From Candidatus Margulisiibacteriota bacterium (GTDB lineage Bacteria; Margulisbacteria; WOR-1; O2-12-FULL-45-9; XYB2-FULL-48-7): a DNA stretch of 64,000 nt. The translations under genes were made by a program, and so were the position numbers. Of this stretch, positions 1 through 64,000 are shown one piece after another; position 1 is the first letter of the stretch; the number at the start of each line of letters is the position of its first letter. The stretch spans positions 276,986 through 340,985 of the forward strand of contig JALOPZ010000001.1 of the NCBI GenBank assembly GCA_025453605.1. Reading direction: 5' to 3'. The notes below the pieces were generated by a model. It worked only from the letters and a program-made list of their open reading frames with translations. It was not told the origin of the DNA and did not search any database.

Positions 1-582
1 GCCGCCAACAAGACCCTCTATCCTGATGCCCCGCTCAACGGCGTCTCCAAGCAATCCCTGCTCAAGCTGATCGGCGAACTGAAGCCGGCCGAAGAGAAAG
101 GGATGAAGTGCGGTGGTGAAGGGGTCATCAAGTGCTGGGAAGCCATTCCGGCCCGGCAGGAAGCGATCATCCCGATCCTCCCCTTTGCCAATGTCGCGGT
201 CGCGCCGGAGACCATCAAGCGGAACCCGAAAAAGGACGCGGAAAGCAAAGACATCACCTTGAACGGGACCCTGCTCGGGATCGTCGACAAGGAAGGGAAA
301 CTGATCAAAGAGTTCTCCATCGCGATCGATGACGCCAATATCACCGTCACGCCGGGGACCCCGGTCGTAGCGAAGAACGGCCTGGTCACCTCTCTGCCGG
401 TCAATCTGGCGATCAAGAAAGAGGCGGCGGAGGGCGATAAAAAGCTGACGATCAAGTACACCGACAAAGCGGGTGAAGTCATCCTGCAGGAACTGACCAT
501 GAAGATCAAAAACGTTGGTGGTGGCGGCGGCGGTGCGGGGAAAGCGGTCGAAGGGGACAAGACCCCGCGCACGGACATATAA
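1..582 (+). CDS. hypothetical protein, N-terminus lies upstream of window
   Basis: Frame 1 is open from nt 1 to TAA 580-582, so the ORF-track Met at 103 is internal. Gly-rich tract GGGGGGAG near the C-terminus. GGAGG at 583-587 couples it to the next CDS. Confidence 0.5.
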   Translation, partial: AANKTLYPDAPLNGVSKQSLLKLIGELKPAEEKGMKCGGEGVIKCWEAIPARQEAIIPILPFANVAVAPETIKRNPKKDAESKDITLNGTLLGIVDKEGKLIKEFSIAIDDANITVTPGTPVVAKNGLVTSLPVNLAIKKEAAEGDKKLTIKYTDKAGEVILQELTMKIKNVGGGGGGAGKAVEGDKTPRTDI

Positions 583-597
583 GGAGGAGTGAATAGC

Positions 598-2673
598 ATG
601 GCCACCACGGCAGCGACATCAGCGGTTTCTTCGGATCAGGCGGCAAAGTCCGTCTGGCTGCAGATCGAGGACCCCAAACGGCCAACTCTGATCCAGATCA
701 CCAAGGAGATCAAAAAAGTTTTCGAGGATAACGGCTGGTCCGGTGAAGCTGTCACCCTGCAGCAGGTCATCGATTATCTCGAAAAGAAGGGCCAGGAAGG
801 TAAAGCCGCCCGAAGCAAGATCGGCTCCCTCCAGCCGACTGCCGACAAGGCCGATGAAAAGTCGGAAGTCTACGGTTCGACCGAATATACCGTTATTAAG
901 GATAAGTGCGCTCTGCCGAACCCCAAAGTTACCGGCTATCCGGGCGCCCGGCCGACCCTGATCGAAGTGACCAAGGCCATTCTCGGCGCTTTTGAAGAAA
1001 AGGGTTGGGCGAAAACCAAGGAATACAAGAAACTGAAGGAGCTGGTCACTTTCCTGGAGGTCCAGGGCAAACCAGGCCGCAAGGTCCGGACCAGGCTCGC
1101 CACTATGCAGGAAAAAGTGACCAAGTCGGATGACAAGGGCAAGGTTTACGATGAGGCCGAAGCCAAAGTGATCTCTGAATACTGCGGCTACCGCCAGTTC
1201 ACCGCGCCGGTCATCAGCAAGATCGAACCGGCCGCCGCTAAACAGGGCGAGACGGTCACCATCACCCTCAGCGGCCAGAACCTGCCGGCCAACGCCAGCC
1301 TTGTTTTTGAACCGGCCGACGGGCTGACGCTGGAAAAAAGCGAACTAAAGGACGGCGCTCTGGTCCTGACGGTCAAAGTCGCTGACGGCGCCGCGCTCGG
1401 CGACCGCAAGATCACGCTCGCCAACAAGGACGACGAAAAGCATAAAGCGATCAAAGGGTACGACCAGCTGGTCGCGGTCGCGCCGCAACCGCTCAATATC
1501 GAGGAAGCCCCGGCCAGCAAAGCGGCCCTCTCCGTCGTCACCAGCAACGAACTGACCGACGCGCAAAAAGCGGCCCGGCTCGTCCACGAAGTTCTCAAGC
1601 TCAGAGTGAAAGGCGAAGCCGGTTACGAGAACCGGATCACCACCCCTCAGGGCCAGCAGCCGGCGGCCGATTCCCATAATCTCGGCCTGACCGTTTCTGC
1701 CGGTTATGCGGAAAGCCTTGACCCGGCCAAACGGTGGGTCAACCTCTACGGCCGGAAGAACGCGCTGGTCGAAAGCCAGGGGAAATACGAGCTCCAGGCC
1801 AATTTCCTCGCCCAGTACCGCGGTTTCTACCACACCGACGCCCGCGACACCAATATCGGTGGGTTTGCTCTCAATTTCAACAACCGGCTCCACCTGGCCG
1901 GCGAAGATATGTTCAATGTCGACGGCTATGCCGGCTACCGCTTTAACGCCAGCCGCTATGCCGTCCCGACCCGCTTTTTCTACAACGGCCGGGAGCATGA
2001 GCTGACCGGCGGTCTGGCGCTGAACTCTTCGTTCGGGACCAGCGCCGTGCTCGCCCGCGCTTACACCGAGGTCCGGAACAGCTGGTTTAACTTCGACGCC
2101 ATGACCTCGCAATTCGGTCAGGCTTTCGACGGGACCAGCTACCAGCTCCGGGTCGGCGGCGAATTGGCGACCAAGCTTTCGGATCGGGACCGCGTGGTCG
2201 TGAACGGCTACGGGACCCCGGCCGGTCGGATCGCCTATCAGGAAAATATGGTGCCCGGCAGCGATACCGGCTACCAGAAACTGCGCGGTTACGGCCTTGG
2301 CGGCAGCCTCCAGAGCGACCGGCTCGGCGGCTTACCGGCATACGCCGCGCTGACCCGCTCCGTCCTCAGCCGTGAGGATTTTGCCGATCAGACCAGCACC
2401 GTCCTCGGTGTCGGTGTCGACCTGGACAAAGTAGGCGGCGGCCGGCTTGACCTGTCGGTCGGCTGGGCCGGCAACGTCTCCCAGATGTACGGCGGCCAGG
2501 CTCAGAACAACGGGCTGAAGTTCACTCTGGACAAGGATTGGTTCAAGGGGGCGGACGCCTTCGCGGTCACCGGCCGGCTTGACAGCCTCAACGGCCAGCG
2601 CTACGGCGGCGGTTACGTCGAGATCGATCTGACCAGGATCATCTGGCCGACGACCAATATCCCGACCAAGTAA
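598..2673 (+). CDS. hypothetical cell-envelope protein: tandem ~90-aa N-terminal duplication, IPT/TIG-like Ig domain, beta-rich C-terminal half
   Basis: ATG 598 lies about 10 nt after GGAGG. Repeats RPTLIQITKEI... and RPTLIEVTKAI... span nt 679-945 and 949-1190. PVISKIEPAAAKQGETVTITLSGQNL looks IPT/TIG-like. The C-terminal ~400 aa is rich in Gly/aromatic strand-like segments. Confidence 0.6.
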   Translation: MATTAATSAVSSDQAAKSVWLQIEDPKRPTLIQITKEIKKVFEDNGWSGEAVTLQQVIDYLEKKGQEGKAARSKIGSLQPTADKADEKSEVYGSTEYTVIKDKCALPNPKVTGYPGARPTLIEVTKAILGAFEEKGWAKTKEYKKLKELVTFLEVQGKPGRKVRTRLATMQEKVTKSDDKGKVYDEAEAKVISEYCGYRQFTAPVISKIEPAAAKQGETVTITLSGQNLPANASLVFEPADGLTLEKSELKDGALVLTVKVADGAALGDRKITLANKDDEKHKAIKGYDQLVAVAPQPLNIEEAPASKAALSVVTSNELTDAQKAARLVHEVLKLRVKGEAGYENRITTPQGQQPAADSHNLGLTVSAGYAESLDPAKRWVNLYGRKNALVESQGKYELQANFLAQYRGFYHTDARDTNIGGFALNFNNRLHLAGEDMFNVDGYAGYRFNASRYAVPTRFFYNGREHELTGGLALNSSFGTSAVLARAYTEVRNSWFNFDAMTSQFGQAFDGTSYQLRVGGELATKLSDRDRVVVNGYGTPAGRIAYQENMVPGSDTGYQKLRGYGLGGSLQSDRLGGLPAYAALTRSVLSREDFADQTSTVLGVGVDLDKVGGGRLDLSVGWAGNVSQMYGGQAQNNGLKFTLDKDWFKGADAFAVTGRLDSLNGQRYGGGYVEIDLTRIIWPTTNIPTK

Positions 2674-2693
2674 GCACTCTACAATTTAGACAT

Positions 2694-2741
2694 TGAAGGC
2701 CTCGGGTAAATCCGCCTACGGCGGACAAGCTCTGAGGCCTT
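2694..2741 (+). terminator. nested hairpin (GAAGGCCTC...GAGGCCTTC with inner CCGCC-TAC-GGCGG) after the 692-aa gene; possible terminator
   Basis: The 9-bp outer stem and 5-bp inner stem were read directly. No clean U-tract follows, so the terminator role is uncertain. Confidence 0.35.
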
Positions 2742-2746
2742 CGTGT

Positions 2747-2752
2747 TATAAT
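2747..2752 (+). promoter_or_regulatory. extended -10 (TGtTATAAT) 9 nt upstream of the proA ATG; near-leaderless
   Basis: cgTGtTATAATaatagccttATG. No Shine-Dalgarno between the -10 and the ATG. Confidence 0.4.
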
Positions 2753-2761
2753 AATAGCCTT

Positions 2762-4015
2762 ATGACCACCTCGGAAGTGACCCAAAAAGGCCTCGCCGCC
2801 AGAGCGGCGGCGCAACAGCTGGCTCTGGCCTCAACCCAGACCAAGAACGACGCCCTGGCTCGGATCGCCGCTGCCCTGGACAAGAACGCCAAAACGATCA
2901 TTCAGGCTAATTCACTCGATCTGGAAGCAGGCGACAAAAAAGGCCTCTCCAAAGCCCTGCTCGACCGGCTCGCCCTCGACGGGGAGCGGATCGCCGGAAT
3001 GATCGCGGGGCTCAACGCCGTCAAAGGGCTCCCCGATCCGATCGGCGAGGTCAGCGGCGAGCGGCAACGGCCCAACGGGCTTAAGATCCGGAAGGTCCGC
3101 GTCCCGCTCGGCGTCATCGGTATTATTTATGAAGCGCGGCCCAACGTCACGGTCGATTCCGCCGCCCTTTGCCTCAAGGCGGGGAATGCCGTGATCCTGC
3201 GCGGCGGCAGCGACGCCATTAAGTCGAACCTGGAGCTGGTCAGGGCGATCGCCGGCGCGGTAGAGGCGGCCGGCTTGCCGGCCGGGAGCGTCCAGCTGAT
3301 CGAAGATACCCGGCGCGAAACGGCCGAAGAGCTGATGGGGGCCCGCGAATATATCGACGTCCTGATCCCCCGCGGCGGCAACAGCCTGATCCAGTCGGTC
3401 GTCCGGAACGCGAAAGTCCCGGTCATTGAGACCGGTGAAGGGAATTGCCACGCTTACGTGGAGAAGACAGCCGACCTGAAAAAGGCGGTGGAGATAGTCT
3501 ATAACGCCAAGGTCTCCCGCCCCTCCGTCTGCAACGCGATCGAGACCCTGCTGGTCGACAACGCCATCGCCGCCGAATTTCTCCCGCTGGTCAAGCAGCG
3601 GCTCGACGAGGCAAAAGTCGAACTACGCGGTGACGCGAGATCACAACAGATCTTAGCCGGCATCAAAACCGCCTCGGAAGACGATTGGCGGACCGAATTT
3701 CTCGCCCTGATCCTGGCGGTCAAGGTCGTCGCCGGCGTTGACGAAGCGATCGCCCACATCAATAAATACGGGACCAAGCATTCGGAAACCATTATTACAA
3801 AAGACAAGAAAGCCGCCGCTAAATTCCAGGCCGAGGTCGACGCGGCGGCGGTCTACGTCAACGCCTCGACCCGCTTTACCGACGGGTTTGAGTTTGGCCT
3901 CGGCGCCGAGATCGGCATCTCGACCCAAAAGCTCCACGCCAGAGGACCGATGGGGCTAGCCGAGCTGACCTCGTATAAGTATCTGGTCGACGGCAACGGA
4001 CAGATCCGGATATGA
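2762..4015 (+). CDS. proA: gamma-glutamyl phosphate reductase
   Basis: Full-length ProA-like translation (aldehyde dehydrogenase fold, ...NASTRFTDGFEFGLGAEIGISTQKLHARGPMG...). The Met at 2762 gives a typical N-terminus. The TTG at 2693 lies inside the upstream hairpin. Confidence 0.9.
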   Translation: MTTSEVTQKGLAARAAAQQLALASTQTKNDALARIAAALDKNAKTIIQANSLDLEAGDKKGLSKALLDRLALDGERIAGMIAGLNAVKGLPDPIGEVSGERQRPNGLKIRKVRVPLGVIGIIYEARPNVTVDSAALCLKAGNAVILRGGSDAIKSNLELVRAIAGAVEAAGLPAGSVQLIEDTRRETAEELMGAREYIDVLIPRGGNSLIQSVVRNAKVPVIETGEGNCHAYVEKTADLKKAVEIVYNAKVSRPSVCNAIETLLVDNAIAAEFLPLVKQRLDEAKVELRGDARSQQILAGIKTASEDDWRTEFLALILAVKVVAGVDEAIAHINKYGTKHSETIITKDKKAAAKFQAEVDAAAVYVNASTRFTDGFEFGLGAEIGISTQKLHARGPMGLAELTSYKYLVDGNGQIRI

Positions 4016-4617
4016 AGCGGATCGGCATTATGGGCGGGACGTTCAACCCGGTCCATAAGGGGCACCTGGCGCTCGCCAGGGCGGCCCAGGAGCACTTTGC
4101 GCTGGACGAGATCGTCTTTATCCCCTCCGGGACCCCGCCCCATAAAGCGGCCGGCAAGGTCCTGAACAAGGAAGAGCGCTACGCCATGGTCAAGCTGGCG
4201 ATCAAGGGAAAAAAGAACTGGTCGGCCTCCCGCCTCGAGCTCGACCGCCCCGGCTATTCCTACGCGATCGACACCTTTGCGACGCTGAAAAAGTTGTACG
4301 GCCGGCGGGCCAAGCTTTTTTACATCATGGGGCTCGATTCGATCACCGAGCTCCTCGACTGGAAAAAACCGCTCGAGCTCTTTAAGCTCTGCGAGTTCAT
4401 CGTCGGCACCCGGCCGGGGACCCGCCTGCGGACCTTCCGGCGCCTCGTCAAGTTCCCCCCCCTGCAGAAAGAGGTCGATAAGATCCACCTGATGGAGCTC
4501 AAAGAAGACGTCTCCGCCTCGGAGATCAGGGCTAAACTAAAAGCCGGCAAACCGGTCGGCCGGCTGCTCCCCGCGGCGATCGCCGCCTATATCAAAGTAA
4601 AAGGACTTTACCGATGA
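4012..4617 (+). CDS. nadD: nicotinate-nucleotide adenylyltransferase
   Basis: N-terminal GGTFNPVHKGH (HxGH nucleotidyltransferase motif). 4-nt start/stop overlap with proA. Confidence 0.9.
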   Translation: MKRIGIMGGTFNPVHKGHLALARAAQEHFALDEIVFIPSGTPPHKAAGKVLNKEERYAMVKLAIKGKKNWSASRLELDRPGYSYAIDTFATLKKLYGRRAKLFYIMGLDSITELLDWKKPLELFKLCEFIVGTRPGTRLRTFRRLVKFPPLQKEVDKIHLMELKEDVSASEIRAKLKAGKPVGRLLPAAIAAYIKVKGLYR

Positions 4618-5876
4618 TCTCCCTGCCGAACGCCAAAAAGCATATTCTCCCTAACGGGATCCGGATCGTCACGGAGGAAATTCCGACGATGCGCTCGATC
4701 GCCATGGGGCTCCTCTTTGGGGTCGGTTCGGGGAACGAGCTCCCCCAGGAAGCCGGTATCTCCCACTTTATCGAACACCTGATGTTCAAGGGGACCAAAA
4801 AGCGCTCCGCCTTCGATATCGCCCACGCGCTTGACGCCGTCGGCGGCAAAATGAACGCCTACACCAGCAAAGAGGTGACGATGTACTACGCCGTCGTCCT
4901 TGACCGCCACCTCGACGTCCAGATCGACGTCCTTTGCGACATGCTCCTCAACTCGGTCTTTGATCCCAAGGAAATGGAAACAGAAAAAGGGGTCATTCTG
5001 GAAGAGATCAAGATGTACGAGGATACGCCCGACGAGCTGATCCACGACTACTTCGCCGAAAAGATCCTCCACGGCCACCCGCTCGGCGCGCCGACCATCG
5101 GCCACGCCGACGCGATCCGGGCGACCAAACGGGACGACATCGTCAGCTACGTCAAACGGTTCTACTCGCCCCACAATATGATCGTCTCGCTCGCCGGCGC
5201 GATCCCGCCCGACGTTATCGAGCAGTTAAAACCGTACCTGGAGGGCTTTACCGGCCACCCGGTCCCCCATTTTCATCAGGACCCGGTGATCGAGGGGGCG
5301 CTCTTCCTTAAACATAAGAAGACCGAGCAGACTCACCTCTGCCTCGGCACCCGGGGGCCGTCCCAGCTCGACAATGACCGCTTTCCGTTCGCCGTCCTGG
5401 AGAACATCCTCGGCGGGAGCATGAGCTCGCGCCTCTTTCAGGAGGTCCGGGAAAAACGGGGGCTCGCCTACTCGATCTACGCCACCACCTCCCCCTTCCG
5501 CGATTTCGGGCTGGCGTACGCCTATGCCGGCACCAGCAAAGAGAACCTCGCCCAGGTCGTCGATTTGATCCTCCAGCAGTTCCGGGCGGTCAAGAAAGAG
5601 GGGATTACCAAAGCCGAGATGGAGAAAGGGAAAGAGTTCCTCAAGGGGACGACCGTTCTCGGCCTCGAATCGTCCTCTTCCCGGATGGGTTATATTGCCA
5701 AGTCCGAGCTCTACTACGGCCGGACGATCTCGATCGACGAGGCCTTTGCCGAGATCGATAAAGTGACCAATGATGATATAATTAGGTTAGCGAACCAGTA
5801 CTTCCAGGATCAAGCGCTGACCCTCGCCGTGATCGGCGACCTGGAAGAGCTGCCGGTTAAGGAGCTGCGATGTTAA
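4614..5876 (+). CDS. M16-family (insulinase/pitrilysin-like) zinc peptidase
   Basis: Inverted zinc motif HFIEH (HxxEH) near the N-terminus. Length of 420 aa is typical. Overlaps the nadD stop. Confidence 0.85.
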   Translation: MISLPNAKKHILPNGIRIVTEEIPTMRSIAMGLLFGVGSGNELPQEAGISHFIEHLMFKGTKKRSAFDIAHALDAVGGKMNAYTSKEVTMYYAVVLDRHLDVQIDVLCDMLLNSVFDPKEMETEKGVILEEIKMYEDTPDELIHDYFAEKILHGHPLGAPTIGHADAIRATKRDDIVSYVKRFYSPHNMIVSLAGAIPPDVIEQLKPYLEGFTGHPVPHFHQDPVIEGALFLKHKKTEQTHLCLGTRGPSQLDNDRFPFAVLENILGGSMSSRLFQEVREKRGLAYSIYATTSPFRDFGLAYAYAGTSKENLAQVVDLILQQFRAVKKEGITKAEMEKGKEFLKGTTVLGLESSSSRMGYIAKSELYYGRTISIDEAFAEIDKVTNDDIIRLANQYFQDQALTLAVIGDLEELPVKELRC

Positions 5877-6328
5877 AGGTTCAAGTCAAAGTCTTGCCCC
5901 ACGGTCAGGGATTGCCTCTACCCCAATACATGAGCGAGCACGCGGCCGGGATGGACCTCTACGCCGGGGTAGAAAAAGAGCTGGTCATCGCCCCCGGGGA
6001 GTGGAAACTCGTCCCGACGGGGCTCGCCATGGCCATTCCTGAGGGCTACGAGGCCCAGGTCCGGCCAAGGTCGGGATTAGCCCTTAAACAGGGGATTTCC
6101 GTCCTTAATACACCGGGGACGGTCGACGCCGATTATCGGGGCGAGGTCGGCGTTATTCTGATGAACCACAGTAAGACCGACCTGGTCATCAAACGGGGCG
6201 ACCGGATCGCCCAGATGATCATTAATAAGATCGAGCGGATCGCCTTCGAAGAGGTCGCGGAATTACCGTCGACCGATCGCGGAGCCGGCGGATTCGGCTC
6301 AACGGGAGTGAAACATGGGAAAAATTAA
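5870..6328 (+). CDS. dut: dUTP diphosphatase
   Basis: dUTPase motifs AAGMDLYA, RPRSGLALK, GTVDADYRGEV and GGFGSTG. Confidence 0.9.
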   Translation: MLKVQVKVLPHGQGLPLPQYMSEHAAGMDLYAGVEKELVIAPGEWKLVPTGLAMAIPEGYEAQVRPRSGLALKQGISVLNTPGTVDADYRGEVGVILMNHSKTDLVIKRGDRIAQMIINKIERIAFEEVAELPSTDRGAGGFGSTGVKHGKN

Positions 6329-6977
6329 AGTGATCGTTAACGGGGCCAAAGGGAAAATGGGTCAGGAGACCGTTAAAGCGGTCCTCGCCGAACAGGAGCT
6401 CGAGCTCGTTGCCCAGACCGACGTCGGGGACGACCTGGCCAAGTCGATCAAAGAAAAACAGGCCGAAGTCGTCATCGACTTCACCCAGCCGAAGTCGGCC
6501 ATGGCGAACATCCGGACCATCCTCGAGGCCGGCGCCCACGCGGTGATCGGCACGACCGGGCTGACCGACGAGAACCTCCACGAAGCCAAAATGCTCTGCG
6601 ACAAGTTCAAGGTCAACTGCCTGGTGGCGCCCAACTTCGCCATCGGCGCCGTCCTAATGATGCGCTTCGCCAAAGAAGCGATCAGGTACATGCCGAGCGC
6701 GGAGATCGTGGAGTACCACGCCGACACCAAAAAAGACAAACCGTCGGGCACGGCCATCAAGACCGGCCATCTGATGGGGAAAGAGGTCCCGATCCACTCG
6801 GTCCGCCTGCCGGGCCTCGTCGCCCATCAGGAAGTGATCTTCGGCGGCCTGGGGCAGACCTTGACCATCCGCCACGACTCGCTGAGCCGTGAATCGTTCA
6901 TGCCGGGCGTGATCATGGCGGTCAAGCAGATCAAGGGGTTAAAGGGCCTGATCTATGGCCTCGAACACCTACTATAA
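6315..6977 (+). CDS. dapB: 4-hydroxy-tetrahydrodipicolinate reductase (short form)
   Basis: GAKGKMG Rossmann N-terminus, EIVEYHADTKKDKPSGTA and HSVRLPGLVAHQEVIFG motifs. Confidence 0.85.
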   Translation: MGKIKVIVNGAKGKMGQETVKAVLAEQELELVAQTDVGDDLAKSIKEKQAEVVIDFTQPKSAMANIRTILEAGAHAVIGTTGLTDENLHEAKMLCDKFKVNCLVAPNFAIGAVLMMRFAKEAIRYMPSAEIVEYHADTKKDKPSGTAIKTGHLMGKEVPIHSVRLPGLVAHQEVIFGGLGQTLTIRHDSLSRESFMPGVIMAVKQIKGLKGLIYGLEHLL

Positions 6978-7440
6978 AGTCGTCGCCGAGAACCGCCAGG
7001 CGCGCTTCGACTACCAGCTACTCGAGGTTTACAAGGCCGGCCTGATCCTGCAGGGGAACGAGGTCAAGTCGCTCCGCCTCGGTAACGTCACCATGCGCGA
7101 CAGTTTTGCCCGGGCGGATAAAGGGGAGATCTGGCTTTATAACCTTCACCTCTCCCCCTACTCCCAAGCCGACCAAAATAAGATCGATCCCCTCCGCAAA
7201 CGACAGCTGCTGCTCAATAAAAAAGAGTTAGTGAAATTGTCGTCAAAAGCGGCCGAAAAAGGATTGACACTCGTACCTCTTAAGGTATACTTTGATGGGA
7301 ATTGGGCCAAGATCGACATCGCGCTGGCCAAGCCCAAAAAGAAGTACGAGAAACGTGACACCATTAGACGTCGAGAAGCTCAAAGAGAGATTGCGAGCGC
7401 TGTTAAAGGAAAGGTCAAACATGGAAGCGGTCGGCACTAA
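6955..7440 (+). CDS. smpB: SsrA-binding protein
   Basis: NRQARFDYQLLEVYKAGLILQGNEVKSLR is a typical SmpB core. It lies 0.6 kb upstream of the tmRNA gene. Confidence 0.9.
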   Translation: MASNTYYKVVAENRQARFDYQLLEVYKAGLILQGNEVKSLRLGNVTMRDSFARADKGEIWLYNLHLSPYSQADQNKIDPLRKRQLLLNKKELVKLSSKAAEKGLTLVPLKVYFDGNWAKIDIALAKPKKKYEKRDTIRRREAQREIASAVKGKVKHGSGRH

Positions 7441-7606
7441 CAAAAAATACACGGTCAAAGACCTCTACGCCGAGGCCGCCCGGCTGGTGCGGGCGGAGAT
7501 GACCGGTCTTAAGAGCAAAGCGGCCACCCCGGCCGAAGAGGCCAAGATCAGCGCGCTGGCCAAAACGATCTCGCAGACCGTCCTTAAGGAGATGCGCCTC
7601 GTATGA
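7421..7606 (+). CDS. small hypothetical protein (61 aa)
   Basis: ATG 7421 overlaps the smpB end. The longer ORF-track version (7292) would sit inside smpB. No recognisable domain. Confidence 0.35.
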   Translation: MEAVGTNKKYTVKDLYAEAARLVRAEMTGLKSKAATPAEEAKISALAKTISQTVLKEMRLV

Positions 7607-8067
7607 GCATCAAGGGCCCGGCTGAGCGGCCGTTCACGCCGCCGATCACCCCCAAGGAGATCAAACCGGAAAAAGCCCCGGAAGAAAAGCTGGTCCAGCA
7701 GCCGACCGTCAAAGCGCCGACCCAGCCCGGGATCGGCCGCGGTCCCGAGCTCGACTCCCACGCTCTCGCCACCCGGCTGGCCATCCTGGCGACGGAAGCG
7801 AAAGAAAAAGAGCTGAAGTTCGAAGATATCATCGACCGGGTCATTTCCGAAACGGGGATGACCAACCCGCAGGGAGCGCTGGAAGAGGCCAATCGCAAGC
7901 TGCAAAAAGAGATCGAGAACGAGATCATCAAGATCAAAGAGAACAAAGAATTGATGGACGAGGCGGAGTCCTGGCAGGAATTCGCCGAAGTCCTCTCCCG
8001 CATGAATCCGGAACAGGTCGAAGGTTTCCTCGGGTTATTAAAAGACACCATCCGCGTGGGGCTGTAA
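7603..8067 (+). CDS. hypothetical protein (154 aa, Pro/Glu/Lys-rich)
   Basis: ATGA overlap with the preceding ORF. Its last 10 nt overlap the tmRNA 5' end. Confidence 0.5.
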   Translation: MSIKGPAERPFTPPITPKEIKPEKAPEEKLVQQPTVKAPTQPGIGRGPELDSHALATRLAILATEAKEKELKFEDIIDRVISETGMTNPQGALEEANRKLQKEIENEIIKIKENKELMDEAESWQEFAEVLSRMNPEQVEGFLGLLKDTIRVGL

Positions 8068-8467
8068 GGGTTTTGACGGGGAGTGTGGATGCGCGAGTTG
8101 CGAGCCGAGGGTGCGACAAGCCTCGTTAAACACGGTCGCCAACGTCCTAAATGCAGACGTAAAAGAAGCACTTGCTGGCGTTCAGTGGGCCTGGACTAAT
8201 ACTTCAGTGTTCGCGGGCGCCGCAGTCGCAGCTTAACCTAGTTAAGTTGCCCGTCTCCCAGGTTCTCCGGTAAGCTTGGGTAAGACGATATATTCCGGAT
8301 CGCTCTCCGGTCTCTCCGGCCGGCCGGGGGGCTAAAAAATAGAACGGATAGCTTAGGGAACTCCTCGTTTCGGGTCAAACCTTAAGCGAACCAAATAATT
8401 GAAACTACGCTCGTAGTGGCTCTCGTTTCCATCTTTTCGGACAGGGGTTCGACTCCCCTCAGCTCCA
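8058..8467 (+). ncRNA. ssrA: transfer-messenger RNA (one-piece tmRNA)
   Basis: The 5' end GGGGCTGTAAGGGTTTTGACGGGG... pairs with the 3' end ...GGACAGGGGTTCGACTCCCCTCAGCTCCA (T-arm plus acceptor; CCA not encoded). The PK1 region GCCGAGGGTGCGACAAGCCTCGTTAAACA aligns with E. coli. The resume context CGGTC|GCC AAC matches E. coli UAGUC|GCA AAC. Confidence 0.85.
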
Positions 8468-8476
8468 TATTTTCTT

Positions 8477-8830
8477 ATGCACGGCAAAATAGCGCGCGAC
8501 CATTATATCGGGAAAGGCGGCAAGGGGCGGCTGAACTGCGCCCAAGCGGTCATTGCCGCCTTTGCGGAGCGGTTTGGCTTAAGCGACGCCGAGGTCGTAA
8601 AGTACATGGGGCACGGCGGCGGCAACGCGCCCGGCGGCCTCTGCGGCGCCTACGCCGCGGCCAAAGACCTCATCCTCAAGCACTACCCGGATAAGGTCGC
8701 AGCGTTCGAACAATTTTTCCTCGATCAAGCCGGTTCGCTCAGCTGCGCGGAGATCAGGGGGAAAAGACAACTCTCCTGCCTCGGTTGCGTGGAAAAAGCG
8801 GCGGACTTCGTCAGCGGCTTAGAGCGGTAA
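8477..8830 (+). CDS. C_GCAxxG_C_C family protein (putative redox-active)
   Basis: LNCAQAV..., GGLCGAYAAA (GCAxxG-type), LSCAEI and LSCLGCV cysteine motifs in the family order. Starts 10 nt after the tmRNA 3' end. Confidence 0.7.
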   Translation: MHGKIARDHYIGKGGKGRLNCAQAVIAAFAERFGLSDAEVVKYMGHGGGNAPGGLCGAYAAAKDLILKHYPDKVAAFEQFFLDQAGSLSCAEIRGKRQLSCLGCVEKAADFVSGLER

Positions 8831-9890
8831 AGCTAACGTCGTAGACGTTCCCGGCGTTCCAGATCAAAAAGCGGTCCACCCCGGCGTCTTTGCACGCCCT
8901 GACCTGTTCCAGAATATAGTTGGGCCCGTAATTCGGCGACTTCATGTTAAAGCCCTGGATCCAGGGAACGACCTTCGTCGCCTCGCCTGATAAGATCTCG
9001 ACTGATTTTTTTACCCCCGTCGCCATAAAGTAGTACGGTTCGGAGCCGGGATTGGCAAAACCGTCGTAGCCGCTGTGGAAGTGCGACGGGTAGAGCATCG
9101 GTGACAGGACATCGAGGTACGGGGCCATCCGCTTGAGGTCCTGCCCGAGGATCTTGATGTCATATTCACTCCGCCAGGCGGTGACGCCAAAAATATCGAC
9201 CGCCAGCGCGGTATTGTACTTCGCCACCCGCTCCCGCGCTTCCTTCAGGAACTGGCAGATGATATCGACCTTGGTCACTTCGGGTGAAGCGGAGGGATAA
9301 ACCGCGCTCAGCGCCGCCCCTTCGGCCGGGAAGCGGATATAGTCGAACTGGACCTCGTCGACCCCGGAGAGGGCGGCCGACTCGGCGATCAGGCAGTTAT
9401 AAAGCCGGGCTTCATTGATGTACGGATCGACCCATTTCCCTCCCTTGCGGTCGCGGTAAAGGACTCCTCCCGGCAGGTGAATGCCGAGGTCGGGCCGGGT
9501 CAAGACCAGGTGGTCATCTTTAAAAACGACGACTCGCGCGGTGACGATGAACCCTTCATCATGCAGTTCCTGGGTCAATTTGGCCAGCCAGGGGCTGACC
9601 AGCGCTTTGGTCTCCGGGGTCAATTTGCGTTGTTTGGCCAGTTCCAGGTACTCCCGGCTGAGGATCTCCTTGGCGTCGATCACCAGTGTGTCGATCCCCG
9701 CTTTTTTGCACTGTTCCTTGATCCGGCCGAACTTAACCGGCAGCTGGACAGTGTAAGCGGTCAGGTAGATCCCTTTGTTGGAGATCCGTTTCTGTTTGGG
9801 GAGCAGTTCGCCGACTTTAGCCTGAAAATCAAAGGAGAGACCGACAAACGCGGCCAGCAGCAAAATTACCAGTAAAACTACCCTTTTCAC
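8811..9890 (-). CDS. putative glycoside-hydrolase-like TIM-barrel protein (COG1306/DUF4015-like), secreted
   Basis: N-terminal signal/anchor MKRVVLLVILLLAAFVG. The GIYLTAYTV...GIDTLVIDAKE...VQFDYIRFP pattern is typical of this family. GTG start. Confidence 0.55.
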   Translation of the reverse strand: MKRVVLLVILLLAAFVGLSFDFQAKVGELLPKQKRISNKGIYLTAYTVQLPVKFGRIKEQCKKAGIDTLVIDAKEILSREYLELAKQRKLTPETKALVSPWLAKLTQELHDEGFIVTARVVVFKDDHLVLTRPDLGIHLPGGVLYRDRKGGKWVDPYINEARLYNCLIAESAALSGVDEVQFDYIRFPAEGAALSAVYPSASPEVTKVDIICQFLKEARERVAKYNTALAVDIFGVTAWRSEYDIKILGQDLKRMAPYLDVLSPMLYPSHFHSGYDGFANPGSEPYYFMATGVKKSVEILSGEATKVVPWIQGFNMKSPNYGPNYILEQVRACKDAGVDRFLIWNAGNVYDVSFTALSR

Positions 9891-9896
9891 TCATCT

Positions 9897-9902
9897 ATTT
9901 TA
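9897..9902 (-). promoter_or_regulatory. extended -10 (TGgTAAAAT) 6 nt upstream of the GTG start of the 8811..9890 gene; leaderless layout
   Basis: Minus-strand read: cgTGgTAAAATagatgaGTG. No Shine-Dalgarno. Confidence 0.35.
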
Positions 9903-9993
9903 CCACGGATTTCCTCTTTGTGTCCCCCTTAGTGCCTTTGTGCCGTGCCTGCCGTCAGGCAGGTCTTAGTGGTTATTCCCTTTCCGGATGAAC

Positions 9994-10028
9994 CACCAAG
10001 ACACCAAGACACGAAGAAAACACGAAGA
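9994..10028. repeat. intergenic octamer array CACCAAGA CACCAAGA CACGAAGA (aaa) CACGAAGA
   Basis: Read directly. Preceded by TTAGTGCC TTTGTGCC and the hairpin CCTGCCGTCAGGCAGG (9946-9962). Confidence 0.7.
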
Positions 10029-10043
10029 TATGGACCGGGCTCA

Positions 10044-10072
10044 TTGACGCCAAGGGTGTTTCATGGGAAAAT
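10044..10072 (+). promoter_or_regulatory. sigma-70-type promoter TTGACG-N17-GAAAAT for the response-regulator gene
   Basis: Hexamers and spacing read directly. Followed by SD AAGGAGGG and ATG 10105. Confidence 0.4.
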
Positions 10073-10104
10073 AGGGGCCGTTCGTAACCAAGGAGGGACC
10101 CAAA

Positions 10105-10578
10105 ATGGCAAAGCCTGTGGTAATGGTCGTCGATGACGAGATCGATGTCGCCAACGTGATCACCGGAGTGATCAAGGACAGCGGCAAGTACGAGGTGCTG
10201 ACCGCCTACTCCGCTCAGGAAGCGCTGGCCAACCTGGCCAAGAACAAGGTCTTTTTCGGCCTTGGCGGCAACCGGATCCGTTTTTGCTTCCTCGACATCA
10301 AGATGCCCGGGATGGACGGTCTGCAGTTTTTGGCCAAGGTCCGCAAGGATTTCGGCGAGGATATCGGCGTCTCCATGTTGACCGCCTGGGAGGACGAAGA
10401 AAAGTGGGACAAGGCGACCTCCGGCTTTGTCGTTAACTACATCAAAAAACCGTTCAAGAGCCAGGAGATCATCTCCACGCTCGACAACTTTTTCGCCGGC
10501 AAGGACGCCAAGATGGTGCTCGACACTTTTGAGAAGCACATCGAAAAACGCGAGGAGTTCAAGCGGCCGCAAAGCTGA
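10105..10578 (+). CDS. single-domain response regulator (CheY-like receiver)
   Basis: VVDDE acidic pocket, phospho-acceptor context FLDIKMPGMDG, and conserved K in YIKKPF. Confidence 0.85.
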   Translation: MAKPVVMVVDDEIDVANVITGVIKDSGKYEVLTAYSAQEALANLAKNKVFFGLGGNRIRFCFLDIKMPGMDGLQFLAKVRKDFGEDIGVSMLTAWEDEEKWDKATSGFVVNYIKKPFKSQEIISTLDNFFAGKDAKMVLDTFEKHIEKREEFKRPQS

Positions 10579-12715
10579 GGCGGAACGTCGTCCCTTTGCC
10601 CACTTCGCTCGACACCTTGATATCGCCGCCGTGCTCGCGGACGATCCGGTAAACGATCGATAACCCCAACCCCACCCCTTCGTGCCGCGTCGAGTAGAAC
10701 GGGTCGAAGATCTTTTCTCTGATCTCTTCCGGGATCCCCTTACCGGTATCGCTGACCTCCACCACCACCTGTTGATCGTCGTTAAAAGTTTTGATCGTTA
10801 AAGCCCCTTTCCCGCCCATCGCTTCCGAGGCATTCTGGATCAGGTTGACGAAGACCTCCTGCAGCTCCTCCGGATCACCCTTGACCCGGCTGATCTCCCC
10901 CAGTTCGCTCCGGACCTCGATCTGCGGCAATTCGCAGAGCGGGACGGTGGCTTCGATCAGTTCGTTCAGGTCGACCGCCGTTTCCCTCTTCTGCTTTTCC
11001 TTAGCCAGGCCGAGCATCCGCTCCACGATCCCGCCGATCCGGTCGATATGCTTGAGGAGGAGATCGCGGAAATTTTTCAGGTATTCAAGGTCGCGCTCCT
11101 GGTTGGCCAGGCGCTCGGTCTCGCCCCGGATCACGGTCAGCGGATTGCGGATCTCGTGGGTGACGCCGGCGGTCAGGGTGCCGAGCGAAGCCAATCTCTG
11201 CGACCGCTCCAGCTGTCGCTCGACCACTTCCAGGTCGGACCTGATCCTTTCGTAAGAATGCGTATGGTCCAGGGCGACCGCCGCTTGACTGGCCAATGCC
11301 TGCAGCAGGCGGAGGTCTTCTTCGGTGTAGGGGTCTTCCGACAGTTTAGGCCCAAAAACAAAGAGCGCGATCAGCCGGGCCTCCAGCAGACAGGGAACGA
11401 TCAGGGCGTGGTCCGGATCATTGGGGGTTACCCGGGGAGCGCGGGTCGTGATCAGCGTCTTGATCAGCTTGTCATCCAGACCAAAACGTTCGCCGCCCTC
11501 TTCCGGCCGATAATCCTCCCGGTGGTACACAACGTAACCGGTGGAGGCCTTGTCCGGTTCGCTGAACTGGTCGGGGAGCATGATCCGCGGCTGCGACAGC
11601 TCCATCACGTCAGCAAAGGTCTCGTACAGCACTTTCAAGATCTCCGGCAGGGAAAGTTTCTCCACCACGCGCGAGCTGGCCGCGGCCAGCGCATTGTAAT
11701 AATCATATTTGCCGTGCAGGAAGATCTTTTCCGAGGTCGTCTGCAGGAACAGGCGAAGCGGCAAATGAGCCTGGCCGACAAAGATGCCGAACAACACGGT
11801 CAAGGTGAGAAAAACGGGGTCGATGGTCGGACCGATAAAGGTTAATTGGCACCAGACGATGATCAAATAGAGCCCGCCCATGATCAGGATCGACAGCAGC
11901 TCGGCTACCGTCCGGCTGATGACGACAGAAATATCCATCAACTGGTGCTTGGTGATGGCATAGACCGTAAAGCCGACAAAAATCAGGGTGAACCAGGCGC
12001 CCATCCAGCTTAAGGCGGCAGTCACTGTCCAGGGGAGGAGCAAATTGGTCAGGGTAAAACCGGTCACCGACAGCAGGGCCCCGATCAAAAAATAGAACAT
12101 CTGCGCCCGCTCCCGCCTGGTGGCCAGTTGGAAGTTTAGCCATTGGTTGATCGCCCCGCCCAGGTTCAAGCCGAGGGCGTAAAGCGTATAGAACATATAA
12201 CCGAGGCCAAAGATCGGGGACCGCACGCCGTTCTCAAGCACTACTTCGCTGATGATCCAGCGGTGGTCATAGATCATTAACGCCAGGAAGAGCAGCATTG
12301 GCAGCATGGTCAGCCAAAAAAGAGTCGGGGTAAAATACGCGGACCGGCGAGGAAAGACCATCAGGAAGTAAAACAAACAGTAGACCATCAGCGTCCCGGG
12401 GATAAAGATGCACCAGTCCGCCCAAAAAAGCGGCATGGTCCGGGGCGCATTGATCACCAGGATCGATAACGCGTTCCAGGTCGCCAGGGAAAAAGCAAAG
12501 CAGCCGAAAGAGATGTTGACCGGTGAACGGGGATTATTGGCCAGCAGGAAATAACCGAGGTAGAGCTGGGCAATGACCAGGTAAATGCTGGAGATGACCA
12601 ATATATTCTGTTGCAGCCAGATCAGCCAGAAAGTACTGACCGCCGCGGTGGCGATCAGTGCTAACAGCGGCAGGTTAAAGGTCGATCGGCGAATGACCGG
12701 TTCGGCAGCATCCAT
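10559..12715 (-). CDS. sensor histidine kinase with N-terminal multi-TM (7TM-type) sensor and GAF-like linker
   Basis: About 300 aa of consecutive hydrophobic helices. H-box THEIRNPLTVIRGE. HATPase_c motifs NLIQNASEA, DTGKGIPEE and GVGLGLSIV. Confidence 0.85.
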   Translation of the reverse strand: MDAAEPVIRRSTFNLPLLALIATAAVSTFWLIWLQQNILVISSIYLVIAQLYLGYFLLANNPRSPVNISFGCFAFSLATWNALSILVINAPRTMPLFWADWCIFIPGTLMVYCLFYFLMVFPRRSAYFTPTLFWLTMLPMLLFLALMIYDHRWIISEVVLENGVRSPIFGLGYMFYTLYALGLNLGGAINQWLNFQLATRRERAQMFYFLIGALLSVTGFTLTNLLLPWTVTAALSWMGAWFTLIFVGFTVYAITKHQLMDISVVISRTVAELLSILIMGGLYLIIVWCQLTFIGPTIDPVFLTLTVLFGIFVGQAHLPLRLFLQTTSEKIFLHGKYDYYNALAAASSRVVEKLSLPEILKVLYETFADVMELSQPRIMLPDQFSEPDKASTGYVVYHREDYRPEEGGERFGLDDKLIKTLITTRAPRVTPNDPDHALIVPCLLEARLIALFVFGPKLSEDPYTEEDLRLLQALASQAAVALDHTHSYERIRSDLEVVERQLERSQRLASLGTLTAGVTHEIRNPLTVIRGETERLANQERDLEYLKNFRDLLLKHIDRIGGIVERMLGLAKEKQKRETAVDLNELIEATVPLCELPQIEVRSELGEISRVKGDPEELQEVFVNLIQNASEAMGGKGALTIKTFNDDQQVVVEVSDTGKGIPEEIREKIFDPFYSTRHEGVGLGLSIVYRIVREHGGDIKVSSEVGKGTTFRLSFAAA

Positions 12716-12723
12716 ACCGCCAT

Positions 12724-12729
12724 ATTATA
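12724..12729 (-). promoter_or_regulatory. -10 TATAAT 8 nt upstream of the histidine-kinase ATG (leaderless layout)
   Basis: Minus-strand read: actTATAATatggcggtATG. No SD. Confidence 0.4.
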
Positions 12730-12736
12730 GTATGGA

Positions 12737-13504
12737 TCAGTCCGGTAATCTATCGATGACGAAGGTGTAATTGGTCCCGGCGTAGGCGGCAAAGGGCGGC
12801 TGAACGGTGAACTTATATTTTCCTTCGCGCTGGATTTCGGCAATGATCCCTTCCCATTTTTCCAGCGGCCAGAAGTGCGAGCCGACTTTCAGGTCATGCT
12901 TTAATACCAGGTTAAAAGGAAGGATCAGGAGAAAATTGAAGATCGCCTTGATCAGGTGACCAGCCATCATCAGTTTAGCCGCCAGCGGCTGGTAACACTG
13001 GCGAAACTCCGCCCGTTTCTCCTGCAGATGCTCCTGGAAGATCTGCTGCGGCCGGGCCCCGGCACTCGGATTGGTCATAACAAAACGGCCGCCCGGTTTT
13101 AAGACCCGCATGATCTCCAGTAAAGTTTGTTTGGGATCGGAAACCAGATAAAGCGAATTGTTGGCCAGGACACCGCTCGCTCCGCCGGCCGGAAAGCTTA
13201 GCGTCGCTTCCATGCTGGCCAGACGGAACTCGATCTCCGCCGGGGCTTTTTTCTCCGCCCGGGTGATCGCTTCCGGCGAGTTGTCGAGGCCGATCACCTG
13301 TCCCCGGCCGTTCAATTGCTGATGGATAGCGATCGTCGAATTCCCGGTGCCGCAACCCAAGTCCAGGTAAACACCGTCCGTTTTTTTGCCGACGACCAGT
13401 TCGGCGTTCTGTTTGATCAATTTAACATAGGGGGTAGAGCGATTACGGTCGTAAACCCAAAAGTATGCCCGCCAGAACGGCCGGGTCGAACTTAAACGCT
13501 GCAT
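12737..13504 (-). CDS. class I SAM-dependent methyltransferase
   Basis: Motif I YLDLGCGTGN, post-I VIGLDNS, and LKPGGRFV. Confidence 0.8.
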   Translation of the reverse strand: MQRLSSTRPFWRAYFWVYDRNRSTPYVKLIKQNAELVVGKKTDGVYLDLGCGTGNSTIAIHQQLNGRGQVIGLDNSPEAITRAEKKAPAEIEFRLASMEATLSFPAGGASGVLANNSLYLVSDPKQTLLEIMRVLKPGGRFVMTNPSAGARPQQIFQEHLQEKRAEFRQCYQPLAAKLMMAGHLIKAIFNFLLILPFNLVLKHDLKVGSHFWPLEKWEGIIAEIQREGKYKFTVQPPFAAYAGTNYTFVIDRLPD

Positions 13505-13506
13505 CG

Positions 13507-15480
13507 TCAGTGCCTCCGCCGCCGGCCAAAAAGCCGACTAAAGAACAATTCCACTGTCACCTTCAGTCCAACCCACAGGTTCAGATAACCGACCACGTGG
13601 AGCCGGCCGTTAGGGCCCAGTTCGGCCAGGAGCCTGTCCAGCGCCTCTTCCCGCTTGCCGCCAAAAACCACGACCCCCCGCTCCTCCTCGTCAATGGCGA
13701 TCCGCCCGCCGTAAGCATCCGTTTCGAGCCCTCGTTTATCGGCTTTGCCGCCCGAAGCTTCCCGAATGACGTCGCGGTGCTCGCCGGTCAATTCGTCCCC
13801 GGCGGCCGTTCTTTTGATCGAAAGATCGGCCAGCCGCAACATGTCTTTTAACACCCGCTTGCTTTGCGTCGTGGCATAGATCGGGATCCCGTGGGTCAGC
13901 GCCCGGCCGAAGCCTTTGAACAAACCTTTGTCGAACCAGTATTTCAACAACTGGCGCCGACCGATCTCCAGCGTCAGGGCGACCTGGGTTTTATGGCCGC
14001 GGGCTTCTTTCTTGATCATCGAGCCCGGAACTTTGAGAACACTGATATCCCGGCCGGCCGATTTCAGCTCCATCAGATCGAAAGAGATCAGGCCCAGCAG
14101 ATCTTCTTCGTGCCCGGTGTTCCCTTCTAAGAGGGCGATGTAGTCGGGATGAATGGTCCTTTCCAGCGTACCGCGATCGTCCAGGGAAAGCGCCTTGATC
14201 AATTCCGCCCGGGTCTTACCGGCGGCGATACTTGTCCCCTCGTAAACCGACAGGATCATATCCCGCAGCCAGTTGACCACGCCTATTTTATCGTCCCGGA
14301 ATTTTTTTCCGGGATTCTCGAACAATCTGACCCGCTGTCCCTGGATCAATCTGGCTTCACCCCGAAAAAGGAGCCGCCGCTTATTTTCTCTGGTCAGCTC
14401 AACCGGCGCAGTCGCACTGGGGCTGGCCGGCGGCAGTGACATCAGCGGATCGGTCTCGATGGCCGGTGTCCTCTCTCTGACCCGTTCGAGCGCGCCGACC
14501 ACCTGAACACTGAAATAAAGCTGCAATAATTGCAGGACCCTGGCTGCCTCACTCGGGTCCTCCGGCAAGGGCGGCGGCAACACTTCCCCCCTCTCGTCCC
14601 TGCAGCGTCGGTTGTGCAGTTGGATCACCATCTCTTTGCCGTAAGGCGACTCCACCAATAAAAAGATCGTTTGACCAGACCCGACGGTCATGGCCCGGTC
14701 GTATTCCGCTTTATCCTGGAAATACGGCAGACCGGCTGCGGTAAAAGAGAGCGGATCGTAGATGTCGACCACATAACATTCGTTCTTTTTTCCCCGCTCG
14801 ATGACGTAACCGACGGTTGAGCTCGCCGGCTCAGGGAAACTTCCCCCCTTGTCCGGATCATAAATGCTCTCGCCGGTCGAGCGGGTGGCGTAGGTCAATT
14901 GCCATTTTCCCGGCGTTCCTTCAACCGGCCGATAAATAACAATGTTATGAAAACCGAGTTGTCTCAGTATCCCGGTAGCGTGATCGAGCGAGCGGAAGAC
15001 CTTATCCACGGTCGCATCAGCCGCTTCGCTGATCCGACGGAGATGCCGGTCTTCATTGGTCATAAAATCGATCAGGCCATCCTTGGTCGTTGAGGGCCTG
15101 GTAATGTTCCCCGCCGGACCGGCCAAACGCAGCAGAGAAAAGTCGGTCATCTTCCCGCGCAGTCCGCGCAGGTCGAGTATTCCGTCAACACAGCCGGCCG
15201 CGATCATGTCCGGCGGCAATTTGGTTAGCTCGATCGCCGGCAGCGCCTTGACGGCGTCCACCTTGAGCCGTTCAATTACTTTTCCCTGCCCTTGCAGGTC
15301 ACGGGCTATCCCCAGCACTGATTGATATTGGGCCGCAGGGTACAGACGCAATCGGTCAACGGTGATCATGCCTGCCTTGATCCCCAGCCTGGCCAGATCA
15401 CCGCTGACCGCCTTAGCGGTCCGCTGAACATGGCGGCTGCCGCCAGGATGCCAAAATAGCGTACTGATAAATAAGGACAT
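13507..15480 (-). CDS. hypothetical protein (657 aa) with a GAF-like central region
   Basis: ATG 15480 is preceded by GGAGAG; the TTG at 15504 is less likely. Its stop is 2 nt from the methyltransferase start. No motif I can name. Confidence 0.55.
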   Translation of the reverse strand: MSLFISTLFWHPGGSRHVQRTAKAVSGDLARLGIKAGMITVDRLRLYPAAQYQSVLGIARDLQGQGKVIERLKVDAVKALPAIELTKLPPDMIAAGCVDGILDLRGLRGKMTDFSLLRLAGPAGNITRPSTTKDGLIDFMTNEDRHLRRISEAADATVDKVFRSLDHATGILRQLGFHNIVIYRPVEGTPGKWQLTYATRSTGESIYDPDKGGSFPEPASSTVGYVIERGKKNECYVVDIYDPLSFTAAGLPYFQDKAEYDRAMTVGSGQTIFLLVESPYGKEMVIQLHNRRCRDERGEVLPPPLPEDPSEAARVLQLLQLYFSVQVVGALERVRERTPAIETDPLMSLPPASPSATAPVELTRENKRRLLFRGEARLIQGQRVRLFENPGKKFRDDKIGVVNWLRDMILSVYEGTSIAAGKTRAELIKALSLDDRGTLERTIHPDYIALLEGNTGHEEDLLGLISFDLMELKSAGRDISVLKVPGSMIKKEARGHKTQVALTLEIGRRQLLKYWFDKGLFKGFGRALTHGIPIYATTQSKRVLKDMLRLADLSIKRTAAGDELTGEHRDVIREASGGKADKRGLETDAYGGRIAIDEEERGVVVFGGKREEALDRLLAELGPNGRLHVVGYLNLWVGLKVTVELFFSRLFGRRRRH

Positions 15481-15494
15481 AACTCTCCGGGTAT

Positions 15495-15521
15495 TTTTCG
15501 TCAAATAATAGGGCGGATTTC
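15495..15521 (-). promoter_or_regulatory. weak sigma-28-like motif GAAA-N15-GACGAAAA
   Basis: Minus-strand read: GAAAtccgccctattatttGACGAAAA. Closely resembles the copy at 44176 (GAAA-N15-GACGATAT). Confidence 0.25.
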
Positions 15522-15557
15522 AGGGAAAATAGTGGTTTTTTGGCGGGCGAAGATCTT

Positions 15558-16544
15558 TTATTTGACCGATAATTTAACGATCCGGTGGTTGCCGGTATCG
15601 GCGATGTACAGGTTGCCGCGGCCGTCCAGATCGATCCCGCCCGGATTGTTGAATTCCCCCTGGCCGGCCCCTGCCCGACCGAACGCCAGGATATATTGGC
15701 CCGACCGGGAAAAGAGGACGATCCGATCGTTGTCGCTGTCAGCCACATAAATGAACCGGTCGTCAAGGGCGATCCCCTTCGGTTCGTTCAGCTGGCCGGC
15801 CCCTTTCCCCCGCTCGCCAAAGCCGAAAAGCGGCCGACCATCAAGGTCGAACTTCTGGACCCGGTGATTGCCGGTGTCGACGACGTAAAACGACTGGTCG
15901 CGGTCAACGGCCACGTCCAGCGGGCGGTTGAGGAAGCCGGCGCCAATGCCAAAGCCTCCCGCCGCCGCCACAAAGTTACCGCTCTGATCGAACTTCAGGA
16001 CCCGGTCATTGCCGGAGTCGGCCAGATAGAAGTTGCCCAGCACGTCCACCGCCATCCCGGCCGGGTCCTGGATGGTCCGGCCGCTGTATTCGCCGGTCGC
16101 GGTCCAGTTAAGGAAATTACCGCGAATGTCGAGCAGCTGGACCCGATCATTGTCCCGCTCGGAAACGTATAAACGGAAATTAAAGTCGACCGCCAGGCTG
16201 ACCGGTGTGTTGAACTGTCCAGGCGCGCCGCCAAAACCGCCAAATTGGTAAATGTAGCTGCCGTCCTGGTCAAAACGCTGGATCCGGTTGTTGCCGGAAT
16301 CAGCGACAAAAATGTCGCCCAGACCGGTCGAAAGATCTCCGGTCCGGCCGACTTTGACGTCCTGAGGGTGATAGAATTGCCGGTCGCCGGAGCCGGGCAA
16401 GCCGAATTCGCCGGCGTACGCTAAAGTCGGCCGCACGACCTCGGTCGTGGTCGGAATGCTCCCCATGGCCAGACAGACCGAAGCCAGGCAAACCGCGCTG
16501 ATCAGGGTCAGCATTATTTTGGTCATTTGCCTGCATTTTATCAT
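15558..16544 (-). CDS. NHL-repeat six-bladed beta-propeller protein, secreted
   Basis: Six repeats of the type ADSGNNRIQRFDQDG / ADTGNHRVQKFDLDG. Signal peptide MTKIMLTLISAVCLASVCLA. ATGA overlap with the upstream gene. Confidence 0.8.
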   Translation of the reverse strand: MIKCRQMTKIMLTLISAVCLASVCLAMGSIPTTTEVVRPTLAYAGEFGLPGSGDRQFYHPQDVKVGRTGDLSTGLGDIFVADSGNNRIQRFDQDGSYIYQFGGFGGAPGQFNTPVSLAVDFNFRLYVSERDNDRVQLLDIRGNFLNWTATGEYSGRTIQDPAGMAVDVLGNFYLADSGNDRVLKFDQSGNFVAAAGGFGIGAGFLNRPLDVAVDRDQSFYVVDTGNHRVQKFDLDGRPLFGFGERGKGAGQLNEPKGIALDDRFIYVADSDNDRIVLFSRSGQYILAFGRAGAGQGEFNNPGGIDLDGRGNLYIADTGNHRIVKLSVK

Positions 16545-19531
16545 AAATTAATCTCCAGGTTGCCGCTGATGTCGGTCAACCTGTAATCAGGGGCGAAACT
16601 GACCTGTCGCTCCGCCCGGATGGTAAAGTTCACAAATTCGCTGAGCGAGTATTTTCCTTTGAGCGCCAGGTCGAACAGCTCGGTCGCCGCTCCCTGGAAC
16701 GACTTTGAGTAGCTAAGATCACCATCGACCCGGACGCGGTCGCCCGCCCGGAAGATAAAACCGGCGGCCGGAGCAACCGCATACGAGAGTGGCACGACCG
16801 CCAGGTTGTCAGTTGTCTGGCTCAGGGCTGTCGACAGGCTGAAGCTCCAGGCGTCATTAACGTTCCAGGTCCCTTTCAAACTGGCAGTGTGGCTGACGCT
16901 GTCAGCCAGGTTATCAGCCGCCTCGCCCGTCCCCTGGGTGCCGTACAGGAAAGTGTAGCGGGCGTCAAAGGCGAACCGCTCGGAAAGCGAGGTTCGGGCA
17001 ACCGTGTCAAATCTTGTCGCGCCGGTCCGACCGGGGAGATAAGTGACCGGCTCGGCGCTGGTCAACTGGGTCGTCCGGCCGTTGTCGAGCTGGTAGTTAA
17101 GTTCGACCGACAAAAAGCGGAGCGGCGCCAGTTTGACCGTGTAGAGGACCGAATCAGTGTCGGCGGTGTTCGCCTTCAGGTCGTAACGAAAATTATCGAT
17201 GTTAAACAGGCGGCCGCTCTTTAACAAGCACCCCAGCGCCAGATCGTTGGTCGGCAGGAGATTGATCTCACCCTGCTGCTGCTCATTGCTCCGGCTCAGT
17301 GTCCCGGTGCGGGGGATGACCGTGAAGTCAGGCTTGAACAGATAGCGCAAGCGGAGCGGCCGGACCGGCCGCAGGTCCAGGGAAAAAGAGCCGGTCTGTT
17401 TGGAAACGACCTCGGTCGTGGCGTAGTTCTCGTTGACCGTCGTGATCGTGTATTTGCCGTCGGTCCGGACGGCCGCGCTCGGCTCCGCCCGGTAAGACAT
17501 GTCGGTAACGTTCTTGAGCCCGTCCAGCGTATCGTCCAGGTGTTCGACCGACGCCGCCAGGAAATATTGGCGGGCCGGCGACCAGGCAAGGTTCAGGTTA
17601 TAGGTTCGCCGCTGCGGCGCGGTCCCGTCAGGCAACGTCCGGTCTTCCAGCTCGACATTGGAGGTCAGGGTCAGTTTTTCCAGGCCGACGGTCGCCAGGC
17701 CGAAGTTCGCCCGCCGGTAATCGGTCGCTTCCGCCGAGGGCGACCGCACCAGCCATTCTTCCTTGGTCCCCTTTAGGCTGATCGCCAGCACTCCCGGCCG
17801 GTAGACGGTCTCGACCGAATCCCGGCTGATCCGCCGCGCGATCGTCGCTCCGGAGACGGGGTCATTGCTCTGCTCATCCTGTGAATAGTTGTACTCTAAT
17901 GAGGGGAGCCGCTCCGGCGTCAGGCTTGCCTTGGCTGCCCGGTAGGTGTTGTCATAAACAATACCGCTCTGGGTATACTTATCCTGACTGTAACTCCCCT
18001 GAGCCCCGAACAGGGAGCCGGGGCGAAAACTCAGGGTCCCGCCTCCCGCCGTAACATCCTGTTTCGGCTCGGGATCGCCGATCGGCGCGAAACGGGCCCC
18101 GACCCTTTTGGCCGCCGCGGTCAGGCCGAACGGGCCAAGCTGCGTACTGATCTCCAGCTTGGCGGCTTTTCCCGCTTCCTCGCTCCCCGGTCCGAACAGA
18201 TTTAGGTTTTGCCGCGAATAAGCGATCTCGCCGTTGGCGGTCAGCTGTTCGCTGACCAGCGCGCCGTCGACACCGACCACATAGTGGCCGGCAGGGTTAA
18301 CGGCTTCCTGGCTCATCGTGGCGCGGATATCCGCCGCGCCGCTCAGGCTGTCCGAATCGTCGAGATAGGTCAGGCCAAGTTTGAGGTCGGGCCGCGGCCT
18401 GTCCGTCAGCCGCACGCCGTAAGTCGCGTGCTGGTAAACGTTCTGGCGGTTGTCATAATAGGCCTCGACGATCGACCGCGGATCGATCGTCTTTTTGATA
18501 AATGTGACCGTCCCGGCGTTGTAGTCGATATTGTAGTCATTGCCCCGCTTCTGGAGTTGGCCGTCGACGATCACCCGTTCGCTGTCGATCGCCACCGGCG
18601 CGCTCCCCAGCTGAAATGGCCCCTGGGTCCCGTCGCCGTAAACCCGGAAATATTTAGCCGTCCCTTTGGGGGACGAGTAAAACGCCTGAATACCGTAGTT
18701 ACCGTATTCGCCCTTAAAACGAGCCCCGGACATCACTCTATCCAGCCGGGAGAACTCGGTCTCGGTCAGGTCGGCGGTGTAATCGCCCAGGTAGACTTCG
18801 GTGCTCCCTTGCTGAACAAGTAAGGAGACTTTGTCCTCCTGCTGAGCGACCGTCGGCAATCCCGCCGTGCTGGTGCTGATCAGGTTGGCGTCAACCTTCA
18901 GGTCGTCATTCTGGCCGGCAATATTGAGACGCAGGCCCTCCTCCCGCGTCAGGCCGGGGACAAAGCCTTCCTTGCTCCCCTCTATGCTGCGCGAGGTGAA
19001 CGCCAGGGTCTTGGCCCCTTTGATGATGAACGGCAGCGCTTCGGTCGACGGCGTCAGCACCGTGACCGGTTCGCCGCTGACGGTCAGCAGCGGCTCTTCC
19101 CTGGTCACGTCGAACGGCGGGATGAATTCGGCTTCGCCGGTCACGACCGGCGGCTTGACCACGCGGTACCAGACCACCGACTTGGTCCAGTAAGGCTCAA
19201 AACGGCCGTAACTGAAATGGATATAGCGATACCAGACGGTAAAAAAGTGCCAGCCTTCCTGGTAATCGGCCGGGATGGTGAATTCCCCCAGCCAATATCC
19301 ACCCCGGTAACGGAGCGGGATCTCCCTCTCCCGGTCAGTGTAAACGGTCGCTTTCTGGGCCGGGCCATTGATCCTTATTTTCAGCGCGATCTTGTCGCCG
19401 GTCCGCGGCGGATAATCCGGTTGGATGGTCAGCGAATAGCTTGGTCGGTAGAAAGTCTGTTCAGCGCCGGTTGCGGACAGGCTAAGCAAACAGAGACAGC
19501 AGATCACTAAAAGCCAGGTGCAGGTCCTCAT
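16541..19531 (-). CDS. large secreted protein (996 aa), probable outer-membrane beta-barrel
   Basis: Signal peptide MRTCTWLLVICCLCLLSLSATGA. About 800 aa of alternating-polarity strand-like segments with Y/F/W/G/N/D turns. No named domain recognised. Confidence 0.55.
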   Translation of the reverse strand: MRTCTWLLVICCLCLLSLSATGAEQTFYRPSYSLTIQPDYPPRTGDKIALKIRINGPAQKATVYTDREREIPLRYRGGYWLGEFTIPADYQEGWHFFTVWYRYIHFSYGRFEPYWTKSVVWYRVVKPPVVTGEAEFIPPFDVTREEPLLTVSGEPVTVLTPSTEALPFIIKGAKTLAFTSRSIEGSKEGFVPGLTREEGLRLNIAGQNDDLKVDANLISTSTAGLPTVAQQEDKVSLLVQQGSTEVYLGDYTADLTETEFSRLDRVMSGARFKGEYGNYGIQAFYSSPKGTAKYFRVYGDGTQGPFQLGSAPVAIDSERVIVDGQLQKRGNDYNIDYNAGTVTFIKKTIDPRSIVEAYYDNRQNVYQHATYGVRLTDRPRPDLKLGLTYLDDSDSLSGAADIRATMSQEAVNPAGHYVVGVDGALVSEQLTANGEIAYSRQNLNLFGPGSEEAGKAAKLEISTQLGPFGLTAAAKRVGARFAPIGDPEPKQDVTAGGGTLSFRPGSLFGAQGSYSQDKYTQSGIVYDNTYRAAKASLTPERLPSLEYNYSQDEQSNDPVSGATIARRISRDSVETVYRPGVLAISLKGTKEEWLVRSPSAEATDYRRANFGLATVGLEKLTLTSNVELEDRTLPDGTAPQRRTYNLNLAWSPARQYFLAASVEHLDDTLDGLKNVTDMSYRAEPSAAVRTDGKYTITTVNENYATTEVVSKQTGSFSLDLRPVRPLRLRYLFKPDFTVIPRTGTLSRSNEQQQGEINLLPTNDLALGCLLKSGRLFNIDNFRYDLKANTADTDSVLYTVKLAPLRFLSVELNYQLDNGRTTQLTSAEPVTYLPGRTGATRFDTVARTSLSERFAFDARYTFLYGTQGTGEAADNLADSVSHTASLKGTWNVNDAWSFSLSTALSQTTDNLAVVPLSYAVAPAAGFIFRAGDRVRVDGDLSYSKSFQGAATELFDLALKGKYSLSEFVNFTIRAERQVSFAPDYRLTDISGNLEINL

Positions 19532-19537
19532 TGCCGC

Positions 19538-20458
19538 TCACCAGACGCCCGAGAGCGAGATCCGGTGAACATTGGCGCGCGAGAGCGCCTGTTGATTTAC
19601 ATAGGCATAATCAACCAGCGCGTGCTGGAAAGCAAAACCGGCCCCGGCCGTGAAACCACCGCTTGAGTAACCGGTCCGGAACGCGATCCCCCGGTAGATC
19701 GCCTGCTCGAACCCGAGACTGATCTCCGGCGAATAGCCCGAGCGGGCAACTTGACTGACGTCAACCGCCAGCAGCGCGTCCGCCGGCTTATAAGCCAGAC
19801 CGATCCTTATCTTCGGCGGGACCCGCTCCACCGTCCCGGTCCCCCACTGCTGTTCATTAACGAGGTCGTCAACCTTAAGCCCCAGCGTCAACGGCGACGG
19901 GAAACGGACCAATAACCCCGGCGTAACCGAATATCCGGACGCCTGCCCTCCGGCGATCTGGTCCAGCGAGGAATTGAGGTACTTGGCCGTCAGGCCGATC
20001 GAGACGCGGTCGCTGAGCTCCCGGCCGTAGGCGATCAGATAGGCATTGCTGAAGTAGCTGAACTGGCCGAGCTGTTCAACTTCGTTATGCTGATCGACCT
20101 CGCTCGAGGTCTGGGCAATATTACCGAGCGCCACCTGGACCCAGGAGATGCCCAGGGTGCCGCCGAGCGCTTTCTGCACATAGCTGATGTAGAAATGATC
20201 GGCGTCGGTGGAGAGTTTGGTCTGCATCGTGGTGATCTCGCTGCTGGAAACCGTCCCTAAGCCGGCCGGGTTCCAGTACGGCGCGTCGGCGTTATCGGCG
20301 ATCGCAGTAAATGCACCACCCATCCCGAGCGCCCGGGCGCCGACGCCGGATTCGAGCACCGCCAGGTCGGTCCCGCCCTGCCCTTGCGCCAGCACCGGCA
20401 AGGCCAGCAACAATGTCAGATGACCAATGACCAATGTCAAATGAATGTATTTTCTCAT
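19538..20458 (-). CDS. PorV/PorQ-like (FadL-fold) outer-membrane beta-barrel protein
   Basis: Signature GARALGMGGAFTAIADNADAPYWNPAGLG after the signal peptide. C-terminal aromatic (…SLSGVW) beta-signal. ATGA overlap with the giant gene's stop. Confidence 0.6.
   Translation of the reverse strand: MRKYIHLTLVIGHLTLLLALPVLAQGQGGTDLAVLESGVGARALGMGGAFTAIADNADAPYWNPAGLGTVSSSEITTMQTKLSTDADHFYISYVQKALGGTLGISWVQVALGNIAQTSSEVDQHNEVEQLGQFSYFSNAYLIAYGRELSDRVSIGLTAKYLNSSLDQIAGGQASGYSVTPGLLVRFPSPLTLGLKVDDLVNEQQWGTGTVERVPPKIRIGLAYKPADALLAVDVSQVARSGYSPEISLGFEQAIYRGIAFRTGYSSGGFTAGAGFAFQHALVDYAYVNQQALSRANVHRISLSGVW
20412..20446. repeat. heptamer array AATGTCA GATGACC AATGACC AATGTCA AATGAAT (reverse complement unit TTGGTCA)
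   Basis: Read directly. Lies in the signal-peptide coding part (HLTLVIGHLTLL) of the PorV-like gene. Confidence 0.8.
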
Positions 20459-23400
20459 TTAAGCACCGCGATTTTCCCCCGGCCGGTCAGCGACTTATCG
20501 CCCAGGCGGGCGCTGATCTCGAACGGATAGATCCCGTTCATGACCAGCTCTCCCCTCCCGTTCCGGCCGTCCCATTCTATATCGTTATATTTATCCCAAA
20601 TGTTCGCTGATTCTCCGTTCGTCGAGCCATCGAGCTCGGCCACCAGGGCGCCGGTAATACTATAAATCCTGATCTTGACGCTGTCGGCGTCGGCGCCGAG
20701 CCGGTAGCGGATCTTTGTTTTCTCCCTGTTCGGATTGAACGGGTTCGGGAAATTAGTGACCCCGGTCAGCGTCAGCTCCGGCGTGATAGTAAACGACCAG
20801 ACCTCCGACGTCGCCGCCTCATTGGTCGTCAGCGCGGTCACTTTCCAATAGTAGGTGTCGCGGTCGAGACCGGGGTCGAACTCGTGGATGGCGTAGGTGT
20901 AGTTGAAGAGAGCCAGATCAGCTTTATCGGCCGTCCCGGCGCTGGGCGCCTTGGTGAACGTCTGCGCCGCGACGGTAAAGGTGTCATTCTTGGCCACATC
21001 GAGCCGGTAAGCGGTCGTCTCGCCCTGATGATGCCGCCATTCGAAGGTGGGGCGGAGCGAAGTGACGTTCTGGCTGTTATCGGCCGGCGTGATCAACGCG
21101 GGTGATTCCAGCGAGGCCGCCTGACTAATAACTTTATCCATTCTTACTGCAGCGGTTTGCAGTCTTGATGTCGGGTTCCCGCTGACTGGGGCGAAATTAT
21201 GGGGAATCTTCTGAAAATATATGTCCTTATTCCCGCTCCGATTGTCTTCCCAAACGACCAGGCAATCTTCCTGATTCCCGTTAATGGTCAAGGATGGTTT
21301 CGCGGCCACTCCGCTCCTGGTCAATTTCACCTCCCAGGCAGAATCACCCTGCAGGCGACGGTACCACACTTCTCCGGCCCTTATATCCACAGAATGGGTA
21401 AAGGTCTTACCCTGGGTCATGGTCGTTTGACCGGGGGGGCCGTCCACTTTATCCGGCCATTTACCGGCGTTGTTCCAGTTTTTTCCTCCATCCTGGCTGA
21501 TCCTTTGGTATTGATTGTATTTACGGTCGATATAATCCACTTTTGTATATCCTGACCCCTGCCCAAATACAAACTTAACGGTAACGTCAGCATAATACCA
21601 GCCGACAGAAAGATTAACCGTATCAACCGTCTCGCCATCCCCCGTCCCGCCGGCCTTTGACCAGATTTGCGTCCCGCCTGATATGCTCATGCCATTTGAA
21701 GTGTAGATAGCGTGTCCTTCAGCATTCTCCCCATCCGCCCGGCATCTAACTGTCACCGTCTGATCATGATCGATATAGAACGGGCTGCTCGCTCCTCTAA
21801 CCGTCTGGTCTACCGACCAACCGCAGCTTGCGCTGGCATCAGCCGTGCGCACATAGCCATCGTCCGGCGCCCCTTCGGTCCAGCGAATATTTAAGTAATC
21901 CCCATCCGCCAGCACGGCGGGAGAAAACGAATCAGCACTGTTATTGGAAATGTTGATATCATCCCAGATCGCGATCGTTCTCGAGCTATCGACGCTCCTG
22001 TTCCCGGCATTGTCGCTCGCTTCGATCTCCAGGGTATAATCGCCTTCGTTGACGTAATCGCCGTAACTGTTCGTCCCGTCCCAGGAAAAAGCATAACTGC
22101 CGCCTGTCCCCAGTGGCCATTCCCTGATCACCGTCGCGCCGCGTTTGAGCCGCGCGGTGACCGACTGCAAGCCGGCCGGCGCGTCGGCGGCATTAAAGCT
22201 GATCGACGTCGTGTTGGCCGCCAAATAGGGATTGAACGACCCATTGCTAACGCTTAAATTGCCGATCGTCGGCATGGTCCGGAAAATTATCGTTTTGCTG
22301 ACCGGGTCGCTCCAGTTACCGGCGTTATCTCTGAACTGCGCGCTCACGGTTTGGCCGCCTTCGTTGTTTTTTAGTATCCAGGGCCGCGGACCGGGACTTA
22401 ACTCGCCTGACCAGCCGTCGCTATCGTTCCGGACGATCACTGCTGCTACTCCAGAGACCGGGTCATCTGCCTGTAATTTTGTCAGATCAATTGCGATAGT
22501 GTTTGTTTGTCCAGCTTCGTTATTGATCTCCAAAATGCAATTAGTCGGCTTGGTGACATCTTTCTTGATATAGAAAACCGGATCGGCCGTCTCGGTCAGG
22601 TTGCCGGCAATGTCCTGGACCTTAACATAGACCTGATTGGTCCCATCGGTACACTGGTTCGCGAAATCGATCGCCCAGGGAGCGGTGAATTGCGCTTCGC
22701 CGGTCACGATCGGAATTCCGGACCAGCCGGACCCGGTGCCGTCGGCTTTGCGGACCCGGTACTGCGCCAAAGCCAGCCTGGAGGCGTCGGCGCCGTCGTC
22801 GCGGAAGCCGACGTTATAGGTTGTCCCGCCGGCGTTCCGCCAGGCCTCGTCGCCCGTTTGGTTGTCGACCACCACCGGAGCGGTGTTGTCGACGACGACC
22901 TCGCGGGTCATTAGGTTATCTAGCGCCCGGCGACCTAAATAGTCGCGGACGTCGACCCGGAAATAATACTTGCCGTCCGGCACGTACTGGCCGGCGTCAT
23001 CCTTCCCGTTCCAGGCCGCGTAATAGTTGGCCGAGGTAACGAACTCGCCGCTCTCCACCGTCCTGACCAGCTGGCCGGCCTGATCATGGACAGTTACCGT
23101 GTAATAGCCGCCCTTTTTGCCGACCCCGTCCAGCCAGGCGATATCGTCGTCCAGCCCCATCACCTCGATCCGCTCCGGCTCCTCGTAAGACTTGGGGGTC
23201 ACCCCGAGCAAGACCTTGAACCAGTATTTGGCCGCGCCAAAAGCCGGATCTCCCGGATTGTTCTTGGGCGAAAAATAGTGCGGATTCGGGTTGGTCCCGC
23301 CGCGCACGGTCTGGTCCGGCTCCTGCACTTTCAAGGCGTTGTTCTGGATCCAGACCGTCCCGCCCCAGAGGCGCTGGGTCAAGTTACCGGCCCGGTCGCG

Positions 23401-26400
23401 GACCTCGACCAGGAAAGCGTACTTGCCCGGCGCGGCGTAATTCCCGGCGCCGACCGAGCCGTTCCAGATCACGTAACCGGCGCCCGGTTCCTTGAAAATG
23501 TTATTTTCCAGAGTGGTGATCAGATTGGCGGCCGTAAAATCGGACCGGGTATAATCGACGGCCGCCCGGGTGTTGTCCATTTTGTAAACCCTGGTGGTGA
23601 CGTAGCCTGGTTCGCTCAGGTTATACTGTAAAGTAGTCTGCAGGGCCGTTTCGGCAGCGGAAGCGTTGGTCGCAAAATGGCCGGGATTGGCGATCATCCC
23701 CGGTTCGGTCGAAATGCCGACGGTCGGCTCGACCAGGTCGATCACCAAGCTCTCCGGCGAGGAGGACAGCCTGAGCCCTTCGTTGCCGGCAAAGTCGCGG
23801 CCGGCAACCCGCACTTCCGCCGTCCCACTCCAATCGCTGCTGCTGACCGGGTAATTGTAGGAATACTCGCCCGCGGTCAGGCTGTCGTAAATTGCCGGAT
23901 TACCGTTGACCGAGACGTCGGGATTGACTTTGAGCGGCTCCGAACTCTGGAAGCGAATATTGGCTACCGCCCCTGCCTTGACAAATTTGGGCAGGCATTC
24001 AAGGCGGCTGAAGAGCGGAGCGACGGTATCGATCGTCAGCAGCTCGCCGGCCCGATAGGTCGCCGGATTATTGGCCAGATCGCTAACTTCGATGGTGATG
24101 TTCGCCAGACCGTCATTCCCGGCAAAAGCTTTGTACTGCGCGGTGCAAAGTCCGTCGGCAACCGTCCACTGGCCGGTGACCGGGATCAGTTGCGGCGCGG
24201 CGCCACTCTGCGCCACCCAAAGCCTGGGGGCCGATCGGAGCGGTTCGGAGATCTTGAATTGGATCGCGGCGGGACCGCTCACCTCGGGAGTGCTGGCCGG
24301 GTTCGGCACAACGGTCAGCTCGCTGATCGCCGGTTCGGTCTGGTCGATCGTCAGCGTTTTGGTCTTGTTGATCGGATTGAAAGCCAGATCGCGCGCCACT
24401 ACCTCAATGGTCGTTATTCCTTCGCTGTCTGCGCCGACAACCAGATATTGATAAGTGTAGTTGTCGGCTTCTTTGCTGACCAGGCTGGCCGGTCTGATAA
24501 TGCCGTTGCTCAGCAGAAAAGTGACGGACGGATCTTCCGCCACCGGCTCGGGGAAGCTCAGGTTGACAGTGACCGTGTCGCCTAATTTAGCGTAAGCGTG
24601 ACTGAGCGAGAAGTCGGTCGGTTCGGGATTGGTGTAGTCAACGTTGAAGGGGACGGCCTGCGGCACAGCCGTCGTCCCCAGCGCGTCCTGGCCGGTGATT
24701 CGGGCAAAGTAATTGCCGGCCGGGAGCGGTGTCCCGGCGTCCGTCAGTCCGTCGTAGGTGTAAACGTATGAGCCGGCCGTCTTGTTCAAGGTTTTGCTCC
24801 AGAACGCCTCGCCGGAAGCGTTCAGCACTTCCAGCTTGACCAGCCCTTCACTGGAGATGTAAAGCGTCGCGTAATTAAGTCCATAATTGAAGTCGATCGT
24901 ATCCTTGGCCCCGTCGCCGTTCGGGGAAAAGATCACCGGACCGACCGCCAGGTTAACCGCCGGTTTCGTCGAAACCAGCAGCAGTGTCCCCCGCCCCTCG
25001 CTCCCAACCCCTAATTTATCCTCCACACTGACCAAGTAGCGGTAATGACCGTCGGGCACGGCCTGCCCGCTGTCATTCTTTCCGTCCCAGTAGAACGAGT
25101 AGTTGCCCTCCCCCTGCGGGTCATTGGTCAGCAGGTGGCGAACGGTCGAGCCGGTCTCGTTCTGGATATCGAGTGACACCCGGTAATCAGGGGCGCCGCC
25201 GGACAACTGGTAAGTTATCCTGGTCAGGTCCATTAAGCCGTCGCTGTTCGGGGTAAAGGGATCCGGGCTGGCGAGCGCGGCAGTTATCTGCAGGTTTTCC
25301 AGCGGCACAACGGAAAAGCGGTCGGTGATCTGTTCTGCGCTGTTCTGCGCCCGGTCGATCGCCGAAACCTTGATGTATGTTGGCCGCTGGTACTCGGGGT
25401 TAGGCTGGCGGAAAATGGCCCAATGCTCTCCCGCTCCCTGTTCTTCGTTGTTGACCAGGACCTGGACCGGCAGGCCGTCAAGATCGTAAGCCACGGCCTC
25501 AACCGAAGCAGTTTCGGGCAGGACATATTTCAGCGCCGCCCGCCGCTCCTCATAATTGATATTGACCAGATAGGTCAGGATATTGGGCTCGACACTGTCG
25601 ACCACCACCGTATTGGTGATGTCGGCCGGTTCGCCGCCGTCCAGGTCGGTCGCGGTAATCCGAAACTCGTAAGTCCCGTCGCTGATCTTGCTCCCGTTCC
25701 GGCTGCTCTTTGGCCCGGCATAATCGGGGTCGTAACTCCCGTCCCAGGCGACCTGATGCCCCCCTTTGGTCTGGATCTCCCCTTTGATCAACCGTTTGAG
25801 CACCGCCCCGTCCTGGCCGATCACGGTGAGATCGACGCGGACATTGTCCCGGGCCAGCGCGTAACTAAGACGGGTCTGGCCGTTGCGCGGATTGGGCGGC
25901 GAAAAGGGATCGGGCTCGGCAAAAAGATACGGGACCAGCGACGGCTGGCAATCGACCAGAATAGCGGAGGTCTCAGAAGTGGCAATATTACCAGCCTGGT
26001 CTTCCGCCAGCAAATAATAATTTAAGTTCCCACCCAGCAGCTCGTAGCGGCTCCCCCGTCCATCCCACTCCCAGCTGCCGGTCACGGTGGTCTTGCCGGT
26101 CGGGTTAAGGTCCTGCAGATATTTACGGAAGCGTGTTCCGTCTCCCTGTTCGATCACGGTCGTAGCCGCTGCCGGTTCGGACAGCCGATACGAGAAGAGC
26201 GTGCGGTCTTTGGTCCCGTCATTGTTCGGCGTGAACGGATTAGGCGCGGCGGCAAAGCTTTCGATCGTCGGAGGGACGGTGTCGATGGCGACCGCCTGAG
26301 GTTCGCACGTCCCCAGGTTGCCGGCGTCATCTTCCGCGTAAACGCGCAGCTTATATTCCCCATCGGAAAGTGCCGACCCTTCCCAGGTAAAACAGCAATA

Positions 26401-29400
26401 GCCGGGTTCAAGCAACTGCCGCTTGATGATCGTCGCCGCTTCCTTGCCCTCCTTATCCTCGACCAGGATGGTGACCGGGATTTTGGCCGCGTAGTTGTCT
26501 GCCAGGTAAAAGCTGATCTCGGTATTGTCTTTCCGGCTGTCGCCGTTCGGCGAGAAGAAATTATTGGACAACTTGACGTTCTCCAGTCGCGGCGGCTGGA
26601 CGTCGACCAGCACTTCCTGGGTGGCGACCGCGGTATTGCCAGCTAGGTCGGCCGCTTTCAGTTCCAGCACATAGTGCCCCTCGATCACGTAGCTGCCGAT
26701 CTGGCCGTTCCAGTTATCCGTAAAAGCGGTCGGGGTAGTTTTGATCGGCCGATCAGTGGCCATAATAACATTGATCGGCCGGTTGTTCTTGTAGAGGGTG
26801 AGAGTCGCTTCGGCGGTCGGAGCCAGGTTGTCGGCGATCGTGTAATCGATGGTCAGGGCGTTATCAGGGCCCGAGCGGAGCGGCGAAAATGCCGGCGGCG
26901 CGCGGTCCAGATTGACCACCGGCGGGGTGCTGTCGAGCGTCAGGTCAAGGGACTGGCTTTTGACATAATCACCAAAGCTGGCAATGACCTTGAGCGTGTA
27001 CTGGCCGTCGGGCAGCGCGGCCTCGCCGCTGCCATCCCAGACTTCCTCGATCGCGCCGATGCTGCGCGTCACTTTATTGAGCAGCGTGACGGGCGTTCCG
27101 GTCCCGCTTTTCGGGAGCAATTGGATCGTCACGTCAGCCGGCTGACTTAAGTAATAATTGATCTCGAGCGGATCGGTTTTGCCCTTGACCGGCGAGAACC
27201 AGGCGCTTGAGACCCTGACGTTGGCCAGCGCCCCGCCGACATTCCAGACCAGCGGCTGGTCATGTTTGGCGTCGGCGATATACAACCGGCCTTCCCTGAG
27301 CTTGATCTTTTGCGGTTCGATCGCGTATTCTTCGGACTTGTACTCATTGATCATGTTGCCGGCGCTATCGAGCTGGACGATCCGTTGGTTGCCCGCATCC
27401 GCCACCCAGATGTTGCCAAAGGAATCGACATCGACCCCTTTGGGGGATTTAAGGACGCCTTCGCCGAATTTGGAAACAAATGAGCCATCGGAAATGAACT
27501 TTTGGATGCGATTGTTGCCGGTATCGGCAAGATATATGTCCCCGGACTTGTCGATTGCAGCCGCCGGAGAGTCGAACTGCCCATTCGCACTCCCTGGAGG
27601 ATTGGAGTGCCAAAACATCTCCTTCAGCCAGCTCCTTTCCCATGAAGCCTGCCACATATTGGGCCCGCAAGAGCCCCTATCAAATACGATCTGGTCGTTA
27701 AGCGCGTTTGAATAGAACAACGCCCGGTCAACAGTCTGTCCGTTGATCGTAAAATTCTGATTGAACGCGGCCCTTGCCTCATCCTTCAGATCGGCTTTCA
27801 AGACCGAAAATATCTCCGGGGTTCCTGCAACCGTATATTTCAACAAGCGATGCTTCTGACGATCCACCACATATAGCTTATCGCCGCTTGTTGCCACCCC
27901 CCCAGGCAAAGAGTATCCTTCCCCAAAAACCGTCTTCAGGCCGCCGCCGGCTGCACCAGAATAATCCATGTTCCTTAAACCAAGGATCCATGAATAGCTG
28001 TCAACATCCCCATAAACGATATAAGCCTCTTTCCCTTTTATCTGCCTAATAAACCTTAAGTCCCCGTCATAAATCAACACCCGGTTCGCGTAGGTGTCGG
28101 CAATATAGATCCGGTCGCCGGCAGGGGAAACTGCCAGGCCAAGGGGATACCATAAAGTTTCAACCGAGCCCGAACTGGTAGTAAATCCTTCTATCTTCCC
28201 TGTCGCCTTGCCCGCGCTGTCATATCGGACCATCTTCATTTTGTTGGTATACAAAACATACTTGTTGCCGGCATTGTCAAAAGCGATATCACCCACAACC
28301 AGGGCTTTCACTTCTTCGGGGGGAACCAGGCGGACAACGGTTGGATCGGGCGCGCTGTCAGGCGGGGCTGGTTGGCCGGGCAGATTGACTTGGACAGGAA
28401 CATTTCTGACCGTTTGATTGCCCGCCCGATCGATCGCCGTAATCTTGAAAAAGTACCAGCCGTTGGGCATAAATCCTGGTGCGCCCCAAGTAACGCTCAT
28501 TACTTCGTCTTTTTTAAGCTCTGGGTTTGTGGCTAAGTTTTCAATCTCGGCGCTACCCGTCACATCGATGATACTAACAATCGCCGAATACAAGTCTTCA
28601 TTGCTAGAAAACGACAGCAAAGCATCTGCTTCGGAAGTGACGATATATACCGTTGGATCGCTTTTAACGCTCAAATACGGCGGCGTATTGTCGATTTGAA
28701 TTGAGGTAATGCCGTCTCGGTAGGCCGTTAAACCAGTAGTGGGCTCTTTGGCTTCTACCTGATAATAATAAACGCCTTCCCCGCCGCCTCGCCATTCTCC
28801 TTCATACGTAGCACCCGTAGCAGTAAGGGTTCCCGCCGGGTTATTGTGTTCATCAAACATCTTGATCTGCCAATTCACACTTTTGTCTGCACGGGCAGAA
28901 ATCCAAGTACTATTTGTAAAACCAGGGTTATTGGGATGAACGGAGAAATAGGTATTACTTACATCTGTATAGTAAATATTTGGGACCCTAGAAGCAGACA
29001 CCGCCGCGCTTCGCACTCCACCTCCCGCCGCAGCAACGGATATATTGGAGGTGTTCGGATCAAAAAGATTTGCATAGGCCCCGTCGCTGGGAAAGTCTAC
29101 TCCGACCATGCCGACCGTAACAATTCTTTCTCTAGTATCGGGCGGATTCTGAAGATGGAAACCGGCCGCGTCGCGGTAACACGAATACACCTTTACCGTG
29201 ATACGGTAAAGCCCCTGGGAAGGGGTCCAATCCATATAATAATAATCCTTAGCGCTGAACGGCATGCTCATATAATTTGGCTGAAATGCATATACATCTT
29301 CTACTCTGGTCTGAGCAGATTGTTCCTTCCAGATATGGTTCAGGTCATCAAATTGGATGGTCTTTATTGTTTTATTTCTTGTCCCAATCAAGCCCTCTAT

Positions 29401-30081
29401 CTCAAAAACCACCTTGTAAGGGGTCGATGAATAAGAAACACCCGAGGAAGACTTAGCATCAAGGGCTTGATAGGCTTCGATCAAGACCTGCACTGGATGA
29501 TTCGGCTTCGGATAATTGGTCGGCTTGCCCCTGTCCAATATTTTGATGCATTCCGCTTGGGAGAAAGGCGCGAGATCATCAACCGCTATTGTTGCGTCGC
29601 CGTATTTTGGTTGTTCCATGCCGGCAACGACAGGGTTGACCGCTTGATTGCCGTAGATCGACGGCCCCAGACTTAAATGGAGGTGAGGCCTGGTCCCACC
29701 CGTATTGCCTGATAGTGCAACGACTTGCCCCTTACTGACCCGGCCGCTCGTTACTATGATTTGCGACAAGTGCGCATAACGATATTGAAGGGAGCGATCA
29801 TTACTTTCGACCACCAGATATTTTCCCCAACCCGGAGTATTAACATCGTGCGCTTCGGTGATCGTTCCGTCGAACAACGAGCGGATCGGGGTTCCGACCG
29901 GAACCAAGAAGTCCATTCCATCATGCCACTTATAAAAAACTGTTCGGCTTCGGTACTGGCCAAAGTTTGCGGTTATCCCTTTGTATTTATCTGTGAATGG
30001 CTTTGATACTACTTCGGCTTTCACTGCCAAGGTCAGCGCAGCAACAACCAATAGGATAAAAGTAGTCCGCCTTAATGACAT
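20455..30081 (-). CDS. giant secreted surface protein (3208 aa): M23 peptidase, NHL propeller, FlgD-Ig-like and Ig-like modules, FN3-like region, T9SS-type C-terminal domain
   Basis: Signal peptide MSLRRTTFILLVVAALTLAVKA. M23 motifs HDGMD and HLHLS. NHL repeats (ADTGNNRIQKF, ADAGNQRIVQL). Repeated F(S/T)PN(G/N)DGxKD modules. C-terminus FPNPFNPNREKTKIRYRL...IYSITGALVAEL... Confidence 0.85.
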   Translation of the reverse strand: MSLRRTTFILLVVAALTLAVKAEVVSKPFTDKYKGITANFGQYRSRTVFYKWHDGMDFLVPVGTPIRSLFDGTITEAHDVNTPGWGKYLVVESNDRSLQYRYAHLSQIIVTSGRVSKGQVVALSGNTGGTRPHLHLSLGPSIYGNQAVNPVVAGMEQPKYGDATIAVDDLAPFSQAECIKILDRGKPTNYPKPNHPVQVLIEAYQALDAKSSSGVSYSSTPYKVVFEIEGLIGTRNKTIKTIQFDDLNHIWKEQSAQTRVEDVYAFQPNYMSMPFSAKDYYYMDWTPSQGLYRITVKVYSCYRDAAGFHLQNPPDTRERIVTVGMVGVDFPSDGAYANLFDPNTSNISVAAAGGGVRSAAVSASRVPNIYYTDVSNTYFSVHPNNPGFTNSTWISARADKSVNWQIKMFDEHNNPAGTLTATGATYEGEWRGGGEGVYYYQVEAKEPTTGLTAYRDGITSIQIDNTPPYLSVKSDPTVYIVTSEADALLSFSSNEDLYSAIVSIIDVTGSAEIENLATNPELKKDEVMSVTWGAPGFMPNGWYFFKITAIDRAGNQTVRNVPVQVNLPGQPAPPDSAPDPTVVRLVPPEEVKALVVGDIAFDNAGNKYVLYTNKMKMVRYDSAGKATGKIEGFTTSSGSVETLWYPLGLAVSPAGDRIYIADTYANRVLIYDGDLRFIRQIKGKEAYIVYGDVDSYSWILGLRNMDYSGAAGGGLKTVFGEGYSLPGGVATSGDKLYVVDRQKHRLLKYTVAGTPEIFSVLKADLKDEARAAFNQNFTINGQTVDRALFYSNALNDQIVFDRGSCGPNMWQASWERSWLKEMFWHSNPPGSANGQFDSPAAAIDKSGDIYLADTGNNRIQKFISDGSFVSKFGEGVLKSPKGVDVDSFGNIWVADAGNQRIVQLDSAGNMINEYKSEEYAIEPQKIKLREGRLYIADAKHDQPLVWNVGGALANVRVSSAWFSPVKGKTDPLEINYYLSQPADVTIQLLPKSGTGTPVTLLNKVTRSIGAIEEVWDGSGEAALPDGQYTLKVIASFGDYVKSQSLDLTLDSTPPVVNLDRAPPAFSPLRSGPDNALTIDYTIADNLAPTAEATLTLYKNNRPINVIMATDRPIKTTPTAFTDNWNGQIGSYVIEGHYVLELKAADLAGNTAVATQEVLVDVQPPRLENVKLSNNFFSPNGDSRKDNTEISFYLADNYAAKIPVTILVEDKEGKEAATIIKRQLLEPGYCCFTWEGSALSDGEYKLRVYAEDDAGNLGTCEPQAVAIDTVPPTIESFAAAPNPFTPNNDGTKDRTLFSYRLSEPAAATTVIEQGDGTRFRKYLQDLNPTGKTTVTGSWEWDGRGSRYELLGGNLNYYLLAEDQAGNIATSETSAILVDCQPSLVPYLFAEPDPFSPPNPRNGQTRLSYALARDNVRVDLTVIGQDGAVLKRLIKGEIQTKGGHQVAWDGSYDPDYAGPKSSRNGSKISDGTYEFRITATDLDGGEPADITNTVVVDSVEPNILTYLVNINYEERRAALKYVLPETASVEAVAYDLDGLPVQVLVNNEEQGAGEHWAIFRQPNPEYQRPTYIKVSAIDRAQNSAEQITDRFSVVPLENLQITAALASPDPFTPNSDGLMDLTRITYQLSGGAPDYRVSLDIQNETGSTVRHLLTNDPQGEGNYSFYWDGKNDSGQAVPDGHYRYLVSVEDKLGVGSEGRGTLLLVSTKPAVNLAVGPVIFSPNGDGAKDTIDFNYGLNYATLYISSEGLVKLEVLNASGEAFWSKTLNKTAGSYVYTYDGLTDAGTPLPAGNYFARITGQDALGTTAVPQAVPFNVDYTNPEPTDFSLSHAYAKLGDTVTVNLSFPEPVAEDPSVTFLLSNGIIRPASLVSKEADNYTYQYLVVGADSEGITTIEVVARDLAFNPINKTKTLTIDQTEPAISELTVVPNPASTPEVSGPAAIQFKISEPLRSAPRLWVAQSGAAPQLIPVTGQWTVADGLCTAQYKAFAGNDGLANITIEVSDLANNPATYRAGELLTIDTVAPLFSRLECLPKFVKAGAVANIRFQSSEPLKVNPDVSVNGNPAIYDSLTAGEYSYNYPVSSSDWSGTAEVRVAGRDFAGNEGLRLSSSPESLVIDLVEPTVGISTEPGMIANPGHFATNASAAETALQTTLQYNLSEPGYVTTRVYKMDNTRAAVDYTRSDFTAANLITTLENNIFKEPGAGYVIWNGSVGAGNYAAPGKYAFLVEVRDRAGNLTQRLWGGTVWIQNNALKVQEPDQTVRGGTNPNPHYFSPKNNPGDPAFGAAKYWFKVLLGVTPKSYEEPERIEVMGLDDDIAWLDGVGKKGGYYTVTVHDQAGQLVRTVESGEFVTSANYYAAWNGKDDAGQYVPDGKYYFRVDVRDYLGRRALDNLMTREVVVDNTAPVVVDNQTGDEAWRNAGGTTYNVGFRDDGADASRLALAQYRVRKADGTGSGWSGIPIVTGEAQFTAPWAIDFANQCTDGTNQVYVKVQDIAGNLTETADPVFYIKKDVTKPTNCILEINNEAGQTNTIAIDLTKLQADDPVSGVAAVIVRNDSDGWSGELSPGPRPWILKNNEGGQTVSAQFRDNAGNWSDPVSKTIIFRTMPTIGNLSVSNGSFNPYLAANTTSISFNAADAPAGLQSVTARLKRGATVIREWPLGTGGSYAFSWDGTNSYGDYVNEGDYTLEIEASDNAGNRSVDSSRTIAIWDDINISNNSADSFSPAVLADGDYLNIRWTEGAPDDGYVRTADASASCGWSVDQTVRGASSPFYIDHDQTVTVRCRADGENAEGHAIYTSNGMSISGGTQIWSKAGGTGDGETVDTVNLSVGWYYADVTVKFVFGQGSGYTKVDYIDRKYNQYQRISQDGGKNWNNAGKWPDKVDGPPGQTTMTQGKTFTHSVDIRAGEVWYRRLQGDSAWEVKLTRSGVAAKPSLTINGNQEDCLVVWEDNRSGNKDIYFQKIPHNFAPVSGNPTSRLQTAAVRMDKVISQAASLESPALITPADNSQNVTSLRPTFEWRHHQGETTAYRLDVAKNDTFTVAAQTFTKAPSAGTADKADLALFNYTYAIHEFDPGLDRDTYYWKVTALTTNEAATSEVWSFTITPELTLTGVTNFPNPFNPNREKTKIRYRLGADADSVKIRIYSITGALVAELDGSTNGESANIWDKYNDIEWDGRNGRGELVMNGIYPFEISARLGDKSLTGRGKIAVLK

Positions 30082-30105
30082 CCTTACTCCAGTTGCCCGG
30101 CCACA

Positions 30106-30816
30106 TCAAAATATTGCTTTAACCAGAGCATCCATTTCCCGGATCGCCTTCTGCCTCTCTTTCTTGAAGCCCATGACCAAGGCGATGTTCCCCCCCACTC
30201 CCGTTACGGGCCTGATCATATCGTCCTGCACATAAAAAATGATCTCCTTGACCAGTTCATTTTGGAATGTCGTATAGCTGATTTCGTACGTCCCTCCGGA
30301 AGGGTTAAAACAGTAAATTACCAGACATTTCTGTTGGCCGATAGTTCGCACTGAATAAGGATAATACTGGTATCCTTCATTTGGCACGTAAATATCCCCC
30401 CGATGCTCCCCTTTCTTCACCCTCAAGTGCAGCTGTCTTTCTTTTTTAAGGTCTCTCACTGCCTCCCCATCGCCAGAAGGCTCTTTGATCAAGTAATTTG
30501 TTTTGTCGTATTTAATAACAACAATATTGATGCCGTAGTAAGGATCGTCTGACAGCTGATATTCCTTGCTAAACACCTTGCCCGAACGCGGAATGTTCTG
30601 ATCTATTTCTTTTTTGATCGTTGGCACTATCTTCCATGATTCGGATATCAACCGATCGGCATTATTCCCCGCTTTGACGGCACCCTCAATATTGTTCGTT
30701 CTCTGATTTGTTGTTCTAACATCCCGTAATAATTCGCTAAAGGCGCCACTAACAGACATGCAGCCCAACAAAATTAAAAATACCAATATTATCTTAATGA
30801 TCCTTGTTTTCTTCAT
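30106..30816 (-). CDS. hypothetical lipoprotein (236 aa)
   Basis: ATG 30816 is preceded by GGAG. Lipobox in MKKTRIIKIILVFLILLGC. SD-linked to the giant gene 24 nt downstream. Confidence 0.6.
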   Translation of the reverse strand: MKKTRIIKIILVFLILLGCMSVSGAFSELLRDVRTTNQRTNNIEGAVKAGNNADRLISESWKIVPTIKKEIDQNIPRSGKVFSKEYQLSDDPYYGINIVVIKYDKTNYLIKEPSGDGEAVRDLKKERQLHLRVKKGEHRGDIYVPNEGYQYYPYSVRTIGQQKCLVIYCFNPSGGTYEISYTTFQNELVKEIIFYVQDDMIRPVTGVGGNIALVMGFKKERQKAIREMDALVKAIF

Positions 30817-30856
30817 CTCTCCATCCCCTTTAATTTTTCCCCGCCCCACGTTTGGT

Positions 30857-30883
30857 TTATCGGCCCGGCCGGGCGGTTATTTC
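30857..30883 (-). promoter_or_regulatory. sigma-28 (FliA/SigD)-type promoter GAAA-N15-GCCGATAA upstream of the lipoprotein/giant-protein operon
   Basis: Minus-strand read: GAAAtaaccgcccggccggGCCGATAA. The -10 octamer equals the E. coli sigma-28 consensus GCCGATAA. About 40 nt upstream of ATG 30816. Confidence 0.45.
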
Positions 30884-30952
30884 ACATTATTTTGTGCATT
30901 GACGGACACTGCGACCGGTATTTTCGGGCATTGGCCAATATAAACTATTGGG

Positions 30953-32506
30953 CTAGCGGCTGGTCTTTTCGTAGATCCGGGCGGTCAGGCCAAGGTCGGG
31001 GAAGCTGCGGAAAGAGATCTCCCGCAGGTTGCCGGCGCGGACCTGCTCCTGCAGAAAGGCGTTCCAGCGGCTGACGGAATCATCAAGCAGCTCCGGGTGT
31101 TCCCCATCCAGCTCAACGGTCAGGAAGTACTGGGCGTTGCGCAGCATCTCGTCCTCGCCGATGATCGGGTCGGCCAGGACCGGGGCGTTCCACTCCCAGA
31201 AATGGAAAGCGACCCCTTCGGGGTTCAGATGCTGCAAATTAAGCGACGTGGCCAGCGGGTAGCGCGGCAGGAGGCTCGACTGGAAATAGCCGAGGACCGA
31301 GATCATTCGATCGGCTGGCCTGGCCGGCGCGTAGACAGCAGGCAGCTGCGGCAAAGAGAGGAGCACCGGCAGCAGCGCGGCCGCGATCCCCAGCGCCGCC
31401 ACCCGGCGGTATTTCTCCAGCAGATAAAAGAGCGTGGCGGCAAAGATGATAAAGACGAACGGCGCGATGATGTAGATGAACTGGGGCGCCTTGGTCGGGA
31501 TCGTCAGCGTCGCCAAAAGGAGCGCCGTCCAGACAAAGGTGTACAGCTTGCCGATCTTGGGAAAGCGGAAGGCGACCCAGGGGAGAAAAAGAGCGATCAG
31601 CATCAGGAAACCGAGCCAGGGTGAAAAACTGAAGTAATTGATGATCGCTTTCGGGTAATAAAGCAAAATATTAACGATCCCGCTCACCTGTTCGCCGCCG
31701 GAATAACGGAAGATCGCCTGCAGGAGGAGCATGATCTTCCGGTTAAAGGTGGCGGTCAGGAACCAGGCGGCGATCATTACCGCCAGGACGCCGACCACGA
31801 CCAGCTTACGGTACGCCCACCAGAAGAAGGGGACGGCGGCGTGTTCCCCTTTGCGGTTCAGCGAAACGACCTCAGCCCCGATCGGCCCGAGCTTGCCCAG
31901 CGTCATCACGATAAACGCCGGCACCATCAGATAGGCGTAGAGATAATTGGTGTAGATCGAGAGCGCCAGCAAGACCGCCAGCAGGACGTAATTGATCGTC
32001 AGTTTTTTCTCTTCGGTCAGGATGTAAAAGTAGAAGGCGGTCATAAAGATCATCGCCCCCAGCCCTTCCAGCGTGTTCTCCGTGCCGAAGCGGGCCATCA
32101 GCGGCGAGGTCAGCGCCAGGAGCACCGCTACCACGCCGATCCGCCACCCCTGCCGATCGCAAAACTTGACCGAAACAACGTAGGTCATCAGGAGAGTGAT
32201 CGCCAGCAGGGTAAAGCTCAGGAAGCGGGCGGAAAAGTAGCTGACGCCGAAGCAGAAGAAGAAGAGCGACAGCGCCCAGGAGTGGAGGAACGGCCAGAAC
32301 ATCTGCCGCTGGGTGTCATACCAGAAACCGTGCCAGTCGAGCGCCCGGACATCTTTGGTGATCGACAAGCCGTAGAGGGCGTGCTGGGCTTCTTCTTTGC
32401 CGAAAGCGTCACCGAGAACGACCCGATTGACGAACAAAGCGCCCCCCAGGACGATGAATGCCGCCAGCACAATGATCATTCCTCGCTGGAAATCGGTGAG
32501 CTTCAT
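30953..32506 (-). CDS. polytopic membrane protein, probable GT-C (ArnT/PMT, GT39-like) glycosyltransferase
   Basis: About 12 hydrophobic helices followed by a soluble ~110-aa C-terminal domain. Overall ArnT/PMT-like topology. No search was run. Confidence 0.5.
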   Translation of the reverse strand: MKLTDFQRGMIIVLAAFIVLGGALFVNRVVLGDAFGKEEAQHALYGLSITKDVRALDWHGFWYDTQRQMFWPFLHSWALSLFFFCFGVSYFSARFLSFTLLAITLLMTYVVSVKFCDRQGWRIGVVAVLLALTSPLMARFGTENTLEGLGAMIFMTAFYFYILTEEKKLTINYVLLAVLLALSIYTNYLYAYLMVPAFIVMTLGKLGPIGAEVVSLNRKGEHAAVPFFWWAYRKLVVVGVLAVMIAAWFLTATFNRKIMLLLQAIFRYSGGEQVSGIVNILLYYPKAIINYFSFSPWLGFLMLIALFLPWVAFRFPKIGKLYTFVWTALLLATLTIPTKAPQFIYIIAPFVFIIFAATLFYLLEKYRRVAALGIAAALLPVLLSLPQLPAVYAPARPADRMISVLGYFQSSLLPRYPLATSLNLQHLNPEGVAFHFWEWNAPVLADPIIGEDEMLRNAQYFLTVELDGEHPELLDDSVSRWNAFLQEQVRAGNLREISFRSFPDLGLTARIYEKTSR

Positions 32507-32513
32507 GGCGGCT

Positions 32514-32542
32514 ATTATATTACACGCCCTCCGCCTTTACAA
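32514..32542 (-). promoter_or_regulatory. sigma-70 promoter TTGTAA-N17-TATAAT placed 7 nt from the ATG (leaderless) for the GT-C gene
   Basis: Minus-strand read: TTGTAAaggcggagggcgtgtaaTATAATagccgccATG. Confidence 0.5.
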
Positions 32543-32574
32543 CACTTTTTGCATGGGCTAAACTAAAAAGAACT

Positions 32575-33894
32575 ATGCAGGTCAAAGCCGGCGCCGCCGC
32601 CATTATCCGGGAGCTCCAAAGCCGTGGTTTTCAGGCTTTGGTGGTCGGCGGCTGCGTGCGCGACACCCTGCTCGGCCGGACCCCGGCGGAGTGGGACCTG
32701 ACAACCAGCGCCCGGCCGGCCGAAGTCAAAAAACTGTTCAAAAAAGTCGTCCCGACCGGCCTCAAATACGGAACGGTGACCGTGATCCTGGACGACGGCC
32801 AGTACGAAGTCACGACCTTCCGCTCCGACGAGCGCTACGTCGACGGCCGCCACCCCGACAACGTCCGCTTTACCGACGACATCCACCAGGACCTGGCCCG
32901 CCGCGATTTTACGGTCAACGCCCTCGCCTATGACCCGCAGAGCGACACCTTGATCGACGATCACGGCGGCCGCAAGGATCTGGCCAGCCGGCTCCTCCGG
33001 ACCGTGGGCGATCCCGTCGCCCGTTTTTCCGAAGACGGACTCCGGCCGCTGCGCGGCTGCCGCCTGGCCGCCACCCTCGGCTTCCGGCTGGAGGCCCCGA
33101 CCCTGGCGGCAATGGCCAAGACCGGGCGCGTCGCTAAAAAAGTCGCCCTGGAGCGGGTCCACGACGAGCTGGTCAAGCTCCTGGCCGCGGAAAAACCGTC
33201 CGTCGGTCTGGAGTATATGCGCCAGGCCGGACTGCTCGCGCTGTTCCTCCCCGAGCTGAGCCAGGGCGTTGGGATTAAACAGCCGCCCGAGTATCACCAG
33301 TACGACGTTTACTGGCACAATCTTTACGCCTGCGATGCCGCGCCGCGCGACCAACTAACGGTCCGGCTGGCCGCGCTCCTTCACGACATCGGTAAACCGG
33401 CCTGTCAGCACGGGATGACATTCTACGATCACGACCAGACCGGTGCCAAAATGGCCGCCAAACTCCTCCGCCGGCTCAAGTTCAGCAACGCCGACATTGA
33501 GGCGACCGTCAACCTGATCGCTAACCATATGTTTGATTACCGGAGCGGCTGGAGTGATGCGGCCGTCCGCCGGTTCCTTCGCCGGATCGGCGGCCTGGAC
33601 AATGTTGCCCCCCTCTTTGCTCTGCGCCGGGCCGATACGGCGGCAATGCGGCACACCCACGGGACCGATTATCTGACCGAGCTGCAGCAGCGGATCGACC
33701 GGATCGTCGCCGCGGAGAACGCCCTGCAGGTCAGCGCCCTCAAGGTCGACGGCCGGGACGTCATGAAAACGCTCAAGATCAAACCCGGACCGCAGGTCGG
33801 CCAGGTCCTGCACGCTCTGCTCGAGCAGGTCCTCGATGACCCGAAGTTGAACGAAAAAACCACCCTGCTGAAACTGATCAAAAAGCATGTTTAG
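32575..33894 (+). CDS. cca: CCA-adding tRNA nucleotidyltransferase with HD domain
   Basis: GGCVRDTLLG...DLTT polymerase-beta head, RDFTVNAL, and HD motif LLHDIGKP. Confidence 0.9.
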   Translation: MQVKAGAAAIIRELQSRGFQALVVGGCVRDTLLGRTPAEWDLTTSARPAEVKKLFKKVVPTGLKYGTVTVILDDGQYEVTTFRSDERYVDGRHPDNVRFTDDIHQDLARRDFTVNALAYDPQSDTLIDDHGGRKDLASRLLRTVGDPVARFSEDGLRPLRGCRLAATLGFRLEAPTLAAMAKTGRVAKKVALERVHDELVKLLAAEKPSVGLEYMRQAGLLALFLPELSQGVGIKQPPEYHQYDVYWHNLYACDAAPRDQLTVRLAALLHDIGKPACQHGMTFYDHDQTGAKMAAKLLRRLKFSNADIEATVNLIANHMFDYRSGWSDAAVRRFLRRIGGLDNVAPLFALRRADTAAMRHTHGTDYLTELQQRIDRIVAAENALQVSALKVDGRDVMKTLKIKPGPQVGQVLHALLEQVLDDPKLNEKTTLLKLIKKHV

Positions 33895-34918
33895 GCGCCT
33901 TATAATTTTCGGATTAATACTCCTTAATTCGTCATTCGTCATTAGTCATTCGTCATTTGCCTCTCCGGCAGAGCTCCAGCGCGTCGAATGGATGAACGAC
34001 CGCGGTTACGATTACCTCGACATCTACACTACCGGCTACGTCAAGGCCAAGGGCCTGCTGCTGGAAAACAAGCTCTACATCGATCTGCCCGGGACGCGGC
34101 TCGGCCAAAAGATCGCCGTCCCCCGCAAGCGCTCCAAGCGGATCGCCGGGGTCACCGTCGGCCAAAAGGACGCGCAGACCGCCCGCCTGACCATCACGCT
34201 CAAGCGGACGATCGATTACGACATCGTCAACGTTTTTGGCCGCGATAAGTCGGTGATCGAGATCGGCGATCGGCTCGATAACATCTTTGAACGGCAGGTG
34301 GCGGCGGAGAAAGTCTATTTCCGGCAAAAGGCCCGGGCGCTCAAGCCGGTCGAGCTCGCGCCGACCGCCGCCCGGCCGGCGGCCAAATTACGCGGCCGGA
34401 CGATCGTCCTCGATCCCGGCCACGGCGGCGACGATCCCGGCGCCCAGTGCGGCGGCGGCTGGCCGGAAAAAGAGCTGACCCTCGACACCGCCCGGCGCGC
34501 AGCCGACCTCCTGCGCGCCGCCGGCGCCCGCGTCCTGCTGACCCGCAACGAGGACCGCCGCTCGAATCTATACGACGTGGTCGACTTCGCCAACCGGAGC
34601 GGCGCTGACATTTTCGTCTCCATCCATTATAATGCGACTTACAGCGGCGGCATCGCCGGTTCGGAAAGCTACTATTATAATCCGGCCAGCCGTCGTTTTG
34701 CCGCGGTCCTGCACGAAGCGATCGTCCGCGGGCTCGACCGGCGCGACCGGGGGCTCCACCGGGTCGGCTTCTACACGGTCCGCAACGTCCGGATGCCGTC
34801 GGTCCTTTTGGAACCGGCTTACCTGAGCAACCGCGACGAGCATGCTCTGATCAATTCGGCCGCATTCCGGGAAAAGGTCGCCGCGGCGATCGCGCAAGGA
34901 GTGAGCAACTATTTCTGA
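33887..34918 (+). CDS. N-acetylmuramoyl-L-alanine amidase (Amidase_3) with AMIN-like N-terminal domain
   Basis: IVLDPGHGGDDPGA, IFVSIHYNA and LLEPAYLSN catalytic-domain motifs. N-terminal AMIN-like beta domain. Confidence 0.85.
   Translation: MFRRLIIFGLILLNSSFVISHSSFASPAELQRVEWMNDRGYDYLDIYTTGYVKAKGLLLENKLYIDLPGTRLGQKIAVPRKRSKRIAGVTVGQKDAQTARLTITLKRTIDYDIVNVFGRDKSVIEIGDRLDNIFERQVAAEKVYFRQKARALKPVELAPTAARPAAKLRGRTIVLDPGHGGDDPGAQCGGGWPEKELTLDTARRAADLLRAAGARVLLTRNEDRRSNLYDVVDFANRSGADIFVSIHYNATYSGGIAGSESYYYNPASRRFAAVLHEAIVRGLDRRDRGLHRVGFYTVRNVRMPSVLLEPAYLSNRDEHALINSAAFREKVAAAIAQGVSNYF
33928..33958. repeat. heptamer array TTCGTCA TTCGTCA TTAGTCA TTCGTCA TTT
   Basis: Read directly. Encodes SSFVISHSSFAS in the amidase signal peptide. 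Confidence 0.8.
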
Positions 34919-35798
34919 AGTCACTTATATCCGTCACGTTTCCGCCGACCGGATCGCCGCCAAGAGCGGCGGCAAGGTCGAGGATCACCGGCTCCCCCCA
35001 TCGTCCCCGATCGGGATCTTTGATTCCGGCGTCGGTGGGCTAACCGTTTACCGCGAAATATTACGGCAGCTCCCGCACGAGGATGTCGTTTATCTGGCCG
35101 ACACCGCCCGCGTCCCTTACGGCGGCCGCCCGCCGGAAGAGATCGTCCGGTTCAACGAAGAGATCATCCCTTATCTGATCGACAAGCACGGGGTCAAACT
35201 GATCATCATGGCCTGCGGCACTTCTTCGGCGCTCGCTTATCCGGTCCTCAAAGAGCGCTACAAGGTCCAGCTGATCAGCCTGATCGAACCGGGCGCCCAG
35301 GCCGCCGTCACCGCTTCCCGCTCCGGCCGGATCGGCCTGATCGCCACCGCCGGCACCGTCAACTCCGGCGCCTACCAGCGCCAGATCGCGGCGCTAAAAA
35401 AAGAGGCGCTCGTTTTTGCCGAAGCCTGCCCGCTTTTTGTCCCGCTGATCGAAGGGGGCTTTGTCGAAGCCGACGAGACGCGGCGCGTCGCTAAAGAATA
35501 TCTCAAGCCGCTCCTTAGCGAACAGATCGACACCCTGATCCTCGGCTGCACCCACTATCCGCACTTGCAGAAGATCTTGCGCGAGCGGACGGGGCCTGGC
35601 GTCGTTTTCGTCGACCCGGCAGAGAGCGCGGTGGCGGAAGCGAGAAAGCTGCTGGAAAAAGCGGGGACGATCAAGGGGAAGAATTCCCCGGCCCCCAAAC
35701 ACGAGTTCCTGATCACCGGCCCGGTCCTCCAGTTCCAGGAGATCGGCTCCCGCCTCCTGGGCAAACCGATCACCCACGCCAAACATGTTATAATATGA
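34911..35798 (+). CDS. murI: glutamate racemase (start codon uncertain, non-canonical)
   Basis: The conserved N-terminal IGIFDSGVGGLTV (nt 35010-) lies upstream of the first ATG (35208). The frame is open back to TGA 34902. ATT 34911 is preceded by AAGGAG. Later motifs: MACGTSS and GCTHYP. Confidence 0.75.
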   Translation: MSEVTYIRHVSADRIAAKSGGKVEDHRLPPSSPIGIFDSGVGGLTVYREILRQLPHEDVVYLADTARVPYGGRPPEEIVRFNEEIIPYLIDKHGVKLIIMACGTSSALAYPVLKERYKVQLISLIEPGAQAAVTASRSGRIGLIATAGTVNSGAYQRQIAALKKEALVFAEACPLFVPLIEGGFVEADETRRVAKEYLKPLLSEQIDTLILGCTHYPHLQKILRERTGPGVVFVDPAESAVAEARKLLEKAGTIKGKNSPAPKHEFLITGPVLQFQEIGSRLLGKPITHAKHVII

Positions 35799-36154
35799 CC
35801 ATGTTTGAGTTGATGGTCGAAGAAACTTTTGACGCCGCTCACGCCCTGCGCGGCTACGAAGGGGCTTGCGAGAACCTGCACGGCCACACCTGGCGGGTCC
35901 AGGTTTTCCTCAAAGGGACCAAGCTCAATAAGATCGGACTGATGGAAGATTTTAAGGTCATCCGCAAAGGGCTGGCCGACGTTATCAGGCCGTTCGACCA
36001 TAAGCTCCTCAACGATGTCGCCCCATTCCTGCTCAGAAACCCGACCTCGGAGAACCTGGCGGAGACGATCTTCCGTCAGCTCAAGAAAAAGTTCAAGGCG
36101 GTCGCCAAAGTCACCGTCTGGGAATCGCCCACCACCTGCGCCAGCTATTACTGA
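35795..36154 (+). CDS. queD: 6-carboxy-5,6,7,8-tetrahydropterin synthase
   Basis: FDAAHAL...CENLHGHTW zinc/catalytic motif. 119 aa. Overlaps the murI stop. Confidence 0.85.
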   Translation: MTMFELMVEETFDAAHALRGYEGACENLHGHTWRVQVFLKGTKLNKIGLMEDFKVIRKGLADVIRPFDHKLLNDVAPFLLRNPTSENLAETIFRQLKKKFKAVAKVTVWESPTTCASYY

Positions 36155-36247
36155 CCCGGCCACCCTCCCCCTTTCCGATGTTATGATCCGGAATATAAAT
36201 AAGTGAAAGTGGACAGAATATATCTTATGAGACACAACAAACCGGGT

Positions 36248-36277
36248 TTGCTGCCCTGGCCAAATCTCTGTTATAAT
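36248..36277 (+). promoter_or_regulatory. sigma-70 promoter TTGCTG-N18-TATAAT placed 7 nt from the mdh ATG (leaderless)
   Basis: TTGCTGccctggccaaatctctgtTATAATcagcatcATG. Confidence 0.5.
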
Positions 36278-36284
36278 CAGCATC

Positions 36285-37208
36285 ATGAAGCCAAAAGTGA
36301 CGGTGGTCGGGGCCGGTAATGTCGGGGCGCAGTGCGCCTACCGGCTGGCCCAGCGCGGGGCCGCCGACGTCACGCTGATCGACGTGGTCGAAGGGCTGCC
36401 GCAGGGGAAAGCGCTCGACATGTCTCAGGCCGGCGCGGTCGACGGCTTTGACGCGCTGATCACCGGGACCAATAACTACGCCGACACCAAAGAGTCGGCC
36501 GTCGTCGTCATCACCGCCGGTTTGGCCCGCAAACCAGGGATGTCCCGCGACGACCTGATCGGCAAGAACGCGGCGATCATGAAGAGCGTGGTCGAGAACA
36601 GCGTCAAACATTCTCCGCACGCCGTCCTCCTGATCGTCACCAACCCGCTCGACGTAATGACCCACTATGCCCGCAGGATATCAGGATATCCGGCTAATAG
36701 GGTATTAGGCATGGCCCCGCTTCTTGACGCCGCCCGAATGCAGTATTTCATCGCCGACACCTGCAAGTGCTCGATCAAGGACGTTTACGCCGAAGTGCTG
36801 GGGAGCCACGGCGACCTGATGGTCCCGGTCCCCCGCCTCTCGACGGTTAAGGGGAAGCCGATCACCGAACTGCTGACCGCCGAACAGATCAAAGCGATCG
36901 TCGATAAAACGACGAACGGCGGCGCGGAGATCGTCGCCCTGCTCAAGAGCGGCTCCGCCTACTACGCCCCCGGTTCGGCTGCCGCCGCCATGGCCGAAGC
37001 GATCGTCACCGACAGCAAAAAGGTGATCAGCAGCTGCGTCCAGCTGAGCGGCCAGTACGGGATCAAGAACGTTTATCTCGGCGCCCCGGCTAAACTGGGT
37101 AAAGCCGGCGTGGAGGAGGTCCTGGAGATCGAGCTGACCGCCGCGGAAAAAGGCGCCCTGCAAAACGCCGCCCAAGCGGTACAGGCGCTCTACCCGGTCC
37201 TCCCTTAG
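36285..37208 (+). CDS. mdh: malate dehydrogenase (LDH-like family)
   Basis: VVGAGNVG Rossmann motif, ITAGLARKPGMSRDDL, and LGSHGD active-site region. Confidence 0.9.
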   Translation: MKPKVTVVGAGNVGAQCAYRLAQRGAADVTLIDVVEGLPQGKALDMSQAGAVDGFDALITGTNNYADTKESAVVVITAGLARKPGMSRDDLIGKNAAIMKSVVENSVKHSPHAVLLIVTNPLDVMTHYARRISGYPANRVLGMAPLLDAARMQYFIADTCKCSIKDVYAEVLGSHGDLMVPVPRLSTVKGKPITELLTAEQIKAIVDKTTNGGAEIVALLKSGSAYYAPGSAAAAMAEAIVTDSKKVISSCVQLSGQYGIKNVYLGAPAKLGKAGVEEVLEIELTAAEKGALQNAAQAVQALYPVLP

Positions 37209-37212
37209 TTCT

Positions 37213-38055
37213 ATGCGCGAACTGACAACCAGTCAAATAACGGCCGCGGTCCAGGCGCTCTGCCTCGAGGCCAATACCTGCCTGGGCGAAGATGTTAAGG
37301 CGGCGCTTAGCGAAGCGCTAAAATACGAAACCTCTCCCGACGCCCGGGAACTCCTCCGCCAGATCAGCCAGAATGCCGAGGTTGCCCGGCACGAAAAGCT
37401 CCCCCTCTGCCAGGATACCGGCACCGCCGTCGTTTTTGTTGAGTTCGGCCAGGAAGTCCACCTGACCGGCGGAACGCTGGCCGAGGCGGTCAACGAAGGG
37501 GTCCGTCAGGGTTACCAGGCCGGACTGCTCCGTAAGTCGATCGCCGCCGATCCGTTAAAACGGGGGAACACCGGCGATAACACGCCGGCGATCGTTCACC
37601 TCGAGCTTGTCCCGGGCGACCAGGTCAAGATCGGCCTCCTCTGCAAAGGGGGGGGCGCGGAGAACAAGAGCGCTGTCCGGATGTTCACGCCGACCACCCC
37701 GGTCAAAGAGATCGAAGACTTCGTCCTGGAGACGATCAAGCAGGCCGGGCCGGACGCCTGTCCGCCGCTGATCGTCGGGATCGGGATCGGCGGGAATTTC
37801 GACTCCGTCACCCTGCTCGCCAAGAAAGCCCTCCTCCGGACCGTCGGTCAGCACCACAGCGCTGCCGATATCGCCGAAATGGAAAAGTCGCTTTTCGACC
37901 AGGCTAACAAGCTCGGGATCGGCCCGATGGGGCTGGGCGGCCGGACAACCGTCCTGGCCGTCAACATCGAACGCCGCCCCTGCCACATCTCTTCCCTACC
38001 GGTCGCCGTGAACATTGAATGTCATGCCCATCGCTATAAACACACCGTTATCTGA
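37213..38055 (+). CDS. class I (Fe-S) fumarate hydratase / tartrate dehydratase, alpha subunit
   Basis: LCQDTGTAVVFVE motif and GGGAENKS. 280 aa. Adjacent to mdh and the beta subunit. Confidence 0.85.
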   Translation: MRELTTSQITAAVQALCLEANTCLGEDVKAALSEALKYETSPDARELLRQISQNAEVARHEKLPLCQDTGTAVVFVEFGQEVHLTGGTLAEAVNEGVRQGYQAGLLRKSIAADPLKRGNTGDNTPAIVHLELVPGDQVKIGLLCKGGGAENKSAVRMFTPTTPVKEIEDFVLETIKQAGPDACPPLIVGIGIGGNFDSVTLLAKKALLRTVGQHHSAADIAEMEKSLFDQANKLGIGPMGLGGRTTVLAVNIERRPCHISSLPVAVNIECHAHRYKHTVI

Positions 38056-38542
38056 TAAAGTTGTCGCCAAACTGAAAGCGGGCGATCGGGTCCTGCTCAG
38101 CGGGACCATCTATACCGCGCGCGACGCGGCGCACGCCCGGTTCGGCGACCGGCCGCCGTTCGACCTGAAAGGGGCAGTTATTTTCTACGCTTCACCGACG
38201 CCGACCCCACCCGGCCGGGTGATCGGCTCGCTCGGGCCGACGACCAGCTCGCGGATGGACGCTTTCACCCCGCCTCTTTTAGCCAAGGGTTTAACGGGGA
38301 TGATCGGCAAAGGACGGCGGAGCAAGACAGTTGTCGCCGCGATCAAACAGCATAAAGCGGTCTACTTTGTCGTTCCGGGCGGCATTGCCGCTCTCCTCTC
38401 CCAACACGTCAAGAAAGCCGAGGTCCTAGCCTACCCTGAGCTCGGCGCCGAAGCCGTCCACGAGCTCATGGTCGAAAACCTGCCGGTCATCGTCGCCATC
38501 GACAGCAAAGGAAACGATCTTTTTGAAAAAACTGCTGGCTAG
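38024..38542 (+). CDS. class I (Fe-S) fumarate hydratase / tartrate dehydratase, beta subunit
   Basis: GTIYTARDAAH and GPTTSSRMD motifs. ATG 38024 (or TTG 38015) overlaps the alpha-subunit end. Confidence 0.85.
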   Translation: MPIAINTPLSDKVVAKLKAGDRVLLSGTIYTARDAAHARFGDRPPFDLKGAVIFYASPTPTPPGRVIGSLGPTTSSRMDAFTPPLLAKGLTGMIGKGRRSKTVVAAIKQHKAVYFVVPGGIAALLSQHVKKAEVLAYPELGAEAVHELMVENLPVIVAIDSKGNDLFEKTAG

Positions 38543-39287
38543 CCTGTTCCTCCTGCTGCTGGTCGGGACCGCGGGAGCCAAGGAATACGACGGAATTTGG
38601 TTTCTCGGGTTCAACACCGAGCGCGAACCGTTTAACAACCTCAAGGTCCGCCAGGCGGTCGCCCACGCGCTCGATAAAGAGTATATCGCCCGAACGATCG
38701 TCAAGGACGACATCGTCCCCGCCGATTTTATCCCGCCCGGCCTGCCCGGCTACGATCCGGCTCTCCGGCCTTATAAGTTCAATCCTAAATATGCCCGCAC
38801 GCTCCTGCAGCGGGCCAAGTATCCGCCCACTGACCCCCGGCTGAAGGGGCTAACGCTCCTCCACACTGACGGCGACCAGACAGTTGCCATCGCCCGGCAG
38901 ATCGTGGCCGACCTAAAAGAGATCGGCCTCAAGGTCGAGCCGGTCATGGTCAGCTATCGCGATCAAGAGCGCTGGAACCGGGAGCTCGCTTCCGGTCAAC
39001 ACCCGCTCTTCCTGCTGGGGTACAAAGCCGATAGTGATGAGCTCTTTACCGCCGAGGTCTCCGCCGCCGACACCGACAGCGGCCAGCTGCTCAGCCCGCT
39101 CTTTCAGGCGGGCGGCCCGGCCAATTTCGGCCGTTTTAGCGACCCGACGCTCAACATGTACTTTGATCAGCTCTCGGTGATCAGCCCGGCGCTGGGCGGC
39201 GCACGGGAGAGCAAGCTGCGCGCGATCGGCCGCCTCCTTTACAAACAGCTCCCGGCGATCGTCCTGTTCTACATCGAAAAGCTATGA
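38523..39287 (+). CDS. short secreted protein resembling only the C-terminal half of family-5 ABC substrate-binding proteins
   Basis: TTG start with signal peptide MKKLLASLFLLLLVGTAGA. The FNTEREPFNNLKVRQAVAHALDKE...PGLPGYDP region looks SBP_bac_5-like. No permease or ATPase genes nearby. Confidence 0.5.
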   Translation: MKKLLASLFLLLLVGTAGAKEYDGIWFLGFNTEREPFNNLKVRQAVAHALDKEYIARTIVKDDIVPADFIPPGLPGYDPALRPYKFNPKYARTLLQRAKYPPTDPRLKGLTLLHTDGDQTVAIARQIVADLKEIGLKVEPVMVSYRDQERWNRELASGQHPLFLLGYKADSDELFTAEVSAADTDSGQLLSPLFQAGGPANFGRFSDPTLNMYFDQLSVISPALGGARESKLRAIGRLLYKQLPAIVLFYIEKL

Positions 39288-39508
39288 AAGATTCGATCGA
39301 CGTTTTCCTGAAAGTCAAAAAAGAGGATATTTACCTGATCTGCCCGTTCTTTGAGTCATTCGAGGGGCTGGCGGCGATCCGGACACCGCGGCCGGCCGAA
39401 GGGCCATATGCCACTTTAAAACTGATGGTGGCGCCCGACCTGCAGGCGGACTTTGACCGGGTCCTGGCCGGTCTGCAAAAACATGTTCAACTTGAACGCC
39501 TTAATTGA
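39284..39508 (+). CDS. DUF4911-like small protein
   Basis: 74 aa. The pattern IDVFLKVKKEDIYLICPFFESFEGLAAIRT resembles DUF4911, from memory only. Confidence 0.45.
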   Translation: MKDSIDVFLKVKKEDIYLICPFFESFEGLAAIRTPRPAEGPYATLKLMVAPDLQADFDRVLAGLQKHVQLERLN

Positions 39509-40007
39509 AAAATGCCGGCCCGGGCTGATCGTCCGCGATATCCGGGAGATCGATTTCCGCTCGCTCAAAGCGCGCGGGATCAACGCGCTGATCTTTGATA
39601 TTGACGACACCCTCCTGCCGCGCGCGGTCAATGACATCTCACCCGATCTATTCGAGCGGATCGCCACGCTCAAGCAGGAAGGGTTTCGGCTCTGCCTGAC
39701 GAGCAACAGCCGCCACCCCCTCCGGGTGAAGTATATCGGGAAAACGCTCGGCGTCCCGGCCATCTCTTTCGGCTTTAAGCCGCTCCCCTTTGCCTTCCGC
39801 CGCTCACTGGAGATCCTGCAGGCCGAACCGGCCGAAACGGCAATGATCGGCGACCAATTGTTCATGGATATTCTGGGCGCTAATTTGGTCGGGCTGTATT
39901 CGATCTTCGTCTGGCATAAGATCCCGGAAAGTTTTGCGCCGCGGATTTGGATGAGGGAGGCGGAGAACCGGGTCCTTTCTAAACTAGGCTTTTCAGCGCT
40001 TCCCTGA
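39483..40007 (+). CDS. HAD-IIIA phosphatase, YqeG-like
   Basis: DxDxT motif FDIDDTL, LTSNS, and GDQLFMDI. Confidence 0.7.
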   Translation: MFNLNALIEKCRPGLIVRDIREIDFRSLKARGINALIFDIDDTLLPRAVNDISPDLFERIATLKQEGFRLCLTSNSRHPLRVKYIGKTLGVPAISFGFKPLPFAFRRSLEILQAEPAETAMIGDQLFMDILGANLVGLYSIFVWHKIPESFAPRIWMREAENRVLSKLGFSALP

Positions 40008-40575
40008 GCACCGCTTCCACGGTGGTCAGCGTCTCCGTCTTGATCTTCAAGATCGACTCGCGCGCCTCTTTGGGCGAATAGCCGAGGGCGATCAGCGCGG
40101 CGATCGAATCGGAGATCAGCGCGTTCTCCCCCTTGATCCCCGCCGCCATCGCCGCCGGCTGGACCGCATAGGTCTTACCGATCTTCTCCTTGAGCTCCAC
40201 GATGATCAATTCCGCTTTCTTGCGGCCGACGCCGGAGATCGACGAAAGCATCGCGACATCCCCCTGGGCGATCCCGGCGACGAGCCGGTCGAGCGGGAAA
40301 CCGGAGAGGAGCGCCATCGCCATCTTGGGGCCGATCCCGGAAACGGAGAGGAGAAGGTTAAAGAGCGCCCGTTCTTCCTTGTTCAGAAAGCCGTAGAGCG
40401 AAATATCGTCTTCGCGGACGATCTGACTGGTGAACAGTTTGACCCGGGAGCCGACCTGCGGCAACCGCGCGAGGACGGCCGCCGGAACGTTGACCTTGTA
40501 GCCGATGTCGTTGACCTCGATCACCACGTGGTTCTGGTCGATGTGTTCGAGCTTTCCCTGGAGATGGGCGATCAT
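39979..40575 (-). CDS. ruvA: Holliday junction branch-migration complex subunit RuvA
   Basis: MIAHLQGKL...IGYKVNVP N-terminus, helix-hairpin-helix pair (SGIGPKMA, GVGRKKAE), and C-terminal domain III. Confidence 0.9.
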   Translation of the reverse strand: MIAHLQGKLEHIDQNHVVIEVNDIGYKVNVPAAVLARLPQVGSRVKLFTSQIVREDDISLYGFLNKEERALFNLLLSVSGIGPKMAMALLSGFPLDRLVAGIAQGDVAMLSSISGVGRKKAELIIVELKEKIGKTYAVQPAAMAAGIKGENALISDSIAALIALGYSPKEARESILKIKTETLTTVEAVLREALKSLV

Positions 40576-41066
40576 GCAGAGAGGGCGACTCTGGTCATCT
40601 TATGGGAGTGAAGGTGGCAGATCGCGACCGCCAGGGCGTCGGCGGCGTCATCGGGCCGGGGGACTTCGGGCATCTTGAGGAGTAATTTGACCATCTGCTG
40701 GATCTGTTTTTTCTCCGCTTTACCGTAACCGGTCACCGCCACTTTAACCTCCAGCGGGGTATACTCGATGACCGGCACGCCGCACTCGGCGGCCGTCAAC
40801 AGAACGATCCCCCGCGCCTGGGCGACGGCGATCGCCGTCTTGGTATTGGTCCCGAAGAAGAGCCGCTCCACCGCCATATGGGTCGGTTTGTGGGTTGCGA
40901 TCAGTTGCTTGATCTCGGCGTGGATCTTGCGCAGGCGGTCCTGGGTCGATTCCTTGGGGGTGGTAGTTATAACGCCGCAACTGACATGGGCAAGCTTATC
41001 TGCCTGCTGGCGAACCAGGCCGAAGCCGGTGGTAGCTGTTCCGGGGTCGATACCCAGGGTAAGCAT
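40572..41066 (-). CDS. ruvC: crossover junction endodeoxyribonuclease RuvC
   Basis: MLTLGIDPGTATTGFG N-terminus, catalytic acidic residues, and ...DAADALAVAICH. ATG 41066 fits the leaderless promoter. Confidence 0.9.
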   Translation of the reverse strand: MLTLGIDPGTATTGFGLVRQQADKLAHVSCGVITTTPKESTQDRLRKIHAEIKQLIATHKPTHMAVERLFFGTNTKTAIAVAQARGIVLLTAAECGVPVIEYTPLEVKVAVTGYGKAEKKQIQQMVKLLLKMPEVPRPDDAADALAVAICHLHSHKMTRVALSA

Positions 41067-41073
41067 TGGGGTC

Positions 41074-41079
41074 ATTATA
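41074..41079 (-). promoter_or_regulatory. extended -10 TGcTATAAT placed 7 nt from the ruvC ATG (leaderless)
   Basis: Minus-strand read: gTGcTATAATgaccccaATG. Confidence 0.45.
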
Positions 41080-41115
41080 GCACATTTCGGCCGAACCGGC
41101 ACCCTCTAACTATGA

Positions 41116-41121
41116 TAAAAT
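41116..41121 (+). promoter_or_regulatory. extended -10 TGaTAAAAT placed 7 nt from the coaX ATG (leaderless)
   Basis: taTGaTAAAATtggtcatATG. Confidence 0.45.
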
Positions 41122-41128
41122 TGGTCAT

Positions 41129-41857
41129 ATGCTGCTTGTTATTGACGTCGGGAATACCAGCACCGCCTTTGGCCTTTTCCGGGGGGTCAGGTTAGTTAAG
41201 ACCTGGCGGGTGGCGACGGAGAGACTATCAGACCACCAGAATATCAGCTGGAGAGGGTCAGAAGGTCAGAGGATCAGAGAGGTCCGAGTCGCGTCGGTCG
41301 TCCCTAAAGCGAACAAGGCGCTCAAACGGCAGTTCCCTCAGGCCAAGTTCATCAATTACCAGGATATTGGGATCAAGATCAAGGTGAAAAAGCCGGCCGA
41401 AGTCGGGATCGACCGGCTGGTCGACGCGCTGGCCGCGGTCAAGCTGTACGGGGCCCCGGCGATCATCGTCGACTTTGGCACCGCCACCACCTTTGACGTC
41501 GTCTCCGCCAAGAGCGAATATCTGGGCGGAGCGATCGCTCCCGGGATCATGCTCTCCCGCGACATTCTGCACGAACGGACCGCTAAACTCCCTCGGATCA
41601 GGATCGCCGCCCCCCGCCACGTCGTCGGCCGGAGCACGGTCGAGGCGCTGCAGAGCGGCCTGATCTTCGGTTACGTCGCCATGGTCGAAGGGATGATCAA
41701 GCGGATCAAGCATTCCCGTTACCCGTTACCCGTTACCCGTTACAAGGTCATCGCCACCGGCGGGCTGGCGCGGTTGATTTGTAAAGAGACCGACGTTATT
41801 GATATAATTGACGATAACTTGACCCTGTACGGATTATTGTTATGTCAGAAGAACTAA
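41129..41857 (+). CDS. coaX: type III pantothenate kinase
   Basis: MLLVIDVGNTSTAFGLF, VDFGTATTFD and ATGG motifs. Confidence 0.9.
   Translation: MLLVIDVGNTSTAFGLFRGVRLVKTWRVATERLSDHQNISWRGSEGQRIREVRVASVVPKANKALKRQFPQAKFINYQDIGIKIKVKKPAEVGIDRLVDALAAVKLYGAPAIIVDFGTATTFDVVSAKSEYLGGAIAPGIMLSRDILHERTAKLPRIRIAAPRHVVGRSTVEALQSGLIFGYVAMVEGMIKRIKHSRYPLPVTRYKVIATGGLARLICKETDVIDIIDDNLTLYGLLLCQKN
41715..41743. repeat. heptamer array CCCGTTA x4 inside coaX
   Basis: Read directly. Encodes SRYPLPVTRYK just before the conserved ATGG motif. Confidence 0.85.
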
Positions 41858-43314
41858 GCGATCTGCTGAAAATAAGACGGGAAAAACTGGAAGAGTTCCG
41901 GGCGGCCGGGATGGAGCCGTTCCCGCACCACTTTACGGCCGACGCGACCGCCGCCGGCATCCTGGCCAAATATCAGACGATCAAAGAGGGGGAAGAAAGC
42001 CCGGACGAGGTCGCGCTGGCCGGCCGGGTCGTTCTGAAGCGCGGCCACGGCAAGGCGGCGTTTGCCCACCTGCAGGATGAGAGCGGCAAGATCCAGATCT
42101 ACGGCAAACTCGACCTGCTCGGCGAAAAGCTGTTCGCCCTCTACCAGAAGCTTGACCTCGGCGACATCATCGGCGTCAAAGGGCACGTCTTTCGGACCAA
42201 AACAAGCGAGATCACCGTCCGGTTGTCGTCTTTTGTCCTGCTGAGCAAGTCGCTCCTCCCCCTGCCGGAAAAATGGCACGGTTTGTCCGACAAGGAGCTC
42301 CGCTACCGGGAACGCTACGTCGACCTGATCGTCAATCCCGAGGTCCGGGACGTCTTCGTGAAGCGGAGCCGGATCGTCTCTTTTATCCGTAAATTCCTGG
42401 AGAGCAAAGGGTTCCTGGAAGTCGAAACGCCGCTCCTCCACGTTCTGCAGGGAGGCGCGGCGGCCAAACCGTTCGAGACTTTCCACGACGCGCTCGACAT
42501 GCCGCTTTTTCTCCGGATCGCCCCGGAGCTCTACCTGAAACGGCTCCTGGTCGGCGGCTTTGAAAAAGTCTTTGAAATGGGGCGGGTCTTCCGGAATGAA
42601 GGGATGTCCTTCAAGCACAACCCCGAATACACGATGATCGAGATCTACCAGGCCTACGCCGATTATAACGACGTGATGCGGCTGACCGAAGAGCTGGTCG
42701 TCGCCGCGGCCCGGGAGGTCCTGGGGACGCTGGAGATCGAATTCCGCGGCGAGAAGATCAACCTCGCCCCACCCTGGCGCAAGATCACCCTGCTCGACGC
42801 GCTGAAAGAGAACGGGATCGACCTGAACGGCAAGGACGACAAGGCGATCCGCCAAATTGCCAAGGCCAAGGGGGTAGAAGGAGCCGAGGAGATCGGGATC
42901 GGCAAGATCATTAACGTCCTTTATGACAAATTTGTCGAAGGTAACCTCCGCCAGCCGACCTTTATCACTGACCACCCGCTGGAAACTTCTCCGCTGGCCA
43001 AAAAGCACCGGAGCAAACCGGGCCAGGTGGAGCGCTTTGAGCTGATCATCGCCGGCATGGAGCTGGCCAACGCTTTTTCCGAATTGAACGACCCGGTCGA
43101 CCAGCGGGAACGGCTGGCCAAACAAGCCGCCCTCAAAGCGGCCGGCGACCAGGAAGCGGAGTCGATGGACGAGGATTTCCTCCGCGCCCTGGAATACGGG
43201 ATGCCGCCGGCCGGCGGCCTCGGGATCGGCATCGACCGGCTCGTCATGATCCTGACCAACCAGCCGTCGATCCGCGACGTTCTCTTTTTCCCGCACATGA
43301 AGCCGCTGGCATGA
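41842..43314 (+). CDS. lysS: lysine--tRNA ligase (class II)
   Basis: OB-fold N-terminal domain. Class II motifs FRNEG, and ELANAFSELNDP...GMPPAGGLGIGIDRLVM. Confidence 0.95.
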   Translation: MSEELSDLLKIRREKLEEFRAAGMEPFPHHFTADATAAGILAKYQTIKEGEESPDEVALAGRVVLKRGHGKAAFAHLQDESGKIQIYGKLDLLGEKLFALYQKLDLGDIIGVKGHVFRTKTSEITVRLSSFVLLSKSLLPLPEKWHGLSDKELRYRERYVDLIVNPEVRDVFVKRSRIVSFIRKFLESKGFLEVETPLLHVLQGGAAAKPFETFHDALDMPLFLRIAPELYLKRLLVGGFEKVFEMGRVFRNEGMSFKHNPEYTMIEIYQAYADYNDVMRLTEELVVAAAREVLGTLEIEFRGEKINLAPPWRKITLLDALKENGIDLNGKDDKAIRQIAKAKGVEGAEEIGIGKIINVLYDKFVEGNLRQPTFITDHPLETSPLAKKHRSKPGQVERFELIIAGMELANAFSELNDPVDQRERLAKQAALKAAGDQEAESMDEDFLRALEYGMPPAGGLGIGIDRLVMILTNQPSIRDVLFFPHMKPLA

Positions 43315-44168
43315 AGGTCCCGGAACTTTTCCAAAAAGGCGAGCCGACCCTCTCTTTTGAGTTCTTCCCCCCCAAAACGCCGGAACAGGAAGAGCGGCTA
43401 TTCTCGACGCTAAAAGCGCTGCAGCGGTTCGACCCCGATTTTGTCTCCGTCACCTACGGGGCGATGGGGCGGTCGCGGGAGATGAGCTTTACCTGGGTCG
43501 ACCGGATCAAGCGCCAGTACGCGATCGAGCCGGTCGCCCACCTGACCTGCGTTAACGCCGGGCGGGATGATATCGCCCGCCAGCTCGATGAGTTTGACCG
43601 GCTCGGTGTGACTAATATTCTTGCCCTGCGCGGCGACCCGCCGGAGGGGGAAAAAGACTTTACCCCGCCGGCCGACGGTTTCAAGCTAGCCAAGGAGCTG
43701 GTCGCATTTATCAAACAGCGCAAACCGCATTTTACCGTCGGCGTCGCCGGTTTTCCGGAGGGGCATCCCCGGTCCGCCAGCCTGGATGCCGACGTCGATT
43801 ACCTGAAACAAAAGATCGCCGCCGGCGCCGAGTATGTTATTACCCAGCTATTTTTCGATAACCAGCATTATTTTGCTTTTCTCAAAAGGTGCCGGCAAGC
43901 CGGGATCACTGTCCCGATCGTCCCCGGCCTGATGCCGATCACCAATCTGGGGCAGATCAAAAAAATGACGGCGATGAGCGGGGCCAGCATCCCGCCCGAG
44001 CTGTTGGCGCGGCTGGAGAAAAACCCGATGGAGACGCTGAAAATTGGTGGCCAGCACACGGTCGCTCAGGCCCACGGCCTGCTGACCGCCGGCGTCCCCG
44101 GCCTCCATTTCTTTGTCCTCAACCAGGCCGAGCCGATCTCGACGATCCTCTCTCAACTTAACTCTTAA
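43311..44168 (+). CDS. metF: methylenetetrahydrofolate reductase
   Basis: LSFEFFPPKT, VTYGA, HLTC, ALRGDPP and ITQLFFD motifs. Confidence 0.9.
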   Translation: MKVPELFQKGEPTLSFEFFPPKTPEQEERLFSTLKALQRFDPDFVSVTYGAMGRSREMSFTWVDRIKRQYAIEPVAHLTCVNAGRDDIARQLDEFDRLGVTNILALRGDPPEGEKDFTPPADGFKLAKELVAFIKQRKPHFTVGVAGFPEGHPRSASLDADVDYLKQKIAAGAEYVITQLFFDNQHYFAFLKRCRQAGITVPIVPGLMPITNLGQIKKMTAMSGASIPPELLARLEKNPMETLKIGGQHTVAQAHGLLTAGVPGLHFFVLNQAEPISTILSQLNS

Positions 44169-44175
44169 CTTTCCT

Positions 44176-44202
44176 GAAATTTTGCCCCGTATTTGACGAT
44201 AT
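44176..44202 (+). promoter_or_regulatory. sigma-28-type promoter motif GAAA-N15-GACGATAT
   Basis: GAAAttttgccccgtatttGACGATATattatagagaaatcATG. Nearly identical in its spacer and flanks to the copy at 50123. Confidence 0.4.
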
Positions 44203-44216
44203 ATTATAGAGAAATC

Positions 44217-46253
44217 ATGGCATTAGTCAGGCCGATCGAAAATAAGCCCCGCTGGCGGCAGTTATTCAAAACCGTCCTCGGTAATGTCATCACCTGGAAA
44301 AACCTCCTCCGCCAGCGTCCGGTAAACCACCTCGAACAAAAGATCATCAATCGGCTGGAAACGGTCGAGCACGCCCTGGTCGAGGGAAAAAGACCGACCC
44401 GGGAGCAGCTTGAGCGGCTCGAAGAAGAGCTGGTAACATACGAACAAAAACGTTCCCTGAGCCGAGCGGAAAAACAGCTGCTCGCGGAGATCAAGGCCGA
44501 GCTGACCGAACTGAAAGAGGTCCAGGCGCCCGTTGTCCCGCTGACGCCGACCGCCAACCAAGCAACCGTCGTCAACCATCCGTTCACCGGCGATCGTCCG
44601 TCGGTCGAGGTTAAACCGGCGGCCGGATTCGAAACCCGTCCTTTCCGCCTGGACAGCCTGATCCGCTTTGACCACCTGATCGGCCGGCAGATCAACCTGG
44701 AGACGCTGCTGCGCGCGCTCAATATCCGGGTTGAATTTCGGGGCAGCGATCGGATCGCCGAACTGGTCTCTCGTCTTATTCTCCGGACCATGGTCGACCG
44801 GCTGGTCCGCGAAATGGCCCGCGTCAGCGAACGCGGCGGGGAGCTGACCGAGCGGGAAATAGAATCGCTGATCCGCACGTTGAACCAGCAGTCGGCAGAG
44901 AGGCTAACGGCAGAACCGGCCAAACCGGCGCCGATCGAAAGCGAACTGACCTATGATCGGACGGAAAAGGCGATCCGCCTGGAGATCAAAGGAGCGGCCG
45001 ATCAAACGGAGGCAAAAGCGGTGCTCCGGGAACTGGCCAAGCCCGACCTGCCGTCGTTTTTGGCCGCTGCCGTTCCGCTCCTGGCCGAATTACCGGATAC
45101 CGTCGCGACGATATCCCAGGTTGTCGCCAGTCTCCCCATCAACGAGCCGGTCCTGGTCAAGTCGGTCACGCAGCTGCTGACCAAAGGCGCCGCACCAGCG
45201 GCCCGCGCGGTCGCCAGCGCCCTGGCCCAGCAATTGCCGCCGGCCGTTGCTCTCCCTCTCCTGCTGCAAACTCACGCTCAGGCGCTGACCGCCGGTAACC
45301 AGCCGGTCGCCCGCGCGGCGGAGCAAACCCTGATCGAATACGCCAGGACCACTGTCGGCCAGCAGGCGGTCGTTACCGCCTTTGTTGAGGTCAAATCCCG
45401 GCCGCTGACCACCTCGGCCATCGGCCAAAAAGCGCTCTTGGCCGCGGTGACAGCTGTCCCGACTGAAGTCCGGGCAACTGCGCCCGGCACCGCCCAGTCT
45501 ACCGTCGAGAAAGTGCTTAACCATGTGCGGGAGATCGTCAAGGCTAATCCGGCGCAACTGGCGCCGGCCGCTCTGACCGCCGAAAAAGCGATCGCGCTGA
45601 TCGAACTGGCCGTCAGGCTCGAACGGTCACCCGCCGTCATTGCCCGTCAGGAAAAAGCCGCCCCTCCCCGCCGGCGCGTCAGTTCTCTGCCGCAGCCAAA
45701 GGTCGGGATCGTCAATTCTCTGGCCCGGCGCGCCGTGAACCGGAACCCGGTCATCCAGAACCGAGTAGCTGTCGCCCAGCGCGAGCTCAAGGGGGTCATG
45801 AGGGCAGCTGAAGCGGCTAACCTGGTCCTCCCCAAGAGCGTGATCGAACACCTCTGTTCCGGCCTGGCCGGGATCAATCTCGCTCCGCTCCTGAACCAAC
45901 CGTCGGTGGGCGGGCAGTTTCAGTCACCGACAGAATCTCGTTCCGCCAGTTCGCTGCGCCACGTAGTCCGCGCTTTGGAAGCGCAGGCGGCGCGGGCGAT
46001 CAGCAGCAAGGACCCGATCGCCCTGACCCGGGTTTTTACCCTCTCCGCCCAGGTCATGCTCTACGGCATCATTATGCGGCTGGTCGGCGGCAAGCTGAGC
46101 CGGGTCGATCAGGTGATCGAACTCCTCAGACAGAAGAAGGAACTTGCCCGGATCGTCGCCAAGATCAGGCAGGGCGATATTCATGATGCCACCGAGGAGC
46201 TGTACGACGCCGTCCACGCCACGACCGCCTACTCCGAGCTGCTTGCTGCTTAA
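44217..46253 (+). CDS. hypothetical protein (678 aa), Ala/Leu/Glu/Arg-rich, helical, no signal peptide
   Basis: Long clean ORF with ATG 44217 14 nt after the promoter motif. No recognisable domain. Confidence 0.6.
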   Translation: MALVRPIENKPRWRQLFKTVLGNVITWKNLLRQRPVNHLEQKIINRLETVEHALVEGKRPTREQLERLEEELVTYEQKRSLSRAEKQLLAEIKAELTELKEVQAPVVPLTPTANQATVVNHPFTGDRPSVEVKPAAGFETRPFRLDSLIRFDHLIGRQINLETLLRALNIRVEFRGSDRIAELVSRLILRTMVDRLVREMARVSERGGELTEREIESLIRTLNQQSAERLTAEPAKPAPIESELTYDRTEKAIRLEIKGAADQTEAKAVLRELAKPDLPSFLAAAVPLLAELPDTVATISQVVASLPINEPVLVKSVTQLLTKGAAPAARAVASALAQQLPPAVALPLLLQTHAQALTAGNQPVARAAEQTLIEYARTTVGQQAVVTAFVEVKSRPLTTSAIGQKALLAAVTAVPTEVRATAPGTAQSTVEKVLNHVREIVKANPAQLAPAALTAEKAIALIELAVRLERSPAVIARQEKAAPPRRRVSSLPQPKVGIVNSLARRAVNRNPVIQNRVAVAQRELKGVMRAAEAANLVLPKSVIEHLCSGLAGINLAPLLNQPSVGGQFQSPTESRSASSLRHVVRALEAQAARAISSKDPIALTRVFTLSAQVMLYGIIMRLVGGKLSRVDQVIELLRQKKELARIVAKIRQGDIHDATEELYDAVHATTAYSELLAA

Positions 46254-46344
46254 GCCGGCACTGTCGAAAAACGCTACACTATTTCCCTTCCCCACGCTCA
46301 ACTAACCCTGGTAATAAGATTGCTGGTACCAGGATATGCATTTG

Positions 46345-46930
46345 TCGCTAATTTTCACGAATTTGCTGGCATCTCTAATTACACCAATAAATGAGATCGC
46401 GAATCTGCTAATTACGCAGATAATCGCGAATTTTCAAAGGAGGAGGAGCGCATGGCTGATTTGATCTATCCTGAGCTGAGTTATCGGCTGATCGGGATAC
46501 TTTACGCCGTTTATAACAGGCTTGGTGGAGGTTACCAGGAAAAGTACTACCAGCAAGCCGTGCGGCATGAGCTGCTAACTGCCGGCATCCCTTTTCTGGA
46601 ACAGGTTAAGTGCAACCTCTTTTACCAGGGTAAGCCATTAGGCCGCTACTATCTGGATTTTATCGTTGACCATACGATCGTCGTCGAGCTAAAAGCTGCG
46701 TCGTCTTTCTCAAAAAGGGACATCATGCAGGTCCTTAACTATCTGAAGCAGAGTAATCTGGAACTTGGGATTCTCGCCAGCTTTAGCCGCAACTCTATTT
46801 TCTATAAACGTATTTTAAGGGGCAGATCGCCTTATCCGGATTAGCGTATTTTTCGCGATCATTAGCGTAATTAGAGGTCATTCCCTTCGCGTAATTCGTG
46901 AGAGGACAAATTAGTGAAAATTAGTGTTGC
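46345..46930. mobile_element. low-GC ~590-bp cassette: GxxExxY gene flanked by ~90-nt imperfect inverted repeats
   Basis: The left arm (GCTAATTTTCACGAATTTG, CTCTAATTAC, GATCGCGAA) matches the reverse complement of the right arm (CACTAATTTTCACTAATTTG, CTCTAATTAC, GATCGCGAA). The AT-rich character contrasts with the flanks. Confidence 0.35.
46452..46844 (+). CDS. GxxExxY family protein (PD-(D/E)XK-like fold)
   Basis: GGGYQEKYY (GxxExxY), then DFIVDHTIVVELK core. 130 aa. Strong SD AAGGAGGAGGAG. Confidence 0.75.
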   Translation: MADLIYPELSYRLIGILYAVYNRLGGGYQEKYYQQAVRHELLTAGIPFLEQVKCNLFYQGKPLGRYYLDFIVDHTIVVELKAASSFSKRDIMQVLNYLKQSNLELGILASFSRNSIFYKRILRGRSPYPD

Positions 46931-46951
46931 ATTTAATCGGCCTCCTCAGCG

Positions 46952-46978
46952 CAAGTTTATAGCCACTTCCTCCGATAT
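46952..46978 (+). promoter_or_regulatory. sigma-28-type promoter motif CAAG-N15-TCCGATAT
   Basis: CAAGtttatagccacttccTCCGATATgtaagtGGAGGGaaaccATG. Confidence 0.4.
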
Positions 46979-46995
46979 GTAAGTGGAGGGAAACC

Positions 46996-47187
46996 ATGAG
47001 CGTTAATAAAGCTGATTCAACGATGGGAAAAGGCGGTCTCGAATTTTACCAGAAGATGGACGCCAGCGGCGCGGGTAAGGATTTTACCAGTAAGATGACC
47101 AAAGAGCTGCTGCAAACTCACGCCAACGCGCGCTACCAGCAGTCGATGGCCGCCCAGAAGAACCTGGCGAACAGTTACAAGGTGTAA
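46996..47187 (+). CDS. small hypothetical protein (63 aa)
   Basis: Has its own SD (GGAGGG) and promoter motif. Hydrophilic, helical C-terminus. No family recognised. Confidence 0.45.
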   Translation: MSVNKADSTMGKGGLEFYQKMDASGAGKDFTSKMTKELLQTHANARYQQSMAAQKNLANSYKV

Positions 47188-47206
47188 ATTTATCTTGTTC
47201 CGGATG

Positions 47207-47233
47207 CAAGTTTTCTGACCCTGGATCCGATAA
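47207..47233 (+). promoter_or_regulatory. sigma-28-type promoter motif CAAG-N15-TCCGATAA
   Basis: CAAGttttctgaccctggaTCCGATAAtatag. Confidence 0.4.
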
Positions 47234-47245
47234 TATAGATGGAAA

Positions 47246-47301
47246 CCCGGCTTGCCTGTAGTCGGGGATCTTGAACCAAGACCGAACAGGCTTGGTTTTT
47301 T
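47246..47301 (+). promoter_or_regulatory. leader element: hairpin CCCGGC[TTGCCTGTA]GTCGGG plus intrinsic terminator AACCAAG-N10-CTTGGTTTTTT
   Basis: Stems read directly (47246-47266 and 47274-47301). Located between the promoter motif and ATG 47324. Paralogous to 50162-50221. Confidence 0.5.
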
Positions 47302-47323
47302 GCTTATATAGGGGGATATTTAG

Positions 47324-50062
47324 ATGGCCGATGGACCGAAAATAGACGGATATTATAAAGGGAGCAAGCTGATCAAAAACCAGCCGCCGGCTGGTTTTGA
47401 AGGCATCGCCCATCAGTCTGACGGGAAATGCATTGATTTGGGCAAAGATAAGGCGGAAGTCAGTTGCTCAGCCAAGAGCGCTAAAGCAAGCAAAAAAGAC
47501 GCCCCCAGCAAAGCCCAGGACGCAACCGCCAAAGAGATCGTCAAAGATCTGACCGCTCTGGGCAAAAAATATAATATGCCTGTTTACGCCGTCGGTGAGA
47601 ACAGGGTCAATCTCCTGACCCAGAAAACCAAAGAGCAGATCAAGATCGTCGCCAATTATACTGTTAACAATCCGGAGCTGAACGCCGGTGTGGTCGGTTC
47701 GTTCAACGCGAAATTAACCCGGGCCTTAGAGAGCTGCGGCCACCTCGTCAACGTTGATAAAGTTCAGGCCCTGCTGGCCAAGGGCTTGACCCTGGCCGAC
47801 ATCACCAAGCTGGAAGGGAAAGAAGGCTTTGCCCTGATCGAAGCCCTGATCAACCTGCTGGCCGACAAAACGGAAGCAAAGGATTATTACACCACCGCCG
47901 GGCTGCACGAAAAACTCAGCCTGCTGCTGACCGATCCCGGCGCCGACACCGCCGAGCTCAAAGCCCTCAAGGGTCAGCTGGCCGCGGCGCTCAAGGAAGG
48001 CCCCGAAAATAAGGCCTATCAGGCGACCCTGAAAATGGCGGAAGAGACGATCGGTGTCCACGAGGCCCCGCCCCCTTCGTCCCCGGCAGTGAGCGAACCG
48101 GTTAACACCGATGTTATATCCGATCAGGTGTTAGTCGCCCGGCTGAACATCAATCTGGCCAAGGGGGTCAACGCCAGCCAGATCAGGCTCGACCAGCGGA
48201 ACAGCCGCTACAACGAGGGATTATTTGCCGCGATCGACAACCAGATGCTGGCCAACGGGACGAACGGCGACGGCGTCATCGTCATCGGCGAGCTCCGCCG
48301 GTTCTACGAGACGGTCCAATGGTTCGCCCAGCAGACCGGCCTCTCCTTTGAACAGGCGCTGGAACGCTATCAGACGGAGTCGCTGACCAACGTCAATCGG
48401 GCCGAAGTCGAAGGAGCGGTCAGCCAGCTCAAGACGATGATCGCCGCCAATCTGGGGGGCGCGCCGCTGAACAGCCTGACCTTGCCGGGGGTGCTGAAAA
48501 AATGCGGCCTGGCCGATTTCATGATCGGGTCGGTCGTCGTTCCGTTCGCCAACACCACCCGGGAGATCGACCCGGCCAAAGTGATCCAGGCGATCATGCT
48601 CCGCGTTTTCGCCGCCCGCTCGGGGAGCGCCGACCAGATCGCCCATTGGGGCCTCCCTAAAGATAAGACAATGCCTAATACCATCCCACTCGACGCCGAG
48701 CTTAACAAGAACAACATCCTCGCCTACGCCTGCGGCCAAGATATCCAGGGGGGGAAAGCGGTTGGAAGCGCCGCGTCGGGCGATCCGATCAGACAACACC
48801 AGGACGAAGATGACTTTAAGGCCATCTTCAAAGCGAGCAACAAGGGGCAAAAGAGCGACCTCGCCGACCGGTACATCAGCAAATTCATGCAAGCCGGTGA
48901 CCCGGAGAAAGCCGAATATTTCGCGCGCTACTTTGACAACCCCGCCTCGGGCTCTCACCATATTAAACAGTACCGCGGGCTCAAACGGTATGCCGGAGAA
49001 ATAGGGAAGAAATACGCGGAACAGACGGCATATCAAAAAGCCTTCGACATTTATAAAGAACTGACCGACGAACCGAAGAAATGGGGGCTACTGGCTCAAC
49101 TGGCGCAAAAGAGCGTCTCGGCCGGCAAGAGCCAGGCGGAGAGAGATATCGCGTCGGCGATCATTCAATATCTTGAAGCGAAGAGCGTTACTACCGTCCC
49201 CTGGCAAAACGCGCAGGGGGGCGAAACCGAGACGCCGCTCGGTCAGGTCAAGGCGTTGGTCACCGACCTCATCGCCAAAGACCACCGGATCGCGACCTAC
49301 GAAGCAAACCTGCTCCGCGTCGGTAACAGCGAACAGTATGGTCTGCAGAACATCGGCGAAATGATCAAGCTGCTGACCGGCCAGGAAGAGGCGGCGCGCC
49401 GGGCGGTTGTCGAGCTTAACGGGGTGATCAAGGAAACCAAAAACCCTTATGATCAAGCCTACGCCCTGTATGTGAAGGGGGCCCTCCTCTACGCGATCGC
49501 CCAGGAGCACACCCCCACCAGTCAGGTCAAGTTCGGGGAAAAAACGGTTTCCGGTCAGGCTTTGTACAAGGAGGCAATGACCGCTCTGAAGCGTTCGTGG
49601 GACATCGCTATTAACCAGCGGGACGACGCTAAATATCGGACCCTGCTCGAGCGTTCGTTCCAGACGATGATCTACATTACCGACGGGATCAAGCACGGCC
49701 GGTATCTTGCCAAGGAACAAGACAAAAAGAAGGCTGCCCAGGAGCTAGCCGGTATAATGCCCTCCTACGGAAAAGACGGGGAAAAAGATATTCAGGCCAG
49801 ATATTATGACGCCAAGGTCAAGGCTGGTCTCTCCCTTACTCCGGCCGCTTATCGTAAAACGCTCAGTGCAGAGAAGAAGGAGACGAATTACACCCCGGTG
49901 CTGGATGACGCGGTCAAGGCGGCAACTACGTTGCCAGCGGCCAAACCGACACCCAGGAGGGCAGAAGGGGACAAAGTTATAGCGAGTTCAGCCAAACCCG
50001 TTGGCGAAAAAAAGAGCAAGGGGCCAAGCGGGGAAGATGATCTGGCCAAGGCAATGAATTAA
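47324..50062 (+). CDS. hypothetical protein (912 aa), helical, no signal peptide
   Basis: Long clean ORF with SD GGGGGA 7 nt upstream. Lys/Ala-rich low-complexity termini. No recognisable catalytic motif. Confidence 0.65.
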   Translation: MADGPKIDGYYKGSKLIKNQPPAGFEGIAHQSDGKCIDLGKDKAEVSCSAKSAKASKKDAPSKAQDATAKEIVKDLTALGKKYNMPVYAVGENRVNLLTQKTKEQIKIVANYTVNNPELNAGVVGSFNAKLTRALESCGHLVNVDKVQALLAKGLTLADITKLEGKEGFALIEALINLLADKTEAKDYYTTAGLHEKLSLLLTDPGADTAELKALKGQLAAALKEGPENKAYQATLKMAEETIGVHEAPPPSSPAVSEPVNTDVISDQVLVARLNINLAKGVNASQIRLDQRNSRYNEGLFAAIDNQMLANGTNGDGVIVIGELRRFYETVQWFAQQTGLSFEQALERYQTESLTNVNRAEVEGAVSQLKTMIAANLGGAPLNSLTLPGVLKKCGLADFMIGSVVVPFANTTREIDPAKVIQAIMLRVFAARSGSADQIAHWGLPKDKTMPNTIPLDAELNKNNILAYACGQDIQGGKAVGSAASGDPIRQHQDEDDFKAIFKASNKGQKSDLADRYISKFMQAGDPEKAEYFARYFDNPASGSHHIKQYRGLKRYAGEIGKKYAEQTAYQKAFDIYKELTDEPKKWGLLAQLAQKSVSAGKSQAERDIASAIIQYLEAKSVTTVPWQNAQGGETETPLGQVKALVTDLIAKDHRIATYEANLLRVGNSEQYGLQNIGEMIKLLTGQEEAARRAVVELNGVIKETKNPYDQAYALYVKGALLYAIAQEHTPTSQVKFGEKTVSGQALYKEAMTALKRSWDIAINQRDDAKYRTLLERSFQTMIYITDGIKHGRYLAKEQDKKKAAQELAGIMPSYGKDGEKDIQARYYDAKVKAGLSLTPAAYRKTLSAEKKETNYTPVLDDAVKAATTLPAAKPTPRRAEGDKVIASSAKPVGEKKSKGPSGEDDLAKAMN

Positions 50063-50122
50063 TAGCCCCCAAGCTACCGTATTTTTGCCGTTTTTATAAC
50101 AATTATTAGCCTCTCATCCATG

Positions 50123-50149
50123 CAAGTTTTGCCCCCGTCATTTCGATAT
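50123..50149 (+). promoter_or_regulatory. sigma-28-type promoter motif CAAG-N15-TTCGATAT
   Basis: CAAGttttgcccccgtcatTTCGATATatatag. Confidence 0.4.
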
Positions 50150-50161
50150 ATATAGTGAAGC

Positions 50162-50221
50162 GGAATTACGGTTGCCTGTACCGGAATTCGGCGTATGAAC
50201 CCACTTAACAGGTGGGTTTTT
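50162..50221 (+). promoter_or_regulatory. leader element: hairpin GGAATTACGG[TTGCCTGTA]CCGGAATTC plus intrinsic terminator AACCCAC-N7-GTGGGTTTTT
   Basis: Stems read directly (50162-50189 and 50198-50221). Located between the promoter motif and ATG 50236. Confidence 0.5.
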
Positions 50222-50235
50222 GTTTAAGGAACAAA

Positions 50236-64000: not shown

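Follow-up and report, generated by a model that had tools for sequence, protein, structure and literature searches.

A Margulisiibacteriota operon that looks like a stripped-down relative of type 9 secretion

The closest described counterpart of the locus reported here is the SprA-PorV-CTD mechanism of type 9 secretion systems (T9SS), in which cargo bearing a C-terminal domain (CTD) is handled by SprA and PorV (PMC10994853). SprA/Sov (PDB 6H3I, 8GL6, 8GL8; TIGR04189) is a single-chain giant outer membrane barrel of about 2300–2400 aa with 36 strands, and PorV serves all type A substrates. In type B CTD systems of Bacteroidota (SprB-SprF, PG1035-PorP), a large surface adhesin is followed by the gene for its own outer membrane barrel, a cognate PorP/SprF shuttle (PMC9143113, PMC12618676). 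T9SS has been described as confined to the Bacteroidota/FCB group (PMC10994853, PMC11205867, PMC7906972). Another set of very large single-chain barrels, SlpA of Deinococcus radiodurans and the OmpM-type connectors, links the outer membrane to the cell wall (PMC9388160, PMC10628300). We analyzed a 64 kb stretch of DNA (the window) from a member of Margulisiibacteriota, which is placed in the Cyanobacteriota/Melainabacteria group and is a phylum without a known T9SS. No paper linking the phylum to T9SS was found in the literature searched.

Five ORFs on the minus strand, spanning 15558–30816, were confirmed as a coupled operon, as a preliminary description had claimed, and the peptide strings quoted there were found in the translations. 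The first encodes a lipoprotein-like protein (30106..30816, 236 aa) and is followed by a giant cargo (20455..30081, 3208 aa), a PorV/PorQ-family protein (19538..20458, 306 aa), a giant barrel (16541..19531, 996 aa), and an NHL propeller (15558..16544, 328 aa). Two junctions are ATGA overlaps, in which the PorV-family gene starts on the cargo stop codon (20455–20458) and the propeller gene starts on the barrel stop codon (16541–16544). The others are gaps of 6 nt between the PorV-family and barrel genes (19532–19537) and 24 nt between the lipoprotein and cargo genes (30082–30105). Homologues are numerous for four of the five, so these are real genes rather than chance ORFs. None of the related loci examined contains a homologue of the lipoprotein-like ORF; the conserved unit is therefore four genes, and the earlier view of the lipoprotein as part of the module was not upheld. 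All four conserved proteins carry signal peptides, and the C-terminal residue of both barrels is hydrophobic or aromatic. The next downstream ORF (13507–15504, 665 aa, TTG start) lies beyond a 53-nt gap, lacks a signal peptide, and is not conserved beside the module in relatives, so the operon most likely terminates at 15558.

The 996-aa protein, previously an unassigned barrel candidate of about 1000 aa, proved to be a giant barrel with SprA as its best structural match. It comprises a signal peptide, an Ig-like domain (aa 26–125), a disordered linker (aa 130–161), and a barrel of about 40 membrane-length strands, counted from the DSSP string of an AF2 model (pLDDT 85). The top three PDB matches found by Foldseek were all SprA (6h3i_A, 8gl6_A, 8gl8_A; E 5e-10 to 1e-8, TMq 0.42–0.43), a TM-score that may largely reflect barrel circumference. 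SlpA structures gave the second-best fold (8agd, 8ae1, 7zgx; E about 5e-8, TMq 0.19–0.25), and FimD (TMq about 0.20) and LptD (0.14–0.19) ranked lower. Sequence similarity to SprA is limited to about 95 residues, formed by a small beta domain inserted in the barrel and the next two strands (aa 300–395; 18347..18634, minus strand). Residues 302–395 align to positions 593–689 of TIGR04189 (E 3e-6), and 26 of 46 barrel-family members match the SprA HMM at this inserted domain (best E 4.7e-12). The domain is also similar to TIGR02217/DUF2460, a family of phage distal tail proteins. Over its whole length, the protein scores 24.6 bits against the SprA HMM, far under the cut-off of 200, and sequence profiles of the barrel family did not retrieve the SprA chain in the PDB. 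A remote, bridging relative (P0202) reaches 80 bits (E 5e-23).

The barrel shares with SprA a single-chain architecture of comparable circumference, an inserted beta domain detectable by the SprA HMM, and genetic ties both to a PorV-family protein and to one whose tail is CTD-like. It differs in having more strands and only 996 aa, so that most extra-barrel mass, including the SprA cap, must be missing. Its N-terminal module is Ig-like, where other family members have LysM or NHL; LysM is found in the FCPU426-like relatives, from which we take this module to be periplasmic. The constant partner is an NHL propeller rather than PPI, Plug, SprE, or SkpA, and the barrel is encoded with its own cargo in a phylum outside the FCB group. 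At E ≤ 1e-3 the barrel matched 2795 representatives, and nearly all of the 107 clusters of barrel homologues bear the label Margulisiibacteriota, Saganbacteria, or WOR-1. The longest of the best 150 relatives has 1784 aa, i.e., none of these is SprA-sized. We regard the 996-aa protein as a putative compact SprA-like translocon.

The preliminary identification of the 306-aa protein as a PorV-like barrel was borne out by NF033709, the PorV/PorQ family model, which it matches over its full length with 113.8 bits (cut-off 90). This cut-off is also exceeded by the PorV-family proteins of two other loci (L008 and L021). The protein, which ends in W, falls below the equivalog cut-offs of PorV, PorQ, and PorV2, scoring 37 bits for PorV (NF033710, cut-off 250) and 58 bits for PorQ (NF033711, cut-off 220), and it is shorter than both models (367 and 335 positions, respectively). 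Its sole Pfam match is UPF0164, a family of Treponema proteins, and neither Pfam nor NCBIfam gave a match to FadL/TodX (Toluene_X). It is the putative cognate carrier and anchor of the cargo tail and, in contrast to PorV, appears dedicated to a single cargo.

The giant cargo has an N-terminal signal peptide, an M23 peptidase domain, NHL repeats, numerous Ig-like repeats of the Big_13/FlgD_ig kind, a domain of the OmpL47 type, and, at the C-terminus, a sorting-type domain (Pfam/NCBIfam). Matches to CHU_C and TIGR04131 fall on internal repeats. The M23 peptidoglycan endopeptidase domain (aa 53–150; 29632..29925, minus strand; PF01551, 63 bits vs a cut-off of 28.7) has ShyA/MepM-type matches in NCBIfam. 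Its HxxxD (HDGMD) and HxH (HLH) motifs are intact, suggesting catalytic competence, and its N-terminal position in the cargo would make it cell-distal. Orthologues of the cargo with the same tail occur in six loci (L017, L020, L021, L022, L035, and L044).

The C-terminal domain of the cargo (aa 3104–3208; 20458..20772, minus strand) is a 7-strand beta-sandwich with PNPFNP, GIYPFE, and KIAVLK motifs and an AF2 model of pLDDT 86. It scores above the cut-off for FlgD_ig (33.3 bits vs 27) but below those for Por_Secre_tail (PF18962, 18.6 vs 27) and TIGR04183 (16.6 vs 23). End-to-end alignment matched it to the extreme C-termini (last ~100 residues) of PorU (5e-9), a T9SS-dependent M6-like protease (1e-8), and PorZ (5e-5). 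In Foldseek, PorU ranked 7 and PorZ ranked 20 amid generic Ig folds. The proposed T9SS-CTD-like C-terminus therefore stands as an FlgD_ig-type beta-sandwich that aligns to PorU and PorZ, but not as a type A tail by model cut-off. A divergent tail in another locus (L008) does exceed the TIGR04183 cut-off (25.0 vs 23). A homologous fragment carries the NCBI name "T9SS type A sorting domain-containing protein." Tail identity is 62%–78% in loci where barrel identity is 37%–60%. We consider the domain a putative sorting and anchoring signal.

The 328-aa protein is a secreted six-bladed NHL beta-propeller (NHL, 129 bits; DUF5128 six-bladed propeller in Pfam). Of 33 Margulisiibacteriota loci that could be assessed, 20 have its gene next to the barrel, as do three FCPU426-like loci, and in one protein (P0182) the propeller is fused N-terminally to the barrel. 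Its earlier designation as a module partner fits these data, and it is a putative periplasmic partner of the barrel, acting as a gate, plug, or receptor.

A synteny survey revealed that cargo, PorV-family, NHL, and barrel genes recur together across Margulisiibacteriota and in FCPU426-like genomes, i.e., in two candidate phyla. Gene order is cargo-PorV-NHL-barrel in four Margulisiibacteriota loci (L020, L021, L022, L035) and three FCPU426-like loci (L039, L042, L047), and in the closest relative (L044, barrel 71% identical) the genes run giant-PorV-barrel-NHL, and the 4-nt overlaps are the same. A PorV-family gene directly follows all nine CTD ORFs found among the Margulisiibacteriota loci and those of L039, L044, and L047; in L042, the CTD and PorV-family genes are separated by a DUF559 gene. 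Two modules coexist on one complete chromosome, with barrels 84%, PorV-family proteins 86%, and NHL proteins 91% identical. Their cargo bodies are 35% identical, and the tails differ at few of 105 positions. In every comparison, the conservation ranking was tail > PorV > NHL > barrel.

The description of the module as cargo-dedicated and hard-wired holds for the lineage of the window but not more widely. The barrel gene stands directly upstream of ruvC-ruvA in 27 of 37 Margulisiibacteriota loci, often with the NHL gene only or without any partner, and four loci (L004, L010, L011, L030) have no PorV, NHL, or CTD gene within 7–10 kb of the barrel. L008, L023, and L033 carry, close to this barrel, divergent CTD-PorV pairs of a second class. 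Whether or not the NHL gene accompanies it, the barrel gene belongs to the core genes of the phylum, has its usual place beside ruvCA, and probably serves several CTD-PorV pairs; the single coupled four-gene operon is a feature of the window's lineage. A more remote barrel relative lies within a BamA/Skp/TamB/LptD-type envelope-biogenesis cluster.

We favor, at somewhat better than even probability, a compact T9SS-like translocon with cognate carrier-anchors acting on a giant surface fibril. In this model, Sec would export the 3208-aa cargo into the periplasm, where the cognate PorV-family barrel, docked on the ~40-strand SprA-like barrel, would recognize the C-terminal beta-sandwich. The cargo would then exit tail first through the very wide pore of the giant barrel and be kept on the cell surface non-covalently by its own PorV-family protein, much as type B CTD adhesins are held by adjacent PorP/SprF shuttles. 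Paralogous pairs within a genome or phylum are a further likeness to those systems, whereas the partner here is PorV/PorQ-family without a PorP_SprF match and the tail is type-A-like (FlgD_ig, Por_Secre_tail-like) rather than a type B CTD. The M23 endopeptidase would sit at the far tip of a long stalk of Ig-like domains. The propeller would be a periplasmic barrel subunit that gates or plugs a pore lacking the large SprA cap, or that receives cargo. The analysis shows domain identities, the folds of the barrel and the tail, gene coupling, synteny in two phyla, and the propeller-barrel fusion, whereas transport and its direction, anchoring, what the propeller does, and the source of energy are inferred; no motor or energy-coupling component was identified.

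A rather unlikely alternative is that the barrel is an SlpA/OmpM-like structural outer membrane protein (an abundant envelope scaffold, cell-wall tether, or general pore) and not a translocon, with the CTD protein and its PorV-family partner using it as a docking platform or co-located with it as envelope components. A wider class of giant scaffold barrels could include this one, because one member of the family (P0094) exceeds the cut-off of Pfam SlpA_C (38.5 bits vs 35, over seven barrel strands) and SlpA is the next-best fold; another member (P0283) scores 25.7. Both groups have Bacillati (Terrabacteria)-side hosts, and the peptidoglycan-binding LysM of the FCPU426-like relatives parallels the SLH domain of SlpA in its logic (PMC9388160). 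The fixed housekeeping site by ruvCA, sometimes without a partner gene, and the remoter relative in the envelope-biogenesis cluster also fit a structural protein. However, the window protein has no SLH domain, coiled-coil stalk, or SlpA_C match, none of the 46 aligned members matches SlpA_C at E < 0.01 (vs 26 for SprA), TMq is well below that for SprA, SlpA/OmpM barrels have 28–30 strands, and the window protein is linked to PorV-family, CTD, and NHL genes. A structural role leaves unexplained why, in two phyla, PorV-family and CTD genes are repeatedly found tightly linked to the barrel, translationally coupled, and duplicated together with it.

That the giant protein is instead ordinary cargo of a full canonical T9SS that is dispersed and encoded elsewhere is improbable. 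The PorV-family protein would then be one of several shuttles, and the barrel and NHL protein would be accessory, e.g., for attachment or in a PorQ/PorZ-like complex. Both the CTD-like tail and the PorV-family protein count among the classical components of T9SS, the phylum's CTD-PorV pairs outnumber barrels near them, and the view of this genome is confined to the 64 kb of the window. Against this, no close SprA-sized barrel relative appears among the best 150, and GldK/L/M/N, PorU, PorZ, SprE, and PorP were found neither in the window ORFs scanned (most of the total) nor in Pfam annotation of about ten related loci. The host also belongs with Cyanobacteriota/Melainabacteria, outside the group to which T9SS is described as confined. 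Uptake rather than export, with the PorV/FadL-like protein and giant barrel importing hydrophobic or large substrates freed by the M23-bearing surface protein, is very improbable. PorV falls within the FadL-like fold class, and the sole Pfam match of the 306-aa protein is UPF0164. Giant proteins of Omnitrophota have been linked to cell-wall degradation beside import systems (10.1101/2023.11.21.568195). However, Toluene_X and a TonB-dependent plug domain are both unmatched, and import leaves unexplained both the tail's standing as the best-conserved part of the module and the PorV-family gene of its own that comes after it every time.

The lipoprotein-like ORF lies in a stretch of low GC, has no Pfam or NCBIfam match, and is lineage-specific and outside the conserved module. 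Its product starts MKKTRIIKIILVFLILLGC from an ATG at 30816, and the ORF list also offers a GTG start at 30849. The outer limit given in the preliminary description, position 30883, is non-coding and upstream of the operon. The NCBI gene call for this ORF (assembly GCA_025490975.1) is likewise 236 aa.

Five consecutive minus-strand genes in the window form a translationally coupled series, and the ORFs and ATGA overlaps given in the preliminary description were confirmed base by base. The genes encode a lipoprotein-like protein (236 aa, 30106–30816, with its ATG at 30816 and the same NCBI gene call), a giant cargo protein (3208 aa, 20455–30081), a PorV-family carrier (306 aa, 19538–20458), a giant barrel (996 aa, 16541–19531), and an NHL propeller (328 aa, 15558–16544). 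Stop/start overlaps occur at 20455–20458 and 16541–16544, the other gaps are 6 and 24 nt, and no convincing terminator was found between genes of the series. The closest relative found (locus L044, barrel 71% identical) keeps the giant-PorV-barrel-NHL order and the same 4-nt overlaps, and the genes that follow differ from those in the window, so the transcription unit most likely ends at 15558. A downstream 665-aa ORF was rejected as an operon member, being cytoplasmic-looking, without a signal peptide, and not conserved beside the module (the cargo, carrier, barrel, and propeller genes). A methyltransferase and a histidine kinase were also rejected; neither has a signal peptide or is conserved beside the module, and other genes follow it in L044. 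The 236-aa lipoprotein has no family match in Pfam or NCBIfam. It had been counted as part of the unit, but a homologue is absent from every related locus and the conserved unit does without it, ruling it out as a conserved component.

GC content is 0.44–0.52 between 27500 and 31000, compared with 0.56–0.62 elsewhere. This dip takes in the lipoprotein gene together with ~850 codons at the start of the giant gene (the M23 domain and beyond), which suggests that acquisition or exchange of the lipoprotein gene and of the cargo's distal end may have been separate from that of the other module parts. The remaining window is ordinary chromosome, with genes for SmpB and tmRNA, DapB, dUTPase, Ldh, fumarase, RuvAB-type proteins, an aminoacyl-tRNA synthetase, and Lnt. 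The smpB gene (6955–7440) is followed by a tmRNA gene (8058–8470, Rfam 154 bits) with an unusually long predicted tag peptide, ADVKEALAGVQWAWTNTSVFAGAAVAA.

The cargo starts with a signal peptide, followed by an M23 peptidoglycan endopeptidase domain (aa 53–150) with HxxxD and HxH motifs. It also has NHL repeats, an extended series of Big_13/FlgD_ig Ig-like domains, an OmpL47-type domain, and a C-terminal domain of ~105 aa (the tail, aa 3104–3208), previously described as being of the FlgD-Ig/Por-secretion-tail type. Scored alone, the tail passes FlgD_ig (33.3 versus a cut-off of 27) and fails both type A models of the T9SS C-terminal sorting domain (CTD), TIGR04183 (16.6 versus 23) and PF18962 Por_Secre_tail (18.6 versus 27). 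A divergent tail in the related locus L008 passes TIGR04183 (25.0 versus 23). Along its entire length, the window's tail aligns with the very C-terminal ends of PorU (E = 5e-9), a T9SS-dependent M6-like protease (1e-8), and PorZ (5e-5). Its AF2 model is a seven-strand beta-sandwich (pLDDT 86) for which Foldseek placed the PorU CTD at rank 7 and the PorZ CTD at rank 20, with streptococcal Fn3 and FlgD domains scoring equally well; the 24% identity to the PorU and PorZ CTDs is the maximum among the top 20 matches, tied with one FlgD entry. Because sub-threshold models and mixed fold matches stand beside the PorU and PorZ alignments, the tail is CTD-like and is not a certified type A CTD. Searches against PDB sequences returned a marginal FlgD match only, and a word-indexed search for homologues of the 110-aa tail yielded 14 short fragments and nothing longer. 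A homologous tail fragment is named as a T9SS type A sorting domain in public annotation. Cargo matches to CHU_C and TIGR04131 (type B CTD) fall on internal Ig-like repeats (aa 1606–1689) and were therefore not accepted as sorting signals. PorU and PorZ genes were not seen among the window ORFs scanned or in the loci examined.

The carrier passes the PorV/PorQ family model NF033709 over its full length (113.8 bits versus 90; aa 30–303 aligned to positions 2–323 of 326), as do an orthologue in L021 (113.5 bits) and a paralogue in L008 (143.4 bits). It is below the equivalog cut-offs for PorV (NF033710, 37.4 versus 250), PorQ (NF033711, 58.0 versus 220), and PorV2 (NF052325, 68.7 versus 325). 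There was no FadL/TodX or Toluene_X match at E ≤ 0.01 in Pfam or NCBIfam, where only PorV-family models and UPF0164 were found, and no match among PDB sequences. The original PorV-like label is upheld, and both the proposed parts list and the idea of a T9SS-like system stand up well to these checks. The carrier is tied to the barrel by gene adjacency and translational coupling, in the window and in related loci.

The barrel has no assigned Pfam family and had been left unassigned. An AF2 model built from a 46-sequence alignment (pLDDT 85) contains an N-terminal Ig-like domain (residues 26–125), a disordered linker, and, after residue 168, approximately 40 membrane-length strands with one small beta domain (~300–361) between them. 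In Foldseek, SprA chains from three structures of the T9SS translocon take the top three places among PDB matches (E = 5e-10 to 1e-8, TMq 0.42–0.43), followed by lower matches to Deinococcus SlpA (0.19–0.25), FimD (~0.20), and LptD (0.14–0.19). The SprA/Sov model TIGR04189 scores 24.6 bits on the whole barrel against a cut-off of 200 (E = 3e-6), and the match is local, from aa 302–395 to model positions 593–689. In 26 of 46 barrel relatives (best E = 4.7e-12), this model picks up the inserted domain plus the two strands that come after it, and it reaches 80 bits in a remote relative, P0202. Phage distal tail proteins (TIGR02217/DUF2460) are also similar to the inserted domain. SprA was not found in the PDB by sequence when the barrel-family profile, the remote-relative profile, or the bridging protein P0202 served as query. 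Since the link consists of a modelled fold and one inserted domain, and the whole-protein score is far under its cut-off, the predicted barrel is SprA-like without belonging to the SprA family.

SprA/Sov proteins have ~2300–2400 residues, large extra-barrel cap regions, and 36 strands, whereas the barrel here has 996 aa and a predicted ~40 strands. Lengths in its family are ~990–1100 aa, and the best 150 relatives are all ≤1784 aa. By general beta-barrel geometry, ~40 strands would give a Cα-to-Cα diameter of ~7 nm, at least the width of SprA. Only ~830 residues are available for the barrel, leaving no room for a SprA-sized cap, so a seal of some other kind would be required. Homologues form 107 clusters at 90% identity, and the named ones are nearly all Candidatus Margulisiibacteriota, Saganbacteria, or WOR-1; two are labelled otherwise (Syntrophales and Sulfotelmatobacter). 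Of the 34 loci recovered from species-representative genomes, those with a named phylum are all Margulisiibacteriota except one labelled Omnitrophota. One UniRef entry is named "SprA N-terminal domain," and apart from this and the tail fragment mentioned above, public annotation of the module proteins is hypothetical.

The last gene of the series (328 aa) encodes a secreted NHL propeller with six blades. In one barrel relative (P0182), an NHL propeller is fused N-terminally to the barrel and replaces the N-terminal module, which is a peptidoglycan-binding LysM domain in other relatives; the propeller is therefore placed, provisionally, in the periplasm. It could serve as a gate, plug, or receptor of the barrel.

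Synteny was surveyed with tblastn and HMMs built from the window proteins in 37 non-redundant Margulisiibacteriota loci, window included. Of the 33 loci that could be assessed, 20 have an NHL gene directly adjoining the barrel; it is upstream in most, and the window and L044 are the only loci with it downstream. A PorV-family gene is directly upstream of the barrel in seven of the 37 loci, and the complete cargo-PorV-NHL-barrel order is found in four (L020, L021, L022, and L035). All ORFs with a C-terminal CTD-like domain (9/9) immediately precede a PorV-family gene. Three of the nine (in L008, L023, and L033) belong to divergent, class 2 CTD-PorV pairs in which the PorV protein is 24%–27% identical to that of the window, and one of the three class 2 tails (L008) passes TIGR04183. 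Identity to the window proteins always follows the same order, from the tail (62%–78%) through PorV (53%–64%) and NHL (45%–49%) to the barrel (37%–60%). One complete chromosome, OY969425.1, has two full modules, between which the barrels are 84%, the PorV proteins 86%, and the propellers 91% identical; their cargo bodies are 35% identical and their tails differ at few of 105 positions.

The genes ruvC-ruvA directly follow the barrel in 27 of 37 loci, whatever the upstream genes, and four loci (L004, L010, L011, and L030) have no PorV, NHL, or CTD gene within 7–10 kb of the barrel. In the window, ruvA-ruvC (39979–41102, with flanks at 36285–44168) lie in a housekeeping neighbourhood of genes for Ldh, fumarase, SBP_bac_5, a HAD phosphatase, ruvA, ruvC, pantothenate kinase, a class II tRNA synthetase, and MTHFR; ruvC and the pantothenate kinase gene are 26 nt apart. 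Because this neighbourhood is retained without the barrel, unlike in those 27 loci, the barrel and NHL genes appear to have moved ~21 kb into the cargo operon in the window lineage. Across the phylum, the barrel, with or without the propeller, is a core gene and probably serves several CTD-PorV pairs. The suggestion that the export machinery is hard-wired to a single cargo thus fits the window lineage and the duplicated modules of one genome but does not extend phylum-wide. At L009, a tandem repeat (373–696) translating as LEFRIY/LEFRIC lies immediately upstream of the PorV-family gene, at the site where other genomes have the cargo tail. Ahead of the repeat is a four-helix protein of the 23S rRNA intervening-sequence type, and the cargo gene was apparently lost from this site or displaced.

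An exhaustive profile search with the barrel yielded 2795 representatives (50% identity) at E ≤ 1e-3 and 152 at E ≤ 1e-30. The relatives listed are 136–1784 aa (full-length ~800–1784 aa), with none of SprA size among them. A subfamily named for candidate division FCPU426 has LysM in place of the Ig-like N-terminal domain. This group surfaced in a search with an alignment of remote barrel relatives (A2), which mainly retrieved relatives of its first sequence. Three FCPU426-like loci (L039, L042, and L047) have the four-gene module, in which a giant FlgD_ig/NHL protein of up to 7663 aa with a CTD-like end is followed by PorV-like, NHL, and LysM-barrel genes. In L042, DUF559/MTES_1575 (Vsr-like endonuclease) genes occupy the gap between the cargo and PorV-like genes (6902–7276) and the gap between the PorV-like and NHL genes (8662–9048), and the cargo ORF appears to stop inside the tail domain; judging from these insertions, the module is probably under disruption by selfish elements. 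Remoter barrel relatives occur in other contexts. In L040 (10001–22850), a 949-aa remote relative (E = 1e-42 to the A2 profile) neighbours a 911-aa unannotated protein, a CarboxypepD_reg protein, an LptC/LptD_N-like protein, Skp (OmpH), BamA, and TamB. This envelope-biogenesis cluster hints that the wider barrel superfamily may have roles beyond CTD cargo.

The best-supported reading, in which we have moderate confidence, is that the module may be a compact relative of the core formed by the T9SS translocon and its carrier. By analogy with structures of SprA with PorV and substrate (PMC10994853), the tail of the Sec-exported cargo would bind loops of the PorV-family partner docked on the giant barrel, and the cargo would exit through the barrel pore together with its carrier. 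The PorV-family protein would then keep the fibril on the cell surface with the M23 peptidase distal. The anchoring role is proposed because the strict pairing of one tail with one PorV protein mirrors type B CTD adhesins, for which adjacent PorP/SprF shuttles also act as surface anchors (PMC9143113, PMC12618676). Transport, topology, anchoring, and gating are thus proposals, while the domain identities, folds, gene coupling, synteny, and propeller-barrel fusion are observed. A tentative further reading makes the module an autonomous, minimal machine for type-9-like secretion and anchoring, which would work without the PorKLMN/GldKLMN motor-ring apparatus. A cap-less ~40-strand "mini-SprA" barrel would be gated from the periplasm by the NHL propeller, and cargo-specific PorV-family carriers would handle both the extraction and the anchoring of giant fibrils that bear a peptidoglycan hydrolase at their tip. 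No PorK/L/M/N (GldK/L/M/N), SprE/PorW, SprT/PorT, or PorU/PorZ was found among the ORFs scanned in the 64-kb window or in the ~10-kb flanks of related loci, and no energy source for export was identified from the module or the examined sequences.

That the cargo is an ordinary substrate of a canonical T9SS encoded elsewhere in the genome seems improbable, given that no canonical component occurs in any sequence examined and that no SprA-sized relative is close. Somewhat easier to entertain, though still unlikely, is a barrel acting as an SlpA/OmpM-like scaffold or tether, to which the second-rank SlpA fold matches, the LysM relatives, and the fixed housekeeping position would be suited. The family member P0094 passes Pfam SlpA_C (38.5 versus 35, over seven barrel strands), and P0283 scores 25.7; SlpA_C (PF21620) has no match in the window barrel or in any of the 46 aligned members at E < 0.01. 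The SLH domain and trimeric coiled-coil stalk of SlpA-type connectors are also absent from the barrel, which has no SLH match and is modelled with an Ig-like domain and a disordered linker in front of its strands. The TM-scores to SlpA are lower, and a scaffold would leave the coupling to PorV and CTD genes unexplained. An uptake system has little support and is very improbable.

The T9SS is described as confined to Bacteroidota or the FCB group (PMC10994853, PMC11205867, PMC7906972) and as a ~20-protein machine driven by a proton-powered motor. The NCBI taxonomy places Margulisiibacteriota in the Cyanobacteriota/Melainabacteria group of Bacillati, far from Fibrobacterota-Chlorobiota-Bacteroidota, and literature searches found no account of a T9SS-like system, a mini-SprA, or a PorV-like module for either Margulisbacteria or FCPU426. 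The results point to a four-gene unit of recognisably T9SS-related parts, including a CTD-like tail, a PorV-family barrel, and a SprA-like barrel, in a phylum across the bacterial tree from FCB and in a second candidate phylum. If the autonomous reading is true, the translocon-carrier-CTD core would be older and wider than Bacteroidota, because it is present in Margulisiibacteriota (the sister group of Cyanobacteria) and FCPU426, and the module would offer a much smaller model for how folded proteins cross the outer membrane. If the unit works as proposed, the ancestral type 9 core would be separable from the motor and attachment layers, structural biology would gain a translocon under half the size of SprA, and there would be an explanation for giant-protein display by these uncultured bacteria, which are known for numerous very large genes (10.1101/2023.11.21.568195). 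An M23 endopeptidase held distally on a stalk of 3200 residues would then suggest that the bacterium attacks other cells on contact or attaches to them, a point of interest for the ecology of a phylum that is known chiefly through metagenomes. Any function assigned to the barrel would propagate widely, since almost all of its 2795 representatives are annotated as hypothetical.

Two adjacent plus-strand ORFs of 912 aa (47324–50062) and 2956 aa (50212–59082) were considered as a second barrel-plus-giant pair and rejected; both look largely helical by eye and lack a signal peptide or family match (no Pfam or NCBIfam match for the 912-aa ORF and no Pfam match for the 2956-aa ORF). The larger ORF has a glycine- and alanine-rich hydrophobic stretch in its C-terminal fifth, and GC content is low (0.51) at 46–48 kb, just upstream of the pair. 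These ORFs seem unrelated to the export module and may be a giant effector or toxin-like pair. The minus-strand genes at 59124–63989 encode Lnt, 215-aa and 756-aa proteins without a Pfam match, and a TPR protein. The presence of Lnt indicates triacylated lipoproteins, consistent with a diderm envelope.

Follow-up and report, generated by a model that had tools for sequence, protein, structure and literature searches.

Results

Genes and candidate promoters at the locus

The window, by which we mean the whole analysed stretch of 64,000 nucleotides from a Candidatus Saganbacteria bacterium, contains an island of four plus-strand genes, and shortly 5' of each, on the same strand and in intergenic DNA, lies one copy of a bipartite, promoter-like motif (Table 1; distances to genes refer to the start codons of the contig's gene calls). 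The initial annotation had reported these four copies with a spacer of exactly 15 nt, and both sequence and spacing were found as described, three copies being exact for AAGTTT-N14-CGATA and one carrying a single mismatch. With two additional sites on the minus strand, a 15-nt spacer is seen at all six, the -35 element being GAAA at sites 1, 5 and 6 and CAAG at sites 2–4; CGATA is present at the five main sites, and site 6 is a CGAAA variant similar to site 1. A weaker minus-strand candidate lies 146 nt upstream of genes for 306-aa and 996-aa proteins, and in two relatives (L049, L003) the gene orthologous to the 996-aa one has the motif.

Table 1. Candidate promoter sites, leaders and associated reading frames in the window and immediately to its left.
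Feature	Coordinates (strand)	Sequence or structure	Context
Site 1	44176..44202 (+)	cctGAAATTTTgccccgtatttgaCGATAT = GAAA-N15-GACGATAT	Ends 15 nt 5' of ATG of 678-aa ORF
678-aa ORF	44217..46253 (+)		No Pfam, NCBIfam or PHROG match
Site 2	46952..46978 (+)	gCAAGTTTatagccacttcctcCGATAT = CAAG-N15-TCCGATAT	Ends 18 nt 5' of ATG of 63-aa ORF
63-aa ORF	46996..47187 (+)		No Pfam, NCBIfam or PHROG match
Site 3	47207..47233 (+)	tgCAAGTTTTctgaccctggatcCGATAA = CAAG-N15-TCCGATAA	91-nt structured leader, then 912-aa ORF
Leader of site 3	47240..47305 (+)	Hairpin with loop UGCCUGU, then terminator-like hairpin and U-run	
912-aa ORF	47324..50062 (+)		Orphan, matching only itself among 5.8 billion proteins; no Pfam, NCBIfam or PHROG match
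Site 4	50123..50149 (+)	tgCAAGTTTTgcccccgtcatttCGATAT = CAAG-N15-TTCGATAT	Leader of about 85–87 nt, then 2948-aa ORF
Leader of site 4	50156..50222 (+)	Loop UGCCUGU on a different stem, then terminator-like hairpin with ACAGG and U-run	
2948-aa ORF	50236..59082 (+)		No Pfam, NCBIfam or PHROG match; no relative in any compared locus
Site 5 (additional)	30857..30883 (-)	gtGAAAtaaccgcccggccgggcCGATAA = GAAA-N15-GCCGATAA	Upstream of 236-aa signal-peptide protein and 3208-aa surface protein
Site 6 (additional)	15495..15521 (-)	cctGAAATccgccctattatttgaCGAAAA = GAAA-N15-GACGAAAA	Intergenic, upstream of 665-aa ORF
Weak candidate site	20579..20605 (-)	gcGAACATTtgggataaatataaCGATAT	Within 3' end of 3208-aa ORF
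Two strong copies	L083:6797 and L083:8844		Same 790-kb contig, just left of the window

Exact matches to AAGTTT-N14-CGATA number three in the window against 0.03 expected, and four against 0.69 when one mismatch is allowed; none of 100 dinucleotide shuffles reached either count. The looser pattern AAR-N17-CGATAW gives eight matches (1.66 expected), five of them intergenic and facing an ORF and three intragenic, the latter at about chance level. Site 1 is the window's best match to the lineage consensus described below (PWM score 26.7), and sites 2–4, which carry GC where that consensus has a conserved TG, score low. Sites 1 and 4 share the spacer sequence TTTTGCCCC-N8-CGATATAT and also overlap a weak sigma-70-like TTGCCC-N16/17-TATAG(A/T), and a Shine-Dalgarno sequence (GGAGGG) stands between site 2 and the ATG of the 63-aa ORF. 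Canonical TTGnnn-N17-TATAAT sites, which the initial annotation had attributed to the housekeeping genes of the same DNA, do occur in the window, ahead of lysS and cca among others.

The proteins encoded behind sites 1–4 show no paralogy among themselves by local BLAST and have no relatives in the compared loci. For the 678-aa protein, about 30 remote, unnamed relatives share the C-terminal ~350 aa. The 678-, 912- and 2948-aa orphans have no signal peptide.

In the leader that follows site 3, the terminator-like hairpin contains ACAGGC, complementary to the UGCCUGU loop of the preceding hairpin. Further copies of the hairpin found after sites 3 and 4 were not detected in about 2 Mb of compared DNA, a structural alignment of the two leaders was not obtained with MAFFT, and Rfam searches of the site region were negative both at the gathering threshold and with E values up to 5. 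Elsewhere in the window Rfam has one real match, a tmRNA at 8058-8470.

A spaced bipartite motif kept across the phylum

Comparative material was provided by MAGs of the WOR-1/Saganbacteria/Margulisiibacteriota group, whose LysRS proteins are 64-84% identical to the LysRS encoded in the window; Logan contig L002 matches the window at 100% identity over 18.6 kb and therefore carries no comparative information. The 563 kb of DNA from 37 related MAGs contained 30 matches to AARTTT-N14-CGATA, as against none in 668 kb from other phyla, and alternative spacings (N10, N12, N13, N15, N16 and N18) gave between zero and two matches. At PWM scores of at least 16, 55 matches were obtained in the related MAG DNA and none in the other phyla, with at least one match in 30 of the 37 loci. 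Long reading frames were largely avoided: the share lying outside them was 71% for the motif matches and 9% for random positions (Fisher p = 2e-26).

The phylum consensus reads aaaaaGTGAAATTTyC-N10-tgaCGATAaata, with GTGAAATTT as the upstream block of the lineage and GCAAGTTT as a local variant found at three sites of the window. Conservation extends to positions outside the search pattern, with T at -2 in 26 of 30 matches, G at -1 in 29 of 30, an A-rich stretch further upstream and, downstream of CGATA at the expected start position, an A/T-rich stretch ending in TAGAG. When the alignment was anchored on TGAAATTT alone, more than half of the 76 occurrences had C-G-A-T-A at exactly +22 to +26, and no TATAAT signal emerged among them. 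Upstream of orthologous genes both blocks are kept and the spacer has diverged, as seen for a 90-100-aa protein with two TM segments (at least 11 genomes), a Zn-ribbon protein (four genomes) and relA/spoT (three genomes). These data describe a bipartite element of strict spacing and variable spacer sequence, intergenic and gene-facing, that is kept phylum-wide. Its density comes to about one site per 10 kb of sampled lineage DNA, a rough estimate because every related locus had been selected through either a single gene, lysS, or the motif.

The genes behind the sites, in the window and in the related loci, mostly encode large uncharacterised proteins; others encode S-layer-type proteins, proteases, RelA/SpoT, Pfk, CheR-like methyltransferases and, in one MAG, RpoD. 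Classical late flagellar genes (flagellin, hook-associated, motAB) were found behind none of the ~90 sites examined, and flagellin, MotA or CheY-type genes behind no site in the window, the 37 related loci or 120 metagenome loci. A Pfam scan of 40 downstream proteins returned two CheR-like methyltransferases and no other motility-related family. The sampled genes do not compose a flagellar late-gene (class 3) regulon, with sites ahead of flagellin, hook-associated, motor or chemotaxis genes, and the association with flagellin genes for which the initial annotation had proposed a check was not seen in the related loci, where the two methyltransferases are the only hint of chemotaxis.

A FliA/WhiG-family sigma factor within a flagellar gene cluster

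The phylum has a highly conserved, divergent sigma factor of the FliA/WhiG family, encoded within a flagellar basal-body gene cluster. One contig (L159) contains both a consensus site and a 236-aa sigma gene, which heads flgB-flgC-fliE-fliF-fliG-fliH-fliI-fliJ, and the same placement, between flgI and flgB, is repeated in four more contigs, for a total of five independent ones. The family comprises more than 400 proteins at 65-97% identity, named FliA or sigma-28 SigD/FliA/WhiG in their sources and coming from Ca. Saganbacteria, WOR-1 and Margulisiibacteriota; conservation this high is unusual and fits a factor with many targets. Among NCBIfam models, TIGR02479 (FliA_WhiG) scores highest; the match spans the whole model (2-224 of 224) and reaches 134-143 bits, which is below the curated cut-off of 189.6, as against 75-82 bits for the next-best subfamily, SigB/F/G. 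In the PDB, the strongest matches are 6pfj/6pfv ('RNA polymerase sigma factor'), which we take to be the Streptomyces WhiG-RsiG complex, followed by FliA 6pmi, 9wsf and 1rp3 and then the WhiG chain 7lq4. The nearest characterised relatives of the lineage sigma are hence sigma-28 factors, and its gene lies among flagellar genes.

No FliA-family sigma gene is present in the window or in its 10-kb flanks, tblastn with FliA/SigD found no match in 82 loci, and no member from the source contig was among the matches listed in the sigma family searches. Within the flagellar/sigma cluster itself, no match to the motif with a PWM score of at least 10 occurred in four 20-kb loci, so there is no sign of autoregulation there. 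Motor, hook and filament genes were not seen near the cluster, and its FliG is devoid of the torque-generating C-terminal domain. A small ORF preceding the sigma gene was considered as a candidate FlgM and rejected, since by eye it resembles a FlgJ-type rod-binding peptide.

Discussion

A probable lineage-specific variant of the sigma-28 promoter class

Judged by the comparative sequence evidence, the sites are probably promoters recognised by an RNA polymerase whose sigma factor is the FliA/WhiG-family, sigma-28-type one of this Candidatus Saganbacteria bacterium. This reading is supported by the phylum-wide fixed spacing, by the presence of CGATA and not TATAAT in the downstream block, by the coexisting canonical sites and by the conserved FliA/WhiG-family sigma, which presumably reads the motif and which the source genome presumably carries. 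The -10 element is of the GCCGATAA type with a CGA core, as in the sigma-28 class, and a -35 element of the TAAA(GTTT) type lies 15 nt upstream of the 8-mer -10. Region 4 of the sigma factor would contact the upstream block (GTGAAATTT across the lineage, GCAAGTTT at three window sites) and regions 2/3 the downstream block nnCGATAw at a fixed distance, with transcription predicted to start about 7-10 nt past CGATA, in the A/T-rich stretch ending in TAGAG. Starts so placed would leave sites 1 and 2 with very short leaders and sites 3 and 4 with structured ones of about 85-90 nt.

The promoters would then represent a lineage-specific variant of the known sigma-28 class with a broad, largely non-flagellar regulon. 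The initial annotation had proposed an alternative, motility-type sigma factor to which the island appeared wired; the sigma-28 assignment is supported, but a motif that recurs roughly once per 10 kb lineage-wide is not special to the island. Since flagellin, hook and motor genes are missing from the sampled regulon, 'motility-type' describes the family of the sigma factor and not the genes under its control. The lineage sigma would not be a flagellar specialist and may drive many transcription units, at about one recognisable site per 10 kb sampled, most of them encoding large lineage-specific or cell-surface proteins and some encoding housekeeping regulators.

Alternative readings of the motif

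The frequency of the motif, and its position ahead of housekeeping genes that include relA/spoT, pfk and rpoD, would also suit an unusual promoter for the lineage's RpoD, with GTGAAA or TTGCCC as -35 and GATAAT or TATAGA as -10. GTGAAA agrees with TTGACA at four of six positions and GATAAT with TATAAT at five of six, across an 18-nt spacer, and the TTGCCC-N16/17-TATAG(A/T) sequences overlapping sites 1 and 4 point the same way. We regard this as unlikely, however, since the motif keeps one fixed spacing where sigma-70 tolerates 16-18 nt, and since the downstream block that emerges without bias is C-G-A-T-A, in which the C and G that an RpoD -10 does not need are kept. Nothing TATA-like follows CGATA at site 5 or at many of the sites in relatives, good canonical TTGnnn-N17-TATAAT sites are available at lysS, cca and other genes, and the lineage RpoD is 62% identical to that of E. 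coli over regions 2-4.

The score of the candidate sigma factor below the FliA_WhiG family cut-off and the non-flagellar character of the sampled regulon could instead indicate another alternative sigma factor of the lineage, the likeness to sigma-28 promoters being convergent. To our knowledge, no other sigma family combines a CGATA -10 with a TAAA-type -35 at 15 nt; this, the unusual conservation of the FliA-family sigma in the phylum and the contig on which its gene and a consensus site occur together make such a reading very unlikely. That the copies are not promoters at all, and represent remnants of local duplication or repressor or activator sites common to the island genes, might be suggested by the 11 identical bases and related leader common to sites 3 and 4, by the spacer sequence common to sites 1 and 4 and by orphan genes that may be recent arrivals, but is highly improbable given that the same blocks recur at the same spacing in 30 of the 37 related MAG loci, where dozens of unrelated intergenic regions have them with unrelated spacers and genes, always gene-facing and at a promoter-like distance from the start codon.

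Comparison with known sigma-28 systems

The proposed sigma-28-type promoters are closest in architecture to the class 3 promoters of E. coli/Salmonella FliA, TAAAGTTT-N11-GCCGATAA, of which the E. coli tar promoter is an instance (PMC4183435). The register is the same, with AAA and CGATA 20 nt apart start-to-start in both; the CGATA core of the -10 and the T-rich second half of the -35 are shared, and so is the linkage of the sigma gene to flagellar genes. The lineage GAAATTTy matches TAAAGTTT in register at 6-7 of 8 positions. The AAGTTT that the initial annotation had taken as the -35 element is present in the sequence, but with the 15-nt spacer fixed it is shifted by one base relative to the AAGTTT within E. 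coli TAAAGTTT; counted on the tar promoter sequence in PMC4183435, the alignment in register is CAAGTTTw against TAAAGTTT. In E. coli, FliA binding extends to many non-flagellar and intragenic sites, and the ChIP site list of this factor includes a TGAAATTG-N11-GCCGATAA site (PMC4183435). The promoters of the lineage differ from those of E. coli in that their consensus starts with GTGAAATTT and not TAAAGTTT, conservation is weak at the two positions ahead of CGATA (tg/ga, not GC), flagellin, motor and chemoreceptor genes were found behind none of the sites, and the density, at roughly one site per 10 kb, is far above the 52 sites in 4.6 Mb of E. coli.

On inspection by eye, the Bacillus subtilis SigD promoter, TAAA-N15-GCCGATAT, has the same 15-nt spacer and the same CGATAT ending as three of the window sites. 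Its regulon comprises flagellin, motility, chemotaxis and autolysin genes, whereas here chemotaxis is hinted at by the CheR-like methyltransferases alone. The sigma-28 regulon of Chlamydia is small and consists of late developmental genes. Two papers describe the sigma-28 of Chlamydia trachomatis as a FliA-family factor that serves non-flagellar genes in a bacterium with no flagellum, through a sigma-28-type consensus (PMC12282069, PMC10597470). The use of a FliA-family sigma on non-flagellar genes resembles that proposed here, but the lineage motif is frequent and the lineage sigma gene is still found in a flagellar basal-body cluster. Streptomyces WhiG, presumably the protein in the solved structure nearest to the Saganbacteria sigma (6pfj/6pfv), belongs to the sigma-28 family, recognises a TAAA/GCCGATAA-type consensus and has a regulon for sporulation, not motility; it acts on few targets directly and is regulated by RsiG, an anti-sigma factor working together with c-di-GMP, whereas no anti-sigma factor was identified for the lineage sigma.

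Implications for an uncultured lineage

The Saganbacteria/Margulisiibacteriota are an uncultured sister lineage of the Cyanobacteria. No description of their promoters was found in the literature, the main Saganbacteria genome paper contains nothing on motility or sigma factors, and the supplements of the FlgV paper contain nothing on Margulisbacteria. Our results suggest that a FliA-family sigma factor has been co-opted in these bacteria for a broad, mostly non-flagellar programme, which would take in the giant orphan proteins to which these genomes owe their unusual character. A more elaborate scenario, which we consider rather unlikely, is that the flagellar sigma has become a second general-purpose sigma factor of at least a tenth of the transcription units (S-layer, giant proteins, relA/spoT, pfk, rpoD) and is tied to a reduced basal body that acts as a checkpoint or export device and not as a motor, with the signal-peptide-less 678-, 912- and 2948-aa orphans as its substrates. 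On the practical side, GTGAAATTT-N14-CGATA can serve as a marker for transcription units in these MAGs, by which a regulon may be delimited straight from sequence. The motif also corrects start-codon calls, as for the SLH gene at L083:6803, which is called as starting within its own promoter.

Conservation of the motif in the window and across the lineage

The four plus-strand sites described in the initial annotation (sites 1–4) proved correct in position and sequence on re-reading of the window, where exact AAGTTT-N14-CGATA occurs three times against 0.03 expected from dinucleotide shuffles, and four times against 0.69 if one mismatch is allowed, a count that no shuffle attains. All four lie on the plus strand, in the small non-coding fraction and directly upstream of an ORF. 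The looser AAR-N17-CGATAW yields eight matches (1.66 expected); since five are intergenic and gene-directed, and the three intragenic ones correspond to chance level, the motif is not one that recurs at background frequency in coding DNA. Two minus-strand sites (5 and 6) and a weaker candidate are also present, and orthologues of the 996-aa gene behind the latter carry the motif in two relatives. The window is part of a 790,553-bp metagenome contig, and the 10 kb to its left contain two strong motif copies, one before an SLH-domain protein and the other before a 354-aa gene followed by the window's 691-aa gene, for a total of about eight convincing sites in the 84 kb of window plus flanks. The database call for this SLH-domain protein begins at position 6803 of the left-flank locus, within its own predicted promoter; the true start is probably an ATG some 20–30 nt downstream, and the motif could help correct start codons in MAGs of the lineage.

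Coordinates of sites and associated features (window positions unless a locus is named; L083 is the left flank on the same contig, other L-numbers are fetched loci)
Feature	Position	Strand	Description
Site 1	44176–44202	+	678-aa protein; no family match, ~30 remote relatives
Site 2	46952–46978	+	63-aa protein
Site 3	47207–47233	+	912-aa orphan
Site 4	50123–50149	+	2948-aa protein (50236–59082); no match
Site 5	30883–30857	−	GAAA-N15-GCCGATAA; 236-aa signal-peptide and 3208-aa proteins (surface-protein pair)
Site 6	15521–15495	−	Strong likeness to site 1, but CGAAA; 665-aa ORF
Weaker candidate	near 20605	−	Upstream of 306-aa and 996-aa gene pair
Leader, site 3	47240–47305	+	Hairpin, 7-nt loop UGCCUGU
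Leader, site 4	50156–50222	+	Hairpin, identical loop, unrelated stem
Sigma-70-type site, lysS			Just before lysS; TTGTAA-18-TATAAT, TG before −10 hexamer
Sigma-70-type site, cca			Divergent intergenic region; TTGTAA-17-TATAAT
Sigma-70-type site, smpB	in 7234–7291	+	Within smpB 3' end; TTGACA-16-TATACT, near-consensus
Giant ORFs	20455–30081	−
Giant ORFs	50236–59082	+
Giant ORFs	L083:1–8737
SLH-gene promoter	L083:6797–6830
Two-TM protein	L016:8975–9244; L023:8787–9089		And orthologues by coaX
rpoD site	L202:8654–8680		Consensus site, ends 19 nt before ATG of rpoD (8698–9762)
Sigma cluster	L205:4093–16222		Flagellar basal-body genes with the sigma gene
Low-GC cassette	46342–46924		~580 bp; GxxExxY / PD-(D/E)XK_3 gene at 46452–46844
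Outer repeats	46348–46365 / 46907–46924		Imperfect inverted, 94%
Inner repeats	46408–46430 / 46852–46874		Imperfect inverted, 87%

The window carries ordinary chromosomal genes (lysS, metF, coaX, ruvAC, smpB/tmRNA, dapB, dut, mdh, fumarase, lnt), and its LysRS is 64–84% identical to those of MAGs labelled candidate division WOR-1, Candidatus Saganbacteria or Margulisiibacteriota, against at most 58% for everything outside these groups. Among 37 related loci obtained from the LysRS scan (563 kb), AARTTT-N14-CGATA occurs 30 times, compared to none in 43 control loci from other phyla (668 kb), and changing the spacer to 10, 12, 13, 15, 16 or 18 nt leaves 0–2 matches. Conservation extends to positions left unspecified in the search, with T at −2 in 26 and G at −1 in 29 of the 30 sites, A-rich sequence ahead of the motif and an A/T-rich segment behind it that ends in TAGAG, giving the consensus aaaaaGTGAAATTTyC-N10-tgaCGATAaata. 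At 16 bits or more, a matrix (PWM) built from the lineage sites finds 55 matches in the related loci but not a single one in the control set, and 71% of matches fall outside long reading frames versus 9% of random positions (p = 2e-26). When TGAAATTT alone is used as anchor, C-G-A-T-A appears at exactly +22 to +26 in more than half of 76 occurrences, with no TATAAT-like signal among them. Both blocks are retained upstream of orthologous genes while the spacer drifts, as seen for a 90–100-aa protein by coaX (at least 11 genomes), a 75-aa Zn-ribbon protein (4) and relA/spoT (3), and this pattern is the phylogenetic footprint of a predicted bipartite promoter. The initial annotation had linked this promoter class to the island of ORFs behind sites 1–4; it is present there, but it belongs to the lineage, with PWM matches in 30 of the 37 related loci. 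The 90–100-aa protein has a cytoplasmic N-terminus, two C-terminal TM helices and no family match, and is missing from the syntenic position in the window genome, where the ruvC-coaX gap is only 26 nt.

Probable assignment to the sigma-28 class

E. coli FliA promoters and the lineage consensus can be aligned without a shift in register. In the tar promoter, TAAAGTTT-N11-GCCGATAA (PMC4183435), AAA and CGATA begin 20 nt apart, just as they do in the lineage consensus, and GAAATTTy therefore agrees with TAAAGTTT at 6–7 of 8 bases; a site of the form TGAAATTG-N11-GCCGATAA is also listed among the ChIP sites of E. coli FliA (PMC4183435). The sigma-28 alignment proposed at the outset thus holds, but with the spacer fixed AAGTTT falls one base off the E. 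coli AAGTTT register, a shift that leaves the sigma-28 conclusion unchanged.

As initially proposed, two promoter classes coexist in the window, since canonical sigma-70-type sites precede housekeeping genes there. This coexistence, together with the conservation of C and G within CGATA, a spacing restricted to one value and a lineage RpoD that is 62% identical to that of E. coli over regions 2–4, makes it unlikely that the motif is an unusual RpoD promoter of the lineage. Recognition by a different alternative sigma factor seems slightly less probable still, as we know of no other sigma family with this consensus. That the sites are local duplications or regulator-binding sites is very improbable, leaving their lineage-wide, spacer-independent conservation unexplained. 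At the 3' end of smpB, GTGAAATTG-N14-CGAAA (PWM score 21) directly precedes the sigma-70-type site, and the two together could form a tandem promoter serving the downstream small ORFs and tmRNA.

A FliA/WhiG-family sigma factor in the lineage

When metagenomes were searched with the consensus, at least 120 loci matched, and about one third of those listed look genuine. One contig (L159) combines a perfect site with the gene for a 236-aa sigma factor heading flgB-flgC-fliE-fliF-fliG-fliH-fliI-fliJ, a fliA/sigD homologue of the kind sought in the initial annotation; no such gene was found in the window or its 10-kb flanks, and none of the family members listed lies on a contig of the source contig's length (790,553 bp). 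Members of this sigma family are 65–97% identical (414 matches at E < 1e-10; 3750 by profile search), are named FliA or 'sigma 28 subunit SigD/FliA/WhiG [Candidatus Saganbacteria bacterium]' and are assigned by their sources to WOR-1 and Margulisiibacteriota MAGs. The best NCBIfam model is FliA_WhiG, matched over its full length at 134–143 bits, below the 189.6 cut-off. The closest solved relatives are 6pfj, which we take to be the Streptomyces WhiG-RsiG complex, and FliA 6pmi/1rp3; the labelled WhiG chain 7lq4 also scores.

Gene order around the sigma gene is the same in four further contigs (mreBCD-pbp2-L25-unknown-FlhB_C-like-flgF-flgG-flgA-flgH-flgI-small ORF-sigma-flgB-flgC-fliE-fliF-fliG-fliH-fliI-fliJ), placing it in a conserved rod, L/P-ring, MS-ring and export-ATPase cluster (L205, L207, L208, L209 and L159). 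In agreement with the presence of this sigma factor and cluster, flagellar superoperons and flagellins have been reported in some Margulisbacteria (PMC11607428; PMC7018530). The cluster's FliG spans only 149–172 aa, with the N domain and part of M but no C-terminal torque domain, and in these five loci neither motAB or fliMN nor any hook or filament gene is encoded in the 10 kb around the cluster.

A broad set of downstream genes

No flagellin, MotA or CheY-type gene stands behind any site in the window, the 37 related loci or the 120 metagenome loci listed, and no other flagellar family appears among 40 Pfam-scanned downstream proteins. In these samples a link to flagellin genes, which the initial annotation proposed to check, is not borne out, and one to chemotaxis genes is limited to two CheR-like methyltransferases. 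Because no such flagellar gene follows a site and the basal-body/sigma cluster contains no motif in the four 20-kb loci scanned, the genes sampled point to a broad regulon that is not one of motility. Roughly 60% of the 40 scanned proteins lack a Pfam domain; named families include relA/spoT (3 genomes), PFK (2), SLH/S-layer-type (2), PGM-like, GH8, HEAT-repeat, subtilase, M28 peptidase, ClpP-like and HAD proteins. A site before rpoD (MFA6169917.1, Margulisiibacteriota MAG) suggests possible cross-regulation between the primary and FliA-family sigma factors.

Sigma-28 promoters are textbook knowledge and non-flagellar sigma-28 regulons are known, the closest precedents being Chlamydia sigma-28 and Streptomyces WhiG. 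What is new is the lineage-specific consensus and high frequency of sites, a set of mostly uncharacterized, non-flagellar downstream genes to which giant orphans and rpoD belong, and a divergent yet highly conserved sigma factor in what looks like a basal-body-only cluster with truncated FliG. Giant ORFs are unusually concentrated, in three stretches, and several stand behind sigma-28-type sites; they encode the 3208-aa protein (FlgD_ig, NHL, M23, CHU_C/Por tail domains), the 2948-aa orphan and, in the left flank, TIG-, He_PIG- or SLH-domain proteins at least 1508, 770 and 644 aa long.

Proposed initiation and leader structure

Most likely, RNA polymerase carrying the FliA-family sigma would bind GAAATTT (or CAAGTTT) and CGATA and initiate 7–10 nt downstream, as suggested by sigma-28 family behaviour and the conserved TAGAG region; we infer both the sigma assignment and the start sites from comparative evidence. 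Sites 1, 2, 5 and 6, and most sites in relatives, lie 7–25 nt from the start codon, and in mRNAs from these four the leader would be very short, placing the SD close to the 5' end. Sites 3 and 4 are each followed by a hairpin, a terminator-like hairpin, a U-run, an SD and ATG. In both leaders ACAGG(C), complementary to the loop, lies within the intrinsic-terminator-like hairpin, 26 and 28 nt downstream, and the T-run begins at +36 and +37; Rfam offers no match for the leaders, and a search of ~2 Mb of fetched DNA turned up no further copy. The leaders could act as attenuators, loop-terminator pairing deciding read-through, or could constitute a pair of ~65-nt sigma-28-dependent small RNAs; both are put forward as hypotheses, because there are only two copies and no relatives.

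The label 'island' is reasonable, because the stretch following lysS-metF, occupied here by the orphans, contains relA/spoT and other genes in relatives. Within it, the GxxExxY / PD-(D/E)XK_3 gene sits in a low-GC segment bounded by nested inverted repeats; this segment resembles a small mobile cassette that has inserted there, and it carries no sigma-28-type site.

Follow-up and report, generated by a model that had tools for sequence, protein, structure and literature searches.

Leaders of the 912-aa and 2948-aa genes

The question raised by this locus is why two genes for long orphan proteins, one of 912 aa and one of 2948 aa, should each carry an intrinsic terminator between the promoter and the start codon. 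We analyzed the leaders of both genes in the window, the term used here for the whole stretch of 64,000 nucleotides, together with related loci. The two copies (47241–47301 and 50157–50224) present the same order of parts: a sigma-28-like promoter, a hairpin (P1), an intrinsic terminator, and an SD with an ATG. A preliminary description of this DNA had recognized the hairpin, the loop, the terminator, the SD, and the ATG of copy 1 and had reported the same order, with an identical 9-nt loop, upstream of the 2948-aa gene. All of these elements were found again at the following positions.

47204–47233, plus strand: promoter of leader copy 1, sigma-28/SigD-like, with ATGCAAGTTT (47204–47213), N14, and CGATA (47228–47232)
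47242–47271, plus strand: P1 hairpin of copy 1, assigned from folds, covariation, and loop invariance
47274–47301, plus strand: leader terminator of copy 1, AACCAAG/CUUGGUU followed by U6
47310–47326, plus strand: SD AGGGGGA (47310–47316) and start (ATG 47324) of the 912-aa orphan gene
50120–50149, plus strand: promoter of leader copy 2, with ATGCAAGTTT (50120–50129), N14, and CGATA (50144–50148)
50160–50193, plus strand: P1 hairpin of copy 2, with the inner stem CGGU/ACCG and the outer pairs GAAU/AUUC and GC/GC
50197–50221, plus strand: leader terminator of copy 2, GAACCCACUU/AGGUGGGUUU followed by U5
50226–59082, plus strand: SD AAGGA and the 2948-aa orphan gene (ATG 50236)

In regard to copy 1, transcription is predicted to start at G 47241, as judged from the position of the sigma-28 −10 element GCCGATAA. 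The P1 hairpin has the outer pairs GGA/UCU and the core stem CCCGGC(U)/(A)GUCGGG (47246–47266), the arms of which, CCCGGC (47246–47251) and GTCGGG (47261–47266), form a 6-bp stem including one G-U pair. The loop is UUGCCUGUA (DNA TTGCCTGTA, 47252–47260) and contains the invariant GCCUGU at 47254–47259. The terminator consists of AACCAAG (47274–47280), N10 (47281–47290), CTTGGTT (47291–47297), and T6 (47296–47301), and its predicted fold is a stem of 7–8 bp followed by U6. The 912-aa gene spans 47324–50062. In regard to copy 2, the start is predicted at G 50157 by analogy with sigma-28 promoters, and the same loop, UUGCCUGUA (DNA TTGCCTGTA), occupies 50172–50180 with GCCUGU at 50174–50179. The terminator DNA reads GAACCCACTT/AGGTGGGTTT (50197–50219) with T5 at 50217–50221, and the predicted stem has 10 bp followed by U5. 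The preliminary description gave the sequence of the 9-nt loop correctly, and RNAfold added one U-A pair in both copies, which reduces the loop to 7 nt.

The exact loop 9-mer TTGCCTGTA was found at the two leader sites and nowhere else in the 64 kb. The RNAs extending from the predicted start to the U-tract each folded into two hairpins, with z-scores of −3.8 and −3.65, and 0 of 200 shuffled sequences reached a fold as good. In both copies a G+C stem-loop stands directly before a U-run, as in intrinsic terminators. The distance from the U-tract to the ATG is 22 nt in copy 1 and 14 nt in copy 2, and the space between the terminator and the SD is too short for a promoter, so that the gene can be transcribed only by read-through of the leader terminator. 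The layout of an attenuation leader, in which a terminator separates the start codon from the only available promoter, was found in the window and in the related loci, and the leader is very probably an attenuator, one of the possibilities that the preliminary description had named.

Promoter

The pattern CAAGTTT-N10–14-CGATA matched three times in the window, all within 3.2 kb, versus 0.01 matches expected. With a retrieval pattern in which CGATA and most of AAGTTT were fixed, 71 promoters were assembled from the window and the related loci. The spacing between AAGTTT and CGATA was 14 in 69 of these promoters, and the flanking ATGC was conserved too. The preliminary description had overlooked the likeness of the promoter to those of sigma-28; the sequence is sigma-28-like rather than of the sigma-70 type.

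The sigma-28 consensus comprises a −10 element, GCCGATAA, at −15 to −8 and a −35 element of the TCTAAAG type (PMC12784957). The promoters described here resemble those of sigma-28 (FliA/SigD) in the −10 element, where (C)CGATA(A/T) corresponds to GCCGATAA, in the rigid spacing, and in the −35 element, where GCAAGTTT corresponds to TAAAGTTT or TCTAAAG. They differ in that the −35 element begins with GCAA rather than TAAA, that the spacer exceeds that of the fliC promoter (PMC12784957) by 1 nt, and that the regulon consists of orphan giant proteins, one kinase-like protein, and one HExxH protein. By analogy with sigma-28 promoters, a start at the conserved G eight bases past CGATAW would put the hairpin right at the 5′ terminus of the RNA.

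Sigma-28 (FliA) promoters drive late flagellar genes. Neither fliA nor flagellar genes were seen in the window or, for the related loci, among the top families of the neighbors. The genome paper on Saganbacteria and Margulisbacteria makes no mention of motility, pili, or sigma factors (PMC6349859). The same promoter also occurs without the leader in the window, as follows.

44177–46253, plus strand: variant promoter AAATTT-N14-CGATA (44177–44201) and a 678-aa orphan gene, almost leaderless (ATG 44217)
46952–47187, plus strand: promoter of the same type (CAAGTTT...CGATA, 46952–46977) without the leader, and a 63-aa ORF (46996–47187)

Leaderless use of this promoter was observed for the 63-aa ORF family, the kinase-like protein, and the HExxH protein. 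The leader and the promoter are separable because a leader in locus L093 (3652–3739) has no sigma-28-like promoter. The 678-aa orphan gene is the first of a conserved four-gene cluster, and the 63-aa ORF is kept at the same place in the related clusters L081, L084, and L086. No recognizable fold or family was found for the 63-aa protein. It was considered as an FlgM-like anti-sigma-28 protein, and this candidate was rejected after a lenient Pfam scan of four homologues found nothing.

Distribution and structural conservation of the leader

Saganbacteria and Margulisbacteria are uncultured sisters of Cyanobacteria. About 70 further leaders were found in MAGs of Saganbacteria/WOR-1 and Margulisiibacteriota and in metagenomes by three routes: scans with DNA patterns, a covariance model, and a pattern-independent sample reached through protein homologues. 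The preliminary description had named the lack of homologues in a covariance-model search as a finding that would speak against the motif, and this objection therefore fails. The genome MEUD01000001.1 is one example that carries the motif.

The scan for the promoter and loop, using one genome per species, gave 29 hits. Four had the complete architecture, and all four MAGs belong to candidate division WOR-1/Saganbacteria or to Margulisiibacteriota. The other 25 hits were located inside coding DNA of unrelated taxa, had no hairpin, and were discarded as chance matches (roughly 18 expected). They include a Vampirovibrionales hit (L025), which scored 16 bits and had neither the P1 stem nor the terminator box described below. 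For the metagenomes the pattern was relaxed slightly; 52 loci were obtained, of which about 44 were genuine and about 8 were judged to be chance matches. The covariance model, which was built from 18 simple examples, recovered the leaders found by pattern and seven more copies, some with a variant −35 element or a variant loop. The two copies in the window scored 57.6 and 56.5 bits, and nothing further in the window was detected.

The pattern-independent sample was needed because the search patterns fixed the loop; most loops in the collection are fixed in this way, and only about 25 leaders were found without a loop constraint. In an exhaustive HMMER search, the family of the 912-aa protein had only 19 representatives among 1.84 billion proteins, and the sample consisted of the contigs encoding ten of these 19 proteins. 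The gene order common to the window and these contigs is an orphan of ~680 aa, an ORF of 63–66 aa, a protein of ~1000 aa, and a giant of 1831–4525 aa. All eight ~1000-aa genes with upstream DNA were preceded by the leader, as were eight of the ten adjacent giants; the remaining two giants directly adjoin the gene before them. The number of leaders retrieved by protein homology alone was 16. To judge from where the motif and this gene order recur, the source of the window is probably a member or a close relative of the Saganbacteria/Margulisiibacteriota.

The P1 stem differs visibly in every locus with its pairing kept, and the GCCUGU loop is constant. In a model-based alignment of 55 leaders, 81% of the cells were paired versus 60% in shuffled and 28–54% in slid controls; this alignment was fitted to the model and hence leans towards structure. 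Compensatory changes were observed at 16–17 of the 17 pairs of both helices, and none of 500 shuffles reached the covariation score, which bears out the hairpin covariation that the preliminary description had proposed to examine. P1 and the terminator are therefore real RNA structures. A symmetric ungapped register for P1 gave 55–80% pairing, as the loops range from 7 to 11 nt, and was replaced by the covariance-model alignment.

In about 59 of the 71 leaders, a hairpin was directly followed by a T-run of 4 or more. The gap between the P1 stem and the terminator is 3–40 nt, the intrinsic terminator lies 20–60 nt downstream of P1, and the U-tract is 5–25 nt from the SD in more than 50 leaders. 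Several variants depart from the simple form. Six leaders have tandem GCCUGU hairpins, and four to five have a GCCUGU hairpin without the box. Among the leaders that lack it, those of L051 (two copies), L057, and L073 have the U-run directly after the GCCUGU hairpin itself, whereas the U-run of L054 lies about 10 nt downstream of the hairpin. The second hairpin of L047 hides the SD and does not end in a U-run.

We searched Rfam 15 with the whole window at the gathering threshold and obtained tmRNA only. The region 46800–50400 gave only three chance hits inside CDS at E values up to 10, twenty related loci gave no hits, and no relevant paper was retrieved when the literature was searched for the sequences of the loop and the box. 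The preliminary description had not recognized the leader as a known riboswitch class, in agreement with these searches, in which Rfam gave no matching family. These results indicate that the leader is a genuine, conserved, and previously undescribed RNA motif.

Downstream genes and neighborhood

Nearly all leaders precede genes encoding 400 to >4000 aa with almost no Pfam domains, and the downstream proteins have no evident N-terminal signal peptide. Among 40 downstream proteins, only sporadic EF-hand or TPR hits were obtained, and no common metabolic or transport pathway was found. Pfam and NCBIfam contained no family for the four proteins of the window cluster, including the 912-aa protein, and in word-indexed searches the 912-aa, 2948-aa, and 686-aa proteins had no match other than, at most, themselves.

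A conserved neighboring regulator was sought among 121 neighboring proteins, and only housekeeping genes, such as those of the arginine operon, were found. A Pfam search of the genes in 39979–63989, covering six genes upstream and four downstream of the cluster, detected no NusG/KOW protein, and no NusG paralogue was present among the 25 most frequent families of the 121 neighboring proteins of the related loci. No candidate trans factor was found among the neighboring genes.

Complementarity between the P1 loop and the terminator

The terminator region contains a box, ACAGGC, that is the exact complement of the invariant loop GCCUGU. The preliminary description had noted the box only as a conserved "AACAGG" and had overlooked its complementarity to the loop. 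The search patterns left the box unconstrained. Of the 57 promoter-linked leaders, 50 contained it, and none of the 16 leaders in the pattern-independent sample lacked it. In copy 1 the box AACAGGC (47285–47291) lies across the junction of the terminator loop and the 3′ arm, and the box of copy 2 (50207–50213) is a wobble variant, AACAGGU. Position −1 of the box is A in 44 of 50 leaders, and an A-rich stretch lies directly 5′ of the box.

The five-pair core of the loop and the box was complementary in 222 of 222 aligned cells. A covariation test of the loop-box pairs found no pair changed on both sides, and shuffles gave the same value; both sides are almost invariant. The variants of the box are ACAGGU (six loci), ACGGGC, GCAGGC, AUAGGC, and AUGGGC, and they correspond to precisely those four transitions by which a G-U pair with the loop is retained. 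No leader had a change in either of the G residues of the box opposite the CC of the loop, and only one disruptive change was found (ACAGGG in L035). These one-sided, wobble-compatible changes provide moderate support, at the level of sequence comparison, for pairing between the loop and the box.

In almost all leaders, part of the box falls within the terminator helix. About 60 leaders have the box spanning loop and arm of the terminator. It lies across the junction of the terminator loop and the 3′ arm in about 40 leaders, with its last 1–4 nt within the stem, and over the start of the 5′ arm, at the terminator base, in seven. About eight leaders have an enlarged terminator containing a second GCYUGU, with which the box is paired locally. 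When the six nucleotides of the box were barred from local pairing, the predicted mean fold of the terminator region changed from −13.6 to −7.9 kcal/mol; the mean loss was 5.7 kcal/mol, and 48 of the 59 leaders lost 3 kcal/mol or more. The corresponding predictions were −9.9 to −5.4 kcal/mol for copy 1 and −9.7 to −3.5 kcal/mol for copy 2, and the loop-box duplex alone was predicted to have about −11.6 kcal/mol.

A terminator at the 3′ end of the cluster also displays the box.

59088–59118, plus strand: terminator after the 2948-aa gene, with an 11-bp GC stem and a 9-nt loop, AAAACAGGC, displaying the box

A homologue of this terminator with compensatory stem changes is present in L096 (about 22552–22582). 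Another box hairpin was suspected inside the giant gene at about 53.73 kb, and this candidate was dropped as the predicted fold gave no support.

Proposed mechanism and alternative explanations

The reading that we prefer, to which we give slightly better than an even chance on the basis of sequence comparison, is an attenuator in which pairing between the loop and the box weakens the terminator and a trans factor that reads the loop sets the balance. Transcription would start a few nucleotides before P1 from the sigma-28-type promoter. The loop would then pair with the box as an H-type pseudoknot or a kissing complex, and this pairing would remove part of the terminator helix, so that it would favor read-through and act as an antiterminator. 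Premature termination would yield RNAs of about 60–66 nt. A trans-acting reader of the GCCUGU loop, either a protein or an RNA, would decide whether the pseudoknot forms. Such a reader is probable because the loop is more conserved than pairing requires, occurs without the box, and occurs in tandem.

In the preferred version of this attenuator, a repressor would mask the loop and the terminator would form; in leaders in which P1 itself is the terminator, the repressor would stabilize P1 directly. With such a repressor, a single logic would account for all leader variants. In the commonest arrangement the box covers no more than the top 1–4 bp of the terminator, so that a kissing complex could coexist with the terminator or could even stabilize it. 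Regulation of the opposite sign or an activator like LoaP or NasR may also be compatible with the leader.

Among the known systems, the LoaP-dependent dfn leader is the closest functional analogue. In Bacillus velezensis this leader has an essential small hairpin and a NusA-dependent intrinsic terminator in front of a long operon (PMC12691694). The two share a hairpin in the 5′ leader, an intrinsic terminator, and a very long unit that is expressed only by read-through. They differ in that the genes described here are not adjoined by a NusG paralogue and have a sigma-28-like promoter, and for dfn neither a similar loop nor complementarity between loop and terminator has been reported.

Three other groups of regulatory RNAs share single features with the leader. 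The substrates of ANTAR proteins (NasR/nasF, EutV, and AmiR) have two tandem hairpins with hexaloops, the second of which competes with a terminator. The leader likewise has a promoter-proximal hairpin, the loop of which is read by a protein in the ANTAR systems, and a downstream factor-independent terminator; however, it has one hairpin (rarely two), a loop of 7–11 nt with GCCUGU, and a stem that does not overlap the terminator. In the preQ1-I and SAM-II riboswitches, a hairpin loop pairs with a downstream strand after an A-rich sequence, and this strand is common to the expression platform. The same pairing with a strand that follows an A-rich sequence and belongs to the expression platform is proposed here, but the leader has no covariance-model match to these riboswitches, precedes non-metabolic genes, carries the strand inside the terminator loop, and has variants without the box. 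In guanidine-II (mini-ykkC) and in the antisense attenuation of pT181 and pIP501, the kissing of two hairpin loops decides between expression and termination; guanidine-II uses two ACGR loops, and pT181 and pIP501 use an antisense RNA. Mutual recognition of two hairpin loops is proposed for the leader as well, whereas here the partners are GCCUGU and ACAGGC in one transcript, no antisense RNA takes part, and the second hairpin is the terminator.

The alternative that survives best, although we regard it as rather unlikely, is that the module is a stand-alone sRNA gene of about 60–66 nt, present in several copies per genome, in which GCCUGU acts in trans, either by sponging a protein like RsmY/Z or by pairing with ACAGGC sites, and that the downstream gene is expressed by leaky read-through. 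A 5′ hairpin followed by a rho-independent terminator with a U-tail is the canonical layout of an sRNA, and the module looks autonomous in L010 (5929–5994, minus strand) and L097 (about 430–500), where it is followed by a separate AAATTT-N14-CGATA promoter. The tandem loops of six leaders would also fit, and the terminators with ACAGGC loops outside the leaders would be possible targets in trans. However, the short distance from the U-tract to the SD in the more than 50 leaders noted above makes the module necessarily a 5′ UTR there, and the gene has no other promoter. Furthermore, the module accompanies a single class of genes and is not a general feature of intergenic regions, and the sRNA reading is itself compatible with the attenuator.

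Processive antitermination of the LoaP, NasR, or lambda N type, in which a protein bound to P1 would ride with RNA polymerase past the leader and the later terminators of the 3–13 kb genes, is in our estimation less probable than the sRNA. The order of hairpin, intrinsic terminator, and very long operon is that of the dfn leader (PMC12691694), the target genes are exceptionally long, and an invariant loop is expected of a protein-binding site. This explanation nevertheless leaves the conserved, wobble-tolerant complementarity of the loop and the terminator box unexplained, and neither a NusG paralogue nor another candidate was found near the window cluster or in the top families of the 121 neighboring proteins.

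A cis-acting form of RNA-RNA addressing, to which we assign a still smaller probability from the same sequence comparison, would be peculiar to this gene cluster and would extend the loop-box contact beyond the leader. The 5′ hairpin of a giant mRNA would recognize every terminator that displays the box, including those of the leaders and those at the 3′ end of the cluster (59088–59118, and about 22552–22582 in L096). The outcome would be RNA-guided antitermination without a protein or the 5′–3′ circularization of mRNAs of 9–13 kb through a kissing complex.

It seems very unlikely that the leader is a riboswitch for a small molecule, with an H-type pseudoknot of the preQ1-I or SAM-II kind in which a ligand would stabilize the loop-box helix and thereby control the terminator. 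The invariant nucleotides would suit a ligand pocket, the A-rich stretch lies directly 5′ of the box, and the 3′ strand of the pseudoknot overlaps the expression platform. The regulated giant orphan proteins, however, have no metabolic or transport signature, the box is absent from four to five leaders, the hairpins are in tandem in six, and Rfam gave no hit even at E = 10.

Finally, the idea that each terminator is the ordinary terminator of the upstream gene, with copies alike by local duplication or chance, has next to no likelihood and is already contradicted by the comparative data: each leader terminator in the window is indeed the first one downstream of the preceding gene (the 63-aa ORF or the 912-aa gene), but the order is conserved in about 70 leaders of divergent genomes with covarying stems, the promoter is always upstream of the terminator, and the order holds where the upstream gene is divergent (L034, L045, L053, and L065). 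The preliminary description had allowed for such a terminator with the real promoter downstream of it, and both the divergent upstream genes and the 22 and 14 nt between U-tract and ATG speak against this.

Significance

The motif itself is new, and it belongs to a known general class of RNAs, the leader attenuators. For the Saganbacteria and Margulisbacteria lineages, this would be the first description of a cis-regulatory RNA. The sigma-28-like promoter and the leader together define a regulon before a conserved cluster of fast-evolving giant proteins. With its small size (about 60 nt), about 70 natural variants, and a simple logic of loop, box, and terminator, the motif is a good system for the control of intrinsic termination by a loop-loop or pseudoknot contact. 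The leader also offers a handle on the putative trans factor and on the timing of giant-gene expression in these bacteria.

Box-displaying terminators and related hairpins

The box (ACAGGC or a wobble variant), which is complementary to the GCCUGU loop of the leader hairpin P1, was also found in the following terminators outside the leaders.

Window 59088-59118 (+), immediately 3' of the 2948-aa gene
L096, about 22552-22582, homologous terminator at the end of a related cluster: GGGGGCGGCGG-UUAACAGGC-CCGUCGCCCCC-U5
L054 2337-2365, third terminator with the box in its loop, 3' of a 565-aa gene

The window terminator has an 11-bp GC stem and a 9-nt loop, AAAACAGGC, and therefore displays the box; compared with it, the stem changes in the terminator of the related locus L096 are compensatory. 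Leader terminators aside, the box was absent from all other terminators in the window.

The leader terminators of L058, L079, L080, L081, L086, and L091 share a small hairpin, (U)CGAG-CYUGU-CGAG(A), whose loop, GCYUGU, is likewise able to pair with the box. In L090 and L094, a related UCGAGCGNAGUCGAG is placed after the leader terminator.

The sequence GAACAGGCC(U/C)CCCCGC was found within the coding sequences of seven loci.

L017 4112
L027 4338 (-)
L075 5148 (-)
L037 1687
L039 3051
L042 1145
L069 1592 (-)

It lies 118–352 nt past the start in the six genes with an identified start (the start in L027 was not located) and translates to (G/R)EQA(S/P)P, the synonymous codons of which are near-identical between two protein subfamilies. 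This sequence may reflect a motif of the protein or, alternatively, an ACAGGC box within the gene.

Promoter arrangements

Tandem copies of the promoter, spaced 80–130 nt apart, precede one and the same leader in five loci, and short ATTCG/ATTAG repeats occupy the DNA separating the copies in L053 and L078.

L019 2674, tandem promoters
L053 8624, tandem promoters
L078 964, tandem promoters
L079 3614 (-), tandem promoters
L080 3770, tandem promoters

In the window at 44177-44219, a fourth promoter of the family, AAATTT-N14-CGATA, stands immediately 5' of the 678-aa gene. Its predicted start site lies within a few bases of the ATG, with no SD in between, and the mRNA would thus be almost leaderless. 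L084, L010, and L097 show this arrangement as well. Complete modules of promoter, P1, and box-bearing terminator lie upstream of an AAATTT-type second promoter at the following positions, and they look more like independent small-RNA genes than 5' UTRs.

L010 5929-5994 (-), complete module
L097, about 430-500 (+), complete module

Cluster neighbours

The 63-aa ORF (window 46996-47187) keeps its position in L081, L084, and L086 (18–67% identity); no family was assigned to it. Its product is a candidate partner of the leader system and might conceivably act as a regulator or an anti-sigma-like factor. In several genomes, insertions of small GxxExxY/PDDEXK_3 or 23S_rRNA_IVP genes lie shortly 5' of leader promoters. 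The insertion in the window comes between the 678-aa gene and the 63-aa ORF, which is not the case in L084.

Window 46452-46844, inserted small gene
L010 2652-3194, inserted small gene
L090 1105-1485 and 2401-2775, inserted small genes
L094/L097 3080-3493, inserted small gene

Elsewhere in the window are a tmRNA gene at 8058-8470 (+; 154 bits) and a separate 3207-aa ORF at 20458-30081 (-), which is directly 3' of another gene and does not have this leader RNA.

Other genes under the promoter

The leader-type promoter, without a leader, was also found upstream of the following genes, and no N-terminal signal peptide was evident in either product.

L078 5862-6716 (-), Ser/Thr-kinase-like protein with an HGDIKPEN motif
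L083 3536-4396 (-), protein with an HExxH metalloprotease motif

With these two products, the regulon looks effector-like.

Among the giants, the sole enzymatic hint comes from the precomputed DEAD/SecA_DEAD helicase-type Pfam matches of the 4525-aa protein of a related cluster (L092, 3064 onward).
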